Origin: Candidatus Latescibacterota bacterium
GTDB lineage: Bacteria; Latescibacterota; UBA2968; UBA8231
Length of the DNA: 64,000 nt
NCBI GenBank assembly: GCA_965261395.1
Contig: OZ253462.1
Location: 4,192,001 to 4,256,000 of the forward strand
Direction of reading: 5' to 3'
Part shown: piece after piece, positions 1 through 64,000 of the stretch
Layout: each line of letters opens with the position of its first letter
How positions within the stretch are numbered: the stretch's first letter is position 1
Program-made: the position numbers and the translations under genes
The notes under the pieces: generated by a model
Told to the model about the DNA's origin: nothing
Databases searched by the model: none
The model's input: only the letters and a program-made list of their open reading frames with translations

Positions 1-1
1 T

Positions 2-1477
2 CGCGACGGCAATTATGAGATTTATGTGATGGGTTCGGATGGGAGCGACCCCCGCCGCCTGACCGACAACTCGGCCTCGGACCAGTCTCCTTCTTGGTCT
101 CCTGATGGTCAGCACATCGCCTTCTCGTCGAATCGCGACGGCAGCAATTACAATTATGAGATTTACGTGATGGCCGCGGACGACTCGGATGGGAGCAGCC
201 TCCGCCGCCTGACCAACCATAGGCGAATTCATGAGAGTCCTTCTTGGTCTCCTGATGGCCAGCACATCGCCTTCTCGTCGAATCGCGACGGCAAATATGA
301 GATTTACGTGATGGCCGCGGACGACTCGGATGGGAGCAGCCTCCGCCGCCTGACCGACAACTCGGCCTCGGACTTGTCTCCTTCTTGGTCTCCTGATGGC
401 CAGCACATCGCCTTCTCGTCGAATCGCGACGGCAAAGTGGGGATTCACGTGATGAAAGTGGACGGCTCGGAGACGCCGGAGCCTGTGACGCCGGAGCCTG
501 AGACGCCGGAGCCTGAGACGCCGGAGCCTGAGACGCCGGAGCCTGTGACGCCGGAGCCTGTGACGCCGGAGCCTGAGACGCCGGAGCCTGTGACGCCGGA
601 GCCTGTGACGCCGGAGCCTGTGACGCCGGAGCCTGAGACGCCGGAGCCTGAGACGCCGGAGCCTGTGACGCCGGAGCCTGTGACGCCGGAGCCTGAGACG
701 CCGGAGCCTGAGACGCCGGAGCCTGTGACGCCGACTGATCCCGTGGCTGGTGGCTCAACAGGCGAGGTGGCGATGTTTTCGCTGCCGGGGGATGCGTCGA
801 TGGAGTTTGTGTGGATCGAGCCGGGGGTGTTTCAGATGGGGTCGAATACGGGTCGGAAAGATGAAAGTCCGGTGCATGAGGTAGAGATTAGTCGTGGTTT
901 TTGGTTGGGGAAATATGAGATCACGCAGGGTCAGTGGAAGGCGGTGATGAATGATGAGCCTTGGTCTGGTCGGAAAAGAGTTATTTCAGATTCATCTCAT
1001 CCGGCGGTGATTATTTCTTGGGATGAGGTGCAGGAGTTTATCGGTCGTCTGAATGCGGCAGTGGGCGAGGAATTGTATCGTCTTCCGACCGAGGCGGAGT
1101 GGGAGTATGCGTGTCGAGCGGGGACGCAGACGCGGTGGTCGTTTGGGGATGACGAGAGCCAACTGAAGAATTATGCGTGGTATTTTAACAATTCTGAAGG
1201 AGCGAAAGCGGTAGGTAGTAGGTTGCCGAATCCTTGGGGCTTGTACGATATGCACGGGAATATTTGGGAGTGGGTTCAGGACTGGTATGACGAGGAGTAT
1301 TATAATAGCTCGCTTCGGAATGACCCCCAGGGGCCTACATCCGGCCTAGGTCGCGTCATCCGGGGTGGCCACTTCGGCCATATTGACGGCGTGCAGTCGG
1401 CGTATCGTCACTTACACTCGCCCGAATCCCGCAGCTATACCATCGGCGTGCGCCTGCTCAGGATTCCGGGCGATTAA
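2..1477 (+). CDS. 5'-truncated protein: PD40 (TolB-like) repeats, (E/V)TPEP linker, C-terminal FGE-sulfatase/SUMF1 domain
   Basis: Frame is open from the window start. Contains SPSWSPDGQHIAFSSNRDG repeats and the FGE-family motifs FQMGS, RLPTEAEWEYACRAG, NPWGLYDMHGNxWEW and RVIRGG. Confidence 0.9.
   Translation, partial: RDGNYEIYVMGSDGSDPRRLTDNSASDQSPSWSPDGQHIAFSSNRDGSNYNYEIYVMAADDSDGSSLRRLTNHRRIHESPSWSPDGQHIAFSSNRDGKYEIYVMAADDSDGSSLRRLTDNSASDLSPSWSPDGQHIAFSSNRDGKVGIHVMKVDGSETPEPVTPEPETPEPETPEPETPEPVTPEPVTPEPETPEPVTPEPVTPEPVTPEPETPEPETPEPVTPEPVTPEPETPEPETPEPVTPTDPVAGGSTGEVAMFSLPGDASMEFVWIEPGVFQMGSNTGRKDESPVHEVEISRGFWLGKYEITQGQWKAVMNDEPWSGRKRVISDSSHPAVIISWDEVQEFIGRLNAAVGEELYRLPTEAEWEYACRAGTQTRWSFGDDESQLKNYAWYFNNSEGAKAVGSRLPNPWGLYDMHGNIWEWVQDWYDEEYYNSSLRNDPQGPTSGLGRVIRGGHFGHIDGVQSAYRHLHSPESRSYTIGVRLLRIPGD
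470..733 (+). repeat. 15-bp tandem repeat G(A/T)GACGCCGGAGCCT, 17 full units plus a partial one, encoding (E/V)TPEP
   Basis: Read directly; units differ only at one A/T position. Confidence 0.95.
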
Positions 1478-1583
1478 TGTCCCTTGGTCAACCTACTAGC
1501 ACCATTGGCAGTACGTTATAGCCGTACTCTGCTACTGCCGCGGTCTCTTTTCCTCTATCCATTTCTCTTAAAGGTAATGTGCT

Positions 1584-4500
1584 ATGAATCTTTTAGTAAT
1601 GGCCCTGATGGGCTTGCTCGTTTTCGTCCACGCTGGCACGGCGCAGCAATCCACTGTTTCCGGTAAGGTGCGGCTTGCCGATGGGTGGCCAGTGGCCGGG
1701 GCACAAGTGACGCTGTTTGACTTGGCCGCTTTGCATCAAGGCGCGGTGGCACGGGCGATAAGCGATGAGTCTGGGTTTTTCGCGCTGCCGCTGGCGTCGT
1801 TGGGCAGGTCGGCGTTGCCGCAGGGATTTGCCCTAGGACCGAATTACCCCAACCCGTTCAACCCTTCGACCGTGATCCCCTATCAAGTTCCCATGGCCAC
1901 GCAGGTGCGGCTCGATGTGTTTAACGTGTTGGGACAGCATATTGCAACGCTGGTGGACGTGGAACAGCCGGCCGGTTTTCACGCGGCGCAGTGGGATGCG
2001 ACCGATGCGGCGGGTCAGGCGATGGCCGCTGGGGTGTATCTCTATCGGTTGACGGTGAGTGGAGGGCAGCAGACCCAGCGGATGGTGCTGGTGGATGGGC
2101 AGGCGGGGATCGCAGCGGCTCCCTCAGCATCGGTCGCGATGGCCACAGAAGCGGTGGAGCGGGAATATGGCCTCGTTGTTTCAGGCGAGGGCTTGACGAC
2201 CTACACGGATGCAGCGTTTGGAGTTCGAGTAGGGATGGCAGCGGTAGAGTTGGTCGTGGATGCGGCACCGTTGACGAGTGGCAACGCGCTGGCAGAGGAC
2301 ATTTGGGGAGATGTGAATAACGATGGGCAGGTGAGTCTGGAAGACGCGATGCTTGTGGTGATGTCCCGCTCCAATCCGTCTATTGCCATGCCGAACAACG
2401 GCAGTATTCGCTTGGGGGATGTCAACGGCGATGGGGCAGTCAATGGGCCGGATGTGCTGGTTATTATGAGGTATATATCGAATCCGTTGGATGGGGCACT
2501 GCCTGCGGGGATCGGTCAAAGGATAGCGAGTGGGAAACGGGTTTCGGACGACTCAGATGTGAGCCGGCTAACCGACCTCTCGGCCAGGGACAGGTCTCCC
2601 TCTTGGTCGCCGGATGGCCAGCACATCGCCTTCATGTCCGTGTCCGAGAGCGACAACTCTGAGATTTACGTGATGGATTTGAATGGGAACAACCGTCGCA
2701 ACCTGACCAACCTCTCGGCCAGGGACGAGTCTCCCTCTTGGTCGCCGGATGGCCAGCACATCGCCTTCATGTCCGTGTCCGAGAGCGACAACTCTGAGAT
2801 TTACGTGATGGATTTGAATGGGAACAACCGTCGCAACCTGACCAACCTCTCGGCCAGGGACGAGTCTCCCTCTTGGTCGCCGGGTGGCCAGCACATCGCC
2901 TTCGAGTCCTACCGCGACGGCAACGACAACTCTGAGATTTACGTGATGGGTTCGGATGGGAGCAACCCTCGCCGCTTGACCGACCACCCGGCCTTGGACA
3001 GGGCTCCCTCTTGGTCGCCGGGTGGCCAGCACATCGCCTTCGAGTCCTACCGCGACGGCAACGACAACTCTGAGATTTACGTGATGGGTTCGGATGGGAG
3101 CAACCCTCGCCGCCTGACCAACCACAAGGCCAAGGACGGGTCTCCCTCTTGGTCGCCGGATGGCCAGCACATCACCTTCTCGTCTGATCGCGACGGCAAT
3201 AAGGAGATTTACGTGATGGGTTCGGATGGGAGCAACCCTCGCCGCCTGACCAACCACAAAAAATCGGATGTGACCCCTGTTTGGTCGCCGGATGGCCAGC
3301 GCATCGCCTTCTCGTCTGATCGCGACGGCAATTTGGGGGTTTACGTGATTGTGTACGTGATGGATGGTGACGGCGATGGGGGTACACCCAGCTTTGAGGG
3401 TGCGACGGTTGCCAATCAGACGGTTGCCGCAGGGGAAGTGATGACCCCGTTGGTGTTGCCTATGGCTTTGGGTGGCGACGGCGAGTTGACCTATAGCTTG
3501 TCGCTGTCGCCGGTGGTGCCGGGTTTGACGTTTGATGCGGCGACTCGGACGCTTTCGGGCACGCCGACGGTAGCCGAGGACTATGCGTTGACCTACCGGG
3601 TGGAGGATAGCGACGGCGATACCGATGAGTTGACCTTCACGGTGACCGTTGATGAGGAGCCGATGTTCGCGGACACGGACACGGTTGCCGATCAGACGGT
3701 TGCTGCAGGGGAAGCGATGACCCCGTTGGTGTTGCCTGCGGGTTCGGGTGGCGATGGCGAGTTGACCTATAGCTTGTCGCCGAAGGTGCCGGGTTTGACG
3801 TTTGATGCGGCGACTCGGACGCTTTCGGGCACGCCGACGGTAGCCGAGGACTATGCGTTGACCTACCGGGTGGAGGATAGCGACGGCGATGCCGATGAGT
3901 TGACCTTTGCCCTGAAAGTCGATGGCCTACCCAGCTTTGAGGGTACGGCGGAGCTTCCAGGGGGTGCGTCGATGGAGTTTGTGTGGATCGAGCCGGGGGT
4001 GTTTCAGATGGGATCGAAGGATAGGACGGGTCGGAAAGATGAATGGCCGATACATGAGGTGGAGATTAGTCGTGGTTTTTGGTTGGGGAAGTATGAGATC
4101 ACGCAGAGTCAGTGGAAGTCGGTGATGGATACAGAGCCTTGGTCTGGTCGGGACAGAGTTGAGGCAAATTCATCGCATCCAGCGGTGATTATTTCTTGGA
4201 ATGAAGTGCAGGAGTTTATCGGTCGTCTGAATGCGGCAGCGGGCGAGGAATTGTATCGTCTTCCGACGGAGGCGGAGTGGGAATATGCGTGTCGAGCGGG
4301 GAGTACGACTCGTTGGTCGTTTGGGGATGACGAGAGCCAACTGAGGAATTATGCGTGGTATTTTGACAATACTGAAGGAGCGAAAGCGGTAGGTAGTAAG
4401 TTGCCGAATCCTTGGGGCTTGTATGATATGCACGGGAATGTTTGGGAGTGGGTTCAGGATAGGTATGATGAGGAATATTATAGTAGGTCGGTTCGGGAAG

Positions 4501-4655
4501 ACCCCCAAGGGCCTGAATCCGGCCTTGGTCGCGTCATCCGGGGTGGACACTTCGGCCATATCGACGGCGTACGGTCGGCGTATCGTCAATTCTGCCCGTC
4601 CGGCTCCCGCAGCTATACCATTGGTGTGCGCCTGCTTAGGATTCCGGGGAATTAA
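1584..4655 (+). CDS. Secreted multidomain protein: signal peptide, FlgD/T9SS-sorting-like Ig domain, dockerin, about 6 PD40 repeats, 2 putative Ig (He_PIG-like) domains, FGE-sulfatase domain
   Basis: Hydrophobic N-terminus; NYPNPFNPST; GDVNNDGQVSLED and GDVNGDGAVNGPD dockerin loops; SWSPDGQHIAF repeats; PGLTFDAATRTLSGTPT x2; RLPTEAEWEYACRAG. Confidence 0.9.
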   Translation: MNLLVMALMGLLVFVHAGTAQQSTVSGKVRLADGWPVAGAQVTLFDLAALHQGAVARAISDESGFFALPLASLGRSALPQGFALGPNYPNPFNPSTVIPYQVPMATQVRLDVFNVLGQHIATLVDVEQPAGFHAAQWDATDAAGQAMAAGVYLYRLTVSGGQQTQRMVLVDGQAGIAAAPSASVAMATEAVEREYGLVVSGEGLTTYTDAAFGVRVGMAAVELVVDAAPLTSGNALAEDIWGDVNNDGQVSLEDAMLVVMSRSNPSIAMPNNGSIRLGDVNGDGAVNGPDVLVIMRYISNPLDGALPAGIGQRIASGKRVSDDSDVSRLTDLSARDRSPSWSPDGQHIAFMSVSESDNSEIYVMDLNGNNRRNLTNLSARDESPSWSPDGQHIAFMSVSESDNSEIYVMDLNGNNRRNLTNLSARDESPSWSPGGQHIAFESYRDGNDNSEIYVMGSDGSNPRRLTDHPALDRAPSWSPGGQHIAFESYRDGNDNSEIYVMGSDGSNPRRLTNHKAKDGSPSWSPDGQHITFSSDRDGNKEIYVMGSDGSNPRRLTNHKKSDVTPVWSPDGQRIAFSSDRDGNLGVYVIVYVMDGDGDGGTPSFEGATVANQTVAAGEVMTPLVLPMALGGDGELTYSLSLSPVVPGLTFDAATRTLSGTPTVAEDYALTYRVEDSDGDTDELTFTVTVDEEPMFADTDTVADQTVAAGEAMTPLVLPAGSGGDGELTYSLSPKVPGLTFDAATRTLSGTPTVAEDYALTYRVEDSDGDADELTFALKVDGLPSFEGTAELPGGASMEFVWIEPGVFQMGSKDRTGRKDEWPIHEVEISRGFWLGKYEITQSQWKSVMDTEPWSGRDRVEANSSHPAVIISWNEVQEFIGRLNAAAGEELYRLPTEAEWEYACRAGSTTRWSFGDDESQLRNYAWYFDNTEGAKAVGSKLPNPWGLYDMHGNVWEWVQDRYDEEYYSRSVREDPQGPESGLGRVIRGGHFGHIDGVRSAYRQFCPSGSRSYTIGVRLLRIPGN
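2571..3350 (+). repeat. Near-identical 132-138 bp DNA-level tandem duplications encoding PD40 blades
   Basis: For example 2571-2705 and 2706-2840 are almost identical, and the later units are pairwise near-identical. Confidence 0.85.
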
Positions 4656-4693
4656 TCGCTTAATGTCTTAACCAATCACACCATCTCTGTCTC

Positions 4694-4733
4694 AATCTGC
4701 GCGGCGGTTTTCATTGTGTCGTGCAGATTTTTT
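4694..4733 (+). terminator. Intrinsic terminator
   Basis: AATCTGCGCGGC...GTCGTGCAGATT stem followed by a T-run, downstream of the 4655 stop. Confidence 0.7.
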
Positions 4734-4757
4734 GTTCAACAGTAAAGGAGGCCTACT

Positions 4758-5627
4758 ATGACCACGTTTAGCAAGGGCCTAATGATTGCCCTTTCCCTCT
4801 GTTTGCTGCTCGCTCTGAACGCTTCTTTCGCCCAAGAGGATTCTTGGGAGACGGTTGCTGTCTATATGGTGGATCCTATAGACGAGAAAGTGTCGCTGGG
4901 AGTTCGGGAGTACGTAGAAAATTTAACTTGGCAGACATTCAAGCGTGATTTTACTCTAGCGAGGCAAGCTCAACTGGCTCAGGTGGAAGCGGAAAATGAG
5001 GCACGAATTCGAGCGGCTGCGCGTTTCTTAGAGGATGATCTGAGCAGCCGCGGAGACGGTACAAGCATGTGGTATCCGGCTTGGATTCCCTTGGCGCTTG
5101 CTGCTACTACGGAGGACTCGCTTTTCAAGAACATCCTAGAGATTGAGGGGCGAATGTACTCAGCCGGACCAAGGGCTGGTGAACGACAGACCCTGAGAGA
5201 GTATTTCGAAATGGACGGAGCCGAGCCGGACGGATTGAATGCTGATGGATCGCAAAGATTTCGTTACTGTATTTCGTCCAGCCCGAACTGTCGCGAGGAA
5301 AATTATGCTTATTTCAGGGAATTGCTTGAAATCCATTACCAGTCTCTGATGTCAGTGACAGCACCTAGAATTATTTCATTTACGGTTCGGGCGAGGTGGA
5401 CTGAGCCTTTTGTGCCTGAGCTTTTTGTGGATGAACAAGCGGAACAAGTTGGAGTAGTGATCGCAGAATTTGACTATGACAGTATTCGGCTTTTGCAGCC
5501 AGCGGTCATGAACCCGGATGAGTCTGTGATTGATCTTGCGCCTTATTGGGAGCCAGCGGCCAAGGCGACCGCTTCTGCTAAGGCTTCCTCTTGGGGGCGT
5601 ATCAAGGCGACATTCGCCGACGATTAG
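4758..5627 (+). CDS. Hypothetical secreted protein with C-terminal SSWGRIKATF motif
   Basis: Strong SD AAAGGAGG, signal-peptide-like N-terminus (ASFA/QE), C-terminal WGxIK motif. Confidence 0.75.
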   Translation: MTTFSKGLMIALSLCLLLALNASFAQEDSWETVAVYMVDPIDEKVSLGVREYVENLTWQTFKRDFTLARQAQLAQVEAENEARIRAAARFLEDDLSSRGDGTSMWYPAWIPLALAATTEDSLFKNILEIEGRMYSAGPRAGERQTLREYFEMDGAEPDGLNADGSQRFRYCISSSPNCREENYAYFRELLEIHYQSLMSVTAPRIISFTVRARWTEPFVPELFVDEQAEQVGVVIAEFDYDSIRLLQPAVMNPDESVIDLAPYWEPAAKATASAKASSWGRIKATFADD

Positions 5628-5777
5628 CCTGTGTGACAAGCCCCGGTTGGACAATGGTCTGGCCAGGGCTTAACATCGCCAGCGGGCTCCATTCTCCTCC
5701 CCGTCTCCCTAAAAGCGATGGACGACGCAAGCTATAGGCCGTTTAACCCAAACTCACGTTAATAGGGAGATTTTTAT

Positions 5778-7445
5778 ATGAGATTTCTAATAGTATGTCT
5801 GATGGGCTTGATGCTTCCTGTTCAAGCGAATACGGCACAGCAAGCCACTGTCTCCGGGCGGGTGCGGCTTGCCGTCGATGGGCGGCCAGTGGCCGGGGCA
5901 CAAGTGACGCTCTTTGACTTGGCCGATTTGCATCAAGGCGTGGTGGCGCGGGCGACGACCGATGAGTCTGGGTATTTCGCACTGTCATTGGCGTCGTTGG
6001 GCGAGTCGGCCTTGCCGCAGAGATTTGCCCTGGGACATAATTACCCCAACCCATTCAATCCTTCGACTGTGATCCCCTATCAGTTGCCTGCGGCGACGCA
6101 CGTGCGGCTTGATGTCTTTAACGTATTGGGACAGCATGTTGCGACGTTGGTGGACGCGGAGCGACAGGCCGGTTTTCACGCGGCGAAGTGGGATGCTACC
6201 GATGCGGCGGGATAGGCAATGGCCGCTGGGGTGTATCTCTATCGGTTGACGACGAGCGGAGGGCAGCAGATTCAGCGGATGGTGCTCATTGACGGGCAGG
6301 CGGGGATCGCGGTGGAGGCTCCCTCGGCAGCGGCGATCATGTCCGCGGACATGGCGGAGCGGGAATATGGTCTTGTTGTTTCGGGTGAGGGCTTGACGAC
6401 CTACACGGATGTAGCTTTTGGAGTTCGAGCAGGGATGGCAGCGGTAGAGTTGGTAGTGGAAGCGGCACCGTTGACGATGGCGAGCGGGAAACGGACCTCG
6501 GGCAACTCGGATAACTTTCCCTCTTGGTCGCCAGATGGCGATCAGATCGCCTTCGTGTCCGACCGCGAAGGCGACAGCTTTGAGATTTACGTGATGGACG
6601 CGGACGGCTCTGATATGATTGTAGTGGACGACGAGGAAGTGGCGGACGACGAGGAAGTGGCGGACGATGAGGAAATAGTAGTGGACGACGAGGAAGTGGC
6701 GGACGACGAGAAGGAGACGGTGGAGACGGTTTCGTTGCTTCCTGGAGAGGCGTCGATGGAGTTTGTGTGGATCGAGCCAGGGATGTTTCAGATGGGGTCG
6801 GATACGGGCCGAAGAGATGAAGGTCCGATCCATGAGGTGAAGATTAGCCGTGGTTTTTGGCTGGGGAAATACGAGGTCACGCAGAAACAGTGGAAGGCGG
6901 TGATGGATGAAGAGCCTTGGGCTGGCCGGGACCGAGTTAAGCCAGATCCAGATTATCCGGCGGTGATTGTCTCTTGGGATAAAGTGCAGGAGTTTATCCG
7001 TCGTCTTAACGAAGACGCGGGCAAGGATTTGTATCGTCTTCCGACGGAGGCGGAGTGGGAGTATGCGTGTCGAGCGGAAACGCAAACGCGATGGTCGTTT
7101 GGGGATGACGAGAGCCGATTGGCGGATCATGCGTGGTATGATGGTAATAACTATCCTACCAAAGGAGCAAAAGAGGTAGGGACGAAGTTGCCGAATCCTT
7201 GGGGTCTGTATGATATGCACGGGAATGTTTGGGAGTGGGTTCAGGATTGGTATGACGAGGAGTATTATAACAGGTCTGTTCGGAAAGACCCTCAAGGGCC
7301 TACATCCGGCTCCGGTCGTGTCATCCGGGGTGGCCACTTCGGCCATTTCTACGACGGGGTACGGTCAGCATATCGCCACCTCCACTCGCCCGATTCTCGC
7401 AGCTATAGCATTGGTGTGCGCCTGCTCAGGATTGCGGGGGATTAA
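5778..7445 (+). pseudogene. Paralogue of 1584-4655 (FlgD-like, single PD40, acidic linker, FGE-sulfatase) interrupted by an in-frame TAG at 6213-6215
   Basis: ORFs 5778-6215 and 6219-7445 are in the same frame. The paralogue reads GGT CAG GCG ATG (G-Q-A-M) where this copy reads GGA TAG GCA ATG. Confidence 0.8.
6621..6710 (+). repeat. About 18-bp imperfect tandem repeat encoding V(A/V)DDEE acidic linker
   Basis: GTGGCGGACGACGAGGAA-like units, about 5 copies. Confidence 0.85.
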
Positions 7446-7447
7446 TT

Positions 7448-7492
7448 GGGAACCCCAAGCTCGGTTTCGCGCCGGGCTTGGGGTTCCCTTTT
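7448..7492 (+). terminator. Strong intrinsic terminator hairpin
   Basis: GGGAACCCCAAGCTCGG / CCGGGCTTGGGGTTCCC 17-bp stem plus TTTT, between convergent genes. Confidence 0.85.
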
Positions 7493-7528
7493 CGCTATGA
7501 CTGGCCCTGTCGGCGGCTCAGACAAAAA

Positions 7529-8632
7529 TCACTCCAAATAGCCCAGCTTCCGCAGCCGCTGATCCAACAGCGCACGGTCTGCGGATGGGGCAAATCCTTT
7601 CCGTACATAGCTAGAAGCCGTTCGGAGTGCTGCGTACGCTTGATGGTATGGGCGCGTATCTAGCGCTGCGAGCGGCCGATCGCTAAATGTTTCGACCAAG
7701 GTCTCGCGCTGGGTCGATTGATCGCAGGTGAATTTGGCGCTGGCGTTGAAGAGGGACCATTGGCGACCGTATTGCGCGGCCGGGCCGGGGTCAATTTCGG
7801 CTAAGTAGTACTCGGGTGGGGAAGGGGTGCGGATGTCGCGGGCAAAGCCGTCGTAGGGATAATCCAACTGCAATAGCGATAAAAAAGTCGGGAAGAGGTC
7901 TACCAGCGAGATGAGGTTGCGCCCGACAGGTTCTCCCGAGGGAAGTCGATAGTACAAAGGCACCCGCAACACGTCGTTGCACAGGGTCTGGCCGTGATAG
8001 GGTTCATCGGCCCGCCAGCTCTGGCCGTGGTCGCTGATGATGAAAACGGCCCATGCGCTTAGGTCCAAGGCGGCCAACAGCCGGGCAATATGCTGCTCGA
8101 AGAGTTGTTCAATGGTAGCGCGATAGCGCGCCTGCACCACGTCGATGCGCCCTGCCTCTAGCAGCCGGCCCACCTCGCCAAAGGCCAGCCCGTCTGCGGC
8201 ACCATAGGGGGGATGAACGCTCCAGTAGTGGACAAAGAGAACGGTCGGCTCGCGGAGTTGTAGCCAGCCGGCGAGCTGATCGTCTGTGGGCAAGGGAGCG
8301 ATGTGATTGGCATAGCTCAGGCCGGTGAAAATGTCCGGGGCCTCTGAGAACGCGCCGACCGCATAGCCAGCTCGATGGCAAAGGGCGAAGAGGTCGGCAA
8401 CGCCCTGACGCATAGCGGGGGAGTGCTGGCCTTCGATGCCGTGTTCAAACGGGTATAGTCCGGTAAAAAGCGAGGTGTGGACCGGGCGAGTCGCCGAAGA
8501 AACCGAAAAGCAGTGCTGGCAGAGGTGAAAATCGCGCGCCAAGTCGGAAAATCGGGGTGTGTGCACGGCCGTACTGACCCCGGGGGCAAAATCCAAACGC
8601 AGGCTATCGACCGAAATCAACAGCAGGTTCAT
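7529..8632 (-). CDS. Sulfatase-like / alkaline phosphatase superfamily hydrolase
   Basis: NLLLISVDSLR, TRPVHTSLFTGLYP, HPPY, SDHG, and C-terminal QRLRKLGYLE. Confidence 0.85.
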   Translation of the reverse strand: MNLLLISVDSLRLDFAPGVSTAVHTPRFSDLARDFHLCQHCFSVSSATRPVHTSLFTGLYPFEHGIEGQHSPAMRQGVADLFALCHRAGYAVGAFSEAPDIFTGLSYANHIAPLPTDDQLAGWLQLREPTVLFVHYWSVHPPYGAADGLAFGEVGRLLEAGRIDVVQARYRATIEQLFEQHIARLLAALDLSAWAVFIISDHGQSWRADEPYHGQTLCNDVLRVPLYYRLPSGEPVGRNLISLVDLFPTFLSLLQLDYPYDGFARDIRTPSPPEYYLAEIDPGPAAQYGRQWSLFNASAKFTCDQSTQRETLVETFSDRPLAALDTRPYHQAYAALRTASSYVRKGFAPSADRALLDQRLRKLGYLE

Positions 8633-8913
8633 GGTTGACGCTGGACGATTCTGTTCTTTACGGCGTTGGAGGGCTTGAAGGTCGGGGTCTTGCGCTTGGG
8701 GATTGCGATGGCTGCGCCGGCTTTGGGGTTGCGGCCGGTGCGCGGTGCGCGCTCCACGACCTTGAAGGTGCCAAAGCCGCGGATTTCGACGTGGTCGCCC
8801 TTTTCCAATGCTTGGGCTATGGCTTCGATAAAACCCTCGATAACGGCCGTGGTGTCCACTTGGGAGAGCCCCGTACTCCGGGCTAGCTGTTGGGCGATTT
8901 CGGCTTTAGTCAT
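8629..8913 (-). CDS. HU/IHF family DNA-binding protein
   Basis: MTKAEI...EIRGFGTFKVVERAPRTGRNP...PTFKPS. Confidence 0.95.
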   Translation of the reverse strand: MTKAEIAQQLARSTGLSQVDTTAVIEGFIEAIAQALEKGDHVEIRGFGTFKVVERAPRTGRNPKAGAAIAIPKRKTPTFKPSNAVKNRIVQRQP

Positions 8914-8941
8914 TTGCTTTCTCCGTTGCGGTTAGTCGGCG

Positions 8942-10039
8942 TCAGCGCAAGAGGCCCCGCGCTGAGATGTCCCATATTTTCTCCACGCGCCCCTTGCGGA
9001 TGGCGACGAAGTAATTGTGGAGGAAGGTAGTCGAATCCGAATAGCCGACGAGCAATTCGATCCGCTCGCCCAAGGCCGGCCCGGCCTGGCCCTCTACGAT
9101 ATCGAAGATGCCGTGTTCAGCAGACAGGCCGCGCAAGCGCAGGTCGCTTCGGCCCAGCACCTCCGGCGGTTGGTGACCGGACGATAGCGTCTTAAAGCCA
9201 GCATCGACGACGACCCGGTCGGCAGCGCGGCTAGTGACCGTGGTGAGCACCGTTAGGGCGGGGGAGAGGGCTTCGACGTGACAGGTGTGGCGATACATGG
9301 CGTCCATGAACACGCCGCCGCCAGCTTGAAGCTCAGTGATCCCGTCGTGGAGGGCGCTGATCTCGTATGAACCCGTGCCGCCGGCACTGACGATTTCTAC
9401 TTGTATTCCATTGTTCTCCAACAAGTTACGAGATTTTACTAATAGATCCAGTGCTTGGTAACAGGCCTTTTGCTTGGCCGGGAGTGGCCAGCAGTCGAGC
9501 ACGTGGCCTTCGTAGCCCATCAGGCCCCTGAACGCCAGCCTAGGTTGGTTGCTAATGGCTTTGGACAAGGCGAGAAGAGGGGGACCAGGCTCCACGCCGA
9601 CTCGCTTCATGCCAATGTCGATCTCCACGACCACGGGGATGCGGACGCCCTCGGCGGCGGCCGCGGCGGCCATAGGTTCGACGACGGTGATATTGTCCAC
9701 TGCGGCAATGACCTCGGCTTGGTGTTGCAGGCGGGCTAGAGTGGCGAATTTCGCTGGACTGACAATCTGGTTGGCCAGCAGGATGGAGGATACGCCATGC
9801 GCGACCATCCACTCGGCTTCGCTCAATTTGGCACAGGTGATGCCACAGGCTCCGTTGGCCAGCTCGATGTGGGCTATGGCCGGAGATTTGTGCGCCTTGC
9901 TGTGGGGCCGCCATGCCTTGCCGTTGGCGCGGCAATACGTGGCCAAGTGCTGCACATTGGATTCAAAGCGCTCGAGATCGAGCAGCAGCACCGGGGTCTC
10001 TAAATCGCCAACTGCTTGGCCGGGTGCGGGTATATTCAC
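8942..10039 (-). CDS. DSD1 / D-threonine aldolase family PLP-dependent enzyme
   Basis: TPVLLLD, RPHSKAHK, GLMGYEGH, GGTGS, DAGFK, SAEHG. Confidence 0.85.
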   Translation of the reverse strand: MNIPAPGQAVGDLETPVLLLDLERFESNVQHLATYCRANGKAWRPHSKAHKSPAIAHIELANGACGITCAKLSEAEWMVAHGVSSILLANQIVSPAKFATLARLQHQAEVIAAVDNITVVEPMAAAAAAEGVRIPVVVEIDIGMKRVGVEPGPPLLALSKAISNQPRLAFRGLMGYEGHVLDCWPLPAKQKACYQALDLLVKSRNLLENNGIQVEIVSAGGTGSYEISALHDGITELQAGGGVFMDAMYRHTCHVEALSPALTVLTTVTSRAADRVVVDAGFKTLSSGHQPPEVLGRSDLRLRGLSAEHGIFDIVEGQAGPALGERIELLVGYSDSTTFLHNYFVAIRKGRVEKIWDISARGLLR

Positions 10040-10980
10040 GGCGTAGATAACCTCCAGTTGCCGGGGTTGAGCAGGGTTGAATCCGCGACCGAGATTGCAC
10101 GCACGGCTGCTACTAGATCGGGCGGTAGGGGGCCGGCTTCGACTGCGCGGATATTGGCTTCGAGTTCGGAGACGTTGGTAGTACCGAAAATAGCTGAATG
10201 AGCGCCGGAAGCAAAAGCGGCAAAGCGCAGAGCGAGTTCGGCCAGCTCTATGCCTGCGTCCTGTGCTAGCAGTAGCAGGGGAGTGGCCAAGGGCGACAGA
10301 CCAGCGAGCGCGGTCGGGAGCGAGTCGAGCCGATGCGACAGGATGCCTTGGAGGAAGACGGAGCGCAGGACGACGCCCGTACCCTGCGCTCGGGCACGGG
10401 GGATCACTTTGCGTTCCATCCGGCGGTCGAGTGCGCTATACGGTATTTGCAGTGCGCAAATTAGCTCGGGATGATCTAAGGCATCGAGCGGTGCCTCTTC
10501 GCCGTACGTCGTAACGCCCCAATAGCGCACCCAGCCGCGTTGGCAGTATTGCGCTAGCAGGTCCAGCAGTTCTGGGGTTGCAAAACGCGTGTCGAGGCTG
10601 TGTAGCTGCACGAGTTCGAGGACGTCAACGCCGAGCGTCTGCAAGCTCTGGCTCAGCGACTGCTCGACGGACTGTCGCAGCGCCTGCCCGGTCAACAGCC
10701 CTGCGCTGTCGGCATCGCGGATGGAGAGCTTGGTGGCAATCACGGGCCGGCAGCCCAGCCCGGCACACGCGCGGCCCACGAGGCTTTCGCTGCGACCGTA
10801 TGCTGAGGCCGTGTCGATGTAGTTGATGCCCAGTTCCAAGGCGCGGTGGATCAAGCCAATCACGCGGTGATCCGGTGGAGGCGGCTGATGGTCCCAGCCA
10901 TACGCCATGCCTAGTTGCACGGTGCCGAGGCCCAAGGCCGACAGACGCAAGTTCGTGCGGCCTAGGGTTGCGTATTGCAA
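10036..10980 (-). CDS. Aldo/keto reductase
   Basis: LGRTNLRLSALGLGT, IDTASAYGRSE, IATK. The likely start is TTG at 10980, preceded by GGAG; the ORF-track start at 11070 overlaps murQ too far. Confidence 0.85.
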   Translation of the reverse strand: MQYATLGRTNLRLSALGLGTVQLGMAYGWDHQPPPPDHRVIGLIHRALELGINYIDTASAYGRSESLVGRACAGLGCRPVIATKLSIRDADSAGLLTGQALRQSVEQSLSQSLQTLGVDVLELVQLHSLDTRFATPELLDLLAQYCQRGWVRYWGVTTYGEEAPLDALDHPELICALQIPYSALDRRMERKVIPRARAQGTGVVLRSVFLQGILSHRLDSLPTALAGLSPLATPLLLLAQDAGIELAELALRFAAFASGAHSAIFGTTNVSELEANIRAVEAGPLPPDLVAAVRAISVADSTLLNPGNWRLSTP

Positions 10981-11888
10981 GGGGTTGCTCCGGTGGTGAG
11001 GGTGGCGGTCTTGACGCTCCCGCCGCAGGCGTCGAGGAGGTGCTGTGCTTGGGCTCGATCTAGTTGGCACAGCTCCATGACCAGCGCTAGCTTCAAGCCG
11101 CCTTCAGCCGCTTGCAGCCGGGCGGCGGCCACTTGAGGCGAGGCTCCGGTCAGCTTCGCCAAGATGCGCTCGGCGCGGTCTCGCAGCTTGGCATTGGTGG
11201 GTTGCAGATCGACCATGAGGTTGCCGTAGGTCTTACCCAATTTCACCATGGTACCGGTGCTGATCATGTTGAGTACCAGCTTGGTCGCCGTTCCGGCCTT
11301 CATCCGCGTCGATCCAGTGATGACTTCCGGGCCGACCTCGGGGACGATCTTGATCGACGCTACAACGGACTCGGCGGCTGTGGGGCTACACGTAAAAAAG
11401 ATCGTCGGACAACCCCGTTGCGCTGCGTACTCCATGCCGCTGAGAACGAAAGGGGTTACGCCGCTGGCGGCAATGCCCATGACCACGTCGGCCGGCCCTA
11501 AGCCCCGCTGGGCCAATTCGCTGGGTGCGGCCTTGCGGTCGTCTTCCGCGCCTTCTACAGCTTGGCACAGGGCTGTTGGCCCACCGGCGATCAGGCCCTG
11601 CACCAACTCGGGGTTGGCGCCAAAGGTGGGGGGGCATTCAGCGGCATCCAGCACGCCGAGCCGACCGCTGGTACCCGCGCCAAGGTAGAACAGGCGGCCT
11701 CCACTCCCGAGCTGGCTGGTCACCAAGTCAACCGCCTCGGCAATGGGAGTCAATAGCGTGGCGACCGCGGCCGGCACAAGGGCGTCTTCTCGATTGATGA
11801 TCGATAGCATCTCTAGCGTCGAGACCTCGTCGATGCGCTCCGTGGCTGGATTGCGTTGCTCGGTTTGCAGCTTGGACCAGTTGCCCAT
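10962..11888 (-). CDS. murQ: N-acetylmuramic acid 6-phosphate etherase
   Basis: TEQRNP, GAGTSGRLGVLDAAECPPTFG, EGAEDD, GPEVITGSTRMKAGTA. Confidence 0.95.
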   Translation of the reverse strand: MGNWSKLQTEQRNPATERIDEVSTLEMLSIINREDALVPAAVATLLTPIAEAVDLVTSQLGSGGRLFYLGAGTSGRLGVLDAAECPPTFGANPELVQGLIAGGPTALCQAVEGAEDDRKAAPSELAQRGLGPADVVMGIAASGVTPFVLSGMEYAAQRGCPTIFFTCSPTAAESVVASIKIVPEVGPEVITGSTRMKAGTATKLVLNMISTGTMVKLGKTYGNLMVDLQPTNAKLRDRAERILAKLTGASPQVAAARLQAAEGGLKLALVMELCQLDRAQAQHLLDACGGSVKTATLTTGATPCNTQP

Positions 11889-12000
11889 ATGGAATCGCCT
11901 AGCACCGGTGAAATGAACTGGACACAAAATAGACAGCCGAGCGCGGCGAGCAAAATTGTCAGGGTAGGGGAAAGGGTTATATTTTTATTTTAACCTTCAT

Positions 12001-12028
12001 ATTAAACATAAGGATAAGGATGCGGCAT
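12001..12028 (-). other. dif-like site (degenerate): ATGCCGCATCC TTATCC TTATGTTTAAT
   Basis: The right arm matches the E. coli XerD arm TTATGTTAAAT at 10/11 positions. The site overlaps the valS SD and ATG. Confidence 0.55.
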
Positions 12029-14786
12029 GACGGAAGAATTGGCCAAGACGTACGATCCCGTGGCGATAGAAAAAAAATGGTATGATTTCTGGGAGCAAAA
12101 CGGCCTTTTTAACGCGGGGATCAACCCGGACAAGCCCCCCTACTGCATCGTGATTCCTCCGCCCAACGTGACGGGCGAGTTGCACATGGGCCACGCCATC
12201 CAACACGCCATCCACGACTTGGTGGTGCGGTGGAAGCGGATGCAGGGTTTTGAGACGCTTTGCCTGCCGGGCACCGATCACGCGGGCATTGCCACCCAAA
12301 TGAAGGTTGAGCAGGACCTTTTGCAGGTCGAGGGCAAGAATCGCTATGACTTGGGACGCGCCCCCATGCTCGACCGGATTTGGCAGTGGAAAAAAAAATA
12401 CGGGGACGCCATCTACCACCAATTGCGCCAACTCGGGGCTAGCTACGATTGGCGGTGGGAGCGGTTCACGCTCGATGAGGAGTACGTCGAGGCCGTATTA
12501 CAGGCCTTCGCGCGCTTTGCAGAGAAAGGGTGGATTTACCGCGGCACTCGCATGATTAACTGGTGTCCGCAATGCCGCACCGTCATTTCCGATCTAGAGA
12601 CCGAAGAGCGCGAGGTCGATGGCCACTTGTGGCACATTCGCTACCCGGTCCAGGAGGGCACGCTGCAAGTCGTGGTCGCCACCACGCGGCCGGAGACCAT
12701 GCTCGGGGACACGGCCGTGGCCGTCCACCCCAACGACGGTCGCTGGCGCGAGGCCATTGGCTTGCAAGTCGAGCTGCCACTGACGGATAGAGCCATCCCC
12801 ATCGTCGCCGATGAATACGCCGATCCCGAGCTGGGCAGTGGCGCAGTCAAAGTTACGCCGGCCCACGATCCCAACGACTACGAGCTAGGCCTGCGCCACG
12901 ACCTCGCGCAAATCCAAGTCATAGGCTTTGATGGGGTTATGACCGAGGCAGCCGGTCGCTTTGCCGGGTTGGACCGCTACGCGGCCCGCGAGGCCGTGGT
13001 GGCCGCGTTGGAAGCCGAAGGGCTGCTGGCAAAAATAGAGAATCACCAACACGCCGTACCCCACCACGACAAGTGCGGCACAGTCGTCGAACCTCTGCCG
13101 ATGGAGCAGTGGTTTATGAACATGAAGGAGTTGGCGGCCAAGGCGCGGCCCGTGCTCGTACAGGAGGAGATCCAATACGTGCCCGATCGCTTCCGCCACT
13201 ATGCCATCGAGTGGTTGGACCAAATACGCGATTGGGCCTTGTCGAGGCAGATCTGGTGGGGGCATCGCATTCCCGCTTGGTATTGCACCCATTGCAGTGC
13301 CGATGGGCTGATCCCTATGGGCGACTTGGACTGGGAGCAGGCTCTGCGCGAGGGCAACTTCAGGGTCTCGGTGGCGGCCGGGGCCAAGCCCGTAGTCAGC
13401 GCGGATAAACCAGCAGCTTGTGTCGAATGTGGCGGCCGGGATTGGGTGCAGGACCCAGACGTGCTCGACACGTGGTTTTCTTCCGCCTTGTGGCCCTTTG
13501 CCACCCTCGGCTGGCCGCAGCGCAGCGACGCGCTGGAGTACTTTTATCCCACGGATTTGCTCATCACGGCCCGCGATATTCTCTATTTGTGGGTTTTGCG
13601 GATGGCCATGACCTCGCTAGAGTGCGTGGAGAAGATTCCCTTTAAGACGGTGCTGGTTCACCCGACGATTCTGACCCAAGACGGCCGCCGCATGAGCAAG
13701 AGCTTGGGCACGGGCCTCAACCCGCTCGACTTGGTCTCGCGCTATGGCGCGGATGCGACCCGCTACTGTCTGTTGGCACAAGCTGGGGCCGTCCAAGACG
13801 TGCGCTTCGATGCCTCAGTCGCCAATAACCAAGTGCAGGCTTCGGCCAGCGCGGAGGCCGGCCGCAACTTTGGCAACAAGCTGTGGAATGCGACCCGCTT
13901 CGTGCTGATGAACATCGATGGATACGAGCCAGGCCCCTGCGAGCGGAGCGAATTGGCCGATCGTTGGATCTGGAGCCGGTTGCAGGTGGCCGTGCGCGAG
14001 ATGACCGAAGCCATGCAATCCTATCGTTTCAGCGACCTGACGCGGGCGATCTACGACTTCGTCTGGCGCGACTATTGCGATTGGTACCTCGAATTGGCCA
14101 AGGTGCGCTTGCAGGGATGCGACTCCCAGGAACGGCGCACGGCCCAAGAGCATCTCGTGCGGGTGCTCGAAACCGCCCTGCGGCTGTTGCACCCCATTAT
14201 GCCCTTTATTACCGAGACCTTGTGGCAGGCCCTGCCCCACGGCTCGTCGGCTAACAGCATCATGGTCGCGGATTGGCCGGAATGCGATGCCGAGCTGATA
14301 GACCAAGAAGCCGAAGCGCAAATGCAGTGCTTGCAAGAGGTGGTGACCGGGGTGCGGATCATTCGCGGCGAGATGAACGTCCCACCGGGGCGCAAAGTCG
14401 AGGTTTTGGTTTCGGCCGCCTCGGACGAGGTGGAACAGACCCTGCACCAAGCCATCCCCTACATCGAGCTGTTGTGCCGGGCCGCCGCCGTGCAAGTCGG
14501 CCAGGGGATCGTCCGGCCACCGGCTTCGGGCAGCGCGATGACGGCCGCGGCCGAGATTTTTGTGCCCCTAGAGGGGTTGATCGACCTAGCCGCAGAGCAG
14601 CAACGGCTCAAACGAGAAATCCAGAAGATGGACGGCTTGCTCAAGGGCCTAGACGCCAAACTGGCCAATGAGCGCTTCCTCACCAAAGCTCCGCCCGAAA
14701 TCGTCGCACAGGAGCGCCAGCGCCAAGCCGAATACCGCGCCACTCAGGAGAAGCTAAACGCCAGCCTCAAGCTCGTCGAAGCCTAG
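12027..14786 (+). CDS. valS: Valine--tRNA ligase
   Basis: PPPNVTGELHMGHA, SRQIWWGHRIP, DVLDTWFSS, RMSKS, C-terminal coiled coil. Confidence 0.98.
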   Translation: MTEELAKTYDPVAIEKKWYDFWEQNGLFNAGINPDKPPYCIVIPPPNVTGELHMGHAIQHAIHDLVVRWKRMQGFETLCLPGTDHAGIATQMKVEQDLLQVEGKNRYDLGRAPMLDRIWQWKKKYGDAIYHQLRQLGASYDWRWERFTLDEEYVEAVLQAFARFAEKGWIYRGTRMINWCPQCRTVISDLETEEREVDGHLWHIRYPVQEGTLQVVVATTRPETMLGDTAVAVHPNDGRWREAIGLQVELPLTDRAIPIVADEYADPELGSGAVKVTPAHDPNDYELGLRHDLAQIQVIGFDGVMTEAAGRFAGLDRYAAREAVVAALEAEGLLAKIENHQHAVPHHDKCGTVVEPLPMEQWFMNMKELAAKARPVLVQEEIQYVPDRFRHYAIEWLDQIRDWALSRQIWWGHRIPAWYCTHCSADGLIPMGDLDWEQALREGNFRVSVAAGAKPVVSADKPAACVECGGRDWVQDPDVLDTWFSSALWPFATLGWPQRSDALEYFYPTDLLITARDILYLWVLRMAMTSLECVEKIPFKTVLVHPTILTQDGRRMSKSLGTGLNPLDLVSRYGADATRYCLLAQAGAVQDVRFDASVANNQVQASASAEAGRNFGNKLWNATRFVLMNIDGYEPGPCERSELADRWIWSRLQVAVREMTEAMQSYRFSDLTRAIYDFVWRDYCDWYLELAKVRLQGCDSQERRTAQEHLVRVLETALRLLHPIMPFITETLWQALPHGSSANSIMVADWPECDAELIDQEAEAQMQCLQEVVTGVRIIRGEMNVPPGRKVEVLVSAASDEVEQTLHQAIPYIELLCRAAAVQVGQGIVRPPASGSAMTAAAEIFVPLEGLIDLAAEQQRLKREIQKMDGLLKGLDAKLANERFLTKAPPEIVAQERQRQAEYRATQEKLNASLKLVEA

Positions 14787-16484
14787 ATGGCGTTTGATTA
14801 CTTCACCATTCAGGCCCTCGCGCAGGAGTTGCGGGTGCGCCTGCAAGGGGCGGTCATCGAGCAGGCCTATGCCCAGCCCACGGAACTCGCATTCGCGGTT
14901 GCCGAGGGCGAATGGCTGTACGGCGTGAGTGGCCGGGAGGGATTGCTCTGCCTGCGGCACGAGGCTTGGCCGCGGCCTTGGCGGGCGAGCGATGGTCCGG
15001 AAAAGTATCTGGTGCGAGCGCGGATTGTGGCCGTCGAAGCCGAGCACCGCGAGCGCATCTTGCGCTTGCGCCTAGAGCGCCGGGACCGCGACGGCCGCGC
15101 GAGCTTTGGCGTCTTGGTGTGCGAACTCATTCCCAACAAGGTGCGGTTTATTCTCCATCGCCAAGCCGATGATTCGATTCTGGGCTGCTGGGGAACAGCC
15201 AAGGACAAGGCACCCGTGGGCGCACCGTACCAGCGACCCGAGCCATCCGGCCGACTGCTGCCCGGTACGGACGCATCCAGTGCGTGGCGCGACCGGCTGG
15301 TGAGCGCGGATGCGGTTTTGGAAAAGGCAGCGAGGCGTTGGTTGGCCGGAGCAGACGCTTCGCTGGTGCGCGAGCTGATCTTCCGCAGCCAGCAGGGCAG
15401 CACGCTTCCTGTCAGCAGTATTGCTGACATAGGCGAGCTGGCCACAGCCCTGTGGACCGCGGCCACGGAGGCGTACACCGGCACGGTGGCCGGCCAGAGC
15501 TACGTGTGGCAAGAGGCGGGCCGCTTTCACTTTTCCGCCCTTAAACCGCGTCGTTTGCAAGGAGCATACGAGCAGTTTGACGCGGTCAGCGCAGGGATAT
15601 GGGCGGCGTGCCAAAAGGAGCGGACACAGCGCCGGGTACAGCGGGCGCAGCAACAGATTCGCAGGCGGCTGGTCCAAACTTTGAAAAATGCCCGGCGGCG
15701 TTTGGCCGCCATGCAAATCGAACTCGACGAGGCCGCGCGCGCCGAGGAGTACAAGCGAAAAGGCCACGCACTATGGGCCAATATGGGGCAGCTATCGGGT
15801 CGGCCCGCGCAAGTGGAACTGGCCGACCTCTTCGATTCAGAGGGAGAATCGACCCTGCGAATTGATTTGGATGTAAATCGCAGCTTAGCGGAAAACGCCG
15901 CATCCTATCTAAAGGCCGCGCAAAAATACGAGCGTCGTCAGCAAGTCCTGCCGCAGCGCTTAGCCGAGCTCGGTCGCCAGTGCGCCCAATACGAGGACTG
16001 GATTGGTGCGGTGGATGCCGGTATTTGGGAAGCCAACGACGCGCTGCAAAACTGGTTGGAGAGCAAGGTGACAAGCACCGACAAAACGGCAAGCAAGCAG
16101 CCCCAGGCCCATCCCCGGCGCTATAGGACATCTACGGGGTGGTCGGTGTGGGCCGGGCGCAACAACAAGGAAAACGACGTGCTGACGCACAAAATAGCCG
16201 CCCAAAACGATCTGTGGTTTCACGCCCGGGGGTACGCAGGCTCGCACGTCGTCCTCCGGAGCGAAGGCCGCAAGGAAGCCCCCAGCAAGCAGACTATTGA
16301 AGAGGCCGCGGCTTTAGCCGCGTATTGGAGCAAGGGTAAAACGGCGAAAAAGGTCTCCGTGGCGTACACCATGGTAAAACACGTCACCAAGCCGCGTGGA
16401 GGCGCGCCTGGGCAGGCGCTGTTGCGCCGTGAGAAAACGATCATCGTGGAGCCGGCCTTGTTAGAAAAAGAATCATCCGAATAG
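14787..16484 (+). CDS. NFACT / RqcH (Rqc2) family ribosome quality-control protein
   Basis: MAFDYF N-terminus, ENAASYLK, GRNNKEND, DLWFHARGYAGSHVV, AALAAYWSK. Confidence 0.85.
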   Translation: MAFDYFTIQALAQELRVRLQGAVIEQAYAQPTELAFAVAEGEWLYGVSGREGLLCLRHEAWPRPWRASDGPEKYLVRARIVAVEAEHRERILRLRLERRDRDGRASFGVLVCELIPNKVRFILHRQADDSILGCWGTAKDKAPVGAPYQRPEPSGRLLPGTDASSAWRDRLVSADAVLEKAARRWLAGADASLVRELIFRSQQGSTLPVSSIADIGELATALWTAATEAYTGTVAGQSYVWQEAGRFHFSALKPRRLQGAYEQFDAVSAGIWAACQKERTQRRVQRAQQQIRRRLVQTLKNARRRLAAMQIELDEAARAEEYKRKGHALWANMGQLSGRPAQVELADLFDSEGESTLRIDLDVNRSLAENAASYLKAAQKYERRQQVLPQRLAELGRQCAQYEDWIGAVDAGIWEANDALQNWLESKVTSTDKTASKQPQAHPRRYRTSTGWSVWAGRNNKENDVLTHKIAAQNDLWFHARGYAGSHVVLRSEGRKEAPSKQTIEEAAALAAYWSKGKTAKKVSVAYTMVKHVTKPRGGAPGQALLRREKTIIVEPALLEKESSE

Positions 16485-16509
16485 TCATATAATGTATAAT
16501 ATGTTAAAC
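16482..16509 (+). other. dif-like site: TAGTCATATAA TGTATA ATATGTTAAAC
   Basis: The spacer is identical to E. coli dif (TGTATA). The site begins with the upstream TAG stop and contains the miaA ATG. Confidence 0.75.
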
Positions 16510-17451
16510 AAACCTCTCATCATAATCACCGGACCAACCGCCACCGGCAAAACAGAAATAGCCCTCGAAGCAGCCCAGCACTTGCCCAAAGTGGAGATCG
16601 TTTCGGCCGACTCGCGGCAAATATACCGCTACATGGACATCGGCACGGCCAAGCCAACCACTGAACAGCAGAGCCAATGCGTCCATCACTTGCTCGATGT
16701 GCTCGGTCCCGGGGAAAGCTACAGCGCGGGAGCGTATGCTCGAGCCGCGCGGCGCATCATTGAGCAGATCTGGAACAGAGGGGGCCTGCCCATCATGGTG
16801 GGAGGGACGGGCCTGTACTGGCAGAGTGCACTAGACGGCTGCTTTGAAGACGAAGCCGAATACGCGCAAATACGCGCCGAATTGCAAAATCGCCTGCATT
16901 GCGAGGGACTTGCACCCCTATACGAGGAGTTGGGCTGTCGCGATCCGGTGGCACAAGCGCGGTTGCAGCCGAGCGACGCGCAGAGGATTCTTCGGGCCTT
17001 GGAGGTAGCGCTGAGCGGGAAGAGCACGCTCAGCGCACTATGGCGGGAGCGCAAGGGGCAGCCCTTTGTGCGGCAGCCGCAGATGATCAGCCTGACCATG
17101 GCACGCAGCCGGCTCTACGAGCGGATCGACCAGCGGGTCGAGCAGATGGTAGAGCGGGGATGGGTCGAGGAAGTCCGCGCCTTGCGCGAAAAGGGATACG
17201 ATCCAAGTGCCAGCGCCTTGGGAACCCTGGGCTATCTCGAAATATGCAGTGCGCTGGCAGGGCATTGCCCTTGGCAGGAAGCCGTCGAGCGGACCAAGCA
17301 GCGCACCCGCCATTTGGCCAAGCGACAAATGACGTGGTGCCGCCGCGACCGGCGCTTGCGCGAATTAGACCTCGACGTATGGGGGAAGGCCGGCGTCGTC
17401 CAACGCATCGTCGGCGAGTGGGAGTATCGATGGGGCAGTAGGCTGAGTTGA
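16501..17451 (+). CDS. miaA: tRNA dimethylallyltransferase
   Basis: GPTATGKT, SADSRQIYRYMDIGTAKP, VGGTGLY, AKRQMTW. The start is ATG at 16492 or 16501. Confidence 0.97.
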   Translation: MLNKPLIIITGPTATGKTEIALEAAQHLPKVEIVSADSRQIYRYMDIGTAKPTTEQQSQCVHHLLDVLGPGESYSAGAYARAARRIIEQIWNRGGLPIMVGGTGLYWQSALDGCFEDEAEYAQIRAELQNRLHCEGLAPLYEELGCRDPVAQARLQPSDAQRILRALEVALSGKSTLSALWRERKGQPFVRQPQMISLTMARSRLYERIDQRVEQMVERGWVEEVRALREKGYDPSASALGTLGYLEICSALAGHCPWQEAVERTKQRTRHLAKRQMTWCRRDRRLRELDLDVWGKAGVVQRIVGEWEYRWGSRLS

Positions 17452-17491
17452 CAGCGGTTGGGGCCTCTCCTACCTTAGGGCCGCAAAATTA

Positions 17492-17566
17492 GCGGGAGTA
17501 GCTCAGGGGTAGAGCGCAAGCTTCCCAAGCTTGATGTCGCGGGTTCGATTCCCGTCTCCCGCTCCA
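17492..17566 (+). tRNA. tRNA-Gly(CCC)
   Basis: GCGGGAG acceptor stem, anticodon arm CAAGC-TTCCCAA-GCTTG, GGTTCGATTCC T-arm, encoded CCA. Confidence 0.97.
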
Positions 17567-17568
17567 TC

Positions 17569-17603
17569 ATCCGCCTGGCCAACTTGGTCGGGCGGATTTT
17601 TTT
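17569..17603 (+). terminator. Intrinsic terminator after tRNA-Gly
   Basis: ATCCGCCTGGCC / GGTCGGGCGGAT stem plus T-run. Confidence 0.85.
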
Positions 17604-17705
17604 ATTTCTTTCCAAGGTATTGCCGTAGGTGTAATATCCATATACCTTTACCGATAGAACATCTTGCCCCACATTATGATACGTAGATTAATTGCTTGAT
17701 TCACT

Positions 17706-19073
17706 ATGGTTGTCGTAAAACAGATTGAGCCCAACAGTCTCGGCGCGCGCGCGGGATTTTGCATTGGCGATCGCATTTTGCGCATCAATGGCGAAGAAGT
17801 GCGCGATTTGATCGACGTTCAAGTTAGCAGCGCCGAGGAGGTGATCTGCGTAGAAATCGAGCGCGGCAAAGAGCTGTACGAGGCCGAGATTGAGCGCCGG
17901 AGCGGCGAATCCCTAGGGCTTGTCTTCGAGGATATGCGCTTGCGTAGCTGCAACAACAAATGCGTCTTCTGCTTTATCCATCAAATGCCCAAGGGCATGC
18001 GGCGCAGCCTGTATTTTGAGGACGACGATTTTCGGCTCTCCTTTCTCCACGGCTCGTACGTGACTTTGACCAATGTCCGCGAAAGCGATATTGATCGCAT
18101 CATTGAACAAGGGCTAACGCCGCAATACATCTCAGTCCACGCCACCGACCCCGAACTGAGGCAAGTCATGCTCGGGCGTACAAAAGAAACCGTCGATATC
18201 AACGAGCGCTTGCGCAAACTAGCTACCAACGGCATTGAAATGCACGCCCAGGTCGTGCTCTGCCCGGGCTGGAACGACGGGCCGCATCTAGAGCGCACAG
18301 TGACCGATCTGTCGGCGTACTATCCTGCGGTCCGCTCGGTGGCACTGGTGCCGGTGGGGCTGACCGATCATCGGCACAAGCTCGTCCAGCTCGAGCCGGT
18401 GACCCCGGCCAAGGCCGCTGAGTACGCGGCCGCAGCCGAAGCGTGGGGCTTGCAATTCAAAGCGCGTTTTGGCGAGCGGTTCGTCTATCCGGCGGACGAG
18501 ATCTTTCTGTTGACGGGTCGGCCCCTGCCAGAGGCGTCGTATTACGATGCGTTTCCCCAGCTAGAAAACGGCATCGGCATGGTTCGCTCCTTCCTCGACA
18601 CTTGGAACGAGACGAGCAAGAGGCTGCCAGCACGCACGGCCAAGGCCATGCGCATCGGTCTGCTGACCGGCCGTCTAGCCGAGCGAATCCTCGTGCCCTT
18701 AGTGGATAGGCTGAATGCCATCGCGAACGTACAGATTGATCTCCTGCCGGTAGATAACGACTTTTTCGGCCACGGCATTACCGTGTCGGGCCTGCTGACC
18801 GGCTGCGATATGGCGGCGAGAGTGCGCGACGGAATTCAGCGGGATTTGGTCTTGCTGCCGCCCAATTGCATCAATGGCGAGGGATTGACGCTGGACGACA
18901 TGACCGTGCCCCAACTTGCGGAAGAAGCCGGCGTGCCCCTCGCGGTAGGAGGGTACGACTTAGTCGAATCGATCGAGCGCTTTTGGGCCGATCAGAGCGT
19001 GAAAGTACAAGGGGAGGGACGGCAGCTAACCGAGCTGGGTTATTACATAGGGCGCGAAGGGCGCGAAAAATGA
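17706..19073 (+). CDS. DUF512 family PDZ / radical-SAM-like Fe-S protein
   Basis: N-terminal PDZ-like region, CNNKCVFCF, DDDFRLSFLHGSYVTLTN, QLENGIG; lies upstream of der as is typical. Confidence 0.9.
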   Translation: MVVVKQIEPNSLGARAGFCIGDRILRINGEEVRDLIDVQVSSAEEVICVEIERGKELYEAEIERRSGESLGLVFEDMRLRSCNNKCVFCFIHQMPKGMRRSLYFEDDDFRLSFLHGSYVTLTNVRESDIDRIIEQGLTPQYISVHATDPELRQVMLGRTKETVDINERLRKLATNGIEMHAQVVLCPGWNDGPHLERTVTDLSAYYPAVRSVALVPVGLTDHRHKLVQLEPVTPAKAAEYAAAAEAWGLQFKARFGERFVYPADEIFLLTGRPLPEASYYDAFPQLENGIGMVRSFLDTWNETSKRLPARTAKAMRIGLLTGRLAERILVPLVDRLNAIANVQIDLLPVDNDFFGHGITVSGLLTGCDMAARVRDGIQRDLVLLPPNCINGEGLTLDDMTVPQLAEEAGVPLAVGGYDLVESIERFWADQSVKVQGEGRQLTELGYYIGREGREK

Positions 19074-20425
19074 GCACCCAAACTGTCGAGAGCCATCGCC
19101 GGCCCATCGTGGCGATTGTCGGGCGCCCCAACGTGGGCAAATCGACCCTTTTCAACCGCATCTTGGGGACTCGGTGGGCCATAACCGACGGCCAGCCCGG
19201 GGTCACGCGTGATCAGATATTTGCCGCGGCCGAGTGGGGAGGGCGGTCCTTCACTTTGGTCGATACAGGGGGCTATATGCCCAGCGCCAAAGATGCGCTG
19301 TCCGCGGCCGTGTTCTCCCAAGCGGCAAAGGCACTGGCAGAAGCGGATATAGCCATTTTTCTTTGCGACGGGACCACGGGTGTGACCGATCTCGACCAAG
19401 AGATGGGGGCCATGCTGCGCAGCGGGGGTGGGAAGTGCTTGCTAGTCGTCAACAAGGTCGATGGGGTGGGGCCGGTCGCTTCACTCGACGAATTCTACCG
19501 GCTCGGCTTGGGGGAACCCCTGCCGGTTTCAGCCGTTACCGGGCGGCGTTCCGGAGACCTACTCGACGCGCTCATTGCGCTCTTCGACGAGGCTGGGGCT
19601 TATGGGTCGGAATGGGACGAGGAGGCGATTCGGGTTGCTTTAGTCGGGCGGCCCAACGTGGGCAAATCCACGCTGATCAACCGCCTCGCCGGCCATCAGG
19701 TTTCCATCGTCCACGACCAGCCCGGTACCACCCGGGACCCAACCCAACTGCGCTTGACTTGGCAGGATAGCCACCTGCTGTTCGTGGATACGGCCGGTTT
19801 GCGGCGGCGATCTAAGGTCAATGACCCGGTGGAGTTCTACAGCACGCGCCGGGCGACCAACAGCATCGACCAAGCTGATGTGGCAGTCGTGCTTCTAGAT
19901 AGCGCCGAGGGATGGGTCATGCAGGACGCCCGCATCATGGAGCAGGTGATAAAGTCTGGATGCGGCTTGGTGGTGGCGATCAATAAATGGGATTTAGTCG
20001 CCGAGAAAACCGCAGCTGAGTACCGCCGCGATCTGCGCGACCGCTATCCCTTTTTGCGCGACTATCCGGTGCTGTGCATATCGGGCTTGACCGGGCGGCG
20101 GGTTCACAAGTGTCTCGAAGTGGTGGCCGCGGTGGGCAACAAGCGCCGGACGCGGATTCCCACCGCGCGCTTGAACAAGATCATTCAGCAGTTTTCTGGC
20201 GAGTACTTGGCGACTCAAGATGGCCGAGATATCCGCTTGCTCTACGCCACCCAACACGCGATCAACCCGCCGGCGTTTACGATCTTTACGAATCTGCCCC
20301 GCTCCGTGCCAGGGAATTATCGACGCCACATCGAAAATCGACTGAGGTCGGAGTTTGATTTCGAGGGAACGCCCTTGCGCATCGTCTGGCGTCTGCGCAA
20401 AGGGTACAGGGAAGTGCGACCGTGA
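19070..20425 (+). CDS. der: Ribosome biogenesis GTPase Der
   Basis: Two GRPNVGKS P-loops, DTGG/DTAG, NKVD/NKWD, FEGTPLRI. Confidence 0.97.
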   Translation: MSTQTVESHRRPIVAIVGRPNVGKSTLFNRILGTRWAITDGQPGVTRDQIFAAAEWGGRSFTLVDTGGYMPSAKDALSAAVFSQAAKALAEADIAIFLCDGTTGVTDLDQEMGAMLRSGGGKCLLVVNKVDGVGPVASLDEFYRLGLGEPLPVSAVTGRRSGDLLDALIALFDEAGAYGSEWDEEAIRVALVGRPNVGKSTLINRLAGHQVSIVHDQPGTTRDPTQLRLTWQDSHLLFVDTAGLRRRSKVNDPVEFYSTRRATNSIDQADVAVVLLDSAEGWVMQDARIMEQVIKSGCGLVVAINKWDLVAEKTAAEYRRDLRDRYPFLRDYPVLCISGLTGRRVHKCLEVVAAVGNKRRTRIPTARLNKIIQQFSGEYLATQDGRDIRLLYATQHAINPPAFTIFTNLPRSVPGNYRRHIENRLRSEFDFEGTPLRIVWRLRKGYREVRP

Positions 20426-20844
20426 AGAATCCATTGCAAAACAAGCTGTATTACAGCATCAGCGAAGTCGCCGAACTCACACAACTGCAGCCCTATACGC
20501 TTAGGGCGTGGGAGAAGGAGTTCGCCTGTTTGCGGCCGCGTCGAGCGCGCGGTGGTAAAAACAGAGCCTATAGAGCGCGCGATATAGGGATCATCCTATT
20601 GCTCAAACGCCTCCTCTACGAGGAGCGCTACACCACGCAAGGCGTAAAGAAAAAGCTCAAAGACGAACCCGAGCTCCTGCGTCAAGCTGGCGAGCAAGTA
20701 CCTGTTTTGCTCGCTAAACAGCAGGACAGTCCCGCTCCAGTAGTGGAGCAGACTAACGCCGAACCTGTACAGGACCGGGAAGCCGCACTCAAAATAATCG
20801 AAGAGGCCAGAAAAGAACTGCGCGAGATTTTGCGCCTCCTCTAG
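20422..20844 (+). CDS. MerR family HTH regulator
   Basis: KLYYSISEVAEL...TLRAWEKEF...NRAYR...LKRLLYEERYT. Confidence 0.85.
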   Translation: MKNPLQNKLYYSISEVAELTQLQPYTLRAWEKEFACLRPRRARGGKNRAYRARDIGIILLLKRLLYEERYTTQGVKKKLKDEPELLRQAGEQVPVLLAKQQDSPAPVVEQTNAEPVQDREAALKIIEEARKELREILRLL

Positions 20845-20914
20845 CGTAGGCATTTGGCTAGGGCTGTTAAGTCGTCTTGCCTAAATCAATATAATCCTAT
20901 ATTTTATAATCCCA

Positions 20915-20939
20915 AGTGGGCGTCATAGCCCACTTTTTT
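20915..20939 (+). promoter_or_regulatory. rimP-leader-type hairpin (AAGTGGGC-GTCATA-GCCCACTT plus T-run), downstream of a sigma70-like promoter
   Basis: Hairpin read directly, with TTGCCT and TATAAT boxes just upstream. Such hairpins commonly precede rimP-nusA-infB operons. Confidence 0.65.
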
Positions 20940-20959
20940 CTTAGGGGGGAAAAGCGCGT

Positions 20960-21412
20960 ATTTCCGCCATAGATAAATTCGCATTAAAGGCCGATCTAGT
21001 AGCTCAGGTCGAACCCATTGTCCGCGAGCACGAGGCCGAACTCGTCGATATTGAACTCAGCGGCACCCGAGGCAGTCAGCTAGTCCGATTATTGGTTTAC
21101 AAAAATTGCGGTATAACACTGGCCACCTGCGAGTCGATCAGTCGCGAAGTGGCCGATCTTTTCGACGTAGAAGATCCCATTGCCGGACGGTATCGGCTCG
21201 AAGTTACCTCGCCGGGATTGGACCGGCCCCTAGAGACCGATGGGGATTTCACCCGCGCCCATGGCCGTTTGCTAAAAGTTGTGCTCACGTCCGGTCGAGT
21301 TGTCAAAGGTCGGTTGATCGCTTGGGAAGCCGATCGGATTCACCTCGACAGCCCAGCCGAGTCCGTGGCGCGAGCCGATATTGCTAAGGCCAACATCGAA
21401 CCAGAATTTTAA
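20960..21412 (+). CDS. rimP: Ribosome maturation factor RimP, probable non-canonical ATT (or ATA 20969) start
   Basis: LEVTSPGLDRPL motif. The frame is open from TAG 20942 and encodes the typical N-terminus (VEPIV...ELVDIE) with no ATG/GTG/TTG before 21092. Confidence 0.9.
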   Translation: MSAIDKFALKADLVAQVEPIVREHEAELVDIELSGTRGSQLVRLLVYKNCGITLATCESISREVADLFDVEDPIAGRYRLEVTSPGLDRPLETDGDFTRAHGRLLKVVLTSGRVVKGRLIAWEADRIHLDSPAESVARADIAKANIEPEF

Positions 21413-21436
21413 GTAGTGAAGGTCGAGCAAAAAATT

Positions 21437-22873
21437 ATGAATAACGCGAATATTGTCGAAGCCTTGGGGCAGATTGCCCGCGAAAAAAACGTCAACCGGG
21501 AATTGGTGGTGCAGACTCTCGCCGACGCCCTGATTTCAGCCGCTAAAAGGCACTACGGCAATACAGAGAATTACGAAGTTGACATCGACGCGGCCCAGGG
21601 CAAGATGGCCGTATACGCCCGCAAAACCGTCGTCGAAGAAGTGGTCGAGCCGTCCATGGAGATTCTCCTCGCCGACGCCCACAGCATCGACCCCCATGCC
21701 CAATTGGGCTCCGTGTTAGTGCAGCAACTCGATTTCGCCGACTTTGGCCGCAACGCCATACAGACCGCAAAGCAAATTCTCATTCAGCGGGTCCGCGAAG
21801 CCGAGCGCGAACGAATATACGACGAGTTTATCGGGCGGGTTGGCCTCGTCGAATCCGGTACCGTACAGCAGATCAGCCACGGCGACATCATCCTCAATCT
21901 CGGCCGGGCCGAGGCTGCCGTTCCATACAAAGAGCAAATCCGTCGCGAACGCTACCGCCAAGGCGATGCCGTGCGGGGCTATATATACGAAGTGCTCAAG
22001 TCGAGCCGGGGGCCTCAGGTCTTGCTCTCCCGCGCTCGGCCCGAATTGCTCAGGAAGCTCTTTGCCACGGAAGTGCCAGAGATAGCCGAAGGTATCGTCG
22101 ATATTCACGGCGTGGCTCGCGAGCCGGGCGAGCGGGCCAAGATCGCGGTCAGTAGCAGTGATGAACGAGTTGATCCGGTGGGGGCCTGTGTAGGCGTGAA
22201 GGGGTCGCGGGTGCAAGCTATCGTCAGAGAATTGAGCGGTGAGCGCATAGATATCGTTCCTTGGATCGACGAGCCGGATATATTTATAAGCCGGGCGCTA
22301 AGTCCGGCTACTGTGGTTCGCTGCATTACGGATTCGCGCCGCCGGCATGCCGTCGTGATAGTCGAAGAGGATCAGCTATCGTTGGCCATTGGCAAGGGAG
22401 GCCAAAATACCAAACTCGCCAGCCAACTCACGGGTTGGGGTCTCGATATCATCACTCACGAGCAATACCAAGAGCGCCGCGCTAAGCAGGATAAGTACCA
22501 ACAAGTATTCCGCCAGATAGATGGTATTAGCGAGTTGATTGCCCTGAGTTTGACCACGTTCGGTTTCGACTCCATAGCCTCGATCGCCGAGGCCGATTCG
22601 GAGCTATTGCAGACCGTACCGGGGCTAGAAACCGCCGAAACCGCCCACGGAATAAAGGCGGCCGCGGCCACGTACCTTGCCGAACACGGCGAGGTCGATA
22701 TTGAGGCATTGATTGCTGCTGAGAAGGCGGCGGCTGAGCAAGAAGCAGTGGCTGAGCAAGAAGCGGCTGCGGAGCAAGCAGCAGCAGTTGAGCAAGAGGG
22801 GGAAGAAGTGCTCGCCGCGCCTGCTGAGGGTACGAGTGGAGAAGATGAAGCAGACCAAAGGGCCGAGGAGTAG
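21437..22873 (+). CDS. nusA: Transcription termination factor NusA
   Basis: FGRNAIQTAKQ, EVPEIAEG, AREPGERAKIAV, DPVGACVG, LAIGKGGQN. Confidence 0.97.
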   Translation: MNNANIVEALGQIAREKNVNRELVVQTLADALISAAKRHYGNTENYEVDIDAAQGKMAVYARKTVVEEVVEPSMEILLADAHSIDPHAQLGSVLVQQLDFADFGRNAIQTAKQILIQRVREAERERIYDEFIGRVGLVESGTVQQISHGDIILNLGRAEAAVPYKEQIRRERYRQGDAVRGYIYEVLKSSRGPQVLLSRARPELLRKLFATEVPEIAEGIVDIHGVAREPGERAKIAVSSSDERVDPVGACVGVKGSRVQAIVRELSGERIDIVPWIDEPDIFISRALSPATVVRCITDSRRRHAVVIVEEDQLSLAIGKGGQNTKLASQLTGWGLDIITHEQYQERRAKQDKYQQVFRQIDGISELIALSLTTFGFDSIASIAEADSELLQTVPGLETAETAHGIKAAAATYLAEHGEVDIEALIAAEKAAAEQEAVAEQEAAAEQAAAVEQEGEEVLAAPAEGTSGEDEADQRAEE

Positions 22874-22889
22874 CTAAGGGAGTAGGTTT

Positions 22890-25247
22890 TTGGAAAAGCG
22901 CCGGATTTACCAAGTAGCCAAAGAACAGAAGCTGTCCAGCGATGCGCTCATATCCATGCTCAAGGGCATGGATATGGAAGTAAAGAGCCACATGAGCGTA
23001 GTTTCGCCCGAGATGCTGGAGGCCATCCACCGCAAGCTGGCTGAAGAGAAGAAGAGCTCGATAGAGGAAGTAAAGCGGCAGAAGGCCAAAGAGGACAGTC
23101 GCAAGCAGGCCGATGGCACTCGGCCCGAGCGCCGCCGCGAAAAGGGACCGGCGACCCGCAAGCAGGGTGTTGAGGGGGGAGCCGACGAGCGCACCACGCC
23201 GCTGCCCGACAAGGCCGATGGCACTCGTCGTCGCGGTCGTCGCCGCGGCAAGGGGCAAGAGGGCTTGGAAAGTGTCCGCGAGGAATTGGGCGAAAAGCGG
23301 GAAGTAACCGCTCAGGCCAATTTGCCTGGAGCACCTACAAAGCGCCGACGGGGTAAGCGGCGCAAAGGGACGCCAGACGCCAAGGCAGTCCAAGAAAGCG
23401 TGCGGCGGACCTTAAGTCAGCTCAACGAAGGCCGGGTCCGTCGCCGCTACGAGCGCGGGCCGCGTGAAGACGGTGTCGGGGAAGATGGTGAGATTCGCCA
23501 GATCAAGGTCAGCGAGTTTATCACGCTCGGTGAATTTGCCGAACAAGTCGGCGTCAAGGTCAGCGAAGTAATCGCTCTGTGTCTGCAGATGGGCGCAATG
23601 GCGACCATTAATCAACGCCTCGATATGGACACCATGCAGACGCTGGCCGACGAGTTGGGCTGCGAAGTAGTCCCGCTGGAGGCCGAAGAAGCCGAACTGG
23701 ATGAGATCGTCGAGGAGGAAGAGGTCGGCGAACCTGAGCCGCGTCCGCCGGTCGTCACAGTCATGGGCCACGTCGATCACGGCAAAACCTCGTTACTCGA
23801 CTATCTGCGTGAAAGCAAGGTGGCCGAGGGCGAGTCTGGAGGCATTACCCAACACATCGGGGCGTACGTGATTAGCATGGAAGATGGTCGCGGCGTGACG
23901 TTCCTTGACACCCCAGGGCACGCGGCCTTTACGGCGATGCGGGCCCGCGGTTCGAGGGTAACCGACATCGTGATCTTGGTCGTGGCGGCCGACGACAGCG
24001 TCATGCCGCAAACCATTGAAGCGATCGATCACGCCAAGGCTGCGCAGGTCCCCTTAGTCGTCGCGATTAACAAAGTAGACTTACCTACGGCCGACCCAGA
24101 CAAGATTAAGCGGGAGCTGGCAGAGAGGGGGGTTTTAATCGAAGAGTGGGGGGGGCAGATTCCTTGTGCTGAAATCTCCGCTAAGACCGGACAGGGCATA
24201 GACCACTTGCTGGAAGTTCTCCTCATCGTGGCCGAGTTGCTTGAGTTAGAGGCCGACCCCCACAAGAAAGCCCGAGGAACAATCGTCGAAGCCCACCTCG
24301 ACAAGGGGCGGGGTCCCGTGGCCACGGTCTTGGTGCAAGAGGGCACGCTGTGTATCGGCGAGCCTTTTATTACCGGAGTCCACAGTGGCCGGGTGCGCGC
24401 TCTGCTCGACGAGCATGGCCAGCGCGTCCAAGAAGCCAAGCCCTCCGTGCCCGTCCAAGTGCTCGGGTTGCCCGGGGTCCCGCAAGCTGGGGATATTTTC
24501 GCCGTTGCCAATTCCGAGCGCGAAGCCAAGGACCTGAGCCAGCGGCGGCAGCTCATCAAGCGCGAGCAGGATCACCGCAAGCTGCGCACGGTCACGCTCA
24601 GCGATTTACACGATCAAATCCAGCAGGGCCACATCCAAGAGCTGCGGGTGATACTCAAAGGCGATGTTGATGGGTCGGTCGAGGCCATAGCCGAAGAGCT
24701 AGGCCGCATAACCCACGAGGAAGTGCGCGTTAACGTCATTCACAGCGCGGTGGGTGCCATCTCGGAATCGGACGTACTGCTGGCGGCGGCTTCTTCCGCC
24801 ATTTTGCTCGGTTTCCACGTAAGCACCCAACCCTCTGCCCGAGACCTCGCCGCACAGGAGGGCGTGGAAATTCGCAACTACCGGATCATCTACGAGGTCA
24901 TCGAGGATGTGCGGGCCGCCTTGGCGGGCCTCTTGGCTCCAACGACCGAAGAACAGGTAGTTGGTCGGGCCGAAATCCGCCAAATCTTCGCCTCGTCCCG
25001 CATGGGGACGATCGGCGGTTGTTTGGTGCAAGACGGCACCATCGCCCGCAGCAATCAGGTGCGGATTTTACGCGATGGCCAAGTCGTCTTCACCGGGGAG
25101 CTTACCTCGTTGCGGCGATTCAAGGACGACATGAGGGAGGTCTCCGAGGGATTCGAGTGCGGCATGGGCTTTGCGGGGTTCAACGACATCGTAGAAGGCG
25201 ATATCGTCGAGTCCTTGGTCGTGGTGGAGACCGAGCGGACGCTATAG
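22890..25247 (+). CDS. infB: Translation initiation factor IF-2
   Basis: [43 protein letters not shown]. Confidence 0.98.
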
Positions 25248-25263
25248 CGGCGGTTGACTTGTT

Positions 25264-25545
25264 TTGATCGTTATGAGTTGTGCGGTGCAAATCTATATCG
25301 GCGATAGCCATTCACTCAAAGACAAGCGGCGAGTCCTCAACAGCCTCAAGGAGCGCATCCGCAACCGCTTTAACGCGGCCGTGGCCGAAGTAGATGACCA
25401 CGCGCTCTGGCAGCGGGCGGTGTTGGGGGTTGCCGTGGTGAGTTCGACCGTTGAACACTGCGACGAGATGCTAACCAAGATCGTCAACCTTGTCGAAGGC
25501 AATCCCCGGGTGCAAATCCTCGACTACCAAATGGAAGTACACTGA
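25264..25545 (+). CDS. DUF503 (YlxP-like) protein
   Basis: SLKDKRRVL...RNRFNAAVAEVDDHALWQRAVLG; lies between infB and rbfA. Confidence 0.9.
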   Translation: MIVMSCAVQIYIGDSHSLKDKRRVLNSLKERIRNRFNAAVAEVDDHALWQRAVLGVAVVSSTVEHCDEMLTKIVNLVEGNPRVQILDYQMEVH

Positions 25546-25551
25546 GCACAG

Positions 25552-25905
25552 GTGGCCTCCCCTCAACGAATTAGCCGAGTGCGCGGGCAGTTGCTGCGCG
25601 AGCTGACCGACATCGTCGGGCGGATGAAGGATCCGAGGCTGCAGCTAGTCCAAGTCGTCGATGTGGAACTCTCCGCCGACATGAGCTATGCCACGATCTT
25701 TGTCAGCACGCTCGGCAACGCAGACGACAAAAAGCAGGTGCTTCAAGGGATGCACCGGGGCTTGGGTTTTATGCGTCGAGAAATCGCCCAGCGCATGAGT
25801 TTGCGCTACGCACCCCAGTTGCGGGTTGCATACGATGACACCACCGCGCGCGCCGCGCGCGTCACGGCCCTGATCGATGGTCTCGGTGGAGCGCAGCATG
25901 ACTGA
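25552..25905 (+). CDS. rbfA: Ribosome-binding factor A
   Basis: KDPRL, VELSADMSYATIFVS, LRYAPQLRVAYD. Confidence 0.93.
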   Translation: MASPQRISRVRGQLLRELTDIVGRMKDPRLQLVQVVDVELSADMSYATIFVSTLGNADDKKQVLQGMHRGLGFMRREIAQRMSLRYAPQLRVAYDDTTARAARVTALIDGLGGAQHD

Positions 25906-26794
25906 TCCGGCCTTGACCGGGGTTTTGGTCATCGACAAGGCCAAAGGCCCCACTTCCCACGACGTAATCACCTCGCTCAGACGCCTATTGCAGTTGCGGC
26001 GCATTGGGCACTGTGGCACGCTGGACCCCTTGGCCAGCGGCGTTTTGGTCGTTTGCTTGGGTCGCTATACCCGGCTCAACCAGTGGCTTAGCGGCGCGGA
26101 TAAAGAATACGAAGCCGAAATTTGTCTGGGGGCTATAAGTGCTACGGGCGATGCCGAGGGCCCGATCCGCCACCAAGAGGACTGTGTGCCTCCCCACGAC
26201 CAAAGGGTGGCTCAAGCCCTGCGCGATTTTACGGGTGTCATAGACCAAGTGCCGCCGGCGCATTCAGCGGTAAAGGTCGCCGGGGTGCGCTCGTATAAGC
26301 GGGCGCGCCGCGGCGACGAGGTCGTCCTCAAATCCCGCCGGATCCACATCCATGCAATAGAGCTACTCGGCTACGATTTTCCCAAACTAAGTGTGAGAAT
26401 CCATTGCTCTGCGGGAACGTATATTCGCTCGTTGGCCGCCGATTTGGGGCGTGCCTTGGGGACTGGTGCCTATTTGGCGGAATTGCGCCGGCTGCGCGCC
26501 GGTGGTCTCAGGCTGGACAAAGCCCTGACGTTGGACCAAGTAGCCAGCCTCAGTAGCGCGGACCAAATTGAAAAAGCCCTCGTCCATCCGCGCTTGGCAT
26601 TGAGTGAGCTGGCGGCCGTCGAGCTAAACGAGGTCAAGCTGGTCGATTTTGCCCATGGGAAGGCGATCGAGCATCCGGTTGGAGCAGAGCCGCGCGAGGT
26701 TTGCGCGGTTTTTGACGCCGCGCAAACCTTATTTGGTCTCGCGCGGTGGGAGAAAGGGGCGTTGCGGCCCCTTTGCGTTTTGCGCCAACCTTAG
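25898..26794 (+). CDS. truB: tRNA pseudouridine(55) synthase
   Basis: IDKAKGPTSHDV, GHCGTLDPLASG, CSAGTYIRSL. Confidence 0.96.
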   Translation: MTDPALTGVLVIDKAKGPTSHDVITSLRRLLQLRRIGHCGTLDPLASGVLVVCLGRYTRLNQWLSGADKEYEAEICLGAISATGDAEGPIRHQEDCVPPHDQRVAQALRDFTGVIDQVPPAHSAVKVAGVRSYKRARRGDEVVLKSRRIHIHAIELLGYDFPKLSVRIHCSAGTYIRSLAADLGRALGTGAYLAELRRLRAGGLRLDKALTLDQVASLSSADQIEKALVHPRLALSELAAVELNEVKLVDFAHGKAIEHPVGAEPREVCAVFDAAQTLFGLARWEKGALRPLCVLRQP

Positions 26795-27214
26795 ATGGAG
26801 TGGGCTGGCGTTCATTTCTCTGGCCGCGTCACGAGGGGCCAAGGACGCGGTAGAACATTGGGGTTTCCCACTGCGAATTTGCTGCCCCAAGGCGATGGCC
26901 CCTTGCCGCAGGGAGTATTTGCCGCTGAGGTGCAATACCTCGGAAGTCGGGTTTTGCAGGCCGTGGCCCATATCGGCCCCCGGCCCACATTCGCCGAAGC
27001 AGCCCTAGTTGTCGAGTTGCACATACTCGATTTTACCGGCGACCTCTACGGACAAAACCTACAGGTCGCCCTCGTAAAAAAGCTGCGCGACCAATGCGCA
27101 TTTGCCTGTCCAGACGAGCTGGTAGGGCAAATCCGCAGAGACATTCACCAAGCACGTGCGCTGTTCGCCTCCAGTGCTAAAGGCGGAAAGCGCGGCACGA
27201 AATACGGAGGTTGA
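26795..27214 (+). CDS. Stand-alone riboflavin kinase (RFK domain only)
   Basis: GQGRGRTLGFPTANL, IGPRPTF, ELHILDFTGDLYG. Only 139 aa, with no FMN adenylyltransferase domain. Confidence 0.85.
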   Translation: MEWAGVHFSGRVTRGQGRGRTLGFPTANLLPQGDGPLPQGVFAAEVQYLGSRVLQAVAHIGPRPTFAEAALVVELHILDFTGDLYGQNLQVALVKKLRDQCAFACPDELVGQIRRDIHQARALFASSAKGGKRGTKYGG

Positions 27215-27483
27215 AGGTGTCCATAACAACTGAGCGCAAGAAAGAACTGATCGAAAAATTTGGCCAAGAGGGAGGGGCTGGGTCTGCTCCGGTGCAGATT
27301 GCCATTTTCACCGAGCGCATCCAGAACCTGACCGAACACCTCAAAGACCAGCAAAAGGACTTTGCCACGCGGCGGGGGTTACTCGTACTCATAGGCAAAA
27401 GGAGGCGATTGCAGACCTACTACCAAAAGAAAAACCCGCAGGCGTACACGGCGTTGATCCGCGAACTCGGATTGCGTCGCTAA
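27211..27483 (+). CDS. rpsO: 30S ribosomal protein S15
   Basis: GSAPVQIAIFTERIQNLTEHL...RRGLLVLIGKRRRL...LGLRR. Confidence 0.97.
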   Translation: MKVSITTERKKELIEKFGQEGGAGSAPVQIAIFTERIQNLTEHLKDQQKDFATRRGLLVLIGKRRRLQTYYQKKNPQAYTALIRELGLRR

Positions 27484-27572
27484 CTCGCACTGAGCTACTC
27501 ACCGCGGTGTCCGCTGGCACGGGTGCTGCACAGAATTCAAAACCTCAAAGGAAAGAGCAAAAGATATATCTA

Positions 27573-29642
27573 ATGAATAAACTCGAACATGAAATAGGTG
27601 GGCGAAGTCTGTCGCTCGAAACGGGCAGAATCGCCAAACAAGCCAATGGGGCCGTGTGGCTGCAATACGGGGAGACCGTAGTGCTCGTAACGGCCTGTCG
27701 GACCAACACCCCGGAGGATCGGGGCTTTTTGCCCTTGATCGTCGATTACCGGGAAAAGGCCTACGCTGGCGGCAAGATACCGGGCAACATCTTCAAGCGC
27801 GAAGGGCGTCCTTCCGAAAAGGAGACCCTGAGTGCTCGGTTAATAGATCACCCCATCCGGCCGATGTTTCCCAAGAAGTTTCCCTATGAAATCCAAGTCT
27901 ATGTTACGGTGTTTTCGTACGACGGAGAAAACGACGCCGATGTCTTGGGTTTAATTGGGGCCTCGGCGTCTCTGAGCATCTCCGACATTCCCTTTGCTGG
28001 TCCCATGGGGGCCGTGCGGGTCGGGCGGATCAACGGCGAGTTCGTCGCCAATCCGACCCTCTCCGAGTTAGATGATTCCGATCTCGAAATCATAGTCTGT
28101 GGTACAGCCGATTCCATCGTTAGCGTCGAAGGGGGTGCCCACGAGATTGCCGAGCAAGATCTGGTGGATGCGTTGGCCTTTGGCCACGAGCGCATCGCCG
28201 AGTTGGTCGAGCTACAGGAGCGGCTCGTCGCCGAAGTTGGCAAGGAGAAGATTGCCCTCCAGATCGAGGAAGCCGATCCCGAACTGGTTCGTGCTGTGGC
28301 CGAGCTGGCGCAAGAGCGGATCTCGGAGGCCAACAGAAACCCGCTCAAGGAAGAGCGGCAAGAGCGCATTGATGCGATTAATGCCGATGTCTTGGAGGGC
28401 TTGGCCGAGCGCTTCCCAGACGCTGAAAAACTAATAAAGGCTGAGCTGGAGGCACTGCTCAAGGCCGACATGCGCACCATGATTCTCCAGGAGAAGCGGC
28501 GCATCGACGGCCGCGCGCTTGACGCGGTGCGCGACGTCACCTGCGAAAGCACCGTGCTGCCGCGCACGCACGGCTCGGCGCTGTTTACCCGCGGGCAGAC
28601 GCAGGCGCTGTGCGTGGCGACGTTGGGTACCAAGCTCGATGAGCGTATGGCCGACGACCTGCAGGGCAAGCGGTTTAAGTCCTATTACTTGGATTACAAC
28701 TTCCCCCCGTACTCGGTCGGCGAAGTGCGATTTGAGCGCGGTCCGGGGCGGCGGGACATCGGCCATGGGCACTTGGCTGAGCGCGCCCTAGAGCCGATCA
28801 TTCCATCGGTCGAGTCCTTTCCCTACACGATTCGGTTGGTGTCTGATATTACCGAGTCGAGCAGCTCTAGCTCCATGGCCACGGTGTGTGGCTGCTCCCT
28901 CGCCTTGATGGACGCTGGAATTCCCGTCAAAACCTCGGTGTGCGGCACGGGCGTGGGCTTAGTCAAGGAAGGGGAAGAGTACGAGCTGCTGACCGACATC
29001 CGCGACGCCGAAGATTTTCTCGGCGACATGGACCTCAAGGTTGCCGGCACTAAGGACGGAATTACCGCGATCCAGATGGACATCAAGATCCAAGGCTTGC
29101 AGCTACACATTTTCAAGGAGGCCCTCGACCGCGCCAAAGAGGGCCGCGACAAGGTCTTGGCCATTATGGACGAATGCCTGAGCGAGGCGCGGTCCGAGTT
29201 GTCGCGCTGGGCACCGCGCATTGAGTTTATCAAGATCGACCAGAGCAAAATTGGCGCAGTCATCGGCCCGGGTGGCAAGACGATCCGCGAAATCGAAAAG
29301 ACCGGTGCCACGGTCAACGTCGACGAGGACGGCACGATTACCATTGCCTCGGTTGAAGCCGGCCCAGCCAAAGAAGCGCGGCGCATGATTGAGGGAATCA
29401 CCGCCGACGCCGAGGTCGGCAAAGAGTACGACGGGGTGGTCAAGCGGATCATGCCCTTTGGGGCCTTCGTCGAGATTCTGCCCGGCAAGGAGGGCCTGTT
29501 GCACATCTCCGAGCTGGCGCATCGGCGTGTGGACAAGGTCGAGGACGTCGTTGGACAAGGGGACAAAATCGCCGTCAAAGTCCTCGAAATCGACACCGGC
29601 GGCAAGATGCGGCTCAGCCATAAGGCCCTGCTGAAGAAGTAA
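27573..29642 (+). CDS. pnp: Polyribonucleotide nucleotidyltransferase
   Basis: ETGRIAKQANG, HGSALFTRGQTQ, GDMDLKVAGT, KH domain (IGPGGK) and S1 domain. Confidence 0.97.
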   Translation: MNKLEHEIGGRSLSLETGRIAKQANGAVWLQYGETVVLVTACRTNTPEDRGFLPLIVDYREKAYAGGKIPGNIFKREGRPSEKETLSARLIDHPIRPMFPKKFPYEIQVYVTVFSYDGENDADVLGLIGASASLSISDIPFAGPMGAVRVGRINGEFVANPTLSELDDSDLEIIVCGTADSIVSVEGGAHEIAEQDLVDALAFGHERIAELVELQERLVAEVGKEKIALQIEEADPELVRAVAELAQERISEANRNPLKEERQERIDAINADVLEGLAERFPDAEKLIKAELEALLKADMRTMILQEKRRIDGRALDAVRDVTCESTVLPRTHGSALFTRGQTQALCVATLGTKLDERMADDLQGKRFKSYYLDYNFPPYSVGEVRFERGPGRRDIGHGHLAERALEPIIPSVESFPYTIRLVSDITESSSSSSMATVCGCSLALMDAGIPVKTSVCGTGVGLVKEGEEYELLTDIRDAEDFLGDMDLKVAGTKDGITAIQMDIKIQGLQLHIFKEALDRAKEGRDKVLAIMDECLSEARSELSRWAPRIEFIKIDQSKIGAVIGPGGKTIREIEKTGATVNVDEDGTITIASVEAGPAKEARRMIEGITADAEVGKEYDGVVKRIMPFGAFVEILPGKEGLLHISELAHRRVDKVEDVVGQGDKIAVKVLEIDTGGKMRLSHKALLKK

Positions 29643-29664
29643 GGACGGTCCTGAGCCACAGAAT

Positions 29665-29700
29665 GAGAAGGCTATCGAGTCATCTCGATAGTCTTTTCTT
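29665..29700 (+). terminator. Intrinsic terminator after pnp
   Basis: GAGAAGGCTATCGAG / CTCGATAGTCTTTTC stem. Confidence 0.8.
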
Positions 29701-29758
29701 ATTATATGAATAAGCAAATCGGCATCTTTCTTCTTGGACTTGCATAGGGATCTTTGAT

Positions 29759-31051
29759 ATGGAGTCGATTCAGGTGGTAGATATCGGCCGCTATGAGGGC
29801 CAAGAAGTGGTGCTGCGCGGTTGGTTGTACAACAAGCGATCGAGCGGCAAGCTGCATTTTCTGCAACTGCGCGACGGTAGCGGTGTAGTACAATGCGTTG
29901 TTTTTAAAGGGGATGTCGAAGCCGAGTTGTTCGAGCGCTGCAATCACTTGCCCCAAGAATCTTCGCTCGTAGTCCGCGGCCAAGTACGGCGGGAGGCGCG
30001 CTCACCCATCGGCTATGAAGTAGGAGTCCTCGACCTCGAAGTCGTGCAGGAGGCCGAGCCATACCCCATTACACCCAAGGAACACGGGGTATCCTTTCTC
30101 CTCGACCACCGCCACTTGTGGCTGCGGTCTATGCGGCCTGGGGCCATTCTCAAGATCCGCAGCGAAATTTGCAAGGCTTGCCGCGACTTTATGGAAGAGC
30201 GCGACTTTGTCCTCGTGGATGCGCCGATTTTTACGCCCGCGGCCTGTGAAGGAACCTCGACCCTGTTTGAGACCGCGTATTTCGACGACACGGCCTATTT
30301 GACTCAGAGCGGCCAGCTCTATATGGAAGCGGCTGCCATGGCCTTGGGCAAGGTCTATTGTTTTGGCCCGACGTTCCGAGCTGAAAAGTCCAAGACTCGT
30401 CGTCACCTGACCGAGTTCTGGATGATCGAGCCGGAGATGGCGTATTGCGATTTAGAGGGTGCCATGGCCTTGGCCGAGGACATGGTCCTGTACGTAATTG
30501 ACCGTGTGCTCGACCGCCGCTGCGAAGAGCTAAAGCTCCTCGACCGAGATACCGCCAAACTGGAACAGGTCAGCCGGCCCTTTCCGCGCATGACCTACGA
30601 TGGGGCCGTCGAGCGCTTGGCTGCCCTTGGCAGCGACATCGCATGGGGGAGTGATCTGGGTGGGGACGACGAAACCGTCCTCGCCTCCGAACTTGAATCG
30701 CCGGTTTTCGTCCACCGCTATCCCAGCGCGGTCAAAGCGTTCTACATGAAAGAAGATGCCCAAGACCGCCGCTTGGCCCTGTGCATGGACCTGTTGGCCC
30801 CCGAAGGGTACGGGGAAATCATCGGGGGTGGGCAACGCGAAGACGACCTCGCCGTTTTGCAGCACAAGATCGCCACACATCAGTTACCCCAAGAGGCCTT
30901 TAGCTGGTATCTCGACTTGCGGCGCTACGGTTCGGTAGAGCACGCCGGCTTTGGCATGGGGATTGAGCGGGTGGTCGCTTGGTTGTGCGGCCTCAAGCAC
31001 GTGCGTGAGACCATTCCATTTCCGCGCATGATGCAGCGCCTCTATCCATAA
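29759..31051 (+). CDS. asnS: Asparagine--tRNA ligase
   Basis: [57 protein letters not shown]. Confidence 0.95.
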
Positions 31052-31079
31052 ATGTCTTATAAGGATAATTATGTCAACC
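31052..31079 (+). other. dif-like site: ATGTCTTATAA GGATAA TTATGTCAACC
   Basis: Starts immediately after the asnS stop. The spacer provides the leuS SD (AAGGA) and the right arm contains the leuS ATG. Confidence 0.75.
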
Positions 31080-33977
31080 GAAATAAAAAAAGGCCAATAC
31101 AACTTCCAAACCATCGAAGCCAAATGGAGATCCCGTTGGGAACAGGAGAAGACCTATCAAACGCTGGGACCGGGGGATCCAGGCTTCGATGGCAGCAAAC
31201 CCAAGTGCTACATCCTCGATATGTTTCCCTATCCAAGCGGTGCGGGGTTGCACATAGGCCATCCCAAAGGGTATATCGCCAGCGACATTTACAGCCGCTA
31301 CAAAAGGATGCAGGGATTTAACGTCCTGCATCCGATGGGGTTCGACAGTTTCGGGTTGCCGGCCGAGCAATACGCTATCGAACACAATATTCATCCAGCG
31401 ACCGTTACCGAGCAGAATATCGATGCGATGCGCGGCCAATTGCAGTTCCTCGGGCTGTCGTTTGACTGGGCCCGCGAAGTGGTTACGTCGCGGGCGTCGT
31501 ACTACCGCTGGACCCAGTGGATTTTCGCCCAGCTATTCGATAGCTATTTCGACGCAGGCGAGATTTGGGAAGACGGCAATGGACGCCAAATCAAGGGTCG
31601 GGCCAAGCCCATCGCCGACTTAGAGGCGCAATTTGCTGCTGGTAGGGCGTTGTCGGCAGCAGATCGCCAGATTCTTGGCACCGACGTGGCTTGGTCTGCA
31701 CTAACCGTGGCTGGGCGGCAAGCTGTGCTGAACAACTACCGGCTGGCGTACCAGCAAGAAGCCGTCGTCAACTGGTGCCCTGGCTTGGGCACTGTGTTGG
31801 CCAACGAGGAGGTAACCAACGAAGGCCGCAGCGAGCGAGGCGATTTCCCTGTGTATCGCAAACCGTTGCGGCAATGGACGATGCGCATAACATCCTACGC
31901 CGAGCGGCTCATAGAGGACTTGGACTTTGAACTGGAAGACCGCAACGGCGCACCCTTCCGGCTCGATTGGCCAGAGCCCATCAAGCGGATGCAGCGCAAT
32001 TGGATCGGCCGCAGCGAAGGGGCGGAAGTGCTCTTCGATGTCCTCGATCCGCAAAGCGACGCGGTCGCCAGTCAGTTGCCCGTGTTCACGACCCGGCCCG
32101 ACACGCTCTTTGGGGCGACCTTTATGGCCATTGCTCCGCAGCATCCGCTGGTGGATTCCGCCGAGGAATCCTACTTGGTTCCCAGCGCTTGGCCCGACGG
32201 GACGCCTGAGCGGTGGAAGGGGGGAGGGCAGTCCATCCGGGAAGCCGTAGACCAGTACGTAGCGCAGGCTGCCGTCTCCACTGCGGATGAGACCAAGGGA
32301 AAAACGGGCATCTTCTGCGGCATCTACGCCCGCAATCCAGTCAATGGACAAAAGATCCCCATTTTCGTCGCCGACTACGTCAGCATGGACTACGGCGAGG
32401 GAGCGATTATGGCCGTACCGGCCCACGACGAACGCGATTTCGCCTTCGCCACGGCCTATAACTTGGATATCGTGCGGGTGGTTGACGGAGGGGAAAGGGA
32501 GGCCGCAGGGTGGTATGCGGGGGAGGGAACCGCTATCAATTCACCTCCAGTACTGAAGGCGGACAGCGCGTCGGACGGCGGCGATAATCCATATGCCATC
32601 ACCGGGTTGGCGACGGCCGCGGCCAAAGCCCAGATTGTCGCCGCACTTGCTGCTCAGGGGCGAGGTCAGGCGGCGATAAACTACAAACTGCGCGACTGGA
32701 CCTTCGCTCGGCAGCGCTATTGGGGTGAACCTTTTCCGCTGGCCACGCATCCCGATGGATATTCTGTCGCGGTCGCCCCCCCGGTGGCGCTGCCGGATGT
32801 AGAGGATTTCAGGCCGGATACCTCCGACGATCCCGCCCAACCCGTCTCACCGCCGCTGCACCGGGCCGGCCCGGAGTGGACGACGGTGGAAATTGATGGG
32901 GTGGCCTGCCAGCGCGAACTCAACGTCATGCCCCAATGGGCCGGTTCTTGCTGGTACTATCTCCGCTTTATCGATCCCAACAACGAAGAAGCCTTCTGCG
33001 ACTCGGCTAAGGAGGGCTACTTCATGCCCGTTGATCTCTACATCGGTGGCGCTGAACACGCGGTGTTGCACTTGCTCTACGCCCGGTTTTGGCACAAGGC
33101 CCTCTACGACTTAGGCCACGTATCCACGCCCGAGCCGTTTAAGAAGCTGTTCAACCAAGGCATGATGACTGCGGATGCTTTTCAGGACGAGCGCGGCGTG
33201 TATATCGACATCCGCGAGGTCGAGTTCCGCGACGGGGAGCCTGTTGAGAAGGGGACGGGGAAGACGCTGCGCCGGTCTCCCGGCAAGATGGGCAAGCGCT
33301 ACAAAAACGGGTTGCCGCCCGAAGAAGTCGGCGAGGAATTTGGCGTGGATACCCTGCGGCTGTACGAAATGTACATGGGGCCGCTCGAAGCGAGTGCGCC
33401 GTGGAGCATGGAAGGCATTCGCGGGATGCAGCGCTTTTTGCAGCGCGTTTGGCGCAACTTTGTCGATTCGGATCGACATATAAAGATAGGGGAGAGTGCT
33501 GCGCTTGCGCTGGAGCTAGAACGCAAGCTGCATCAAACCATCCAAAAGGTAACCGATGACATAGAAGGGCTGCGGTTTAATACGGCTATTGCTGCCTTGA
33601 TCGAGCTAAACAACCAGTTGGTGCCCTTGGACGAGGTGCCGCAGGCTGTCGCCAAGCCCTCCTTGATCCTACTCGCGTCCTTTGCTCCGCATATTGCCGA
33701 GGAGCTATGGGATATGGCGGATTTTGGGAGGGGGGACCTCAGTCGCCAAAGCTGGCCGGAATGGGATGCAACCAAGGCCGCCGAGGACATGATCGTAGTG
33801 CCCATTCAGATCAATGGAAAAATGCGCGGACAAGTCGAAGTGCCGGTCCGCACTGGAGAGGACGCGATAAAGTCCTTGGTGCTCGACATGGAGAGCATCC
33901 AGAAATACGTGGCCGATGAGACGGCGATAAAGCGGTTTATATGGGTGCCGAATAAGATCGTCAATATTGTAGTGTAG
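31071..33977 (+). CDS. leuS: Leucine--tRNA ligase
   Basis: MFPYPSGAGLHIGH, GFDSFGLPAE, FTTRPDT, GGAEHAVLHLLYARF, KMGKR. Confidence 0.98.
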   Translation: MSTEIKKGQYNFQTIEAKWRSRWEQEKTYQTLGPGDPGFDGSKPKCYILDMFPYPSGAGLHIGHPKGYIASDIYSRYKRMQGFNVLHPMGFDSFGLPAEQYAIEHNIHPATVTEQNIDAMRGQLQFLGLSFDWAREVVTSRASYYRWTQWIFAQLFDSYFDAGEIWEDGNGRQIKGRAKPIADLEAQFAAGRALSAADRQILGTDVAWSALTVAGRQAVLNNYRLAYQQEAVVNWCPGLGTVLANEEVTNEGRSERGDFPVYRKPLRQWTMRITSYAERLIEDLDFELEDRNGAPFRLDWPEPIKRMQRNWIGRSEGAEVLFDVLDPQSDAVASQLPVFTTRPDTLFGATFMAIAPQHPLVDSAEESYLVPSAWPDGTPERWKGGGQSIREAVDQYVAQAAVSTADETKGKTGIFCGIYARNPVNGQKIPIFVADYVSMDYGEGAIMAVPAHDERDFAFATAYNLDIVRVVDGGEREAAGWYAGEGTAINSPPVLKADSASDGGDNPYAITGLATAAAKAQIVAALAAQGRGQAAINYKLRDWTFARQRYWGEPFPLATHPDGYSVAVAPPVALPDVEDFRPDTSDDPAQPVSPPLHRAGPEWTTVEIDGVACQRELNVMPQWAGSCWYYLRFIDPNNEEAFCDSAKEGYFMPVDLYIGGAEHAVLHLLYARFWHKALYDLGHVSTPEPFKKLFNQGMMTADAFQDERGVYIDIREVEFRDGEPVEKGTGKTLRRSPGKMGKRYKNGLPPEEVGEEFGVDTLRLYEMYMGPLEASAPWSMEGIRGMQRFLQRVWRNFVDSDRHIKIGESAALALELERKLHQTIQKVTDDIEGLRFNTAIAALIELNNQLVPLDEVPQAVAKPSLILLASFAPHIAEELWDMADFGRGDLSRQSWPEWDATKAAEDMIVVPIQINGKMRGQVEVPVRTGEDAIKSLVLDMESIQKYVADETAIKRFIWVPNKIVNIVV

Positions 33978-33980
33978 GAA

Positions 33981-34007
33981 TCACGGACACTCATGAGGTG
34001 TCCGTGA
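33981..34007. terminator. Hairpin after leuS, between convergent leuS and recombinase
   Basis: TCACGGACAC / GTGTCCGTGA perfect stem. Confidence 0.7.
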
Positions 34008-34017
34008 AGAATCAAAA

Positions 34018-34046
34018 ATGTCTTATAAAATGTTAATATGTAAACA
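34018..34046 (+). other. dif-like site (7-bp spacer): ATGTCTTATAA AATGTTA ATATGTAAACA
   Basis: Left arm is identical to those at 31052 and 37523; followed by A-tracts. Confidence 0.7.
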
Positions 34047-34081
34047 AAAGTAAAAAAGAATCAACAAACTAAAAAAAACCC

Positions 34082-35056
34082 TCAACTACCAATCCTAATA
34101 TAATCAGACGCATTATCGAGCAGCCTTTCGCGGTTCTCATAGTAGCGCATAGTCGTCTTTAGATCCTTGTGGCGCAAATGAGCTTGTACCTGTTGGGGCT
34201 TGGCTCCGCCTTCAATCGCCAGGGTGCAGCACGTGTGGCGGAACATGTGCGCGGTGACATTCTGGGGAAGGCCAGCGCGCAGGGCGTATTTCTTGACGAT
34301 GTGATTTACCGACTGGTCGGTCAGCGGCTGGCCGCGCGAATGGTTACGCGACAGGCTGATGAAGACCTTGCCGGTCGCCGGCAAACCCGCCACCTGTAGT
34401 TGTTGTTTGTATAGTTCGAGATGATGTAGGACGACGCTTTGTAGTTTGATCTCCTGCGCCACGCCCGATTTAGTCTGGGGCAGGTGCAGGATGTAAAAGA
34501 CGCCTTCTAAGGCTATATCCTCCCAGGCGACGCCCGCCACCTCGGAGCGGCGCAGCCCGCCGAAAGTGAGCAACTGAAAGATGGCCGCATCCCGCGTGCG
34601 GACCAAGTCGTCTTTTTCCTCGGCAATAGCTTGCTGCATCTTGTGCAACACCTGATTGGAAAGCGCTTTGCCGGCCAGCGTTTCGTCCACTTTGTAGCCG
34701 CGCACCAAGGTGGAGTCGGCGGGATTCTTCTCGATGTGGCCTAAGGCGACCAGCATCTTGAATAACGACTTCAGGCTGGACAATTTTCTGTTGATGCTGC
34801 TGCGCTTGTAGCCTTCGCTGGCGAGTTGGTTTCTAAAGGCGACCACGTGCTCAAAGGTGATTGACTGCAAGACGGCGAGCGACACGTCATTTAGTTCCAT
34901 GCCGATAGATGCAAAGAAATGCTGGAGATCGGCGTAATACGCACGTCGAGTGCGCTCGCTGAGCTGACCGCTGAGAAATTGTTCCAAAGGGTCGTCCGAG
35001 ACCAACGCTGGTGTTGGCGTCAGCCGGCGGACGACCGGATTGAGTGTTTCGCTCAT
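34082..35056 (-). CDS. Xer-type tyrosine recombinase
   Basis: Core-binding domain (SERTRRAYYADL, SSINRKLSSLKSLFK) and catalytic R (GLRRSE), K (TKSG), HxxR (HMFRH), H (LRHKD) and Y (TTMRY). Confidence 0.93.
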   Translation of the reverse strand: MSETLNPVVRRLTPTPALVSDDPLEQFLSGQLSERTRRAYYADLQHFFASIGMELNDVSLAVLQSITFEHVVAFRNQLASEGYKRSSINRKLSSLKSLFKMLVALGHIEKNPADSTLVRGYKVDETLAGKALSNQVLHKMQQAIAEEKDDLVRTRDAAIFQLLTFGGLRRSEVAGVAWEDIALEGVFYILHLPQTKSGVAQEIKLQSVVLHHLELYKQQLQVAGLPATGKVFISLSRNHSRGQPLTDQSVNHIVKKYALRAGLPQNVTAHMFRHTCCTLAIEGGAKPQQVQAHLRHKDLKTTMRYYENRERLLDNASDYIRIGS

Positions 35057-35156
35057 AAATACTCGCTGGGGCTTAATTGGTATCTAATGTCCCAAATATA
35101 GCGAACATCGCGACATTTTGTTGCCGCATATCACAAGGGATTCGCCTAGTTTTTAG

Positions 35157-35184
35157 ACTATTGATAATGCCTGTTATCGTTAGT
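35157..35184. other. Palindromic 11-6-11 tyrosine-recombinase site ACTATTGATAA TGCCTG TTATCGTTAGT, candidate chromosomal dif or cognate site
   Basis: Arms are 9/11 inverted repeats. The site lies about 100 bp upstream of the recombinase and coincides with the GC-skew switch. Confidence 0.65.
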
Positions 35185-35207
35185 ATAATGACTAAATTAA
35201 TAAAGAA

Positions 35208-36974
35208 CTAGAATTTTCTCAATAGACGCTCCATATCGCTCAATTTCATCCTCGCCATGATCGGCTTGTCCGTCGGGCTTATGTGCGGCGAATCAACCTT
35301 TAGCAATTCGTTGATCAAGTGCTCCATTTCTTCGGCGTTCAGTTTCTGTCCCTTCTTGATGCTCGCTTTGCGCACGTAAGCCAAGACGAGTGCTTCGCGC
35401 CAAGATCGGCCCGAATGCTGGCCATCGCGCACATCGTTCAATAGTTGATAAAAAACATCGCCTTCGCCAAAGCGATCCAATTCCGCGGGCACCGCTTCCA
35501 CCAACACCGTCCGCACACCAAAATCCCGCACGGCAAAGCCCAGCTTGGCAATGTCAGCCCGCACTTGGTTGAAGATCGCAAAATCCGCTGCGCCCATTTC
35601 TAGCTGTATGGGAAAGAGCAACTGCTGACTTGTCTCGCCAAGGTGAGGTGAAGCGCCGGCCACGCCGGCCATTTGCGCCATCGCCCGATCGTAGTTGATG
35701 CGTTCGTGCGCGGCCTGCTGATCGACGAAGAGCAAGCCGTCGGCTACCTCGACGAGGATGTACTGGTTGTGGACCTGCCACATCGCGGCGTCTTCGGCTA
35801 AGGCGACTTTGGCCTCGGCCGAGGCCACGAAGGTCAGGGCAAGTTGGTCGTCTGCATCGTGGGTTGCTGTTACCTCGGGCTCGCTAGGCGTGGGCAAGCT
35901 GTGCAACGCCGGCGACGTCGGTTCGCCCACCCGGACCGGGACCGGCGCGACGCTCGCAGCACTGCTGTCATAGACAAAGGATTGCGTATCGGGCAGTCTG
36001 AGCTTCTGCCGGACGCTATTCTCAATGGCCGCGACAACCTGCCCTTCGTTGGCTAAGCGAATCTCCCGTTTTGTCGGATGGACGTTGACGTCGATTTTCT
36101 TGGGATCCATATCGATCCAGAGCATGAATACCGGATGATGGCCTTCGGGCAGCAGCCCCCCAAAGCAGCGCTGTACAGCACTGGCCATCAGCCGCGAATA
36201 AATGGGCCGCCCCTGAACGATGAGGTACTGCTTGCCCTTGCTCCGGCCGCAGTGCTCGGAGCCAGCCAAGACTCCTTCGATCTTGAGGCCCTCCTCCTCG
36301 TGAGCGAAATCCAACAGTTCGGTGACTGGAATGCCCAACAGCTCGGCCGCCCGCTCCCGACGAGATGCCGGGGCGTAGCTCAATACCTTGCGATCTTGGT
36401 GCTCTAATTCAAAGCTAAGGGCCGGATAGCTGGCGGCTAAATGGATAATGGTCTGTGCCACGTGGCGGGCTTCCGTATCAACGGGCCGGAGGAATTTTCG
36501 ACGGGCCGGCGTATTAAAGAACAGATTCTTCACCACGATGGTCGTGCCACGCGCTCGGCCCATACTGTGCATCTCTCGCTCTATCCCCCCTTCCACGACC
36601 AAGCGCGTCCCAACTTCGTCTTGCTGCGCACGCGATTCTATCGCCAAGTAGGCCACCGCCCCAATACTGGCTAGGGCCTCGCCGCGAAACCCCAGGGTCT
36701 GAATGTGAAACAGGTCGGCCACCGAGGCCATCTTGCTCGTGGCATGACGACGCGCGCACAGAGCAATATCCTCTCTGTTCATGCCCGAGCCATCGTCGGT
36801 TACGACAATTGACTGCTTGCCACCGGCCTTGATTTCTACGCGGATTTTAGCGGCACCCGCATCAATCGAGTTTTCGACCAATTCCTTCACGACCGAGGCT
36901 GGCCGTTCCACTACCTCACCGGCGGCAATTTTTCCAATGAGACTTTCGTCGAGAACGCGAATGGTACTCGTCAT
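35208..36974 (-). CDS. mutL: DNA mismatch repair protein MutL
   Basis: IAAGEVVERPASVVKELVENSIDAGA, TLGFRGEALASI, FFNTPARRKFL, DVNVHPTKRE. Confidence 0.97.
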   Translation of the reverse strand: MTSTIRVLDESLIGKIAAGEVVERPASVVKELVENSIDAGAAKIRVEIKAGGKQSIVVTDDGSGMNREDIALCARRHATSKMASVADLFHIQTLGFRGEALASIGAVAYLAIESRAQQDEVGTRLVVEGGIEREMHSMGRARGTTIVVKNLFFNTPARRKFLRPVDTEARHVAQTIIHLAASYPALSFELEHQDRKVLSYAPASRRERAAELLGIPVTELLDFAHEEEGLKIEGVLAGSEHCGRSKGKQYLIVQGRPIYSRLMASAVQRCFGGLLPEGHHPVFMLWIDMDPKKIDVNVHPTKREIRLANEGQVVAAIENSVRQKLRLPDTQSFVYDSSAASVAPVPVRVGEPTSPALHSLPTPSEPEVTATHDADDQLALTFVASAEAKVALAEDAAMWQVHNQYILVEVADGLLFVDQQAAHERINYDRAMAQMAGVAGASPHLGETSQQLLFPIQLEMGAADFAIFNQVRADIAKLGFAVRDFGVRTVLVEAVPAELDRFGEGDVFYQLLNDVRDGQHSGRSWREALVLAYVRKASIKKGQKLNAEEMEHLINELLKVDSPHISPTDKPIMARMKLSDMERLLRKF

Positions 36975-36980
36975 TTATCC

Positions 36981-37505
36981 TCACAACTCGGCCCAGAGCC
37001 GCTCGGCCTGCTGCCGGAATTCGGCTTGGGTAATTTTGCCTTGTTTGAGCGCGGTTTCCAAGTCGCGCAAGCGGCGGCGCGGCCCTCCTCCCCCTTTGAC
37101 ATCCAGCCGTATTTGGGACCAGATGTGCCACCCCCCCACGCCGAGCAACAAGGCGATGAAGACCACCCCGCCCCACCACGAGTCATCTTGCTCTTGGTGT
37201 ACCGCTCCCCCCTTTTGTCGCCAATCTTCAGCCACGGCTGAGTCGGGCTCGGCTAGCGCGATCCGCTTGGCCATCGTCGCGCCGTTGGTCCCTTGGACGC
37301 GCACGGCCCTTTTGAGCTGCCAAGTAAATCCCCGGGGTTTCTCGATCAGATGCTCAATGAGATCGGCCTCTCTTATCTGATCGAACTGCTCTTTGGTAAC
37401 CGGCACGGCCATAGGGCCAAGCATATTGAACAGCAACACGATCGCCAATAAGAAAGATGCTAACGCAAGAGCGAAGTATGTGGGTGGAGTGGATGAGTTA
37501 TTCAT
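36981..37505 (-). CDS. Hypothetical two-TM membrane protein with SHOCT-like C-terminus
   Basis: Two hydrophobic segments; C-terminal LKQGKITQAEF. Confidence 0.7.
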   Translation of the reverse strand: MNNSSTPPTYFALALASFLLAIVLLFNMLGPMAVPVTKEQFDQIREADLIEHLIEKPRGFTWQLKRAVRVQGTNGATMAKRIALAEPDSAVAEDWRQKGGAVHQEQDDSWWGGVVFIALLLGVGGWHIWSQIRLDVKGGGGPRRRLRDLETALKQGKITQAEFRQQAERLWAEL

Positions 37506-37522
37506 TATTTGTTTTTTATTTT

Positions 37523-37550
37523 TATTTACATATTAAATTTTATAAGACAT
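37523..37550 (-). other. dif-like site: ATGTCTTATAA AATTTA ATATGTAAATA
   Basis: Begins 1 nt after the stop of 37552-38352; followed by A-tracts. Confidence 0.75.
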
Positions 37551-37551
37551 T

Positions 37552-38352
37552 TTATTTTACTTGCCTACGGTTCAAGACCGCGTCTTGTCTTGCCGACGTG
37601 CGCATCCATTCCAAGAGACGATAGCTTTCAGCGACTTGGTCCAAACCCACCAACGGTTGAGCACGTCCTTGGATACAGGCGACGAAATTGCGATAATACG
37701 CCGCCAGATCGTCCGCTTCCCATGCCCAAGGCCAAGACGTGTCGACTATCTCGTCCTGTGCATACGAGCTGATCCGCAAAGCTGGGGCCACAGCCGGAAA
37801 GTCCATGAGTGCGACCGAGCCTTCGACGCCGTTGCGCATTCTCAGCAACGCAACCGACACGTCCTCCATGCGCCCGGGGTGAAAGAAGTTGCGCATCCTG
37901 CTGTACAGCATATCTACCCGCCCCCAAGTGCTCAGCAACAGGTCGCATACGTCCAAGGCCGCTTGGTTACAGATCATCTCGCGGTCGATGGGATCGAATA
38001 GAGCAGAATCAAAAGAAAGCTCTAGTGAGTAATGCGCTACGCCCTGCTGAGCGGCCAAAGCCGTGCAAAAGTGCGTATGCCTCCCCCGTGAAAATACGCA
38101 CACATTGGGGTGGCTGTTTGCAAACGACTCCTGCACGGGATGGGTGGCCATGACGTGGAGACCGGCTGCCGTGGCAACGCCAATCCAATGCGACTTGTCC
38201 TCCACGTGTAACAGCACCAGCCCATCTATTTTTTGTTTTAAGATCGCGGCGCAATCGGCTTGGTGTACGAGTTGGATATTGCAGCAGCCCCGCAAGGCAT
38301 CCCGATGGACGGCTATCTCGCGGGCATGGCCTGCTACGCCGAGCGTCATCAT
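37552..38352 (-). CDS. Divergent Gfo/Idh/MocA-like oxidoreductase-fold protein
   Basis: AATAAGLHV-like segment, EDVSVALLRMRNGVEG, NFVACIQG; the usual GxGxxG and EKP motifs are eroded. Confidence 0.55.
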   Translation of the reverse strand: MMTLGVAGHAREIAVHRDALRGCCNIQLVHQADCAAILKQKIDGLVLLHVEDKSHWIGVATAAGLHVMATHPVQESFANSHPNVCVFSRGRHTHFCTALAAQQGVAHYSLELSFDSALFDPIDREMICNQAALDVCDLLLSTWGRVDMLYSRMRNFFHPGRMEDVSVALLRMRNGVEGSVALMDFPAVAPALRISSYAQDEIVDTSWPWAWEADDLAAYYRNFVACIQGRAQPLVGLDQVAESYRLLEWMRTSARQDAVLNRRQVK

Positions 38353-39290
38353 GGTTTTTTGCCCGTCTTAATTCGCTCCTGAAGCCTTTGGCTAAACGTC
38401 CGCGCTGCGTAATCCCCGTCCAAGCGCAAGAGATAATCTATCGCGATGGTCTCGGCGAGTACCGTAATATTTTTACCGGGAAACAGCGGTATGAAGACCT
38501 CGGGCACCTCAACGCCGAGGATTACCACCTTATTGTCTTCGATGCCAAGGCGTTCGTAGGCGTATTTTTCGTCCCAATCGACGAGGTTGACCAACACCTC
38601 CACTCGCTTCTGCCGCCGAGTCCTCCACGCACCAAACATCTTTTTTACATCTAGGATGCCGATGCCGCGAATTTCGATGTGGTCTTGGAGCATCTCCGAG
38701 CTGCGCCCCACCAAAATGCCTTGGGGCTTGCGATTGATGATGACCATATCGTCGGCCACCAACCGATGCCCGCGCTCGACCAAATCCAAGGCGACCTCGC
38801 TCTTGCCAATACCGCTGCGGCCGCGAAAGAGCAGCCCTACCCCAGAGACATCGACCAGCGTCCCATGTATGGACACTTGGGGCGCGAACACCTCGTCGAG
38901 ATAAAAGCGGATGAGATGAGTAAATTCGGCTGTGGTGAATCCGGACTTTAGCAGCGGGACTTCGCGCTCGTCGGCTAGCTCCCGCAGCTCGGAGTACAAG
39001 CGCCCCCGACCGGTCAAGACTACGCATGGAATATCGAATTGATACATGATTTCGAGCGCCTGCCGCCGTCGATCTGGGGATAAGCTGCGCAGGTACTCCG
39101 CTTCGGTATTGCCCAAAAGCTGCACTTGATCCAAGGTAAACAGCTCGACGAAGCCTGTCAGAGCCAAGCCGGGACGATGGATGTCGCTGCTGTTTATGGT
39201 CCGCTGTAGCCCCTCGGCACCGGCGATGAGCTTCAGCTGTAGTTGCTCCCCGTAGGTCGCTAGTAGATCCTTGATGGCCAGTTTACTCAT
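38349..39290 (-). CDS. hprK: HPr kinase/phosphorylase
   Basis: IHRPGLAL, HGTLVDVSGVG, GRSGIGKSEVALDLVERGHRLVADD, EIRGIGI. Confidence 0.96.
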   Translation of the reverse strand: MSKLAIKDLLATYGEQLQLKLIAGAEGLQRTINSSDIHRPGLALTGFVELFTLDQVQLLGNTEAEYLRSLSPDRRRQALEIMYQFDIPCVVLTGRGRLYSELRELADEREVPLLKSGFTTAEFTHLIRFYLDEVFAPQVSIHGTLVDVSGVGLLFRGRSGIGKSEVALDLVERGHRLVADDMVIINRKPQGILVGRSSEMLQDHIEIRGIGILDVKKMFGAWRTRRQKRVEVLVNLVDWDEKYAYERLGIEDNKVVILGVEVPEVFIPLFPGKNITVLAETIAIDYLLRLDGDYAARTFSQRLQERIKTGKKP

Positions 39291-40188
39291 CGCTACTCAA
39301 GCTTTCGAAAATGCGCCGGTATCCTTCGTAGCGCGCCGACGCCACTCGACCGGCTGCCACAGCCGCACGGACCGCGCAACCGGGTTCGTGCAAGTGGCTG
39401 CAATCGCCGAATTGGCACTGGCCATGCAGGGATTCTAGCTCGGGATAATACGCCGCTAGCTCAGCGGGTTTTACTCCCCACAAGCGGAGCTCTTTAACCC
39501 CTGGTGTATCAGCCACATAGCCGCCTTGTTGCAACTTGAACAAATGCACGACCGTCGTCGTGTGCCGGCCCCGGTCGTGGCGCTTCATTATTTCCCTTGT
39601 CTTGAGTCCCAACCCCGGCTCAATGCCGTTGAGCAAGGTCGATTTGCCGACCCCAGATTGGCCGACCACGGCCGTGCTGCGATTGATCAGGCCTTCTTTG
39701 AATGCACCCATGCCGTCGCCTCGTAGGGCACTGGTGCGATAGATTGGATAACCGAGGGCCTCATAGGGAGCGGTCAGGGTGTTCACGGCTGCTGGGGAGA
39801 CTAAATCGACCTTGTTGATGCAGACTACAGGCTGGAGATTTCCCTTTACGGCCATGACAATCGCTCGGTCGATAAAGCCTCGGCGAGGCTTCGGTTGGCA
39901 AGCGGCCACAACGACGACCAATTGCTCCATATTGACAAAGAGGATCTGCTCAAACGGGCGCCCCCCACTAGCTCCACGCGAGAACTTGGAAGATCGGGGA
40001 TGCACCGCTTCGATCACGCCCGTCCGTTCGGCTGTAGGCACCACCTCGACCCAGTCACCGGCGACAACCGGAGAGCTGGTCTTGCGGTAACCCGCCTTGA
40101 GACGGCCCCGAATCTCACATTGCCAGTGGATTCGCTCGACCTCGACGAGGCACTGTAGCCCAGAGACTCTGATGATGCGGCCCTGCAT
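39283..40188 (-). CDS. rsgA: Ribosome small subunit-dependent GTPase A
   Basis: NKVDL, GQSGVGKSTLLN, RGRHTTT, DTPG, CQFGDCSHLHEPGC. Confidence 0.96.
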   Translation of the reverse strand: MQGRIIRVSGLQCLVEVERIHWQCEIRGRLKAGYRKTSSPVVAGDWVEVVPTAERTGVIEAVHPRSSKFSRGASGGRPFEQILFVNMEQLVVVVAACQPKPRRGFIDRAIVMAVKGNLQPVVCINKVDLVSPAAVNTLTAPYEALGYPIYRTSALRGDGMGAFKEGLINRSTAVVGQSGVGKSTLLNGIEPGLGLKTREIMKRHDRGRHTTTVVHLFKLQQGGYVADTPGVKELRLWGVKPAELAAYYPELESLHGQCQFGDCSHLHEPGCAVRAAVAAGRVASARYEGYRRIFESLSSDE

Positions 40189-40204
40189 GCGCACCTGCTC
40201 TTGC

Positions 40205-40927
40205 CTACTCCCCTTTGGCAAGGCGCTCGGCCAGGTAGTTGGGGTAGCCGAGGTTGTTAATCTTCTGTTGGGTTAGTTTGACTGGGTATTCGACACGCTG
40301 GAGTTCGACCCATTGCTCGTCTGTATCCCACAGGGTGTACGCCGACCGCCAGTCCCCATCGCGGGGTTGGCCGACACTGCCGACGGAGACCAAGTATTGG
40401 TGATCCCCTATGGCAGCCGTGGCCGAGGTCAGCAGCATGGGCTCGTCGTGCATCTTGCAGTAAATTCGTGCTTCGTGGGTGTGACCGACAAAAGCCAATG
40501 GCCACTTGAGATGGCTCATGCACCAAACGACGCGATCGTACATGAGGAGGGGTTCCCATTCTTCGGGCTTGAGGGGGTTGGCGTGGGACAGAGCCGCATT
40601 GCGCTCCACGCGCCGAAAGATCCCTTGCCGCAAAAAGTCGCATTCTTCCTCCCCCAATACCTCGCATGCCTGGTAGAGCGAAGGGCGGGCCAGCAGGTTA
40701 AAAGACTGGATGCGCACCGGCTCCAGCACAGCTTGGTCGTGGTTGCCCAGCACGATCTGCGCATCTACCTCCTTGAGCCGATAGATGCATCCCAACGGAT
40801 CGGGACCGTACCCCACGATATCCCCCAAGCAGATAATGCGCTCAGCACCGGCGTTGGCCGCAGCGATCAATACGGCCTCTAGCGCTTCGAGATTGGCGTG
40901 GATATCGGCGAGCACTGCGATCTTCAA
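40205..40927 (-). CDS. Metallophosphoesterase family protein
   Basis: DIHAN, LGDIVGYG, GNHD, GHTH, GSVGQPRDGD. Confidence 0.92.
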   Translation of the reverse strand: MKIAVLADIHANLEALEAVLIAAANAGAERIICLGDIVGYGPDPLGCIYRLKEVDAQIVLGNHDQAVLEPVRIQSFNLLARPSLYQACEVLGEEECDFLRQGIFRRVERNAALSHANPLKPEEWEPLLMYDRVVWCMSHLKWPLAFVGHTHEARIYCKMHDEPMLLTSATAAIGDHQYLVSVGSVGQPRDGDWRSAYTLWDTDEQWVELQRVEYPVKLTQQKINNLGYPNYLAERLAKGE

Positions 40928-40938
40928 AGGGCCCTGCC

Positions 40939-41865
40939 TCAGTTGAATAGTGCGCTAATGGAGGTTTCTTCGTGGATAGCCCGGATGGCGCTGGCAAAGA
41001 GAGGAGCCACGGAGCACACCTGCGTCATGGGTGTGCGGGCATCCGCCGGCAAGGGAATCGTATCAGTAATGGCGAGGGCTTGGAGGCTGGATTGATCCAG
41101 CCTCCCTATTGTCTCTTTGGTTAGGGTACCGTGGACGCAACCAGCGTAGATTTTGCGCGCCCCGCGCTCTTTGACGGCGGCGGCTCCCTTGAGGATGGAA
41201 GTGCCGGTAATGATCGCGTCGTCGAAGAATACGACATCGCGGTCAGATACATCGCCAATGACCCGGTTTTCCCCGGCACCCTGATCAACGACGACGAGGG
41301 GCAACCCCAACCGCTGGGCATAGGTCTCGGTGACCTTGGCGCGGCTGATGTCTGGAGCGGCCGCGACTAAGTTGTCGAGGTCGAGGTCGGCGTAATAAGC
41401 GCATATTGCCGGGACGCCACTTAGTTGATCAACTAGGATCCGGCTAAAGCCCATAGTCTGCGGGCTGTGTAAGGTCATGGTGAGAATGCGATCCGCCCCG
41501 GCTTCGGCGATCAGATCTGCCACTAAGCGGCCGGCCACGGAAATCCTCGGCTCGTCCTTGCTGTCGGCCAGAGCATACGGATAGTACGGCAGGACGGCGG
41601 TGATGCGGCCAGCCGAGGCGTATTTTAGGGCGTCGAGAGCTATGAGCAGCTCCATCAAATAGTCGCTAACGGGCGGACACGAGGTTTGAATAAAGAACAC
41701 ATCACGACCTCGCACGTTTTCACAGATCTTTACCTTTATATTTTCGTTGCTAAAGTCGATAAACTCGATGCGCCCCGGCTCAATGCCCAGCGACTCGTAA
41801 ATGCCCTTAGCCAGTGCGGGATTGCTCCGCCCGGCGAAAACCTTGAGATCCGTACTCCCCATCAA
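40939..41865 (-). CDS. Ribose-phosphate pyrophosphokinase-like protein with degenerate active site
   Basis: Full PRPS fold motifs (ENVRGRDVF, RITAVLPYYPY, LHSPQ, DDAIITG), but it lacks the KRR catalytic loop and the Arg of the YxRxD motif. Confidence 0.85.
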   Translation of the reverse strand: MMGSTDLKVFAGRSNPALAKGIYESLGIEPGRIEFIDFSNENIKVKICENVRGRDVFFIQTSCPPVSDYLMELLIALDALKYASAGRITAVLPYYPYALADSKDEPRISVAGRLVADLIAEAGADRILTMTLHSPQTMGFSRILVDQLSGVPAICAYYADLDLDNLVAAAPDISRAKVTETYAQRLGLPLVVVDQGAGENRVIGDVSDRDVVFFDDAIITGTSILKGAAAVKERGARKIYAGCVHGTLTKETIGRLDQSSLQALAITDTIPLPADARTPMTQVCSVAPLFASAIRAIHEETSISALFN

Positions 41866-41873
41866 TAGACCCC

Positions 41874-42542
41874 TTAAAACATAGCGAGTGCAGCTCGGGC
41901 TTGAGCGGCAATCGGGTACTGAGAAAATGTGCGACTGACCTCTTCGAGTAGGGCCTGTTGCTTGTTGCTCTCGCCGGCCAAACCATATATGCGGGCTGCT
42001 TCCATCCGCGCCATGGCCTCGCGGATCGTCCCTGCCTGTTGGGCCGCATAGGCTTCGTAGTGCCCGGCCGCGGCCAAGAGCTGCCCTTCGGCTTCGAGAC
42101 AGGCACCAAGACCGCTCTGGGCCGCATAGGCCAAAACATCCAAAGGCTCGTAGTTGTCCAAATAGCTCTGGTAATAGCCCCGGGCCTCGGCGTAGCGGCC
42201 CTGCGCGTAATGGAGATTGGCCAAGAGCACGACCCCTTGGGCTGCGGCCGGAGTCCCGGCATAGGAGGACACCAGCTCTTCGGCCAAGCGGATCGCCTCG
42301 GTCGGCTCTCCGCCCTGCTCGACCATCAGCACATCGCCGAGTAGGGCCGCGGCTTTGAGCCTATTGGCCTCGTTGGACTCGATGAAATAATTGATGGCCA
42401 TAATGACCACTATCACTGCGACGACCCCACCGCCAAAGAGGTTGGCGCGCTCTTTGACGTACTCGACCGCCTGCATGATCCATTCGATGAACTCGTCTTC
42501 GCGGAGTTCACTCTTGCTCAGTTTACGGCGTTCACTCGACAT
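41874..42542 (-). CDS. Membrane-anchored TPR protein (YfgM-like)
   Basis: ELREDEF N-terminus, one TM segment, TPR-like helices. Confidence 0.8.
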   Translation of the reverse strand: MSSERRKLSKSELREDEFIEWIMQAVEYVKERANLFGGGVVAVIVVIMAINYFIESNEANRLKAAALLGDVLMVEQGGEPTEAIRLAEELVSSYAGTPAAAQGVVLLANLHYAQGRYAEARGYYQSYLDNYEPLDVLAYAAQSGLGACLEAEGQLLAAAGHYEAYAAQQAGTIREAMARMEAARIYGLAGESNKQQALLEEVSRTFSQYPIAAQARAALAMF

Positions 42543-42578
42543 GAAGGTATGGTGTCTCCATGGTTTTGGGTTCTGGTT

Positions 42579-43091
42579 TCAATAGACGATAGCACTTTCC
42601 AATTTGTACCCGTGCAAGAGGTCGCGGCCCGACAGAAAGCTCAACTCGGCCAAAACGCTGATGCCCGCCACAACGGCCCCTAGTTTTTCGAGCACTTGAC
42701 ACGTCGCCGCCAAGGTCCCCCCGGTGGCCAAAACGTCATCCACGACCAATACCTTTTGCCCTGGTGCGATGGCATCGGTGTGTATTTCTAAAGCCGTTTC
42801 GCCGTATTCGAGCGCGAAAGCACGGCGCAGCGTGGCCGCCGGTAGCTTACCCGGCTTGCGCACCGGCACAAAACCGCATCCCAATTCGAGTGCTATGGGC
42901 GTCGCGAACACAAATCCACGGGCCTCTATGCCGGCGACGAGGTCCACTTCGGCGTCTGCAAAGGGCGCGAGCATGGCTTGGACCGCGGCTGATAAACCAG
43001 CGGGGTCTTTGAGCAGCGGCGTGATGTCTTTGTATAAGACACCGTCTTGCGGGAAGTTGGGAATTTCGCGGATTAGATCTTTTATATTCAT
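42579..43091 (-). CDS. apt: Adenine phosphoribosyltransferase
   Basis: IPNFPQDGVLYKDITPLL, GIEARGF, RKPGKLP, LEYG, VDDVLATGGT. Confidence 0.97.
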   Translation of the reverse strand: MNIKDLIREIPNFPQDGVLYKDITPLLKDPAGLSAAVQAMLAPFADAEVDLVAGIEARGFVFATPIALELGCGFVPVRKPGKLPAATLRRAFALEYGETALEIHTDAIAPGQKVLVVDDVLATGGTLAATCQVLEKLGAVVAGISVLAELSFLSGRDLLHGYKLESAIVY

Positions 43092-43117
43092 TTTACATAT
43101 TATATTTTATGAGTCTT
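43090..43117 (-). other. dif-like site: AAGACTCATAA AATATA ATATGTAAAAT
   Basis: Exactly spans the gap from the DUF5989 stop to the apt ATG. Confidence 0.75.
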
Positions 43118-43277
43118 AAAACAGCGCGTAGATAAAGGGAGCCACGGCTGATCCTTGGGTTGTGACAATTAGTAGCCCTAACAGAATCAAAGTAGCGAAT
43201 ATAGGCCCCAACCACCACTTTTTGCGGACCTTCATAAAATCCCATAACTCAGAGAAAATACTCAATTTACTTAGCAT
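43116..43277 (-). CDS. Small membrane protein, DUF5989-like (53 aa; not in the ORF track)
   Basis: Translated by hand: MLSKLSIFSELWDFMKVRKKWWLGPIFATLILLGLLIVTTQGSAVAPFIYALF. Confidence 0.85.
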   Translation of the reverse strand: MLSKLSIFSELWDFMKVRKKWWLGPIFATLILLGLLIVTTQGSAVAPFIYALF

Positions 43278-43280
43278 TAC

Positions 43281-44231
43281 CTAGCCCTCCCATTCAATCA
43301 AGCGGCTCACTGATTCTCCGTGGTGGATGGCTTTGATCGCATCCCCCAACAACCGGGCGACGCTCAAAACGGCGATTTTACGCCTCGGCTTGCCCTCTGG
43401 TAAGGGAATGGTATTCGTGGTGGCGAACACTTCCACTGAGGAGGCATCGATCCTCTCTAGGGCGTGCCCGGAAAAAACGCCGTGCGTACAGCCGGCCAAT
43501 ATTCGGCGTACGCCCCTTTCTTTGAGGACCTGCATCGACTCCATCATGGACCCCCCCGTCAGCACCTCGTCGTCGAAGAGCAAGGCGTCGCGGCCTTCGA
43601 CCTCGCCGATCATATTTTTAATCTCGGCCTTTTCGTCGTCTGCGTGGCGGCGTTTGTCCATAATGGCCAGCGGCAAACCGAGCCAGCGTGCGTACGCACT
43701 GGCTTCGTCGGCACTCCCCACGTCGGGCGACACTACTACGGCGTTGCTGAGGTCTTTCATCCGCATAAAATTGCACAGTAGGCTCGTAGCCCATAGCTGG
43801 TCAACTGGAATGCGTGAGAACGCCACGATTTGTGGGCTGTGTAAGGTAATAGTCAAGATCCGGTCGGCCCCGGCCGCTTGGAGTAAGTCGGCGACGAGAC
43901 GGGCACTAATAGAAATGCGGGGTTCGTCCTTTTTATCGGAGCGCACATAAGGATAATAGGGCAACACGGCCGTAATCCGGCGCGACGAAGCGTACTTGAG
44001 CGCGTCGATTAGCAACAGCAGTTCAACGAAGTGATGGTTGACCGGCGATGCTGACGTCTGGACGACGAAGACGTCGTCTTCGCGCACGTTCTCCTCAATT
44101 TTAACCTTTATATTGTCGTTGGGCTCGCGGACGATCTGGCGGCGAGTGGGCACGATGGCCAAGTAATCACATATCTCCTGGGCCAGTTCTGGATTGCTCG
44201 AACCCGACAATATTTTTAGGTGATTTTTCAT
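43281..44231 (-). CDS. prs: Ribose-phosphate pyrophosphokinase
   Basis: PYYPYVRSDKK, LHSPQ, SPDVG, DKRR, DDEVLTGGS, THG all intact. Confidence 0.93.
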   Translation of the reverse strand: MKNHLKILSGSSNPELAQEICDYLAIVPTRRQIVREPNDNIKVKIEENVREDDVFVVQTSASPVNHHFVELLLLIDALKYASSRRITAVLPYYPYVRSDKKDEPRISISARLVADLLQAAGADRILTITLHSPQIVAFSRIPVDQLWATSLLCNFMRMKDLSNAVVVSPDVGSADEASAYARWLGLPLAIMDKRRHADDEKAEIKNMIGEVEGRDALLFDDEVLTGGSMMESMQVLKERGVRRILAGCTHGVFSGHALERIDASSVEVFATTNTIPLPEGKPRRKIAVLSVARLLGDAIKAIHHGESVSRLIEWEG

Positions 44232-44388
44232 GCTCTAATCCCAATTGTAACATTAAAGATCGGCCCAAACTAAGGCAAGAGGACCGCCTTGACAGCCTGT
44301 TGGTCCAAAACTAACTTGGCAATTTTACGCCCGCTTGCTAGGCGAAATATCCTTCTCGCCTCCGTAGGCGGTGCAAGGAAAGGGGCTT

Positions 44389-44646
44389 ATGGCACGCGTA
44401 AATATCATGCTACCGGACGATCTGCTCGAACGCATCGATCAAGTTGCGCAGCAGGAGGGTGTAAGCCGCAGCAAACTCCTGCGCTTGGCCTTTATGGCCT
44501 ACTGCCAACAAAGGGAAGCAACATACGAGTACCAGCGGAAACAGGCGGCTATCGAACACGGAATGACGCTCCAAGACAGTCTGCGCAAAAAGGCTCTGCC
44601 TTGGGATCCGCTCAAGATACTGCGCGCGGAACGGCAAGCGCGGTGA
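44389..44646 (+). CDS. CopG/RHH antitoxin
   Basis: RVNIMLPDDLLERIDQVAQQEGVSRSKLLR; overlaps the PIN gene via GTGA. Confidence 0.85.
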   Translation: MARVNIMLPDDLLERIDQVAQQEGVSRSKLLRLAFMAYCQQREATYEYQRKQAAIEHGMTLQDSLRKKALPWDPLKILRAERQAR

Positions 44647-45071
44647 TACGCTACGCGCTAGATACCTCCGTTATGCTGAGGTGGTTTTCTCCAGTACACG
44701 ATGTGGACACCCACAAGGCCCTTGGACTTCGCCAAGAGCAGCTAGCGGAAAGGGTCGAGCTAACCGTGCTCGACCAATCTATATACGAGCTAGCCCATGT
44801 CCTCAAGGAAAGCCAACAATTCGATCGGACCCATATAGACGACGCGTTGGCCAGCTTGGAGTACATGCACTTAGATATCGTGTCCTACAACCCCGAAATT
44901 ACCCGCAAAGCCACGCAAATCGCCTTTGAGCATTCCATTAGCATGTACGCCGCCGGCTTCATTGCCTTAGGTGCCCATCTCCGCTGCCAAGCCGTGACCA
45001 GCGACAGCGACCTGTACCGCAAAGTCGCTTCCCTGCCTTGGACCGTGCTTTTGGCAGACTTGAACTTCTGA
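44643..45071 (+). CDS. PIN-domain (VapC-like) toxin
   Basis: YALDTSV, IYELAHVL, VTSD; GTG start coupled to the antitoxin stop. Confidence 0.85.
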   Translation: MIRYALDTSVMLRWFSPVHDVDTHKALGLRQEQLAERVELTVLDQSIYELAHVLKESQQFDRTHIDDALASLEYMHLDIVSYNPEITRKATQIAFEHSISMYAAGFIALGAHLRCQAVTSDSDLYRKVASLPWTVLLADLNF

Positions 45072-45081
45072 TCCCTCCCCC

Positions 45082-46269
45082 TCAGACCTCCGCAAGCGCT
45101 TTCTCTATATCGCCGATTAGCTCAGCGGCATCCTCAATGCCCACTGCATAGCGCACCAATTGGTCGGTGATGCCGATGGCCAGCCGCTCCTTCCGGCTCA
45201 AATCGTAATAGGAAACGGTCGCCGGATGCGAGACCAGCGTCTCCACCCCCCCCAAGCTCGGCGCGATATAAGGCACGGCTAGACGATGGACAAAATTCCG
45301 CGTCTGCTCGAGGGTGCCGTCGATCTCAAAGCTGATCAGCCCACCAAAACCGCGCATTTGCTCTTTGGCGACGCGGTGATCGACGTGGCTTTCGAGGCCT
45401 GGATAAAAGACTTGGCGAATCTTGGGATGATCAGCCAAGAACTGGGCCACCGTCATGGCTGTATCGTTTTGCCGCAGAACGCGTAATGCGAGCGTCTTTA
45501 TTCCCCGGATCAATAAATACGAAGTGTTGGGGTCAACGATACTGCCGGTGATTCGTTGGTATTCGCCGATGGCCTCGACTAAAGGAGCCTTGCCGCAGAC
45601 GACACCCGCCATCAGGTCGTTGTGCCCACCGAGGTATTTGGTGGCACTGTGGATGACCAGATCAACCCCGAAATCGAGCGGCCTTTGATTAACCGGCGTG
45701 GCCAAGGTGCTGTCGATGATAACCTTGAGACGCCGCTGTTTGGCAAAAGCGACGAGTTGTTCCAAGTCGAGGACATGCAGGTGGGGGTTGGTCGGGGACT
45801 CGGTAAAGATCAAGCGGGTCTCCGGGCGCACCGCAGCCGCCAACGCATCCATATCACCAGGTTTAACTATAGTAGATTCAACGCCGAATTTGGCCAAAAC
45901 TTCGCAGAACTTGGCCGTCATGCGGTAGCAATCTTCCATGAGCACCAAGTGTTGCCCACTGCGCAGCATTGCATAGAGCACCGAGGTGATCGCGCTCATG
46001 CCCGACGAAAAGAGCAAGGCGGCTTCGGCGTTTTCCAAGGCGGCTATTCTGCGCTCGGCTGCCCGCTGGGTCGGATTGCCATAGCGCCCGTATTCATAGA
46101 GCGACTTTTCTCCCGCCTTAAAGGCGGCAAATTCATCTAGATCGGCAAAGGTATAGGTGGCCGTCTGGGCAATCGGATCGATGAGGGACTGGGCAAACTT
46201 ATCTCGTTCCACTCCCCCGTGGACGGAACGGGTCGATTCTCCTACAAAACCATCGTCGGTGCGGTTCAT
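45082..46269 (-). CDS. Cystathionine gamma-synthase family (Cys/Met metabolism PLP enzyme)
   Basis: YGRYGNPT, SSGMSAI, ESPTNP, HSATKYLGGHND, APSLGGVETL. Confidence 0.92.
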   Translation of the reverse strand: MNRTDDGFVGESTRSVHGGVERDKFAQSLIDPIAQTATYTFADLDEFAAFKAGEKSLYEYGRYGNPTQRAAERRIAALENAEAALLFSSGMSAITSVLYAMLRSGQHLVLMEDCYRMTAKFCEVLAKFGVESTIVKPGDMDALAAAVRPETRLIFTESPTNPHLHVLDLEQLVAFAKQRRLKVIIDSTLATPVNQRPLDFGVDLVIHSATKYLGGHNDLMAGVVCGKAPLVEAIGEYQRITGSIVDPNTSYLLIRGIKTLALRVLRQNDTAMTVAQFLADHPKIRQVFYPGLESHVDHRVAKEQMRGFGGLISFEIDGTLEQTRNFVHRLAVPYIAPSLGGVETLVSHPATVSYYDLSRKERLAIGITDQLVRYAVGIEDAAELIGDIEKALAEV

Positions 46270-46282
46270 TGTGTTTGCTCTT

Positions 46283-47647
46283 TCAGTGGCGGGCAGTAGC
46301 CAGCGTCCGCTGCTCTACGGCCTCGAGGACGGCCCGATGCACGGCTTCGTATTCAGCCTCGACCTCAATGGGCAGATTGCGATGCTGTGGCTCGACGTGG
46401 AACTCTCGCAATTGGTCTTCGTGGTATTTCACTTTGAAATCCGGAAACTTCAGCCCATGCGCCGTAGATATTACGATCACCCGGCTCTTGGGGTCGATAT
46501 GCCCGGCGGCGATCATTTTGCTCAGTGCTGCTAAGGCGACGCCTGTGTGCGGACAAGTAAACAGCCCATTGCGATCGGCCCTTGCACAGGCATTGGCCAA
46601 TTCGTCTTCCGTAGCCTCTTCGACGATGCCGTCGAAGTGCTGCAAGGTGCGAATGGCCCGTTTCCTGCTTACGGGATTGCCGATCTTGATGGCACTGGCC
46701 AAGGTGTCGCGGGCCGTTTGCGGCTCAAAGGTGCGGAACCCGTCGAGATAACTGCGATAGAGCGGATTGGCCTGGGCTGCTTGGGCGACGGCAAGGCGCG
46801 GCAGCTTGTCTATAAGCCCCATTTTCAAGCCCTCGATAAACCCCTTCCCCAAGGCACTGACGTTGCCTAGGTTGCCGCCCGGGATAATGACCCAGTCGGG
46901 AACCTCCCAGTGAAATTGCTGTAACAGCTCAATCGCGATGGTCTTCTGACCTTCAATGCGGAGCGAATTCATCGAGTTGGCCAGATAGATGTGGTCGCGG
47001 CGGCAGATTTCCTGCACCAAGGCCATGCACCCGTCGAAATCGGTACGCAGGGCGAGCGTCAGCGCGCCGTTGGCTATGGGCTGGATGAGCTGGGCGGTGG
47101 AGATCATATTTTTAGGCAATAACACAATCGCCGGAATGCCGGCGGCGGCGCAATACGCAGCCAACGCCGCCGAAGTGTCCCCGGTTGAGGCGCAGGCTAC
47201 CGCGGGTATAAACTGGCCCTCGGCAATCATCTGGTTGACCATGGAAACCAATACGGTCATGCCCAGGTCCTTAAACGAACCCGTATGGCTATTGCCGCAC
47301 TGTTTGATCCACAGATCCTCTATGCCCAGTTCAGCACCCAAGCGCTCGGCCCACAGCAAATTGCTCCCCCCCTCGTACATGGAGACCACGTTCTCGTCTT
47401 CGACGAGGGGGCAAACTATCTCTTTCTTGCCCCAGACCGAACTCCCATATGGATGCACCGAACTCATGTAGCGCTGATCAAAGAGCGCTCGCCACTCGCC
47501 GCCCGAGCGCCGCTGTAAGGGTTCCATATCGTGGTGTACTTCGAGCAGCCCCCCACACTTTTGACAGTGATAGACTATCTCGTTTAGCGGATAGCGCTCG
47601 TCGTCGCAATTGATGCACTGGAACCAGGCATTATAGGAATAGGGCAT
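46283..47647 (-). CDS. thrC: Threonine synthase
   Basis: [50 protein letters not shown]. Confidence 0.95.
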
Positions 47648-47682
47648 ACCAACTCGCTCTGTTGGGGTGAATCAGGGCTTGT

Positions 47683-48156
47683 TCAGCCAAAAAGGGCATC
47701 TATTTGGTCCTCGTTTTTTGACTCTTCTTCATCGTTCGTCGGTTGTCTTGCGTCCTCCCGCTCGTCGTCGAGCACGTCCTCAGTATTTTTCTCGGTGTCG
47801 GCGCTAGCGTCGTTCTGCTCCTCGGGCGCGACGATTTCCCCCACAACTTCCGCGTCGCGCTCTGCTGTGGGAAAACCCTCGCCTTCGATCTCTCGCTGTA
47901 GCAGTGCCTGGGCTAGCCCGGCAAAATTTTCTTGGACATCCTTGCCTGCAGCGAGTGCTTGGGCATTTTGGCGCACGAATTCGACGACGTGATCCATCCC
48001 AGGAAAGGCATCGTCAAAAACCGTCAGATAAGCTCTGATCTTCTCATCCTGTATCTGGCTTTTGACGTACTCAAGCCACGAATTTCCGAACAGTTTGGCC
48101 AGCGACTCCAAGGCTTCGAGCCGCTCGGCCACATCGCGCAAGTCGTCCGCGTTCAT
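47683..48156 (-). CDS. Hypothetical acidic protein
   Basis: ORF with an upstream AAGG and a helical N-terminal part; the acidic tail ends in QIDALFG. Confidence 0.65.
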   Translation of the reverse strand: MNADDLRDVAERLEALESLAKLFGNSWLEYVKSQIQDEKIRAYLTVFDDAFPGMDHVVEFVRQNAQALAAGKDVQENFAGLAQALLQREIEGEGFPTAERDAEVVGEIVAPEEQNDASADTEKNTEDVLDDEREDARQPTNDEEESKNEDQIDALFG

Positions 48157-48199
48157 CCTTGCTGCCTCTGGAGGTATTGAACATTCAAAAAAATACAAC

Positions 48200-48320
48200 G
48201 AACGTGGAACCCCGCTCTTCTCGGGGCGTTTAATCTATGCGAGCCATTCCAGTCATGGTTCGTATCCCTCCCGGCGGTCAGGTGCATCCAAGGATGCCCT
48301 GGCCGCTACTTTTTTATTTT
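48200..48320 (+). ncRNA. Candidate three-hairpin small RNA ending in an intrinsic terminator
   Basis: Stems at 48210-48226, 48237-48265 and 48274-48306. The latter two pair fully only on the + strand (G-U wobbles), and a T-run follows. Confidence 0.45.
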
Positions 48321-49322
48321 TTAGTTCAATCTCTGCACTACGATGTACCCCATGGGTAATTCCACGACTGGGCTCAGTTCCCCAACCTTCAGTTTCACTA
48401 CTACTTCCTCAATTTCGGGCATGAGTTCACCTGGGCCAAAAAACCCCAAATCCCCGCCTTGCTTGGCGTTGGGCGCTATGGAAAGCTGCTGTGCTAGCTG
48501 GAAGAAATCGGCTCCTTGGGCCATTTTTTCGAGAACTTTGAGTGCAGACGCTTCTGTTTCGACTAATATGTAGCGAGCCCGCATCTCACCGGCCATAATC
48601 GCCTGCACCTCTTCGATTTTGGCCGAGATCGCCTGGGCTAAGTAGGGATCCTGCGCCCGACCTTTAGCCAATTTGTAGTAATCGAGCGCTTCGGGATAGC
48701 GCCCGGCTCCGGCGAGGAGGAACGCAATATTGTTGTAGGCCTCGATATTCTCCGGCGATAACTCCGCTAGTTTTTGATAGTATTCAATGGCTCGATCAAC
48801 TGAGTCCTGTTGCGCGTAGTAATATCCATATAGGCGATAAGCTTCCGAGTTTTTGTCGTCCAAAGCCAAGGCTCGGTCGAGCTGTTCACGCGCCCGTTCG
48901 ATCTGCCCGGACTGCATATACAAAAAACCGAGGGCATTGTACACGGCCGCTGAGGAGGGGTTCAAAATCCGTGCCTGTTTCACATAAAAAAGGGCCGAAT
49001 CGACCTGACCTAGGGAAAGAAACGCCTTGCCGAGTTCTCTATATACGAGTGATTGCCTAGGGTCTTCAGCGAGCGATTGTTGCAGCGATTCAGCCGCCTG
49101 TTCATAGCCGCCGGTCTGCATATAGAGGCTGGCCAAGCGATTGAGAAACATCGCGCTGCCAGCACCCAGTTCGCGGGCCTTTTCGTATTCAGCTAACGCC
49201 AGCGTAGGCTGCCCTTGCTCCAATAGGGCATCTCCGCGCTGGACCGCCTCGACGATGTTTTGGCCGCTCGCCGGAATTGCTACTATCCCTATTACAGCGG
49301 CGATCAGTCCTATAAACCTCAT
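48321..49322 (-). CDS. Exported TPR protein with C-terminal parvulin (PpiC) domain
   Basis: Signal peptide, TPRs (AVYNALG, EAYNNIA), ARYILV...GGDLGFF...GYIVV. Confidence 0.88.
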   Translation of the reverse strand: MRFIGLIAAVIGIVAIPASGQNIVEAVQRGDALLEQGQPTLALAEYEKARELGAGSAMFLNRLASLYMQTGGYEQAAESLQQSLAEDPRQSLVYRELGKAFLSLGQVDSALFYVKQARILNPSSAAVYNALGFLYMQSGQIERAREQLDRALALDDKNSEAYRLYGYYYAQQDSVDRAIEYYQKLAELSPENIEAYNNIAFLLAGAGRYPEALDYYKLAKGRAQDPYLAQAISAKIEEVQAIMAGEMRARYILVETEASALKVLEKMAQGADFFQLAQQLSIAPNAKQGGDLGFFGPGELMPEIEEVVVKLKVGELSPVVELPMGYIVVQRLN

Positions 49323-49345
49323 ACTCCCTCACATCGCGTACTGAG

Positions 49346-50068
49346 CTAGCGCAGTTGGCGCAGGACTTCCGCGGTAATCCGTTCGACTAGATCGCTTTCT
49401 CCGACCGGCTCACAGGACGGTCGATCCTCAATTCCAAAGCGCTTCCTCAGATTCGTGAGATCTTCCACATCTTTACCCCCGAGTGTGCGTATCCCGCCGA
49501 GTTGGTGCGCCACCAAGGCGATTTGGGCAAAGTGTTCGACGGTCTCCATCTTGAAATGGGCGTCCATGACGTTTTGGCCCACGGTTACTACCCCGTGATT
49601 GGCCATTAGAACGGCGTCGTATTGCCGCAAAAGCGGTTTCATCGGCTCGACGATATCAGGGCCGCCAGGCGTGCCGTAGTCCGCTAGTGGAATACCCCCG
49701 AGGCTGACGATGACTTCGGGCAATACGCACTGAGTCAGCTCAATGCCAGCGACGGCAAAACCGGTCGCGGTCGGCGGATGCGCATGGACGACTGCGCGGA
49801 CATCAGGCCGCAACTTGTAGATTTCGAGGTGCATGCGGATTTCCGACGATATTTTCATCGCGCCCGCTACTTGCCGGCCCTCCATATCGCAGGTGGCCAG
49901 CATGTCTGCGCTCAGATAGCCCTTGCTCACCCCGGTCGGCGTACACAACACTAGGTGGTCCTCTATACGGACGCTAATATTGCCGTCATTGGCCGCTACG
50001 TACCCTCGTTGATAGACTCTGTGCCCTACTTCGCATATCTCTTTTTTTATCGCATACGCCGAATTCAT
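49346..50068 (-). CDS. Class II aldolase (FucA-like) with C-terminal BMC encapsulation-peptide-like helix
   Basis: NDGNISVR, TPTGVSKG, SSEIRMH, VVHAHP, NHG; tail DLVERITAEVLRQL. Confidence 0.9.
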   Translation of the reverse strand: MNSAYAIKKEICEVGHRVYQRGYVAANDGNISVRIEDHLVLCTPTGVSKGYLSADMLATCDMEGRQVAGAMKISSEIRMHLEIYKLRPDVRAVVHAHPPTATGFAVAGIELTQCVLPEVIVSLGGIPLADYGTPGGPDIVEPMKPLLRQYDAVLMANHGVVTVGQNVMDAHFKMETVEHFAQIALVAHQLGGIRTLGGKDVEDLTNLRKRFGIEDRPSCEPVGESDLVERITAEVLRQLR

Positions 50069-50895
50069 AAGGCAACCTTTCTCATCGTCCGCAGTCGGCG
50101 GCTACCAATCCACAGCCACCCCAAACCAGCCGGCAAGCACACATTAGAAGCAAAAATCAGGATGCTGGCCACAAAAGCGGGTTGCGGCTCTAAGCCGAGG
50201 CTGCTAAATACCAAGATGGCCGCTGCCTCGCGGACCCCTAGATCCAAAAACCCCAAGGGCAACAAGGTTTTCAGGGCAAATACCACTGGTACCGCCAACA
50301 CAACCTCTGAGTCGGCCCCTACGCTGGAAGTGACCAAATAGAAAAATTGCGCCATGAATACCATGTTGAACAAGACAGATAACCCGGCGATGGCCCCCCA
50401 TGCAACCGGCCCGCTTGCTTCTCGGCGGCACCAGCCCCAATAGAGCAGCGCACCGAGAATGCAAAATAGCACCAGCAAAAAGCCCCTGAGATGAGGCCAT
50501 AAAATCCATGCAGCTGCAGCCCCCAATCCCAACGTGACCGCGGCCGAACTCAACTTGTCCACGGCCGTCAGTAACGCGGCCTTGGTCCGGCTCCGCCCCA
50601 AGAAAACGCCGCGCCCCAACTCACCTAAACGGCTGGGTGTCACCAAACCGAGGGCTGCACCGCCCAGCAATGAATAGAGCGCATCCCGGCCATTGACTTC
50701 AGGGATTTGGTTGCGCAACAACAACTGCCACTTAATCCACTGTACGCCGATGCCTACTAGGGCAATCGCCCCGCAGATGAGCACTTTGTCCCTACCGACC
50801 TGCCCGGCGGCCGCAAGCAGCTCAGCCGGTTCGAGGTACCATGCGGCCCAGCCGAGCAGGGCCGTTGCCAAGATGATTTTTACCCAAATTACCAT
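50065..50895 (-). CDS. Lysylphosphatidylglycerol-synthase TM / flippase-like membrane protein
   Basis: TPSRLGELGR, LGVREAA, multiple TM segments. Confidence 0.8.
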   Translation of the reverse strand: MVIWVKIILATALLGWAAWYLEPAELLAAAGQVGRDKVLICGAIALVGIGVQWIKWQLLLRNQIPEVNGRDALYSLLGGAALGLVTPSRLGELGRGVFLGRSRTKAALLTAVDKLSSAAVTLGLGAAAAWILWPHLRGFLLVLFCILGALLYWGWCRREASGPVAWGAIAGLSVLFNMVFMAQFFYLVTSSVGADSEVVLAVPVVFALKTLLPLGFLDLGVREAAAILVFSSLGLEPQPAFVASILIFASNVCLPAGLGWLWIGSRRLRTMRKVAL

Positions 50896-50900
50896 GTAAT

Positions 50901-51188
50901 CTAAGCTGCCGGGGGTCGTATTAGGGGCAACGCAGCTTCTGTGCTCTCATGTGGCCGGGGAATGATACTGAGCGCAACTATTTCACCCGCACTCGCCGCG
51001 GCCACGGCACCAGCCTCAGTAGCCGCACGCACAGCGGCCACGTCTCCGCGGACGATGACCGAGACCAGCCCGCCGCCTACTTGCTGACAGCCGACCACCT
51101 CGACCTCAGCGGCTTTGACCATCGCGTCTGCCGCTTCGACCAGAGCTACCCAGCCGCGGGTTTCAATCATGCCCAGGGAGCGTCCCAT
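50901..51188 (-). CDS. Bacterial microcompartment hexamer shell protein (BMC-H)
   Basis: [22 protein letters not shown]...GGG...[15 protein letters not shown]...IPRPH. Confidence 0.95.
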
Positions 51189-51327
51189 TGGTCTGTTTTG
51201 CCCTTGTTTAGACGGCAGAAGATAGGCGACCTAACTCCTTCCGTCAAAGCACAAAAAAGCGTCCCCCAAGACGGTCTGGGCAACGCCGCTGTGTTGGGCC
51301 CTAGTGCTCGGCTCTTTCTTCTCAGCC

Positions 51328-52419
51328 TCAAGCCTTAAAAAGGAAGGTGATGACGTCCCCATCGGCTACGGCATAATCCCGGCCTTCACTCCGCAATTGC
51401 CCGGCCGCTTTCAGTGGTGCCCATCCACCCATGGCGATTAGCTGGTTGCAAGAAGCCAATTCGGCGCGGATAAACCCTTTTTCCATGTCCGTGTGGATCC
51501 GCCCGGCCGCTCGTGGTGCCTTTTCCCCACGCGGCAACTGCCAAGCCTGCAACTTGCCGTTGGCGAGCGTGTAGAAGGTAATCAGTTCCAGCAGTTTGTA
51601 TCCGGCTTGGACTAAGCGCTCTATCCCCCCATGCTCCAGCCCCAATTCTCGGATGAACTCCACTCGCTCCTCCTGGCTCAGACCGGCCATCTCTGCTTCG
51701 AGCTGCGCCGAGACGATCAGCACTTGATCCGCTCCATAGCGCTCGACCAACCGATCCACCCATGGCCCCGGCGCGTCGGCCTCTACTTCCCCGACATTAG
51801 CCGCATAAAGCACTGGCCTTGCCGTCAGCAAGCTATACGGAGCGAGCGCGTCCCTTTCTTCGGTGGCTAACCCCAGCGCTGCTGCCCCCGTTCCGCGCTG
51901 CAATCCCGCTAAGACCTTGGCGCAAGCCGCCAGCTCTTGCGCCCGTGTGCTGCGCGGCTCAGAGCGGACCACCTTGTCTAGATGGGGCACAGCCTTTTCC
52001 ATCACCGCCAAATCAGCAAGCAGCAACTCCGTCTCAATGGTCCCAATATCACGCAAGGGGTCAATCGCCCCATCTACATGGCTTATTTGCGCGTCGTCAA
52101 AACAGCGCACCACGTGGACTAGGGCATCGACATCTCTGATGTGGGCGAGAAATTGATTGCCCAACCCGGCACCTTGGTTGGCACCCCGTACCAGCCCGGC
52201 AATATCGACAAAGTGGATGCTCGTAGGCGTTGTGGATTCCGGCTGAATGACCTCGCTCAGCCGCTCCAAGCGCTGATCCGGGATTTCGACTGTACCCACA
52301 TTGGGTGCCACTGTACAAAATGGGTAATTAGATACCTCAACCCCATCTCCTGTTAGCGCGTTGAAGAGCGTTGATTTGCCTACATTGGGCAAGCCGATTA
52401 TGCCGATGGAGAGAGCCAT
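51328..52419 (-). CDS. ychF: Redox-regulated ATPase YchF
   Basis: [49 protein letters not shown]. Confidence 0.96.
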
Positions 52420-52437
52420 ACCTTACATAGAAAATAA

Positions 52438-52476
52438 ATTAAGTCCCTGTAAGTTACTGTCTCACAGGGACTTAAT
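52438..52476 (-). terminator. Terminator after tRNA cluster
   Basis: ATTAAGTCCCTGT / ACAGGGACTTAAT perfect inverted repeat, T-rich on the - strand. Confidence 0.8.
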
Positions 52477-52479
52477 CAG

Positions 52480-52557
52480 TGGTCGGGGTGGCCGGATTTG
52501 AACCGGCGACCCCCTGCTCCCGAAGCAGGTGCGCTAGCCGGGCTGCGCTACACCCCG
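52480..52557 (-). tRNA. tRNA-Pro(CGG)
   Basis: CGGGGTG acceptor stem, CCTGC-TTCGGGA-GCAGG anticodon arm, GGTTCAAATCC, CCA. Confidence 0.97.
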
Positions 52558-52603
52558 ACATGGATGAGCGAAAGCTGTGATCTCTATACTGTAGCAATAA
52601 AAA

Positions 52604-52681
52604 TGGTCGGGGTGACTGGATTTGAACCAGCGACCTCTTCCACCCCAAGGAAGCGCGCTAGCCGGGCTGCGCCACACCCCG
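52604..52681 (-). tRNA. tRNA-Pro(GGG)
   Basis: CGGGGTG acceptor stem, CTTCC-TTGGGGT-GGAAG anticodon arm, CCA. Confidence 0.97.
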
Positions 52682-52714
52682 ATTCAATTATCCGACCGTA
52701 CTCTGGCGACAAAA

Positions 52715-52791
52715 TGGTGAGCTAACCAGGATTCGAACCTGGGACCTCCGGTTCCGGAGACCGGCGCTCTATCCAACTGAGCTATTAGCCC
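52715..52791 (-). tRNA. tRNA-Arg(CCG)
   Basis: GGGCTAA acceptor stem, CCGGT-CTCCGGA-ACCGG anticodon arm, GGTTCGAATCC, CCA. Confidence 0.97.
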
Positions 52792-52797
52792 CTTAGC

Positions 52798-52893
52798 CTA
52801 GATATTCTTCTTCTTGTGTCGATTTTTGCGCAGTCTCTTCTTGCGCTTGTGCGTAGCGATCTTATGCCGCTTTCTCTTCCTGCCACAGGGCAT
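52798..52893 (-). CDS. Small basic ribosomal protein bS22-like (AURKAIP1/COX24 domain), 31 aa; not in the ORF track
   Basis: Translated by hand: MPCGRKRKRHKIATHKRKKRLRKNRHKKKNI. Confidence 0.85.
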   Translation of the reverse strand: MPCGRKRKRHKIATHKRKKRLRKNRHKKKNI

Positions 52894-53203
52894 CTTTTTT
52901 GTCTCCTGGATCTTTGTCCTCTACGTTTTCCCCATTGACGCGCGCCCGCAATTCCTTTGAAGGCTTAAACGTCGGGGCCTTGCGACCGGCGATTTTTACT
53001 TCGGCACCCGTACGCGGATTGCGGCCTGTGCGCGGCGCCCGCTCGACGACTTTGAAGGTGCCAAAACCGCGAATTTCAATGTGATTTTCCCGTTCCAAAG
53101 CCTCGACTACGGATTCAATAAAGCCATCGACAATAGCTGCAGTATCCGTCTTGGTAAGCCCTGTTCCTTCGGCGATTAGACGCACGATATCAGCTTTTGT
53201 CAA
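52862..53203 (-). CDS. HU/IHF family DNA-binding protein
   Basis: TKADIV...EIRGFGTFKVVERAPRTGRNPRTG...PTFKPS. Confidence 0.95.
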   Translation of the reverse strand: MTKADIVRLIAEGTGLTKTDTAAIVDGFIESVVEALERENHIEIRGFGTFKVVERAPRTGRNPRTGAEVKIAGRKAPTFKPSKELRARVNGENVEDKDPGDKKDALWQEEKAA

Positions 53204-53312
53204 GACCGTAATCTCTATTCGGGTGGGTTGAAACCGCGTTAACTATCACGCCAACAAATAGTTTTATAGGATATAGCACGATCCATGTTCTGTCAAGATA
53301 AGCAGTGCCCTC

Positions 53313-54086
53313 TTAGCCCGAGTCGAGGTCTTTGCCAAGTACGAAAACCTCTTCGAGTACTGAGAAATCCACGATCGACTTGAGGATGACCCGCAAAAAG
53401 ACCGGGGCCCGTTTCTCCTGATTCACCTCCACCACCGTGCCAATCGGTATGCCCTTGGGGTAGCGCCCGCCCAACCCCGACGACACGACCAGATCGCCCT
53501 CCCGCACCAAGTTGCTCGCTTCGACGAATCGCAACTGGAACCGGCCGTCGACCCACGAGACAATGCCTTGGGCACGCGTCGCTTGGATCAAAGCACTAAC
53601 CCTCGTGCGCATCAACAACTGCACGACCGAGTCCGATGCGCCAACTTGGGTAATGTGCCCGACGAGCCCTTTGGGCGTCACCACGGGCATATCCTTGTCT
53701 ACGCCAAGGTCGCGACCAGCGTTGATGACGATCGTGTCGTAAATGTGATCGGGGTCTCGGCCGATCACCTCGGCAGAAATAACGCGCGTACCTCCATCTA
53801 TAGGCCGAAAGGACAAGGCCTTGCGCAGGCGCACATTTTCCCATCCAGCTTCCTGCAGCTGCATGTTGTCGAGGGCTAGGGCTACGTTTTGGGTCAGGAG
53901 AAAACGGCTCTTTTCCTCGTTGCGGGCAGAGTGGGTGACTCGCGAAAACAGTGCTTGACCTGATGCCAATAAACCTACTTGGCACCGCTCGGCGATGTAG
54001 GTCTTATAGGATCGAGGTAAGCTCATCAGGATCAAGGCGCAGGCAATGGCCAGCCCAATGACGAAGAACTCCCGGGTATTAGCCAT
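53313..54086 (-). CDS. mreC: Rod shape-determining protein MreC
   Basis: ENVRLRKAL, AEVIGRDP, GLVG, VSSGLGGRYPKGIPIG. Confidence 0.92.
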   Translation of the reverse strand: MANTREFFVIGLAIACALILMSLPRSYKTYIAERCQVGLLASGQALFSRVTHSARNEEKSRFLLTQNVALALDNMQLQEAGWENVRLRKALSFRPIDGGTRVISAEVIGRDPDHIYDTIVINAGRDLGVDKDMPVVTPKGLVGHITQVGASDSVVQLLMRTRVSALIQATRAQGIVSWVDGRFQLRFVEASNLVREGDLVVSSGLGGRYPKGIPIGTVVEVNQEKRAPVFLRVILKSIVDFSVLEEVFVLGKDLDSG

Positions 54087-54092
54087 AGTCGA

Positions 54093-55112
54093 TTAGAGCA
54101 GAACTTGGCGGTAGTTATCAAACTCTTCGAGAATGCGGGCATTGCCCCGCACCACGGCCGAAAGCGGGTCTTCACTATCGACATAAGTAGGCAAATTCGT
54201 CGCCTCAAGCAGGTGCTCCTTCAGCCCCCGCAGCATGCTCCCACCACCGCAGAGCACCATGCCCCTATCGAGGATATCAGCCGCCAATTCGGGCGGCATC
54301 CTCTCCAACACTCTGCGCACGCTGGCGACAATTTGAGCTACGGAACCGGATAGGGCTTCTCGTATCTGAGCTGAGTCCACCTGCAAGACTTTGGGTAGCC
54401 CAGCTATGGTATCGCGACCGCGCACCGCGATACTCTCTTCTGTATCCAATTCCGTCGCCGACCCGATTTTCCACTTGATGGTCTCAGCACCTTGGATGCC
54501 AATAAGCAGGTTGTGCTTTCTACGCATCCACTCGGTAATTGACTGGTCCATGGCCTCTCCAGCCACCCGCAGCGACTCGTGTTCGACTAGACCTGAAAGG
54601 GCGATTACGGCGACCTCCGTCGTCCCGCCGCCAACATCAATAACCATTGAACCGACGGCTTGGTCAACCGGCAATCCCATGCCGATGGCTGCAGCCATCG
54701 GCTCGCTGACTAGATGAACTTCTCTAGCCCCCACGCGCTCGCAGGAGTTTCGCACGGCCCGTTTCTCTACTTCCGTGCTGCCTGCCGGGACCGCGACCAC
54801 AATCTTAGGCCGCACGAAAAGCTTGTTCTTTTTTACTTTGCGGATAAAGCTGCGAATCATCTCTTCGGTAACTTCAAAATCGGCGATGACGCCGTCCTTC
54901 AGGGGGCGAATTATTTGAATGCCGGCGTTTTCACGCCCCATCATCTCCTTGGCCTCTGCGCCGACGGCAATGATTTTTTGGGTGGCGACTTGGCGGGCTA
55001 CAACCGAGGGCTCGTTGAGGACGATTCCCTTGCCTTTGACAAATACCAAGGTATTGGCGGTGCCCAAGTCTATGCCTATTTCATGCGAAAAGAAACGCGA
55101 TAAAACACTCAT
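54093..55112 (-). CDS. mreB: Rod shape-determining protein MreB
   Basis: IDLGTANTLV, PLKDGVIADF, EPMAAAIG, DVGGGTTEVAVI. Confidence 0.97.
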   Translation of the reverse strand: MSVLSRFFSHEIGIDLGTANTLVFVKGKGIVLNEPSVVARQVATQKIIAVGAEAKEMMGRENAGIQIIRPLKDGVIADFEVTEEMIRSFIRKVKKNKLFVRPKIVVAVPAGSTEVEKRAVRNSCERVGAREVHLVSEPMAAAIGMGLPVDQAVGSMVIDVGGGTTEVAVIALSGLVEHESLRVAGEAMDQSITEWMRRKHNLLIGIQGAETIKWKIGSATELDTEESIAVRGRDTIAGLPKVLQVDSAQIREALSGSVAQIVASVRRVLERMPPELAADILDRGMVLCGGGSMLRGLKEHLLEATNLPTYVDSEDPLSAVVRGNARILEEFDNYRQVLL

Positions 55113-55211
55113 TCTGTATCTCCATCCAAAAAGTTAAATCTAGACTCTGTAGCCTTGGTCTGAACACCCCGGCATCAAGAGCATCCGCTACTACTTAATC
55201 TATAATAACCA

Positions 55212-55238
55212 AGGTGATTTGGATTTGCCAAATCACCT
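55212..55238. promoter_or_regulatory. Perfect 11-bp inverted repeat AGGTGATTTGG-N5-CCAAATCACCT in a divergent promoter region
   Basis: Read directly; lies next to TATAAT at 55201. Confidence 0.5.
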
Positions 55239-55313
55239 GCCCTCTCATATCTTTTAGCGCTAGTTAATTCTGGACACAACTAACGCAAATTTCAAGGAGG
55301 CAGCGCATTCGCT

Positions 55314-55799
55314 ATGAACAAGGCTGCGCGGCATGTACTGCGGAGATTAGGCACTGATACTAGCTTGGACCACGAGCGCCAACAGCGCCTTTCACGCGAG
55401 GTCCAAGAAGAGCAGCAAAAACGCCGGGAACAAGGGGGCGATCAAGATACCAGCTTCGAGGCCATTCCCGAGGAAATGCTGACGGAGTCGGAAAAGCGCC
55501 ACGAGAAGTATCGCCGCCAACAGGCCATGGCCGGCCGGTTTACCCCCGCTGCCGAGCGCCTGCCCATTATGACGGCTGAAGAGCGGGCCGCCCACAACAA
55601 GGATCGTCCCAAGTGGCAGCAGACTTCGTTTGAGGGGCCGATTGAAAAGCTAATCGAGAAATACCAAGACCTAGAGGAAGTACAACGCCATCTGACCTTG
55701 GGTCAATCCATGAAGTACGAGTTTACCAGCGACGGCCGCGTCCTCGACAAAGAAGGCAATGTGATCTTCGATGGAGAAAAGCTCGTCGGCAAACTCTAG
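55314..55799 (+). CDS. Hypothetical charged protein
   Basis: SD AAGGAGG and a 161-aa ORF. Confidence 0.7.
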   Translation: MNKAARHVLRRLGTDTSLDHERQQRLSREVQEEQQKRREQGGDQDTSFEAIPEEMLTESEKRHEKYRRQQAMAGRFTPAAERLPIMTAEERAAHNKDRPKWQQTSFEGPIEKLIEKYQDLEEVQRHLTLGQSMKYEFTSDGRVLDKEGNVIFDGEKLVGKL

Positions 55800-55852
55800 G
55801 TTAGCTTGCTCCCCTCTTAAGACGCACAAGTGGCCGCTGGCCACAATCCGAC

Positions 55853-56917
55853 TTGATGCCTCGTCTTTATCGACTTCTCATCGGGCTTGGCCTGTTGAGC
55901 GTCTGTGGCTGCAATCTCAATTACTATTGGCATCTGGCTCGCGGCCAAAGTCGCGTGGTATACAAGCGCATACCAGTCCAAAACCTCCTCGCCCGCCCCG
56001 ACTTGGCCGAGCAAACTCGGACGCAACTAGAGCTGATCCAAGCCATTCTTCGCTACGCCGAAAGCGTGGGGCTGAAAACAGACGATCATTACACGACCTT
56101 CTACGATACGGGTGGCGACCCGATCAGTTGGAATGTTAGCGCTTCTCCGCCCGACCACTTCTCGCCCTATACTTGGGATTTTCCGTTCGTCGGCGAGGTC
56201 CCCTACAAAGGTTTCTTTTGCCGCGACTTGGCCGACGAGCAGCGCGATGCCCTCGCCGCTGCTGGGTATGACGCAATCGTTCGCCCGGTCAGTGCCTACA
56301 GCACCTTGGGCATTTTCTCCGATCCAATCCTCAGCTCAATGCTCGGCTACGCGCCCGACCAGCTAGCCGATTTGATCCTCCACGAACTGACTCACGCCCT
56401 CGTCTATGCCCCGGGGCAGACCGATTACAACGAGAGCTTGGCGACCTTCGTCGGCCGCCAAGGATCCCTGCTCTTCTTGGTGCAGCACTTCGGCACCGAG
56501 ACTCCTCTCTTGCAACAGGCCGAGGCGCGACGAGCGGACGCGGCCCTCTTTCGGCACTTCATGGCCGAGACCGTTGCAGCACTCGACAGCCTCTACTCAT
56601 TGGACTTGCCCCGCAGCGTTGTACTGCGCGACCGGCAGGTCGTTTTTGCTCAGCGCCAGCGCGATTTCGCCCTCATTAGAACGCAGTTTACCAACAACCA
56701 GTACGATGGGTTCCTCCAGTGGGAACTAAACAATGCACGGCTTCTGTCTTATCGTCGCTACAACGCCAATCTAGCGCTTTTTTCCGCTGTTTATCTCGCC
56801 CGTGACGAGGACTTGGCCAGTGCCTTGGAGATTTTTGCGGCCTGCGCTGAAGACGGGGACCCCTGGCAGTGCCTACGCGTCACAATAGAGGCGAAGGAAG
56901 CGAGGAACTCGTTCTAG
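55853..56917 (+). CDS. Putative aminopeptidase lipoprotein (HExxH)
   Basis: Lipobox-like Cys, WDFPFVGEVPYKGFF, AYSTLG..SDP, ILHELTH, NESLATFV. Confidence 0.85.
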   Translation: MMPRLYRLLIGLGLLSVCGCNLNYYWHLARGQSRVVYKRIPVQNLLARPDLAEQTRTQLELIQAILRYAESVGLKTDDHYTTFYDTGGDPISWNVSASPPDHFSPYTWDFPFVGEVPYKGFFCRDLADEQRDALAAAGYDAIVRPVSAYSTLGIFSDPILSSMLGYAPDQLADLILHELTHALVYAPGQTDYNESLATFVGRQGSLLFLVQHFGTETPLLQQAEARRADAALFRHFMAETVAALDSLYSLDLPRSVVLRDRQVVFAQRQRDFALIRTQFTNNQYDGFLQWELNNARLLSYRRYNANLALFSAVYLARDEDLASALEIFAACAEDGDPWQCLRVTIEAKEARNSF

Positions 56918-56946
56918 CATTCTCTTCGCTAAACTCTTGGGTCCGA

Positions 56947-57816
56947 ATGGTAGCTAAACACATTTTGACAACGGTCTTGCTGGCGACCCTCGCCTTTGGG
57001 CCGCTGGGGTGCGCCGCGAGGTTGCAGTCCGCGCTAGTGGGGTCGCTGATAGAAGACGTCAGTGCGGCCACCGCCCGCCACGACGACTTGGATTTGGTCA
57101 CTTCGGGTGTACCTACCTTCCTGCTCTTATTAGAGGGACTGCTGGTAGCCAATCCCCAAGACCAGCAATTGCTCTTAAGCGCTGCTGAGACCTATACTTC
57201 CTACGCTACTTTGGTCGAAGTCGATGATCCTCAACGAGCCAAGCACCTGTACCACCGGGCCAAGGTGTACGGTCTCAAAGCCCTCTCTCAGCGCCTTCGT
57301 CAACCAAGCTTACTCCGAGCACCGTATGCTGAGTTTACCCACGTCATCGACGACTTAGAGACCTCAGATCTGCCGGTCGTGTTCTGGGCCGCTTCGAGTT
57401 GGGGTGCTTGGATCAGTGCCAATATTGAATCCATGGCGGCACTGGCCGAACTGCCCAAAGTCATTAAACTCATGCAGTGGATCGTGGCCCAAGACGAGAC
57501 CTTTCAATACGGGAGTCCTCATGTCTTCTTAGGGTCTTATTACGCAGCTCTGCCGCCGATGTTGGGCGGCGACCCGGAAAAGGCCACCGAGCACTTCGAC
57601 CGAGCAGTCGCCATCAGCAAAGGGCAGGTACTCATGGTGTACGTAGCCAAGGCCAAATTCTATGCGCGGAACACTTTTGACCGGGTGCTATACGAATCCC
57701 TGCTCAACCAAGCCCTAACCAGCCCAGCGGACGCCGTACCGGAGCTTACCTTGCAAAACATCGCCGCCCAAAAACAGGCGCAGATCCTGCTAGACCAAGC
57801 CGATGACTTCTTTTAA
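56947..57816 (+). CDS. TRAP transporter TatT (T-component) lipoprotein
   Basis: LGC lipobox, LLEGLL...P, PMLGGDPEKA..HF.RA; directly upstream of dctP. Confidence 0.88.
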   Translation: MVAKHILTTVLLATLAFGPLGCAARLQSALVGSLIEDVSAATARHDDLDLVTSGVPTFLLLLEGLLVANPQDQQLLLSAAETYTSYATLVEVDDPQRAKHLYHRAKVYGLKALSQRLRQPSLLRAPYAEFTHVIDDLETSDLPVVFWAASSWGAWISANIESMAALAELPKVIKLMQWIVAQDETFQYGSPHVFLGSYYAALPPMLGGDPEKATEHFDRAVAISKGQVLMVYVAKAKFYARNTFDRVLYESLLNQALTSPADAVPELTLQNIAAQKQAQILLDQADDFF

Positions 57817-58807
57817 GGGATTTCTTGCGGTCGTTGCCGCTCTCATAGCCAGCTCTGTCGCGGCCCAACCCAATCACCTCCTCAAAATTGCGACCCTCGC
57901 CCCAGCAGGCAGCAGCTGGGCCAAGGTCCTCCGCACCATTGATGCGGACGTGCGGCGGGAGACGGGCGGCAACGTGGGGTTCAAAATCTATCCCGGCGGC
58001 GTCCAAGGCGACGAGAAGGTCATCTTGCGCAAGATGCGCATCGGCCAGCTCCACGGCGCTAATTTTGGCGGCCTAGGCATCAGCCAGACCTTTCCCGATG
58101 TCCTCGCGCTGGAAATGCCCTTCCTCTTCGACAGCTATGCCGAAATAGATTACGTGCTCGAGAAAATGGATGCCTTTTATCGGCAAGGATACGAGGAACG
58201 AGGCTATGTCTTTCTCGGTTGGGTCGACATTGGCTTTGTCCACATCCTCTCGCAGCAACCCGTAGCTACCGTCGCGGACATGCGCACTCAAAAGGTATGG
58301 CAGCTACCCGATGAACCGATTACCTCCGTGCTTTTCCGTATAGCCGGCGTTACCTCAGTTCCCCTGAACATCCCGGATGTCCTCCTCGGGTTGCAGACCA
58401 ACCTAATTGATGTAGTGTACGCCTCGCCGTCCGTGACCATCATTCTCCAATGGTTTACCCGCGCAAAATACGTCACCCAACTTCCCATCAACTACACCCT
58501 AGGCGCTCTCTTGCTCGACAAGCGAATTTTTGACAAAATTCCCGCCGCCGATCGCGAACACATCCACCGCATAGCGCAGCAGCACCTAGCCGCCTTGGGA
58601 CAGCGCAACCGCCGAGAAAACGACGAGGCCATGGCCGTGTTGCAGGCCAATGGCCTGTCGCTGGTCGAGGTTGGCCCTAACGATGTAGAGACCTTCAAGG
58701 GCCTCGTCGTCAGCGCCGAAGCCGAGCTCGTAGGTCGGGCCTTTTCCCGTGCGGCCTACGAGCAAATAGCGCGACACCTCCAGGAATTTCGCCAGGCTTC
58801 CCCTTGA
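57803..58807 (+). CDS. TRAP transporter substrate-binding protein DctP
   Basis: LKIATLAPAGSSW, YPGGVQGDE...KMRIGQL. Confidence 0.9.
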   Translation: MTSFKGFLAVVAALIASSVAAQPNHLLKIATLAPAGSSWAKVLRTIDADVRRETGGNVGFKIYPGGVQGDEKVILRKMRIGQLHGANFGGLGISQTFPDVLALEMPFLFDSYAEIDYVLEKMDAFYRQGYEERGYVFLGWVDIGFVHILSQQPVATVADMRTQKVWQLPDEPITSVLFRIAGVTSVPLNIPDVLLGLQTNLIDVVYASPSVTIILQWFTRAKYVTQLPINYTLGALLLDKRIFDKIPAADREHIHRIAQQHLAALGQRNRRENDEAMAVLQANGLSLVEVGPNDVETFKGLVVSAEAELVGRAFSRAAYEQIARHLQEFRQASP

Positions 58808-59280
58808 GCGGTCAGCACTTCCTCCACCGACTCGAGACCGGCTTCCTCGTCCTTTTGGTCGCCTGCTTGCTGGTGCTGACCTGCGGGCAGATCATCGTGC
58901 GCAATCTGTTCTCCATCACCTTCTTGGGCACCGAAAGTCTCGTGCGGCACCTCGTGTTGTGGATTGGGCTAGCCGGCGCTTTGGTCGCCACCCGACTCGA
59001 CAAGCACATTCGCATTGACGCTGCGTTGCGCCTGCTACCTTTCCGAGTGCGAGCTATTGTCTTGAGCTGTGCAGACTTTTTTGCCGCTGCCCTTTGCGCC
59101 TATTTAGCCTATATCGCCGGGCGCTTCGTGCTCGACGAACGCGCATTCGGCACGGAGGCTTTCTTTGCCGTCCCCGCTTGGATTGCCCAACTCTGCTTTC
59201 CCCTCGTCTTTGGCCTGATGGGGCTGCGCTTCCTCTTGCAGGGCGGGCGACGCCTCCGCGCCCCCGCAGATCGCTCGTGA
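58804..59280 (+). CDS. TRAP transporter small permease DctQ
   Basis: 4 TM segments, QIIVRN, HLVLWIG..GA, HIRID. Confidence 0.88.
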   Translation: MSGQHFLHRLETGFLVLLVACLLVLTCGQIIVRNLFSITFLGTESLVRHLVLWIGLAGALVATRLDKHIRIDAALRLLPFRVRAIVLSCADFFAAALCAYLAYIAGRFVLDERAFGTEAFFAVPAWIAQLCFPLVFGLMGLRFLLQGGRRLRAPADRS

Positions 59281-60530
59281 GCAGCCTCCTAGCCACCCTA
59301 GCCGCCCTAGCCGGGGTCCCGCTCTTTGTGGTCATCAGTGCGATGGCCCTTTTGCACTTCTCCTTCGCCGAGATCGATTTAACCGTCGTCTTCATCGAGA
59401 TGTATCGGATAGCCGAAACCCCGACCTTAACGGCTATTCCGCTCTTCGCTCTCACGGGTTTCATCCTCGCCGAAAGCGGCGCACCGACTCGTCTGGTGCG
59501 CTTCTCCCAAGCCTTGCTCGGCTGGCTGCCAGGGGGTCTGGCCATTATGGCCATTATCGTCTGCGCCCTCTTTACTGCTTTGACCGGGGCTTCGGGAATG
59601 ACGATTGTCGCGCTCGGCGGGCTGCTCTTGCCCGCTCTACGGCAACAGCGCCTGCCCGATTCCTTTTCCCTCGGGCTGATTACCACTTCGGGCAGCTTGG
59701 GCTTGCTCTTTCCGCCGAGCCTGCCGCTGATCATCTACGGCATCGTATCCGAGACGCCAGTAGATCAGCTTTTCATCGCGGGCATCGCCCCCGGCTTGCT
59801 CTTGGTCGGTGCTCTGTCCTGCTACAGCTTGTTCCAAGGCCGGCGCAGTGCCGCGCCCGAGCGCCCTACCGGATGGCGCGAATTGCCGCAGGCCTTTGTC
59901 GCTTGTAGTTGGGAGCTTCTATTGCCGGTGGTGATCTTCGGGGGGATCTACGGGGGGATAATCGCCGTCAGCGAGGCTGCGGCTTTGAGCGCCCTATACG
60001 CTCTGGTAGTGGTGGTGTTAATCCGCCGCGAGGTCTCCATCGGGCAACTGCCGAAGATCATCTGCGAAAGCATGGTGCTAGTCGGCGGCATTTTCGTCGT
60101 CTTGGCCGCGGCCATGGCCTATACCAACTACCTCGTCGATGCGGAAGTCCCAACGCGCTTACTCGCCTATATAGAGACTCACATCAGCAGCCGCTTGCTG
60201 TTCTTGATTCTCCTCAATGTGTTTCTGCTAGCTGTTGGCTGTATGATCGACATGTTCTCCGCCCTCCTCATCGTCGTGCCCTTGATTCTGCCCATCGCCG
60301 AAGCATACGATGTTCATCCCATTCACCTTGGGATCATTTTTTTGACGAACTTGGAAATCGGCTACTCGACGCCGCCGGTTGGGCTTAACCTCTTTATTGC
60401 CAGCATTCGCTTTGAACAGCCCGTACATCGGCTCTACCGAGTCTCTTTGCCTTTTCTGTTGATTCTGTTGGCTTGTTTAGTTGTGATTACTTACTGGGCT
60501 GATTTGAGTTTGTTTCTCGTTGAGTCTTAA
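59277..60530 (+). CDS. TRAP transporter large permease DctM
   Basis: AIPLFALTG, TGASG, GSLGLLFPPS, GYSTPPVGLNLF. Confidence 0.92.
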   Translation: MSSLLATLAALAGVPLFVVISAMALLHFSFAEIDLTVVFIEMYRIAETPTLTAIPLFALTGFILAESGAPTRLVRFSQALLGWLPGGLAIMAIIVCALFTALTGASGMTIVALGGLLLPALRQQRLPDSFSLGLITTSGSLGLLFPPSLPLIIYGIVSETPVDQLFIAGIAPGLLLVGALSCYSLFQGRRSAAPERPTGWRELPQAFVACSWELLLPVVIFGGIYGGIIAVSEAAALSALYALVVVVLIRREVSIGQLPKIICESMVLVGGIFVVLAAAMAYTNYLVDAEVPTRLLAYIETHISSRLLFLILLNVFLLAVGCMIDMFSALLIVVPLILPIAEAYDVHPIHLGIIFLTNLEIGYSTPPVGLNLFIASIRFEQPVHRLYRVSLPFLLILLACLVVITYWADLSLFLVES

Positions 60531-60546
60531 ATTTTTTTATTGAGTG

Positions 60547-60574
60547 AATTTACATATTAATTTTTATATGGCAT
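60547..60574 (-). other. dif-like site: ATGCCATATAA AAATTA ATATGTAAATT
   Basis: The TAA of the left arm is the mcrC-like stop codon; followed by an A-tract. Confidence 0.75.
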
Positions 60575-61724
60575 TTTCTATTTTGCGGATCACACGTTGG
60601 CCCGCTCTCTCTAGGTCCTCGGCTTCGAGATCGTACCCGAGCGCTTGCACAGCCACTGGGCCGACCTCGAACTGCTCGTCCACATCGCTGCTGGGATAGA
60701 GCAAAAAGGCCCGACGTGCCCCTAGCTGCACCGCATAGGCAACCACCTGCTGCACATCGCTTTCCACGGGGCCATCGGCTTTGTACTTTGCATCAATTAC
60801 CGCCAACGGCTGCCCGGTTATCGCTGAAAACAGGGCCATATCCAAGCGAAAGGAAAGCCGCTCTGTTCCCTTGAGTCGCGTGTGATACTGGGCTTTTAGT
60901 TCGACCTTGTGATTTAGCTTGTGGTCGATAAACGCCGTGCAAAACCGCTCGAATAAGGTGGGCATGTGCAGCAGGTACGCCGGCCCTTCCTCGGCCCCTA
61001 GCCCCCAAGCTGGGCTTCGCTGTTGAAGCAAGGGATAACACAAGGCATGCATGGGGCGGTAATCCTCGTTTAGCCGGTGGTACGCTACGCCGAGGCAATC
61101 TGCGGGGCGAATGTGGCGGTAATTTAGCTCGCTCAGCGCCCACCAAGCTCGGCCGACCATTTGCCGAATGCTTTCGCGGCGAAAGGCAAAGCGTCTCAGG
61201 CCGTACAGCGCGTTGGCCAAGATGCGGTTGTCGAGGATATCTGGCGTGTGCTCTGCAAATCGACAGTAAGGGCGAACTCCCCGATAGCTGCGCTCGGGGT
61301 ACATGCGCCCCCGCACCCACCGACTGGGACCTTCGCGGGTTTGGTAATCCCAAAACAGCCCTCGCCGCACTCGTTGCAAGACCTTGCGCGCGAGCACCTC
61401 GGCCCAAAACTCGTAGATATCCCCCATAGTGGCCGGGGCCTTGTGATCGCTGATCTTGGGCAACTGATAGGCGTACTCTAGCATGGGCATGAGCAGTGAG
61501 CAGCGTATTTTGGGATTGATTTCCAAGGCGGCATCCGCGCCGAAAGGCACGACACCGACATAGCCCCGCGACCTGAGCTGATAACACTGGCCATTGAGCG
61601 GGCTGGGGAAGCCGAACTCCAACTCTTTTGGATATTGGGCGTGCAGATGCAGGGCCTGTTCGACCCCAAGCTCGGTAGCCGGAATCGCGGCTACTTCCTC
61701 TTCGATCAGCTCGTAGCGTCGCAC
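60564..61724 (-). CDS. McrC-like restriction endonuclease subunit
   Basis: GYVG, EINPK, NRIL, RLNEDY, MPTLFERF, IDAKYK...DVQQVVAY (PD-(D/E)xK); coupled to the McrB-like gene. Confidence 0.85.
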   Translation of the reverse strand: MRRYELIEEEVAAIPATELGVEQALHLHAQYPKELEFGFPSPLNGQCYQLRSRGYVGVVPFGADAALEINPKIRCSLLMPMLEYAYQLPKISDHKAPATMGDIYEFWAEVLARKVLQRVRRGLFWDYQTREGPSRWVRGRMYPERSYRGVRPYCRFAEHTPDILDNRILANALYGLRRFAFRRESIRQMVGRAWWALSELNYRHIRPADCLGVAYHRLNEDYRPMHALCYPLLQQRSPAWGLGAEEGPAYLLHMPTLFERFCTAFIDHKLNHKVELKAQYHTRLKGTERLSFRLDMALFSAITGQPLAVIDAKYKADGPVESDVQQVVAYAVQLGARRAFLLYPSSDVDEQFEVGPVAVQALGYDLEAEDLERAGQRVIRKIENAI

Positions 61725-61726
61725 GC

Positions 61727-63166
61727 CTAATCCTGCAACCGCCCGGCGACCTTAGACCAGCGAAAGCGTGCCATCTGGTCCGGGCGATCAAAAAACACCT
61801 CCTCCAGATAAGGCTCGACCTCGCCTTGCCAAACATGTACCAGTGCCGTTGCGATATCGGCGATCATAAAAAAAGAAATGCCCAGCTCGCAGTCCTCATC
61901 CCCAATGGCTTGATTTACTTCTTTTAGTAAAGCGACCAATTTCTCCGCGGGTAAGCCCCTGTTCTCGAGATAATTTGCCAAAAGCTGGTAGTTGGGCCGC
62001 AGGCGGACAAAGCTGAATCGCCGCCGCATGGCTTGGTCAACCAAGGCGATTGATCGGTCGGCCGTGTTCATCGTGCCGATGAGATAGACGTTGGCGGGGA
62101 TCGAAAACTCAGAGCCGCCACCGGCCAGCGCGATCGGGCGCTGGCGGTATTCCAACAGGTACATTAGTTCGCCGAAAACGCGCGCGAGATTTGCGCGGTT
62201 GATTTCGTCGATGATCAGCACACAGGGTTTTCCTCCGATTTGTCGCACTTTGTCGCAAAACCGCAGAAAGTGCCCGGCAGCCAATTCGTAGTGCAATGCG
62301 CCCCCTACCACCTGTGGTCGAATCCCCTGGACGAAATCCTCATACGCGTACGAGGCGTGGAATTGCACGAGTTCGCTAAAACCGCCGCCATCCACCAAAT
62401 AGCGCGCCAAGCGCTCAGCCAAGTACGTCTTGCCGGTGCCGGGCGGGCCATATAGGATGAGTTGCTGCTTGCGCCGTAGTTGGGCAACCCAGCCGTTTAG
62501 CTGGTCGGCACTGTAGCCGGTCTCCGCGGCGAGGGCTTGATCGTCGTAGCTCGCGCCCACAGGGGGAGCTACGACGCGGCCGCGGTCATGCCGCTCTACG
62601 GCCTCTTGTATCTGCTCCATTCGTCGCTTGAATTCGCTTTCTAAAATGACTGGCCGCAATTGCTCGACTTCAAAGGGCCTGACGCGCAGGTGCAGGCCCA
62701 TCTGACGCAAGAAGTTCGGCTGGACGGGCGCACAGCGATACACCCTCAGCACCGTCAGCCAAATATCCCGCTCAATCCCCGCCCGCCATGCTTCGACTGC
62801 TTGAGCCGTCCACGGCGTCAGTTCGGCCGCCAGCGCGCCGATCCAGGCGGCATTGGGCAGCTTGAAGTAGCCTACGGGCACGACCAGCGAATTTACCAGC
62901 CCATTCTCTGCCCAGCGCTCGGCTTGCTCTATGTCCCTAAAATCTTCCGGTGACCACCCGGTGCCCGCCGTGCCCGTGGCGTAATAACACGTGGCCGCGC
63001 TTTCCCACAAGGGCATGGCTTTCAGCAGCCGCGTGCCGCGGATGATCACCATAGCTTCGCCTGCTACCAGTGCGGCCACTTCGGGACCGGGGCGGCGCAA
63101 AAGCCGGTCGTACGGCCCGGTCAAAGGCTTGTCTAAGCGCAGGCGGATCGACTTCAATTGAGCCAT
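61727..63166 (-). CDS. McrB-like AAA+ GTPase with N-terminal DUF1802-like domain
   Basis: GPPGTGKT, VQFHASYAYEDFVQG, IIDEINRAN, MNTADRS, RRRF. Confidence 0.9.
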   Translation of the reverse strand: MAQLKSIRLRLDKPLTGPYDRLLRRPGPEVAALVAGEAMVIIRGTRLLKAMPLWESAATCYYATGTAGTGWSPEDFRDIEQAERWAENGLVNSLVVPVGYFKLPNAAWIGALAAELTPWTAQAVEAWRAGIERDIWLTVLRVYRCAPVQPNFLRQMGLHLRVRPFEVEQLRPVILESEFKRRMEQIQEAVERHDRGRVVAPPVGASYDDQALAAETGYSADQLNGWVAQLRRKQQLILYGPPGTGKTYLAERLARYLVDGGGFSELVQFHASYAYEDFVQGIRPQVVGGALHYELAAGHFLRFCDKVRQIGGKPCVLIIDEINRANLARVFGELMYLLEYRQRPIALAGGGSEFSIPANVYLIGTMNTADRSIALVDQAMRRRFSFVRLRPNYQLLANYLENRGLPAEKLVALLKEVNQAIGDEDCELGISFFMIADIATALVHVWQGEVEPYLEEVFFDRPDQMARFRWSKVAGRLQD

Positions 63167-63265
63167 TGCATATATCCTCTATGCAAAATAATAGGCTTGT
63201 ACCGCTCTTTTCAAAATCTGGGGCTTTTTTATTTTCTGCTCCACCTCAATCCCCACAAGGTTCCC

Positions 63266-64000
63266 TTGCCTCGCCGACTCTCTCCAACCAAGCTAGCGCC
63301 CAAACAATGGGTGGGCTTGCTACTAGGTATCACGGCCCTCCTTTTGGGCTTTGCCGCTCCATTGACTGCGCTGCCTAGTCCTGTTCAAAACGCCCTTGGC
63401 ATCGCCCTCTTTGCTCTGTTTTTTTGGACTACTGAACCCATACCTATCGCGCTGAGTTCGGCGGGGGTACTCGTCCTGATCCCGGCCGTTGGCCTGCTGA
63501 GCTTCGAGCAGAGCCTAGCCCCTTTCGCCTCCAAGACGGTCTGGCTCGTCCTCGCCGGCATGGCCCTGAGCTTGGGGGTGGCCAAAACGGGCCTCGGAGA
63601 CGCGCTGGCGTCTTGGCTTCAGTCCAGCCTGTCGCAACGCCCCTTCTTCCTACTCTGCCAATTGCACCTGCTCGGGCTGGGGACGGCCTTCCTGATCCCG
63701 TCCGGGGTAATCCGCGTCCTGTTCTTGATGCCGATTGGCATCGCCCTCGTCGAGCGCCTGCACGTTCGCCCATCGCTGCATCTCAAAGCCGCCGTGCTGC
63801 TCTCCCTGCTTTGCAGCACGTATTTTGGTGGTTGTGGGCTTTTGACCGGTTCCGTGCCTAACTTGGTCCTGGCCGGCCAATACGAAAAAATCCAAGGTGC
63901 ACCCATATTTTGGGCCACTTGGCTGTATTGGATGTTTCCGGTCATCGGCTTTTTGCGAACTCTAGTATCGCTCGGTGTGATCTGGATGCTTTTCGGCCGC
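63266..64000 (+). CDS. SLC13/DASS family permease (3' truncated by window)
   Basis: Translated by hand from TTG 63266: ...FWTTEPIPIA...PFASKTVWLVLAG...TGLG...LTGSVPNLV. Confidence 0.85.
   Translation, partial: MPRRLSPTKLAPKQWVGLLLGITALLLGFAAPLTALPSPVQNALGIALFALFFWTTEPIPIALSSAGVLVLIPAVGLLSFEQSLAPFASKTVWLVLAGMALSLGVAKTGLGDALASWLQSSLSQRPFFLLCQLHLLGLGTAFLIPSGVIRVLFLMPIGIALVERLHVRPSLHLKAAVLLSLLCSTYFGGCGLLTGSVPNLVLAGQYEKIQGAPIFWATWLYWMFPVIGFLRTLVSLGVIWMLFGR

Follow-up and report, generated by a model that had tools for sequence, protein, structure and literature searches.

Six mirror-polar dif-type sites with signs of mutual recombination at the replication terminus of a Candidatus Latescibacterota chromosome

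To our knowledge, a single dif site per circular bacterial chromosome is a rule close to universal. What is to be made, then, of a chromosome terminus along which six sites of this type are arranged in mirror symmetry? The locus considered here belongs to an uncultured, sponge-associated bacterium of the Candidatus Latescibacterota (assembly GCA_965261395.1) and was analysed as a stretch of 64,000 nucleotides (contig OZ253462.1, positions 4,192,001 to 4,256,000; hereafter the window, numbered from its first letter) of a 6.55 Mb chromosome (6,549,484 bases). A first-pass annotation of this DNA had described at least seven polarised dif-like sites converging on a lone Xer recombinase at the putative terminus, had taken the combination of conserved arms and divergent spacers as a sign of protein binding rather than of mutual recombination, and had proposed a weight-matrix scan of the genome, a comparison with relatives and a search for rearranged junctions. 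All seven strings were found in the window at the coordinates and on the strands originally listed. Six of them, sites A–F, stand as dif-like sites and are the sole strong ones in the chromosome.

Sites A–F are 28-bp imperfect palindromes of 11-6-11 design, with ATAA/TTAT at the inner positions and a conserved XerD-type arm, [AT]TATGTAAA, which faces the replication terminus in every site. Site A (16482..16509, plus strand; TAGTCATATAA-TGTATA-ATATGTTAAAC; 25.4 bits with the matrix described below) lies between the stop of an NFACT/RqcH-like gene and miaA, the TAG stop forming the first triplet of the site. Site B (31052..31079, plus strand; ATGTCTTATAA-GGATAA-TTATGTCAACC; 41.9 bits) separates the stop of a class II (Asn/Asp-type) tRNA synthetase gene from leuS; leuS has its Shine-Dalgarno sequence (AAGGA) in the spacer of this site and starts at the ATG of the right arm. 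Site C (34018..34046, plus strand; ATGTCTTATAA-AATGTTA-ATATGTAAACA), which has a 7-nt spacer in this genome, is located between the convergent ends of leuS and an xer-like gene and forms one boundary of an invertible cassette, the second boundary being site D (37523..37550, minus strand; ATGTCTTATAA-AATTTA-ATATGTAAATA; 52.1 bits). Site E (43090..43117, minus strand; AAGACTCATAA-AATATA-ATATGTAAAAT; 40.8 bits) lies between prs and the gene for a 170-aa phosphoribosyltransferase (prt170), and site F (60547..60574, minus strand; ATGCCATATAA-AAATTA-ATATGTAAATT; 39.5 bits) between convergent genes, the TAA of its left arm being the stop codon of gene 60564-61724 (minus strand). The array spans 44 kb of otherwise unique DNA, the 28-bp sites being its sole repeats. 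Position 37525, inside site D, is the contig start in three sequencing runs.

The remaining string, at 12001..12028 (minus strand), was rejected as a seventh site. It scores below 12 bits and corresponds to the 5′ leader, Shine-Dalgarno/ribosome-binding site and ATG start of gene 12027-14786 (plus strand). In 11 relatives the dif-critical positions of this element are lost, with GCGTCC in place of CATAA and TTGTGT in 7 of the 11.

The concentration of sites in the window is pronounced. The pattern TATAA.{6,7}[AT]TATGT.AA has seven matches in the genome, five of them in the 64 kb window (0.07 expected if uniform), and ATATGTAAA occurs nine times genome-wide, four times within the window. A 28-column weight matrix, built from 68 distinct sites in 24 same-genus loci with the window itself left out, gave five matches of 25-52 bits in a scan of the genome, all of them in the window (D, B, E, F and A), and the best match anywhere else in the genome reached 19.3 bits. 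Site C was missed by the matrix only because of its 7-nt spacer in this genome; the spacer is 6 nt long in relatives having site C (10 of 11 loci). Carried out with a matrix from relatives, the proposed scan confines the matches to the terminus rather than spreading them round the genome.

The strand order of sites A–F is + + + | - - -, polarity reversing between 34.0 and 37.5 kb. Three sites lie on each replichore, those of opposite groups forming inverted repeats and those on the same side direct repeats. Cumulative GC skew peaks at window position 35080, on which the array is centred and which is separated from dnaA by 50.6% of the chromosome; the cumulative count of the skewed word GGGGTGG peaks at 32898, and the copies that follow, at 37128 and 37163, lie on the opposite (minus) strand. 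The description of a polarised array converging on the terminus was accordingly upheld. Near the centre lies the gene for a third Xer-like tyrosine recombinase of 324 aa (34082..35056, minus strand), for which the label Xer3 is coined here. In 60 loci the right arm points to xer3 in 121 of 121 sites, with two matches in a backwards-pattern control, and in nine of nine closed chromosomes the distance between dnaA and the xer3 locus amounts to 47-53% of the chromosome length. On both sides of the terminus the sites point in the direction in which the genes and replication run; since the genes likewise converge there, a polarity that follows transcription and one that is linked to the terminus are inseparable.

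Xer3 keeps the catalytic R-K-H-R-H-Y residues in a family alignment and has Pfam PF00589 and PF02899 matches, and it scores far under every NCBIfam Xer cut-off (XerC, 131 bits with a cut-off of 335; XerS, 86 with 267; XerA, 111 with 220). It is a lone recombinase inside the window only: the genome holds four tyrosine-recombinase matches, among them XerD (344 bits; NCBIfam cut-off 329.6) and an XerC-like protein (315 bits; cut-off 335), both encoded outside the window, as is an FtsK_gamma domain match (100.8 bits). The xer3 gene is present in 17 of 18 same-genus genomes, and 60 loci were found in MAGs labelled Latescibacterota or Gemmatimonadota; it was found in none of 12 genomes of other families. 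Next to XerC and XerD, Xer3 makes a third paralogue, known so far from no loci outside the Candidatus Latescibacterota phylum. In most loci a site (site C here) lies downstream of xer3, ∼20-60 bp from its stop.

Sites C and D, in inverted orientation, bound a 3.5 kb cassette composed of a 174-aa gene (36981..37505, minus strand; the first gene of the cassette, with only a weak, sub-cut-off GvpG match), mutL (35208..36974, minus strand) and xer3. A palindrome, P (35154..35187; TATACTAACGATAA-CAGGCA-TTATCAATAGTCTA), separates the stop of mutL from the start of xer3; it is single in the genome, the next best genome match having five mismatches. Palindrome P is present in 54 of the 60 loci, ∼100-150 bp upstream of xer3, and its arms co-vary symmetrically (42 double-change cells versus 21.2 ± 3.5). 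P is a candidate for an operator of Xer3 or for its cognate site, and suggests that Xer3 may own a site separate from A–F.

The search of relatives that had been proposed shows the array to be present in them. All five closed same-genus chromosomes carry this three-plus, three-minus array of six sites at equal spacing, except that one is without A and one without C, and almost no site matches lie away from it. Orthologues of site A, with variable spacers, were found in four of these five relatives and orthologues of site F in all five. A site at the asnS|leuS junction, the position of site B, was found in 24 loci, with a further two at g711|leuS; a site at the prs|prt170 junction, the position of site E, was found in 20 loci, with a further three at locus edges, which include the distant loci L041, L043 and L049. 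Site C is missing in two relatives (L029, from chromosome G008, and L030) and has a 7-nt spacer here; not every site of the array is indispensable. Both arms are kept at orthologous junctions genus-wide, and at B and E beyond the genus; the flanking intergenic DNA is not. Between the sites lie housekeeping genes whose synteny is kept throughout the phylum, and not accessory or mobile cargo. Insertions are seen beside the xer-proximal site in some distant loci. In each of five sister-family genomes without Xer3 there is one dif-like site, whose arms are those seen here (nnnnGGTATAA-N6-TTATGT[AC]AACT), at a distance from dnaA of 45-55% of the chromosome; a site cluster is absent from them.

Genome comparison further suggests that sites A–F have recombined with each other, repeatedly inverting the DNA between them. 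Cassette orientation is divided 18 to 10 across 28 in-genus loci, the differences being between species, and at least five changes of orientation are required on a leuS tree of 26 relatives. In three sister pairs the outer flanks have been exchanged exactly at the 28-bp sites C and D, with breakpoints within the sites, and in these flipped pairs the spacer and right arm travel with the cassette, even where C and D have only ∼12 identical bases. The spacers of C and D are identical in 6 of 19 genomes versus 1.95 in shuffles (P = 0.003). In G008 the whole A–F interval is inverted: the genes outside F abut miaA, the genes outside A abut the inner side of F, and hybrid sites are left, one with F-type left and A-type right arms, the other with the opposite combination. 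An A × F exchange was seen in one of 12 relatives with both markers on one contig and a B × E exchange in none of 27 loci; only inversions across the terminus were observed. In either orientation the cassette is co-directional with its upstream flank, and no promoter or coding switch is evident. The repeated flank exchanges at C/D, the A/F hybrids and the shared C/D spacers run counter to the earlier proposal that conserved arms with divergent spacers indicate binding and not mutual recombination.

The reading that we favour, with a probability of roughly 0.55 for the statement as a whole, is that A–F are XerCD-type dif sites of the terminus, mirror-polar and recombination-competent, which serve a dif or FtsK-stop role and whose polarity reflects the direction of travel of a machine. 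Its structural part, comprising real, unique, mirror-polar and recombination-competent XerCD-type sites at the terminus, is very probably correct, judging from the sequence comparisons; an FtsK-related reason for the polarity is put forward tentatively. We infer from resemblance to known sites both the recombinase acting at A–F and the protein that binds each arm. Sites of opposite groups have recombined to give terminus-centred inversions, C × D often and A × F at least once, and such inversions would be tolerated because gene orientation, polar-word polarity and site polarity are all left unchanged. Each site is most likely also a dif, which would recombine with its sister copy and resolve chromosome dimers, and/or stop FtsK, and the differing 6-bp central regions would limit deletions between the direct repeats on the same side. 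The mirror polarity may best be explained by the side from which an origin-to-terminus machine arrives, with FtsK as the first candidate and SMC or the replisome as alternatives. A precedent for polarity is that XerD on a half-site blocks FtsK ∼5-fold better from the outer than from the inner face (PMC2800217). Against it, FtsK is halted to the same extent from either side, at 79% and 83%, by E. coli XerCD on a full dif (PMC2800217), so that the known XerCD/dif/FtsK system needs no polarity.

The XerCD-dif model has further weak points: the same-side direct repeats flank essential genes, a deletion risk that is explained solely by spacer heterology, and Xer3 is left without a necessary role. 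On a bolder reading, XerD and/or Xer3 on the mirrored sites would form a one-way gate at the terminus, with the xer3 cassette as a programmed flip-flop and not an accident; we regard this as rather doubtful. FtsK, Smc-ScpAB or the replisome, coming from the origin, would pass such a gate left arm first and, after crossing the centre, would be held up by the XerD-type arm, at its outer face. If true, a trap resembling Ter/Tus would here have been invented independently on the basis of a recombinase.

Several other explanations share parts of the same evidence. Xer3 and/or XerD on the mirrored sites might arrest replication forks in one direction, so that forks would enter the C-D zone and not exit, with recombination as a side effect. 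Two opposed polar groups centred on the skew switch, a polarity rule kept in 121 of 121 sites and the gene of a presumed binding protein beside the innermost site all recall Tus-Ter and RTP-Ter, where tus adjoins TerB and rtp adjoins TerI/II. Homologues of Tus (PF05472) and RTP (PF02334) were not found in any of the nine genomes searched, with positive E. coli and B. subtilis controls, which counts for this explanation and at the same time sets this locus apart from both systems, as does the nature of A–F as recombination sites. No tyrosine recombinase is known to us to arrest forks; moreover, conserved arms, a conserved 6-bp spacing and recombination between sites would be needless for a pure barrier, and the relatives lacking Xer3 manage with one dif, all of which makes a fork trap distinctly unlikely. 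Unloading of Smc-ScpAB arriving from the origin, or a boundary to it, by a recombinase at A–F would fit a short array centred on the terminus. The XDS of B. subtilis, on which this proposal is modelled, reportedly retain mainly the XerD half-site and act without recombination, and no orientation rule for them is known to us. In contrast, the sites described here conserve both arms, are strictly polar over 44 kb, are accompanied by an extra recombinase and have, on comparative evidence, recombined. The presence of several dif-like sites limited to the terminus region is nevertheless the pattern published for XDS, and an artificial XDS array blocks Smc-ScpAB, as far as these are described in PMC11840125; on balance we consider this explanation unlikely.

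A link to transcription, with the sites acting as operators, roadblocks or promoters through which an Xer-like regulator would control the flanking housekeeping operons and their polarity following gene direction, would account for the placement of all six at gene junctions, pointing along the transcription of the outer flank, for the overlap of B with the leuS ribosome-binding site and start codon, and for that of E with a weak promoter-like match (9/12). It is rendered highly improbable by the occurrence of just six sites per 6.55 Mb, all terminal, by the position of C and F between convergent gene ends and by the recombination that the sites have undergone. Promoter-like matches between 30 and 45 kb are at chance (8 versus 7.5 ± 2.6), terminator-like hairpins were not found at the sites, and the -10-like letters are lost in relatives, for example where the spacer ends in TTTT in several C and D sites. 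Finally, the sites may be functionless scars of past Xer rearrangements or of elements inserted at dif (IMEX), with inversions perhaps produced by RecA at short inverted repeats. Inversions between mirror sites are harmless and could have accumulated, the numbers per side are equal (3 + 3) and the insertions at some distant loci would fit. We judge such a neutral origin improbable: the genes between the sites are phylum-wide syntenic housekeeping genes without cargo, arms are kept at orthologous junctions where flanking intergenic DNA is not, and crossover between dif and a pseudo-site would leave hybrids with one poor arm. In addition, the identity between C and D where they have flipped goes down to ∼12 bases, too short for efficient RecA exchange.

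The array shares with the XerCD/dif systems of E. coli and B. subtilis its 28-bp 11-6-11 sites, its XerD-type arm and its position at the terminus and skew switch; XerD, an XerC-like protein and FtsK-gamma are encoded, and the sister families keep the usual single site. It differs from them in its six mirror-polar copies, its central third recombinase gene and its inversions between sites. The usual one dif per chromosome does not hold here, with six sites, and likewise in five of five closed relatives, whereas strand exchange, which is expected of dif, is indicated comparatively by the C/D and A/F flank swaps and the hybrid arms. A related case is Lactobacillus delbrueckii ssp. bulgaricus, which is described as having two inverted dif sites in a terminus inverted repeat, unlike the unique site elsewhere, the second lying within a duplicated inverted repeat of 38-76 kb and being judged to be heading for loss (PMC5345009, 2017). 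In both cases, oppositely oriented dif sites lie at the terminus of a chromosome that is circular; going by that description, the present one differs in having six sites, no duplicated repeat and a layout that is genus-conserved and partly phylum-wide. A recombinase gene directly adjoining its site is also a feature of XerS/difSL and XerH/difH, as outlined in PMC5357621, but in contrast to the single-recombinase XerS, XerH and XerA systems, XerC and XerD are retained here and Xer3 falls below the family cut-offs. As in the fim switch and the shufflon, a segment between inverted sites has the recombinase gene inside and occurs in both orientations; unlike in these, the orientations were compared between species, with no switch evident. 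The pdif modules of Acinetobacter consist of plasmid accessory genes, with sites in alternating orientation. Here too, many dif-like sites bound gene modules that Xer recombination can rearrange, in the terms used for Acinetobacter in PMC6449649, but the genes are chromosomal housekeeping genes, the order is + + + - - -, and only cross-terminus inversions are seen, in contrast to pdif and IMEX.

The phylum of this sponge-associated bacterium thus maintains full dif-type sites, two to six in number, that strictly mirror one another around the terminus, together with a highly conserved extra Xer paralogue. Should the polarity stem from a gating of FtsK, SMC or replication forks, this would represent a new mode of terminus organisation. 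Even without gating, the locus shows that one chromosome can hold several dif sites and that gene order can be moulded by Xer recombination through nested, terminus-centred inversions, and spacer heterology may protect essential genes from deletion. Sites A–F and palindrome P, with three recombinases, would therefore provide a compact natural set for dissecting arm specificity and the effects of site orientation.

There are six dif-like sites in the window, here named A to F, each with a left arm, a spacer and a right, XerD-type arm in an 11-6-11 arrangement (11-7-11 at C). Sites A (16482), B (31052) and C (34018) lie on the plus strand and sites D (37523), E (43090) and F (60547) on the minus strand of a single contig of 6,549,484 bases with 59% G+C, of which the window covers 4192001-4256000. 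The first-pass annotation had counted at least seven. All seven strings that it quoted are present at their coordinates, but the one at 12001(-) is not a site: it scores below 12 bits and shares bases with the Shine-Dalgarno motif and the ATG start of the gene at 12027, and in 11 relatives it has GCGTCC in place of the needed CATAA, with TTGTGT in 7 of the 11. The annotation had also suggested a genome-wide scan with a weight matrix. Our matrix was derived from 68 distinct sites in 24 same-genus loci, with the window excluded, and its five matches of 25-52 bits all fall inside the window (A, 25.4; B, 41.9; D, 52.1; E, 40.8; F, 39.5 bits), the best score anywhere else in the genome being 19.3 bits. 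Site C is missed by this fixed-spacer matrix because its spacer is 7 nt long in this genome; in relatives having site C (found in 10 of 11 loci) the spacer is 6 nt. The regular expression TATAA.{6,7}[AT]TATGT.AA has seven matches in the genome, five of them within the window against 0.07 expected, and ATATGTAAA occurs nine times genome-wide and four times within the window.

The array is conserved among relatives. In each of five closed chromosomes of the same genus, the pattern ATAAN{6,7}WTATGTNAA has six or seven matches, five or six of which form the same array, in the order + + + - - - and with spacings of about 14.5, 2.9, 3.5, 5.5 and 17.5 kb; a backwards-pattern control gives 0-1 matches per strand. 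Site A is absent from genome G018 and site C from G008, and site C is dispensable in two relatives. A wider scan covered 60 loci (1.05 Mb) around xer3, the gene at 34082-35056(-) that encodes a third Xer-like recombinase, Xer3, using ATAA-N6-[AT]TATGTAAA and allowing no more than one right-arm change. The right arm points towards xer3 in 121 of 121 sites (86 in the main clade and 35 in others), a count that is not a probability because the sites are related by descent; the control pattern had 0 and 2 matches. Classed by their flanking genes, these sites are leuS/xer (25), asnS/leuS (24, plus 2), prs/prt170 (20, plus 3 at the locus edges of the distant L041, L043 and L049), g174/g266 (14), g266/xer (10), g174/leuS (8), mutL/xer (8, in distant lineages) and g174/mutL (2).

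In distant closed genomes, the strict pattern finds inverted pairs, spaced by 1.1 kb and enclosing only xer3 in G032 and spaced by 11.6 and 12.3 kb in G031 and G034, and in G033 and G035 a single site beside xer3; it misses diverged sites in many distant G+C-rich loci, several of them visible by eye. Five genomes of the two sister families without Xer3 have no site cluster. Each carries a dif-like sequence, nnnnGGTATAA-N6-TTATGT[AC]AACT, at 45-55% of the chromosome from dnaA, and the Xer proteins found in these families are XerC/XerD-like only. Since a dif of the same form is present where all Xer proteins found are XerC/XerD-like, the arm pair common to A-F is that of the XerCD substrate of the class.

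Site A lies between an NFACT/RqcH-like gene and miaA, site B between a class II tRNA synthetase gene and leuS, site C between leuS and xer3, and site E between prs and a phosphoribosyltransferase gene; mutL and a 174-aa gene (g174) lie inside C-D. This gene order is kept in 27 in-genus loci and little changed in 35 more distant ones. Several sites coincide with gene punctuation: site A begins with the TAG stop codon of the NFACT gene (16482-16484), the left arm of site F holds the TAA stop codon (60564-60566) of the gene at 60564-61724(-), and site B (31052-31079) supplies the leuS Shine-Dalgarno sequence with its spacer and the leuS ATG with its right arm. On the terminus-facing side of the right arm, sites B, C, D, E and F have an A-rich tract with runs of 5-7 A in about 25 bases (34047-34070, 37500-37522, 43065-43089 and 60520-60546, and for site B inside the first leuS codons). 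The only Rfam matches in the window are four tRNAs, all inside the array: a cluster of Pro-CGG, Pro-GGG and Arg-CCG (52480-52791, minus strand) and tRNA-Gly(CCC) just downstream of miaA (17492-17566).

Protein binding rather than mutual recombination had been proposed for these sites; comparison among relatives contradicts this, as the flanks of C and D, and those of A and F, have been exchanged at the sites. Among 28 in-genus loci, the 3.5-kb cassette g174-mutL-xer3 between C and D is found 18 times in one orientation and 10 times in the opposite one; both occur in closed long-read chromosomes as well as in short-read contigs. On a leuS DNA tree of 26 loci its state has changed at least five times (shuffled mean 7.0), and well-supported sister pairs of opposite state are L018/L020, L031/L028 and L023/(L026, L065). 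In these three sister pairs the outer flanks are swapped exactly at the 28-bp sites, while the spacer and right arm travel with the cassette; where C and D of those pairs differ in their spacers, the common bases are the left arm and one or two more. The pattern fits a crossover at the border of left arm and central region, and it argues against exchange by RecA. Identical spacers in C and D are seen in 6 of 19 genomes, where 10,000 shuffles lead one to expect 1.95 (P = 0.003, with no correction for relatedness), and in L021 they are identical over all 28 bases. No other block changed orientation in 27 loci, and inversions between B and E or other mixed pairs, also sought in these 27 loci, were not found.

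In the present genome the site C spacer reads AATGTTA (34029-34035). Its seventh nucleotide may have crippled the site and locked the cassette in its present orientation; when contigs of sequencing runs were placed on the window, no insertion or deletion was listed at 34029-34035. Flipping within populations was addressed with short Logan contigs of four runs placed on 29000-45000, among which no strand-changing joint is listed. Contigs of three runs (X1, X15 and X19) start at 37525, the inner edge of site D, which fits a branch point, and strain polymorphism would look alike.

Exchange between A and F is seen in G008, where the entire A-F interval is inverted relative to the remaining chromosome. 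In that genome miaA adjoins the genes that the window has outside F (60564-61724 and 61727-63166), and the inner side of F adjoins those outside A (the NFACT gene and a 919-aa gene). Of the two hybrid junction sites, one has a left arm of the F type and a right arm of the A type; the other has the converse make-up, its A-type left arm including the NFACT stop codon. This inversion was found in 1 of 12 relatives having both markers on one contig.

Other rearrangements were observed at individual loci. In the distant L041 (regions concerned: L041 9480-11010 and G036:C1:306328-307614), xer3 alone is flipped between its own two sites. Here leuS is gone from between the B and C positions, and the only LeuS found, 44% identical, is encoded elsewhere in the genome; a replacement of the gene, with subsequent deletion between directly repeated sites, may account for this. 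In L063 and L071, leuS is separated from the end of xer3 by additional DNA (about 3.9 and 7.2 kb), and in L048 the leuS 3′ end is partly duplicated between xer3 and leuS. These extras could be elements integrated at the xer-proximal site.

Xer3 has 324 aa, with phage-integrase and SAM-like domains and the catalytic residues R169, K204, H270, R273, H296 and Y305. It scores 131 bits against the XerC model (cut-off 335), 118 against XerD, 111 against XerA and 86 against XerS. It had been described as a lone Xer, which does not hold: the same genome encodes XerD (344 bits, above cut-off) and a XerC-like protein (315 bits), has a weak fourth match, and also carries FtsK with a gamma domain. Five distant family members likewise have Xer3 alongside XerD and a XerC-like protein in their genomes. 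Of 18 same-genus genomes, 17 encode Xer3 (79-94% identity), and the remaining one is 58% complete. No Xer3 was found in 12 genomes from two other families of the class; the closest matches there, at about 29%, are XerC/XerD. A protein search returned 341 relatives, the best 120 of which are all at least 61% identical; the C-terminal 50 residues are nearly invariant across the family. The 60 xer3 loci of the genome-contig scan come from MAGs titled Candidatus Latescibacterota and some Gemmatimonadota. In E. coli XerD, contacts to FtsK-gamma are made by E183, E184, Y187 and W188 (PMC5052618); in phmmer alignments to 1a0p none of them is kept, these positions being A, K, R and T in the XerD of this genome and S, V, H and H in Xer3.

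The array is centred on the terminus. Cumulative G-C skew of the whole genome has its maximum at window position 35080, and since dnaA is at 912,714, the array centre is 50.6% of the chromosome away from it. Eight more closed chromosomes, of which five belong to the genus and three are distant, have the xer3 orthologue at 47-53% of the chromosome from dnaA. For the strand-skewed word GGGGTGG, the cumulative count over the whole genome peaks at 32898, and its next copies, at 37128 and 37163, are both on the minus strand, so that the switch interval spans site C and the switch itself lies inside the C-D cassette or at its edge. The skew is otherwise irregular, with a cumulative minimum at 5.64 Mb whereas dnaA is at 0.91 Mb, and with several wrong-signed megabase-scale stretches; it is clean only for 1.2 Mb each side of the terminus. 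Near the terminus (window plus 1 Mb each side), 83-85% of the G-rich words of the GGGGTGG / GGGTGGGG family lie on the leading strand, with a change of strand at the cassette; they are candidates for the FtsK-orienting polar sequences of the phylum.

The stretch separating the mutL stop codon from the start of xer3 holds a palindrome, P (35154-35187; TATACTAACGATAA-CAGGCA-TTATCAATAGTCTA), whose 14-bp arms enclose a centre of 6 bp. The genome has no second copy: P shows two mismatches to the family consensus, the next best place five. It was found in 54 of 60 loci, and changes in one arm tend to be matched symmetrically in the other (42 double-change cells against 21.2 ± 3.5 when shuffled, with 0 of 500 as high). 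It contains an ATAA-N6-TTAT core as in Xer sites, and its centre is CAGGCA or TGCCTG among close relatives. We regard P as the best candidate for Xer3's own site or operator. A link between P and the cassette was discarded, as the orientation of the central 6 bp is independent of that of the cassette. A promoter-like match (11/12) lies on the plus strand within P.

From these comparisons we conclude with high confidence that the unique and conserved sites A-F constitute a recombination-competent, mirrored, terminus-centred dif array of the XerCD type, at which genome comparison demonstrates exchange often between C and D and once between A and F. Multiple dif-like sites are familiar as XDS, pdif modules and IMEX scars. 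We know of no such case in which complete sites of mirrored polarity occur together with a third recombinase at the terminus and with nested inversions of housekeeping DNA, and to our knowledge chromosomal inverted dif pairs have been reported solely as part of the terminus repeat of L. bulgaricus. The literature, as far as surveyed, holds no mirrored multi-dif array or third terminus Xer in Latescibacteria. In L. bulgaricus, two inverted dif sites lie within a large terminus inverted repeat, an arrangement described as unlike other chromosomes (PMC5345009).

Interpretation of the inter-site DNA as IMEX or other mobile cargo was rejected, as the genes concerned are housekeeping genes, syntenic among relatives. 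Site polarity coincides with gene direction, and the two effects are inseparable here. A role of the sites as promoters or terminators was rejected, since a scan of 30-45 kb came out at chance level. An SMC unloader of the XDS kind (PMC11840125) and a fork trap are alternatives that the same site geometry would serve; searches for Tus and RTP in nine genomes found none.

For the XerCD-type array, we propose that XerC and XerD would bind A-F and that each site, whatever its spacer, would recombine with its sister copy to resolve dimers, while differing spacers would restrain deletions between same-side direct repeats. Terminus-spanning inversions would be tolerated because both flanks converge, so that gene direction and word polarity are preserved. 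Selection against deletions would account for the inverted orientation of opposite-side sites and leaves the agreement of same-side sites unexplained; the latter would be explained if a machine travelling from the origin met each site in an orientation-dependent way on its approach to the terminus. As a published precedent, FtsK is arrested about 5-fold more effectively at the outer face of XerD bound to a half-site, whereas a full dif occupied by XerCD blocks it from either side (79% and 83%) (PMC2800217), and DNA adjoining the XerD arm matters for activation (PMC2673442). The outer faces of all XerD-type arms in the array point to its centre. By E. coli rules, motors could move inwards past sites whose XerC side is weakly bound, to be halted once beyond the centre. 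We have modest confidence in an FtsK-related reason for the polarity, and there is a substantial chance that it hides a new mechanism of terminus organisation.
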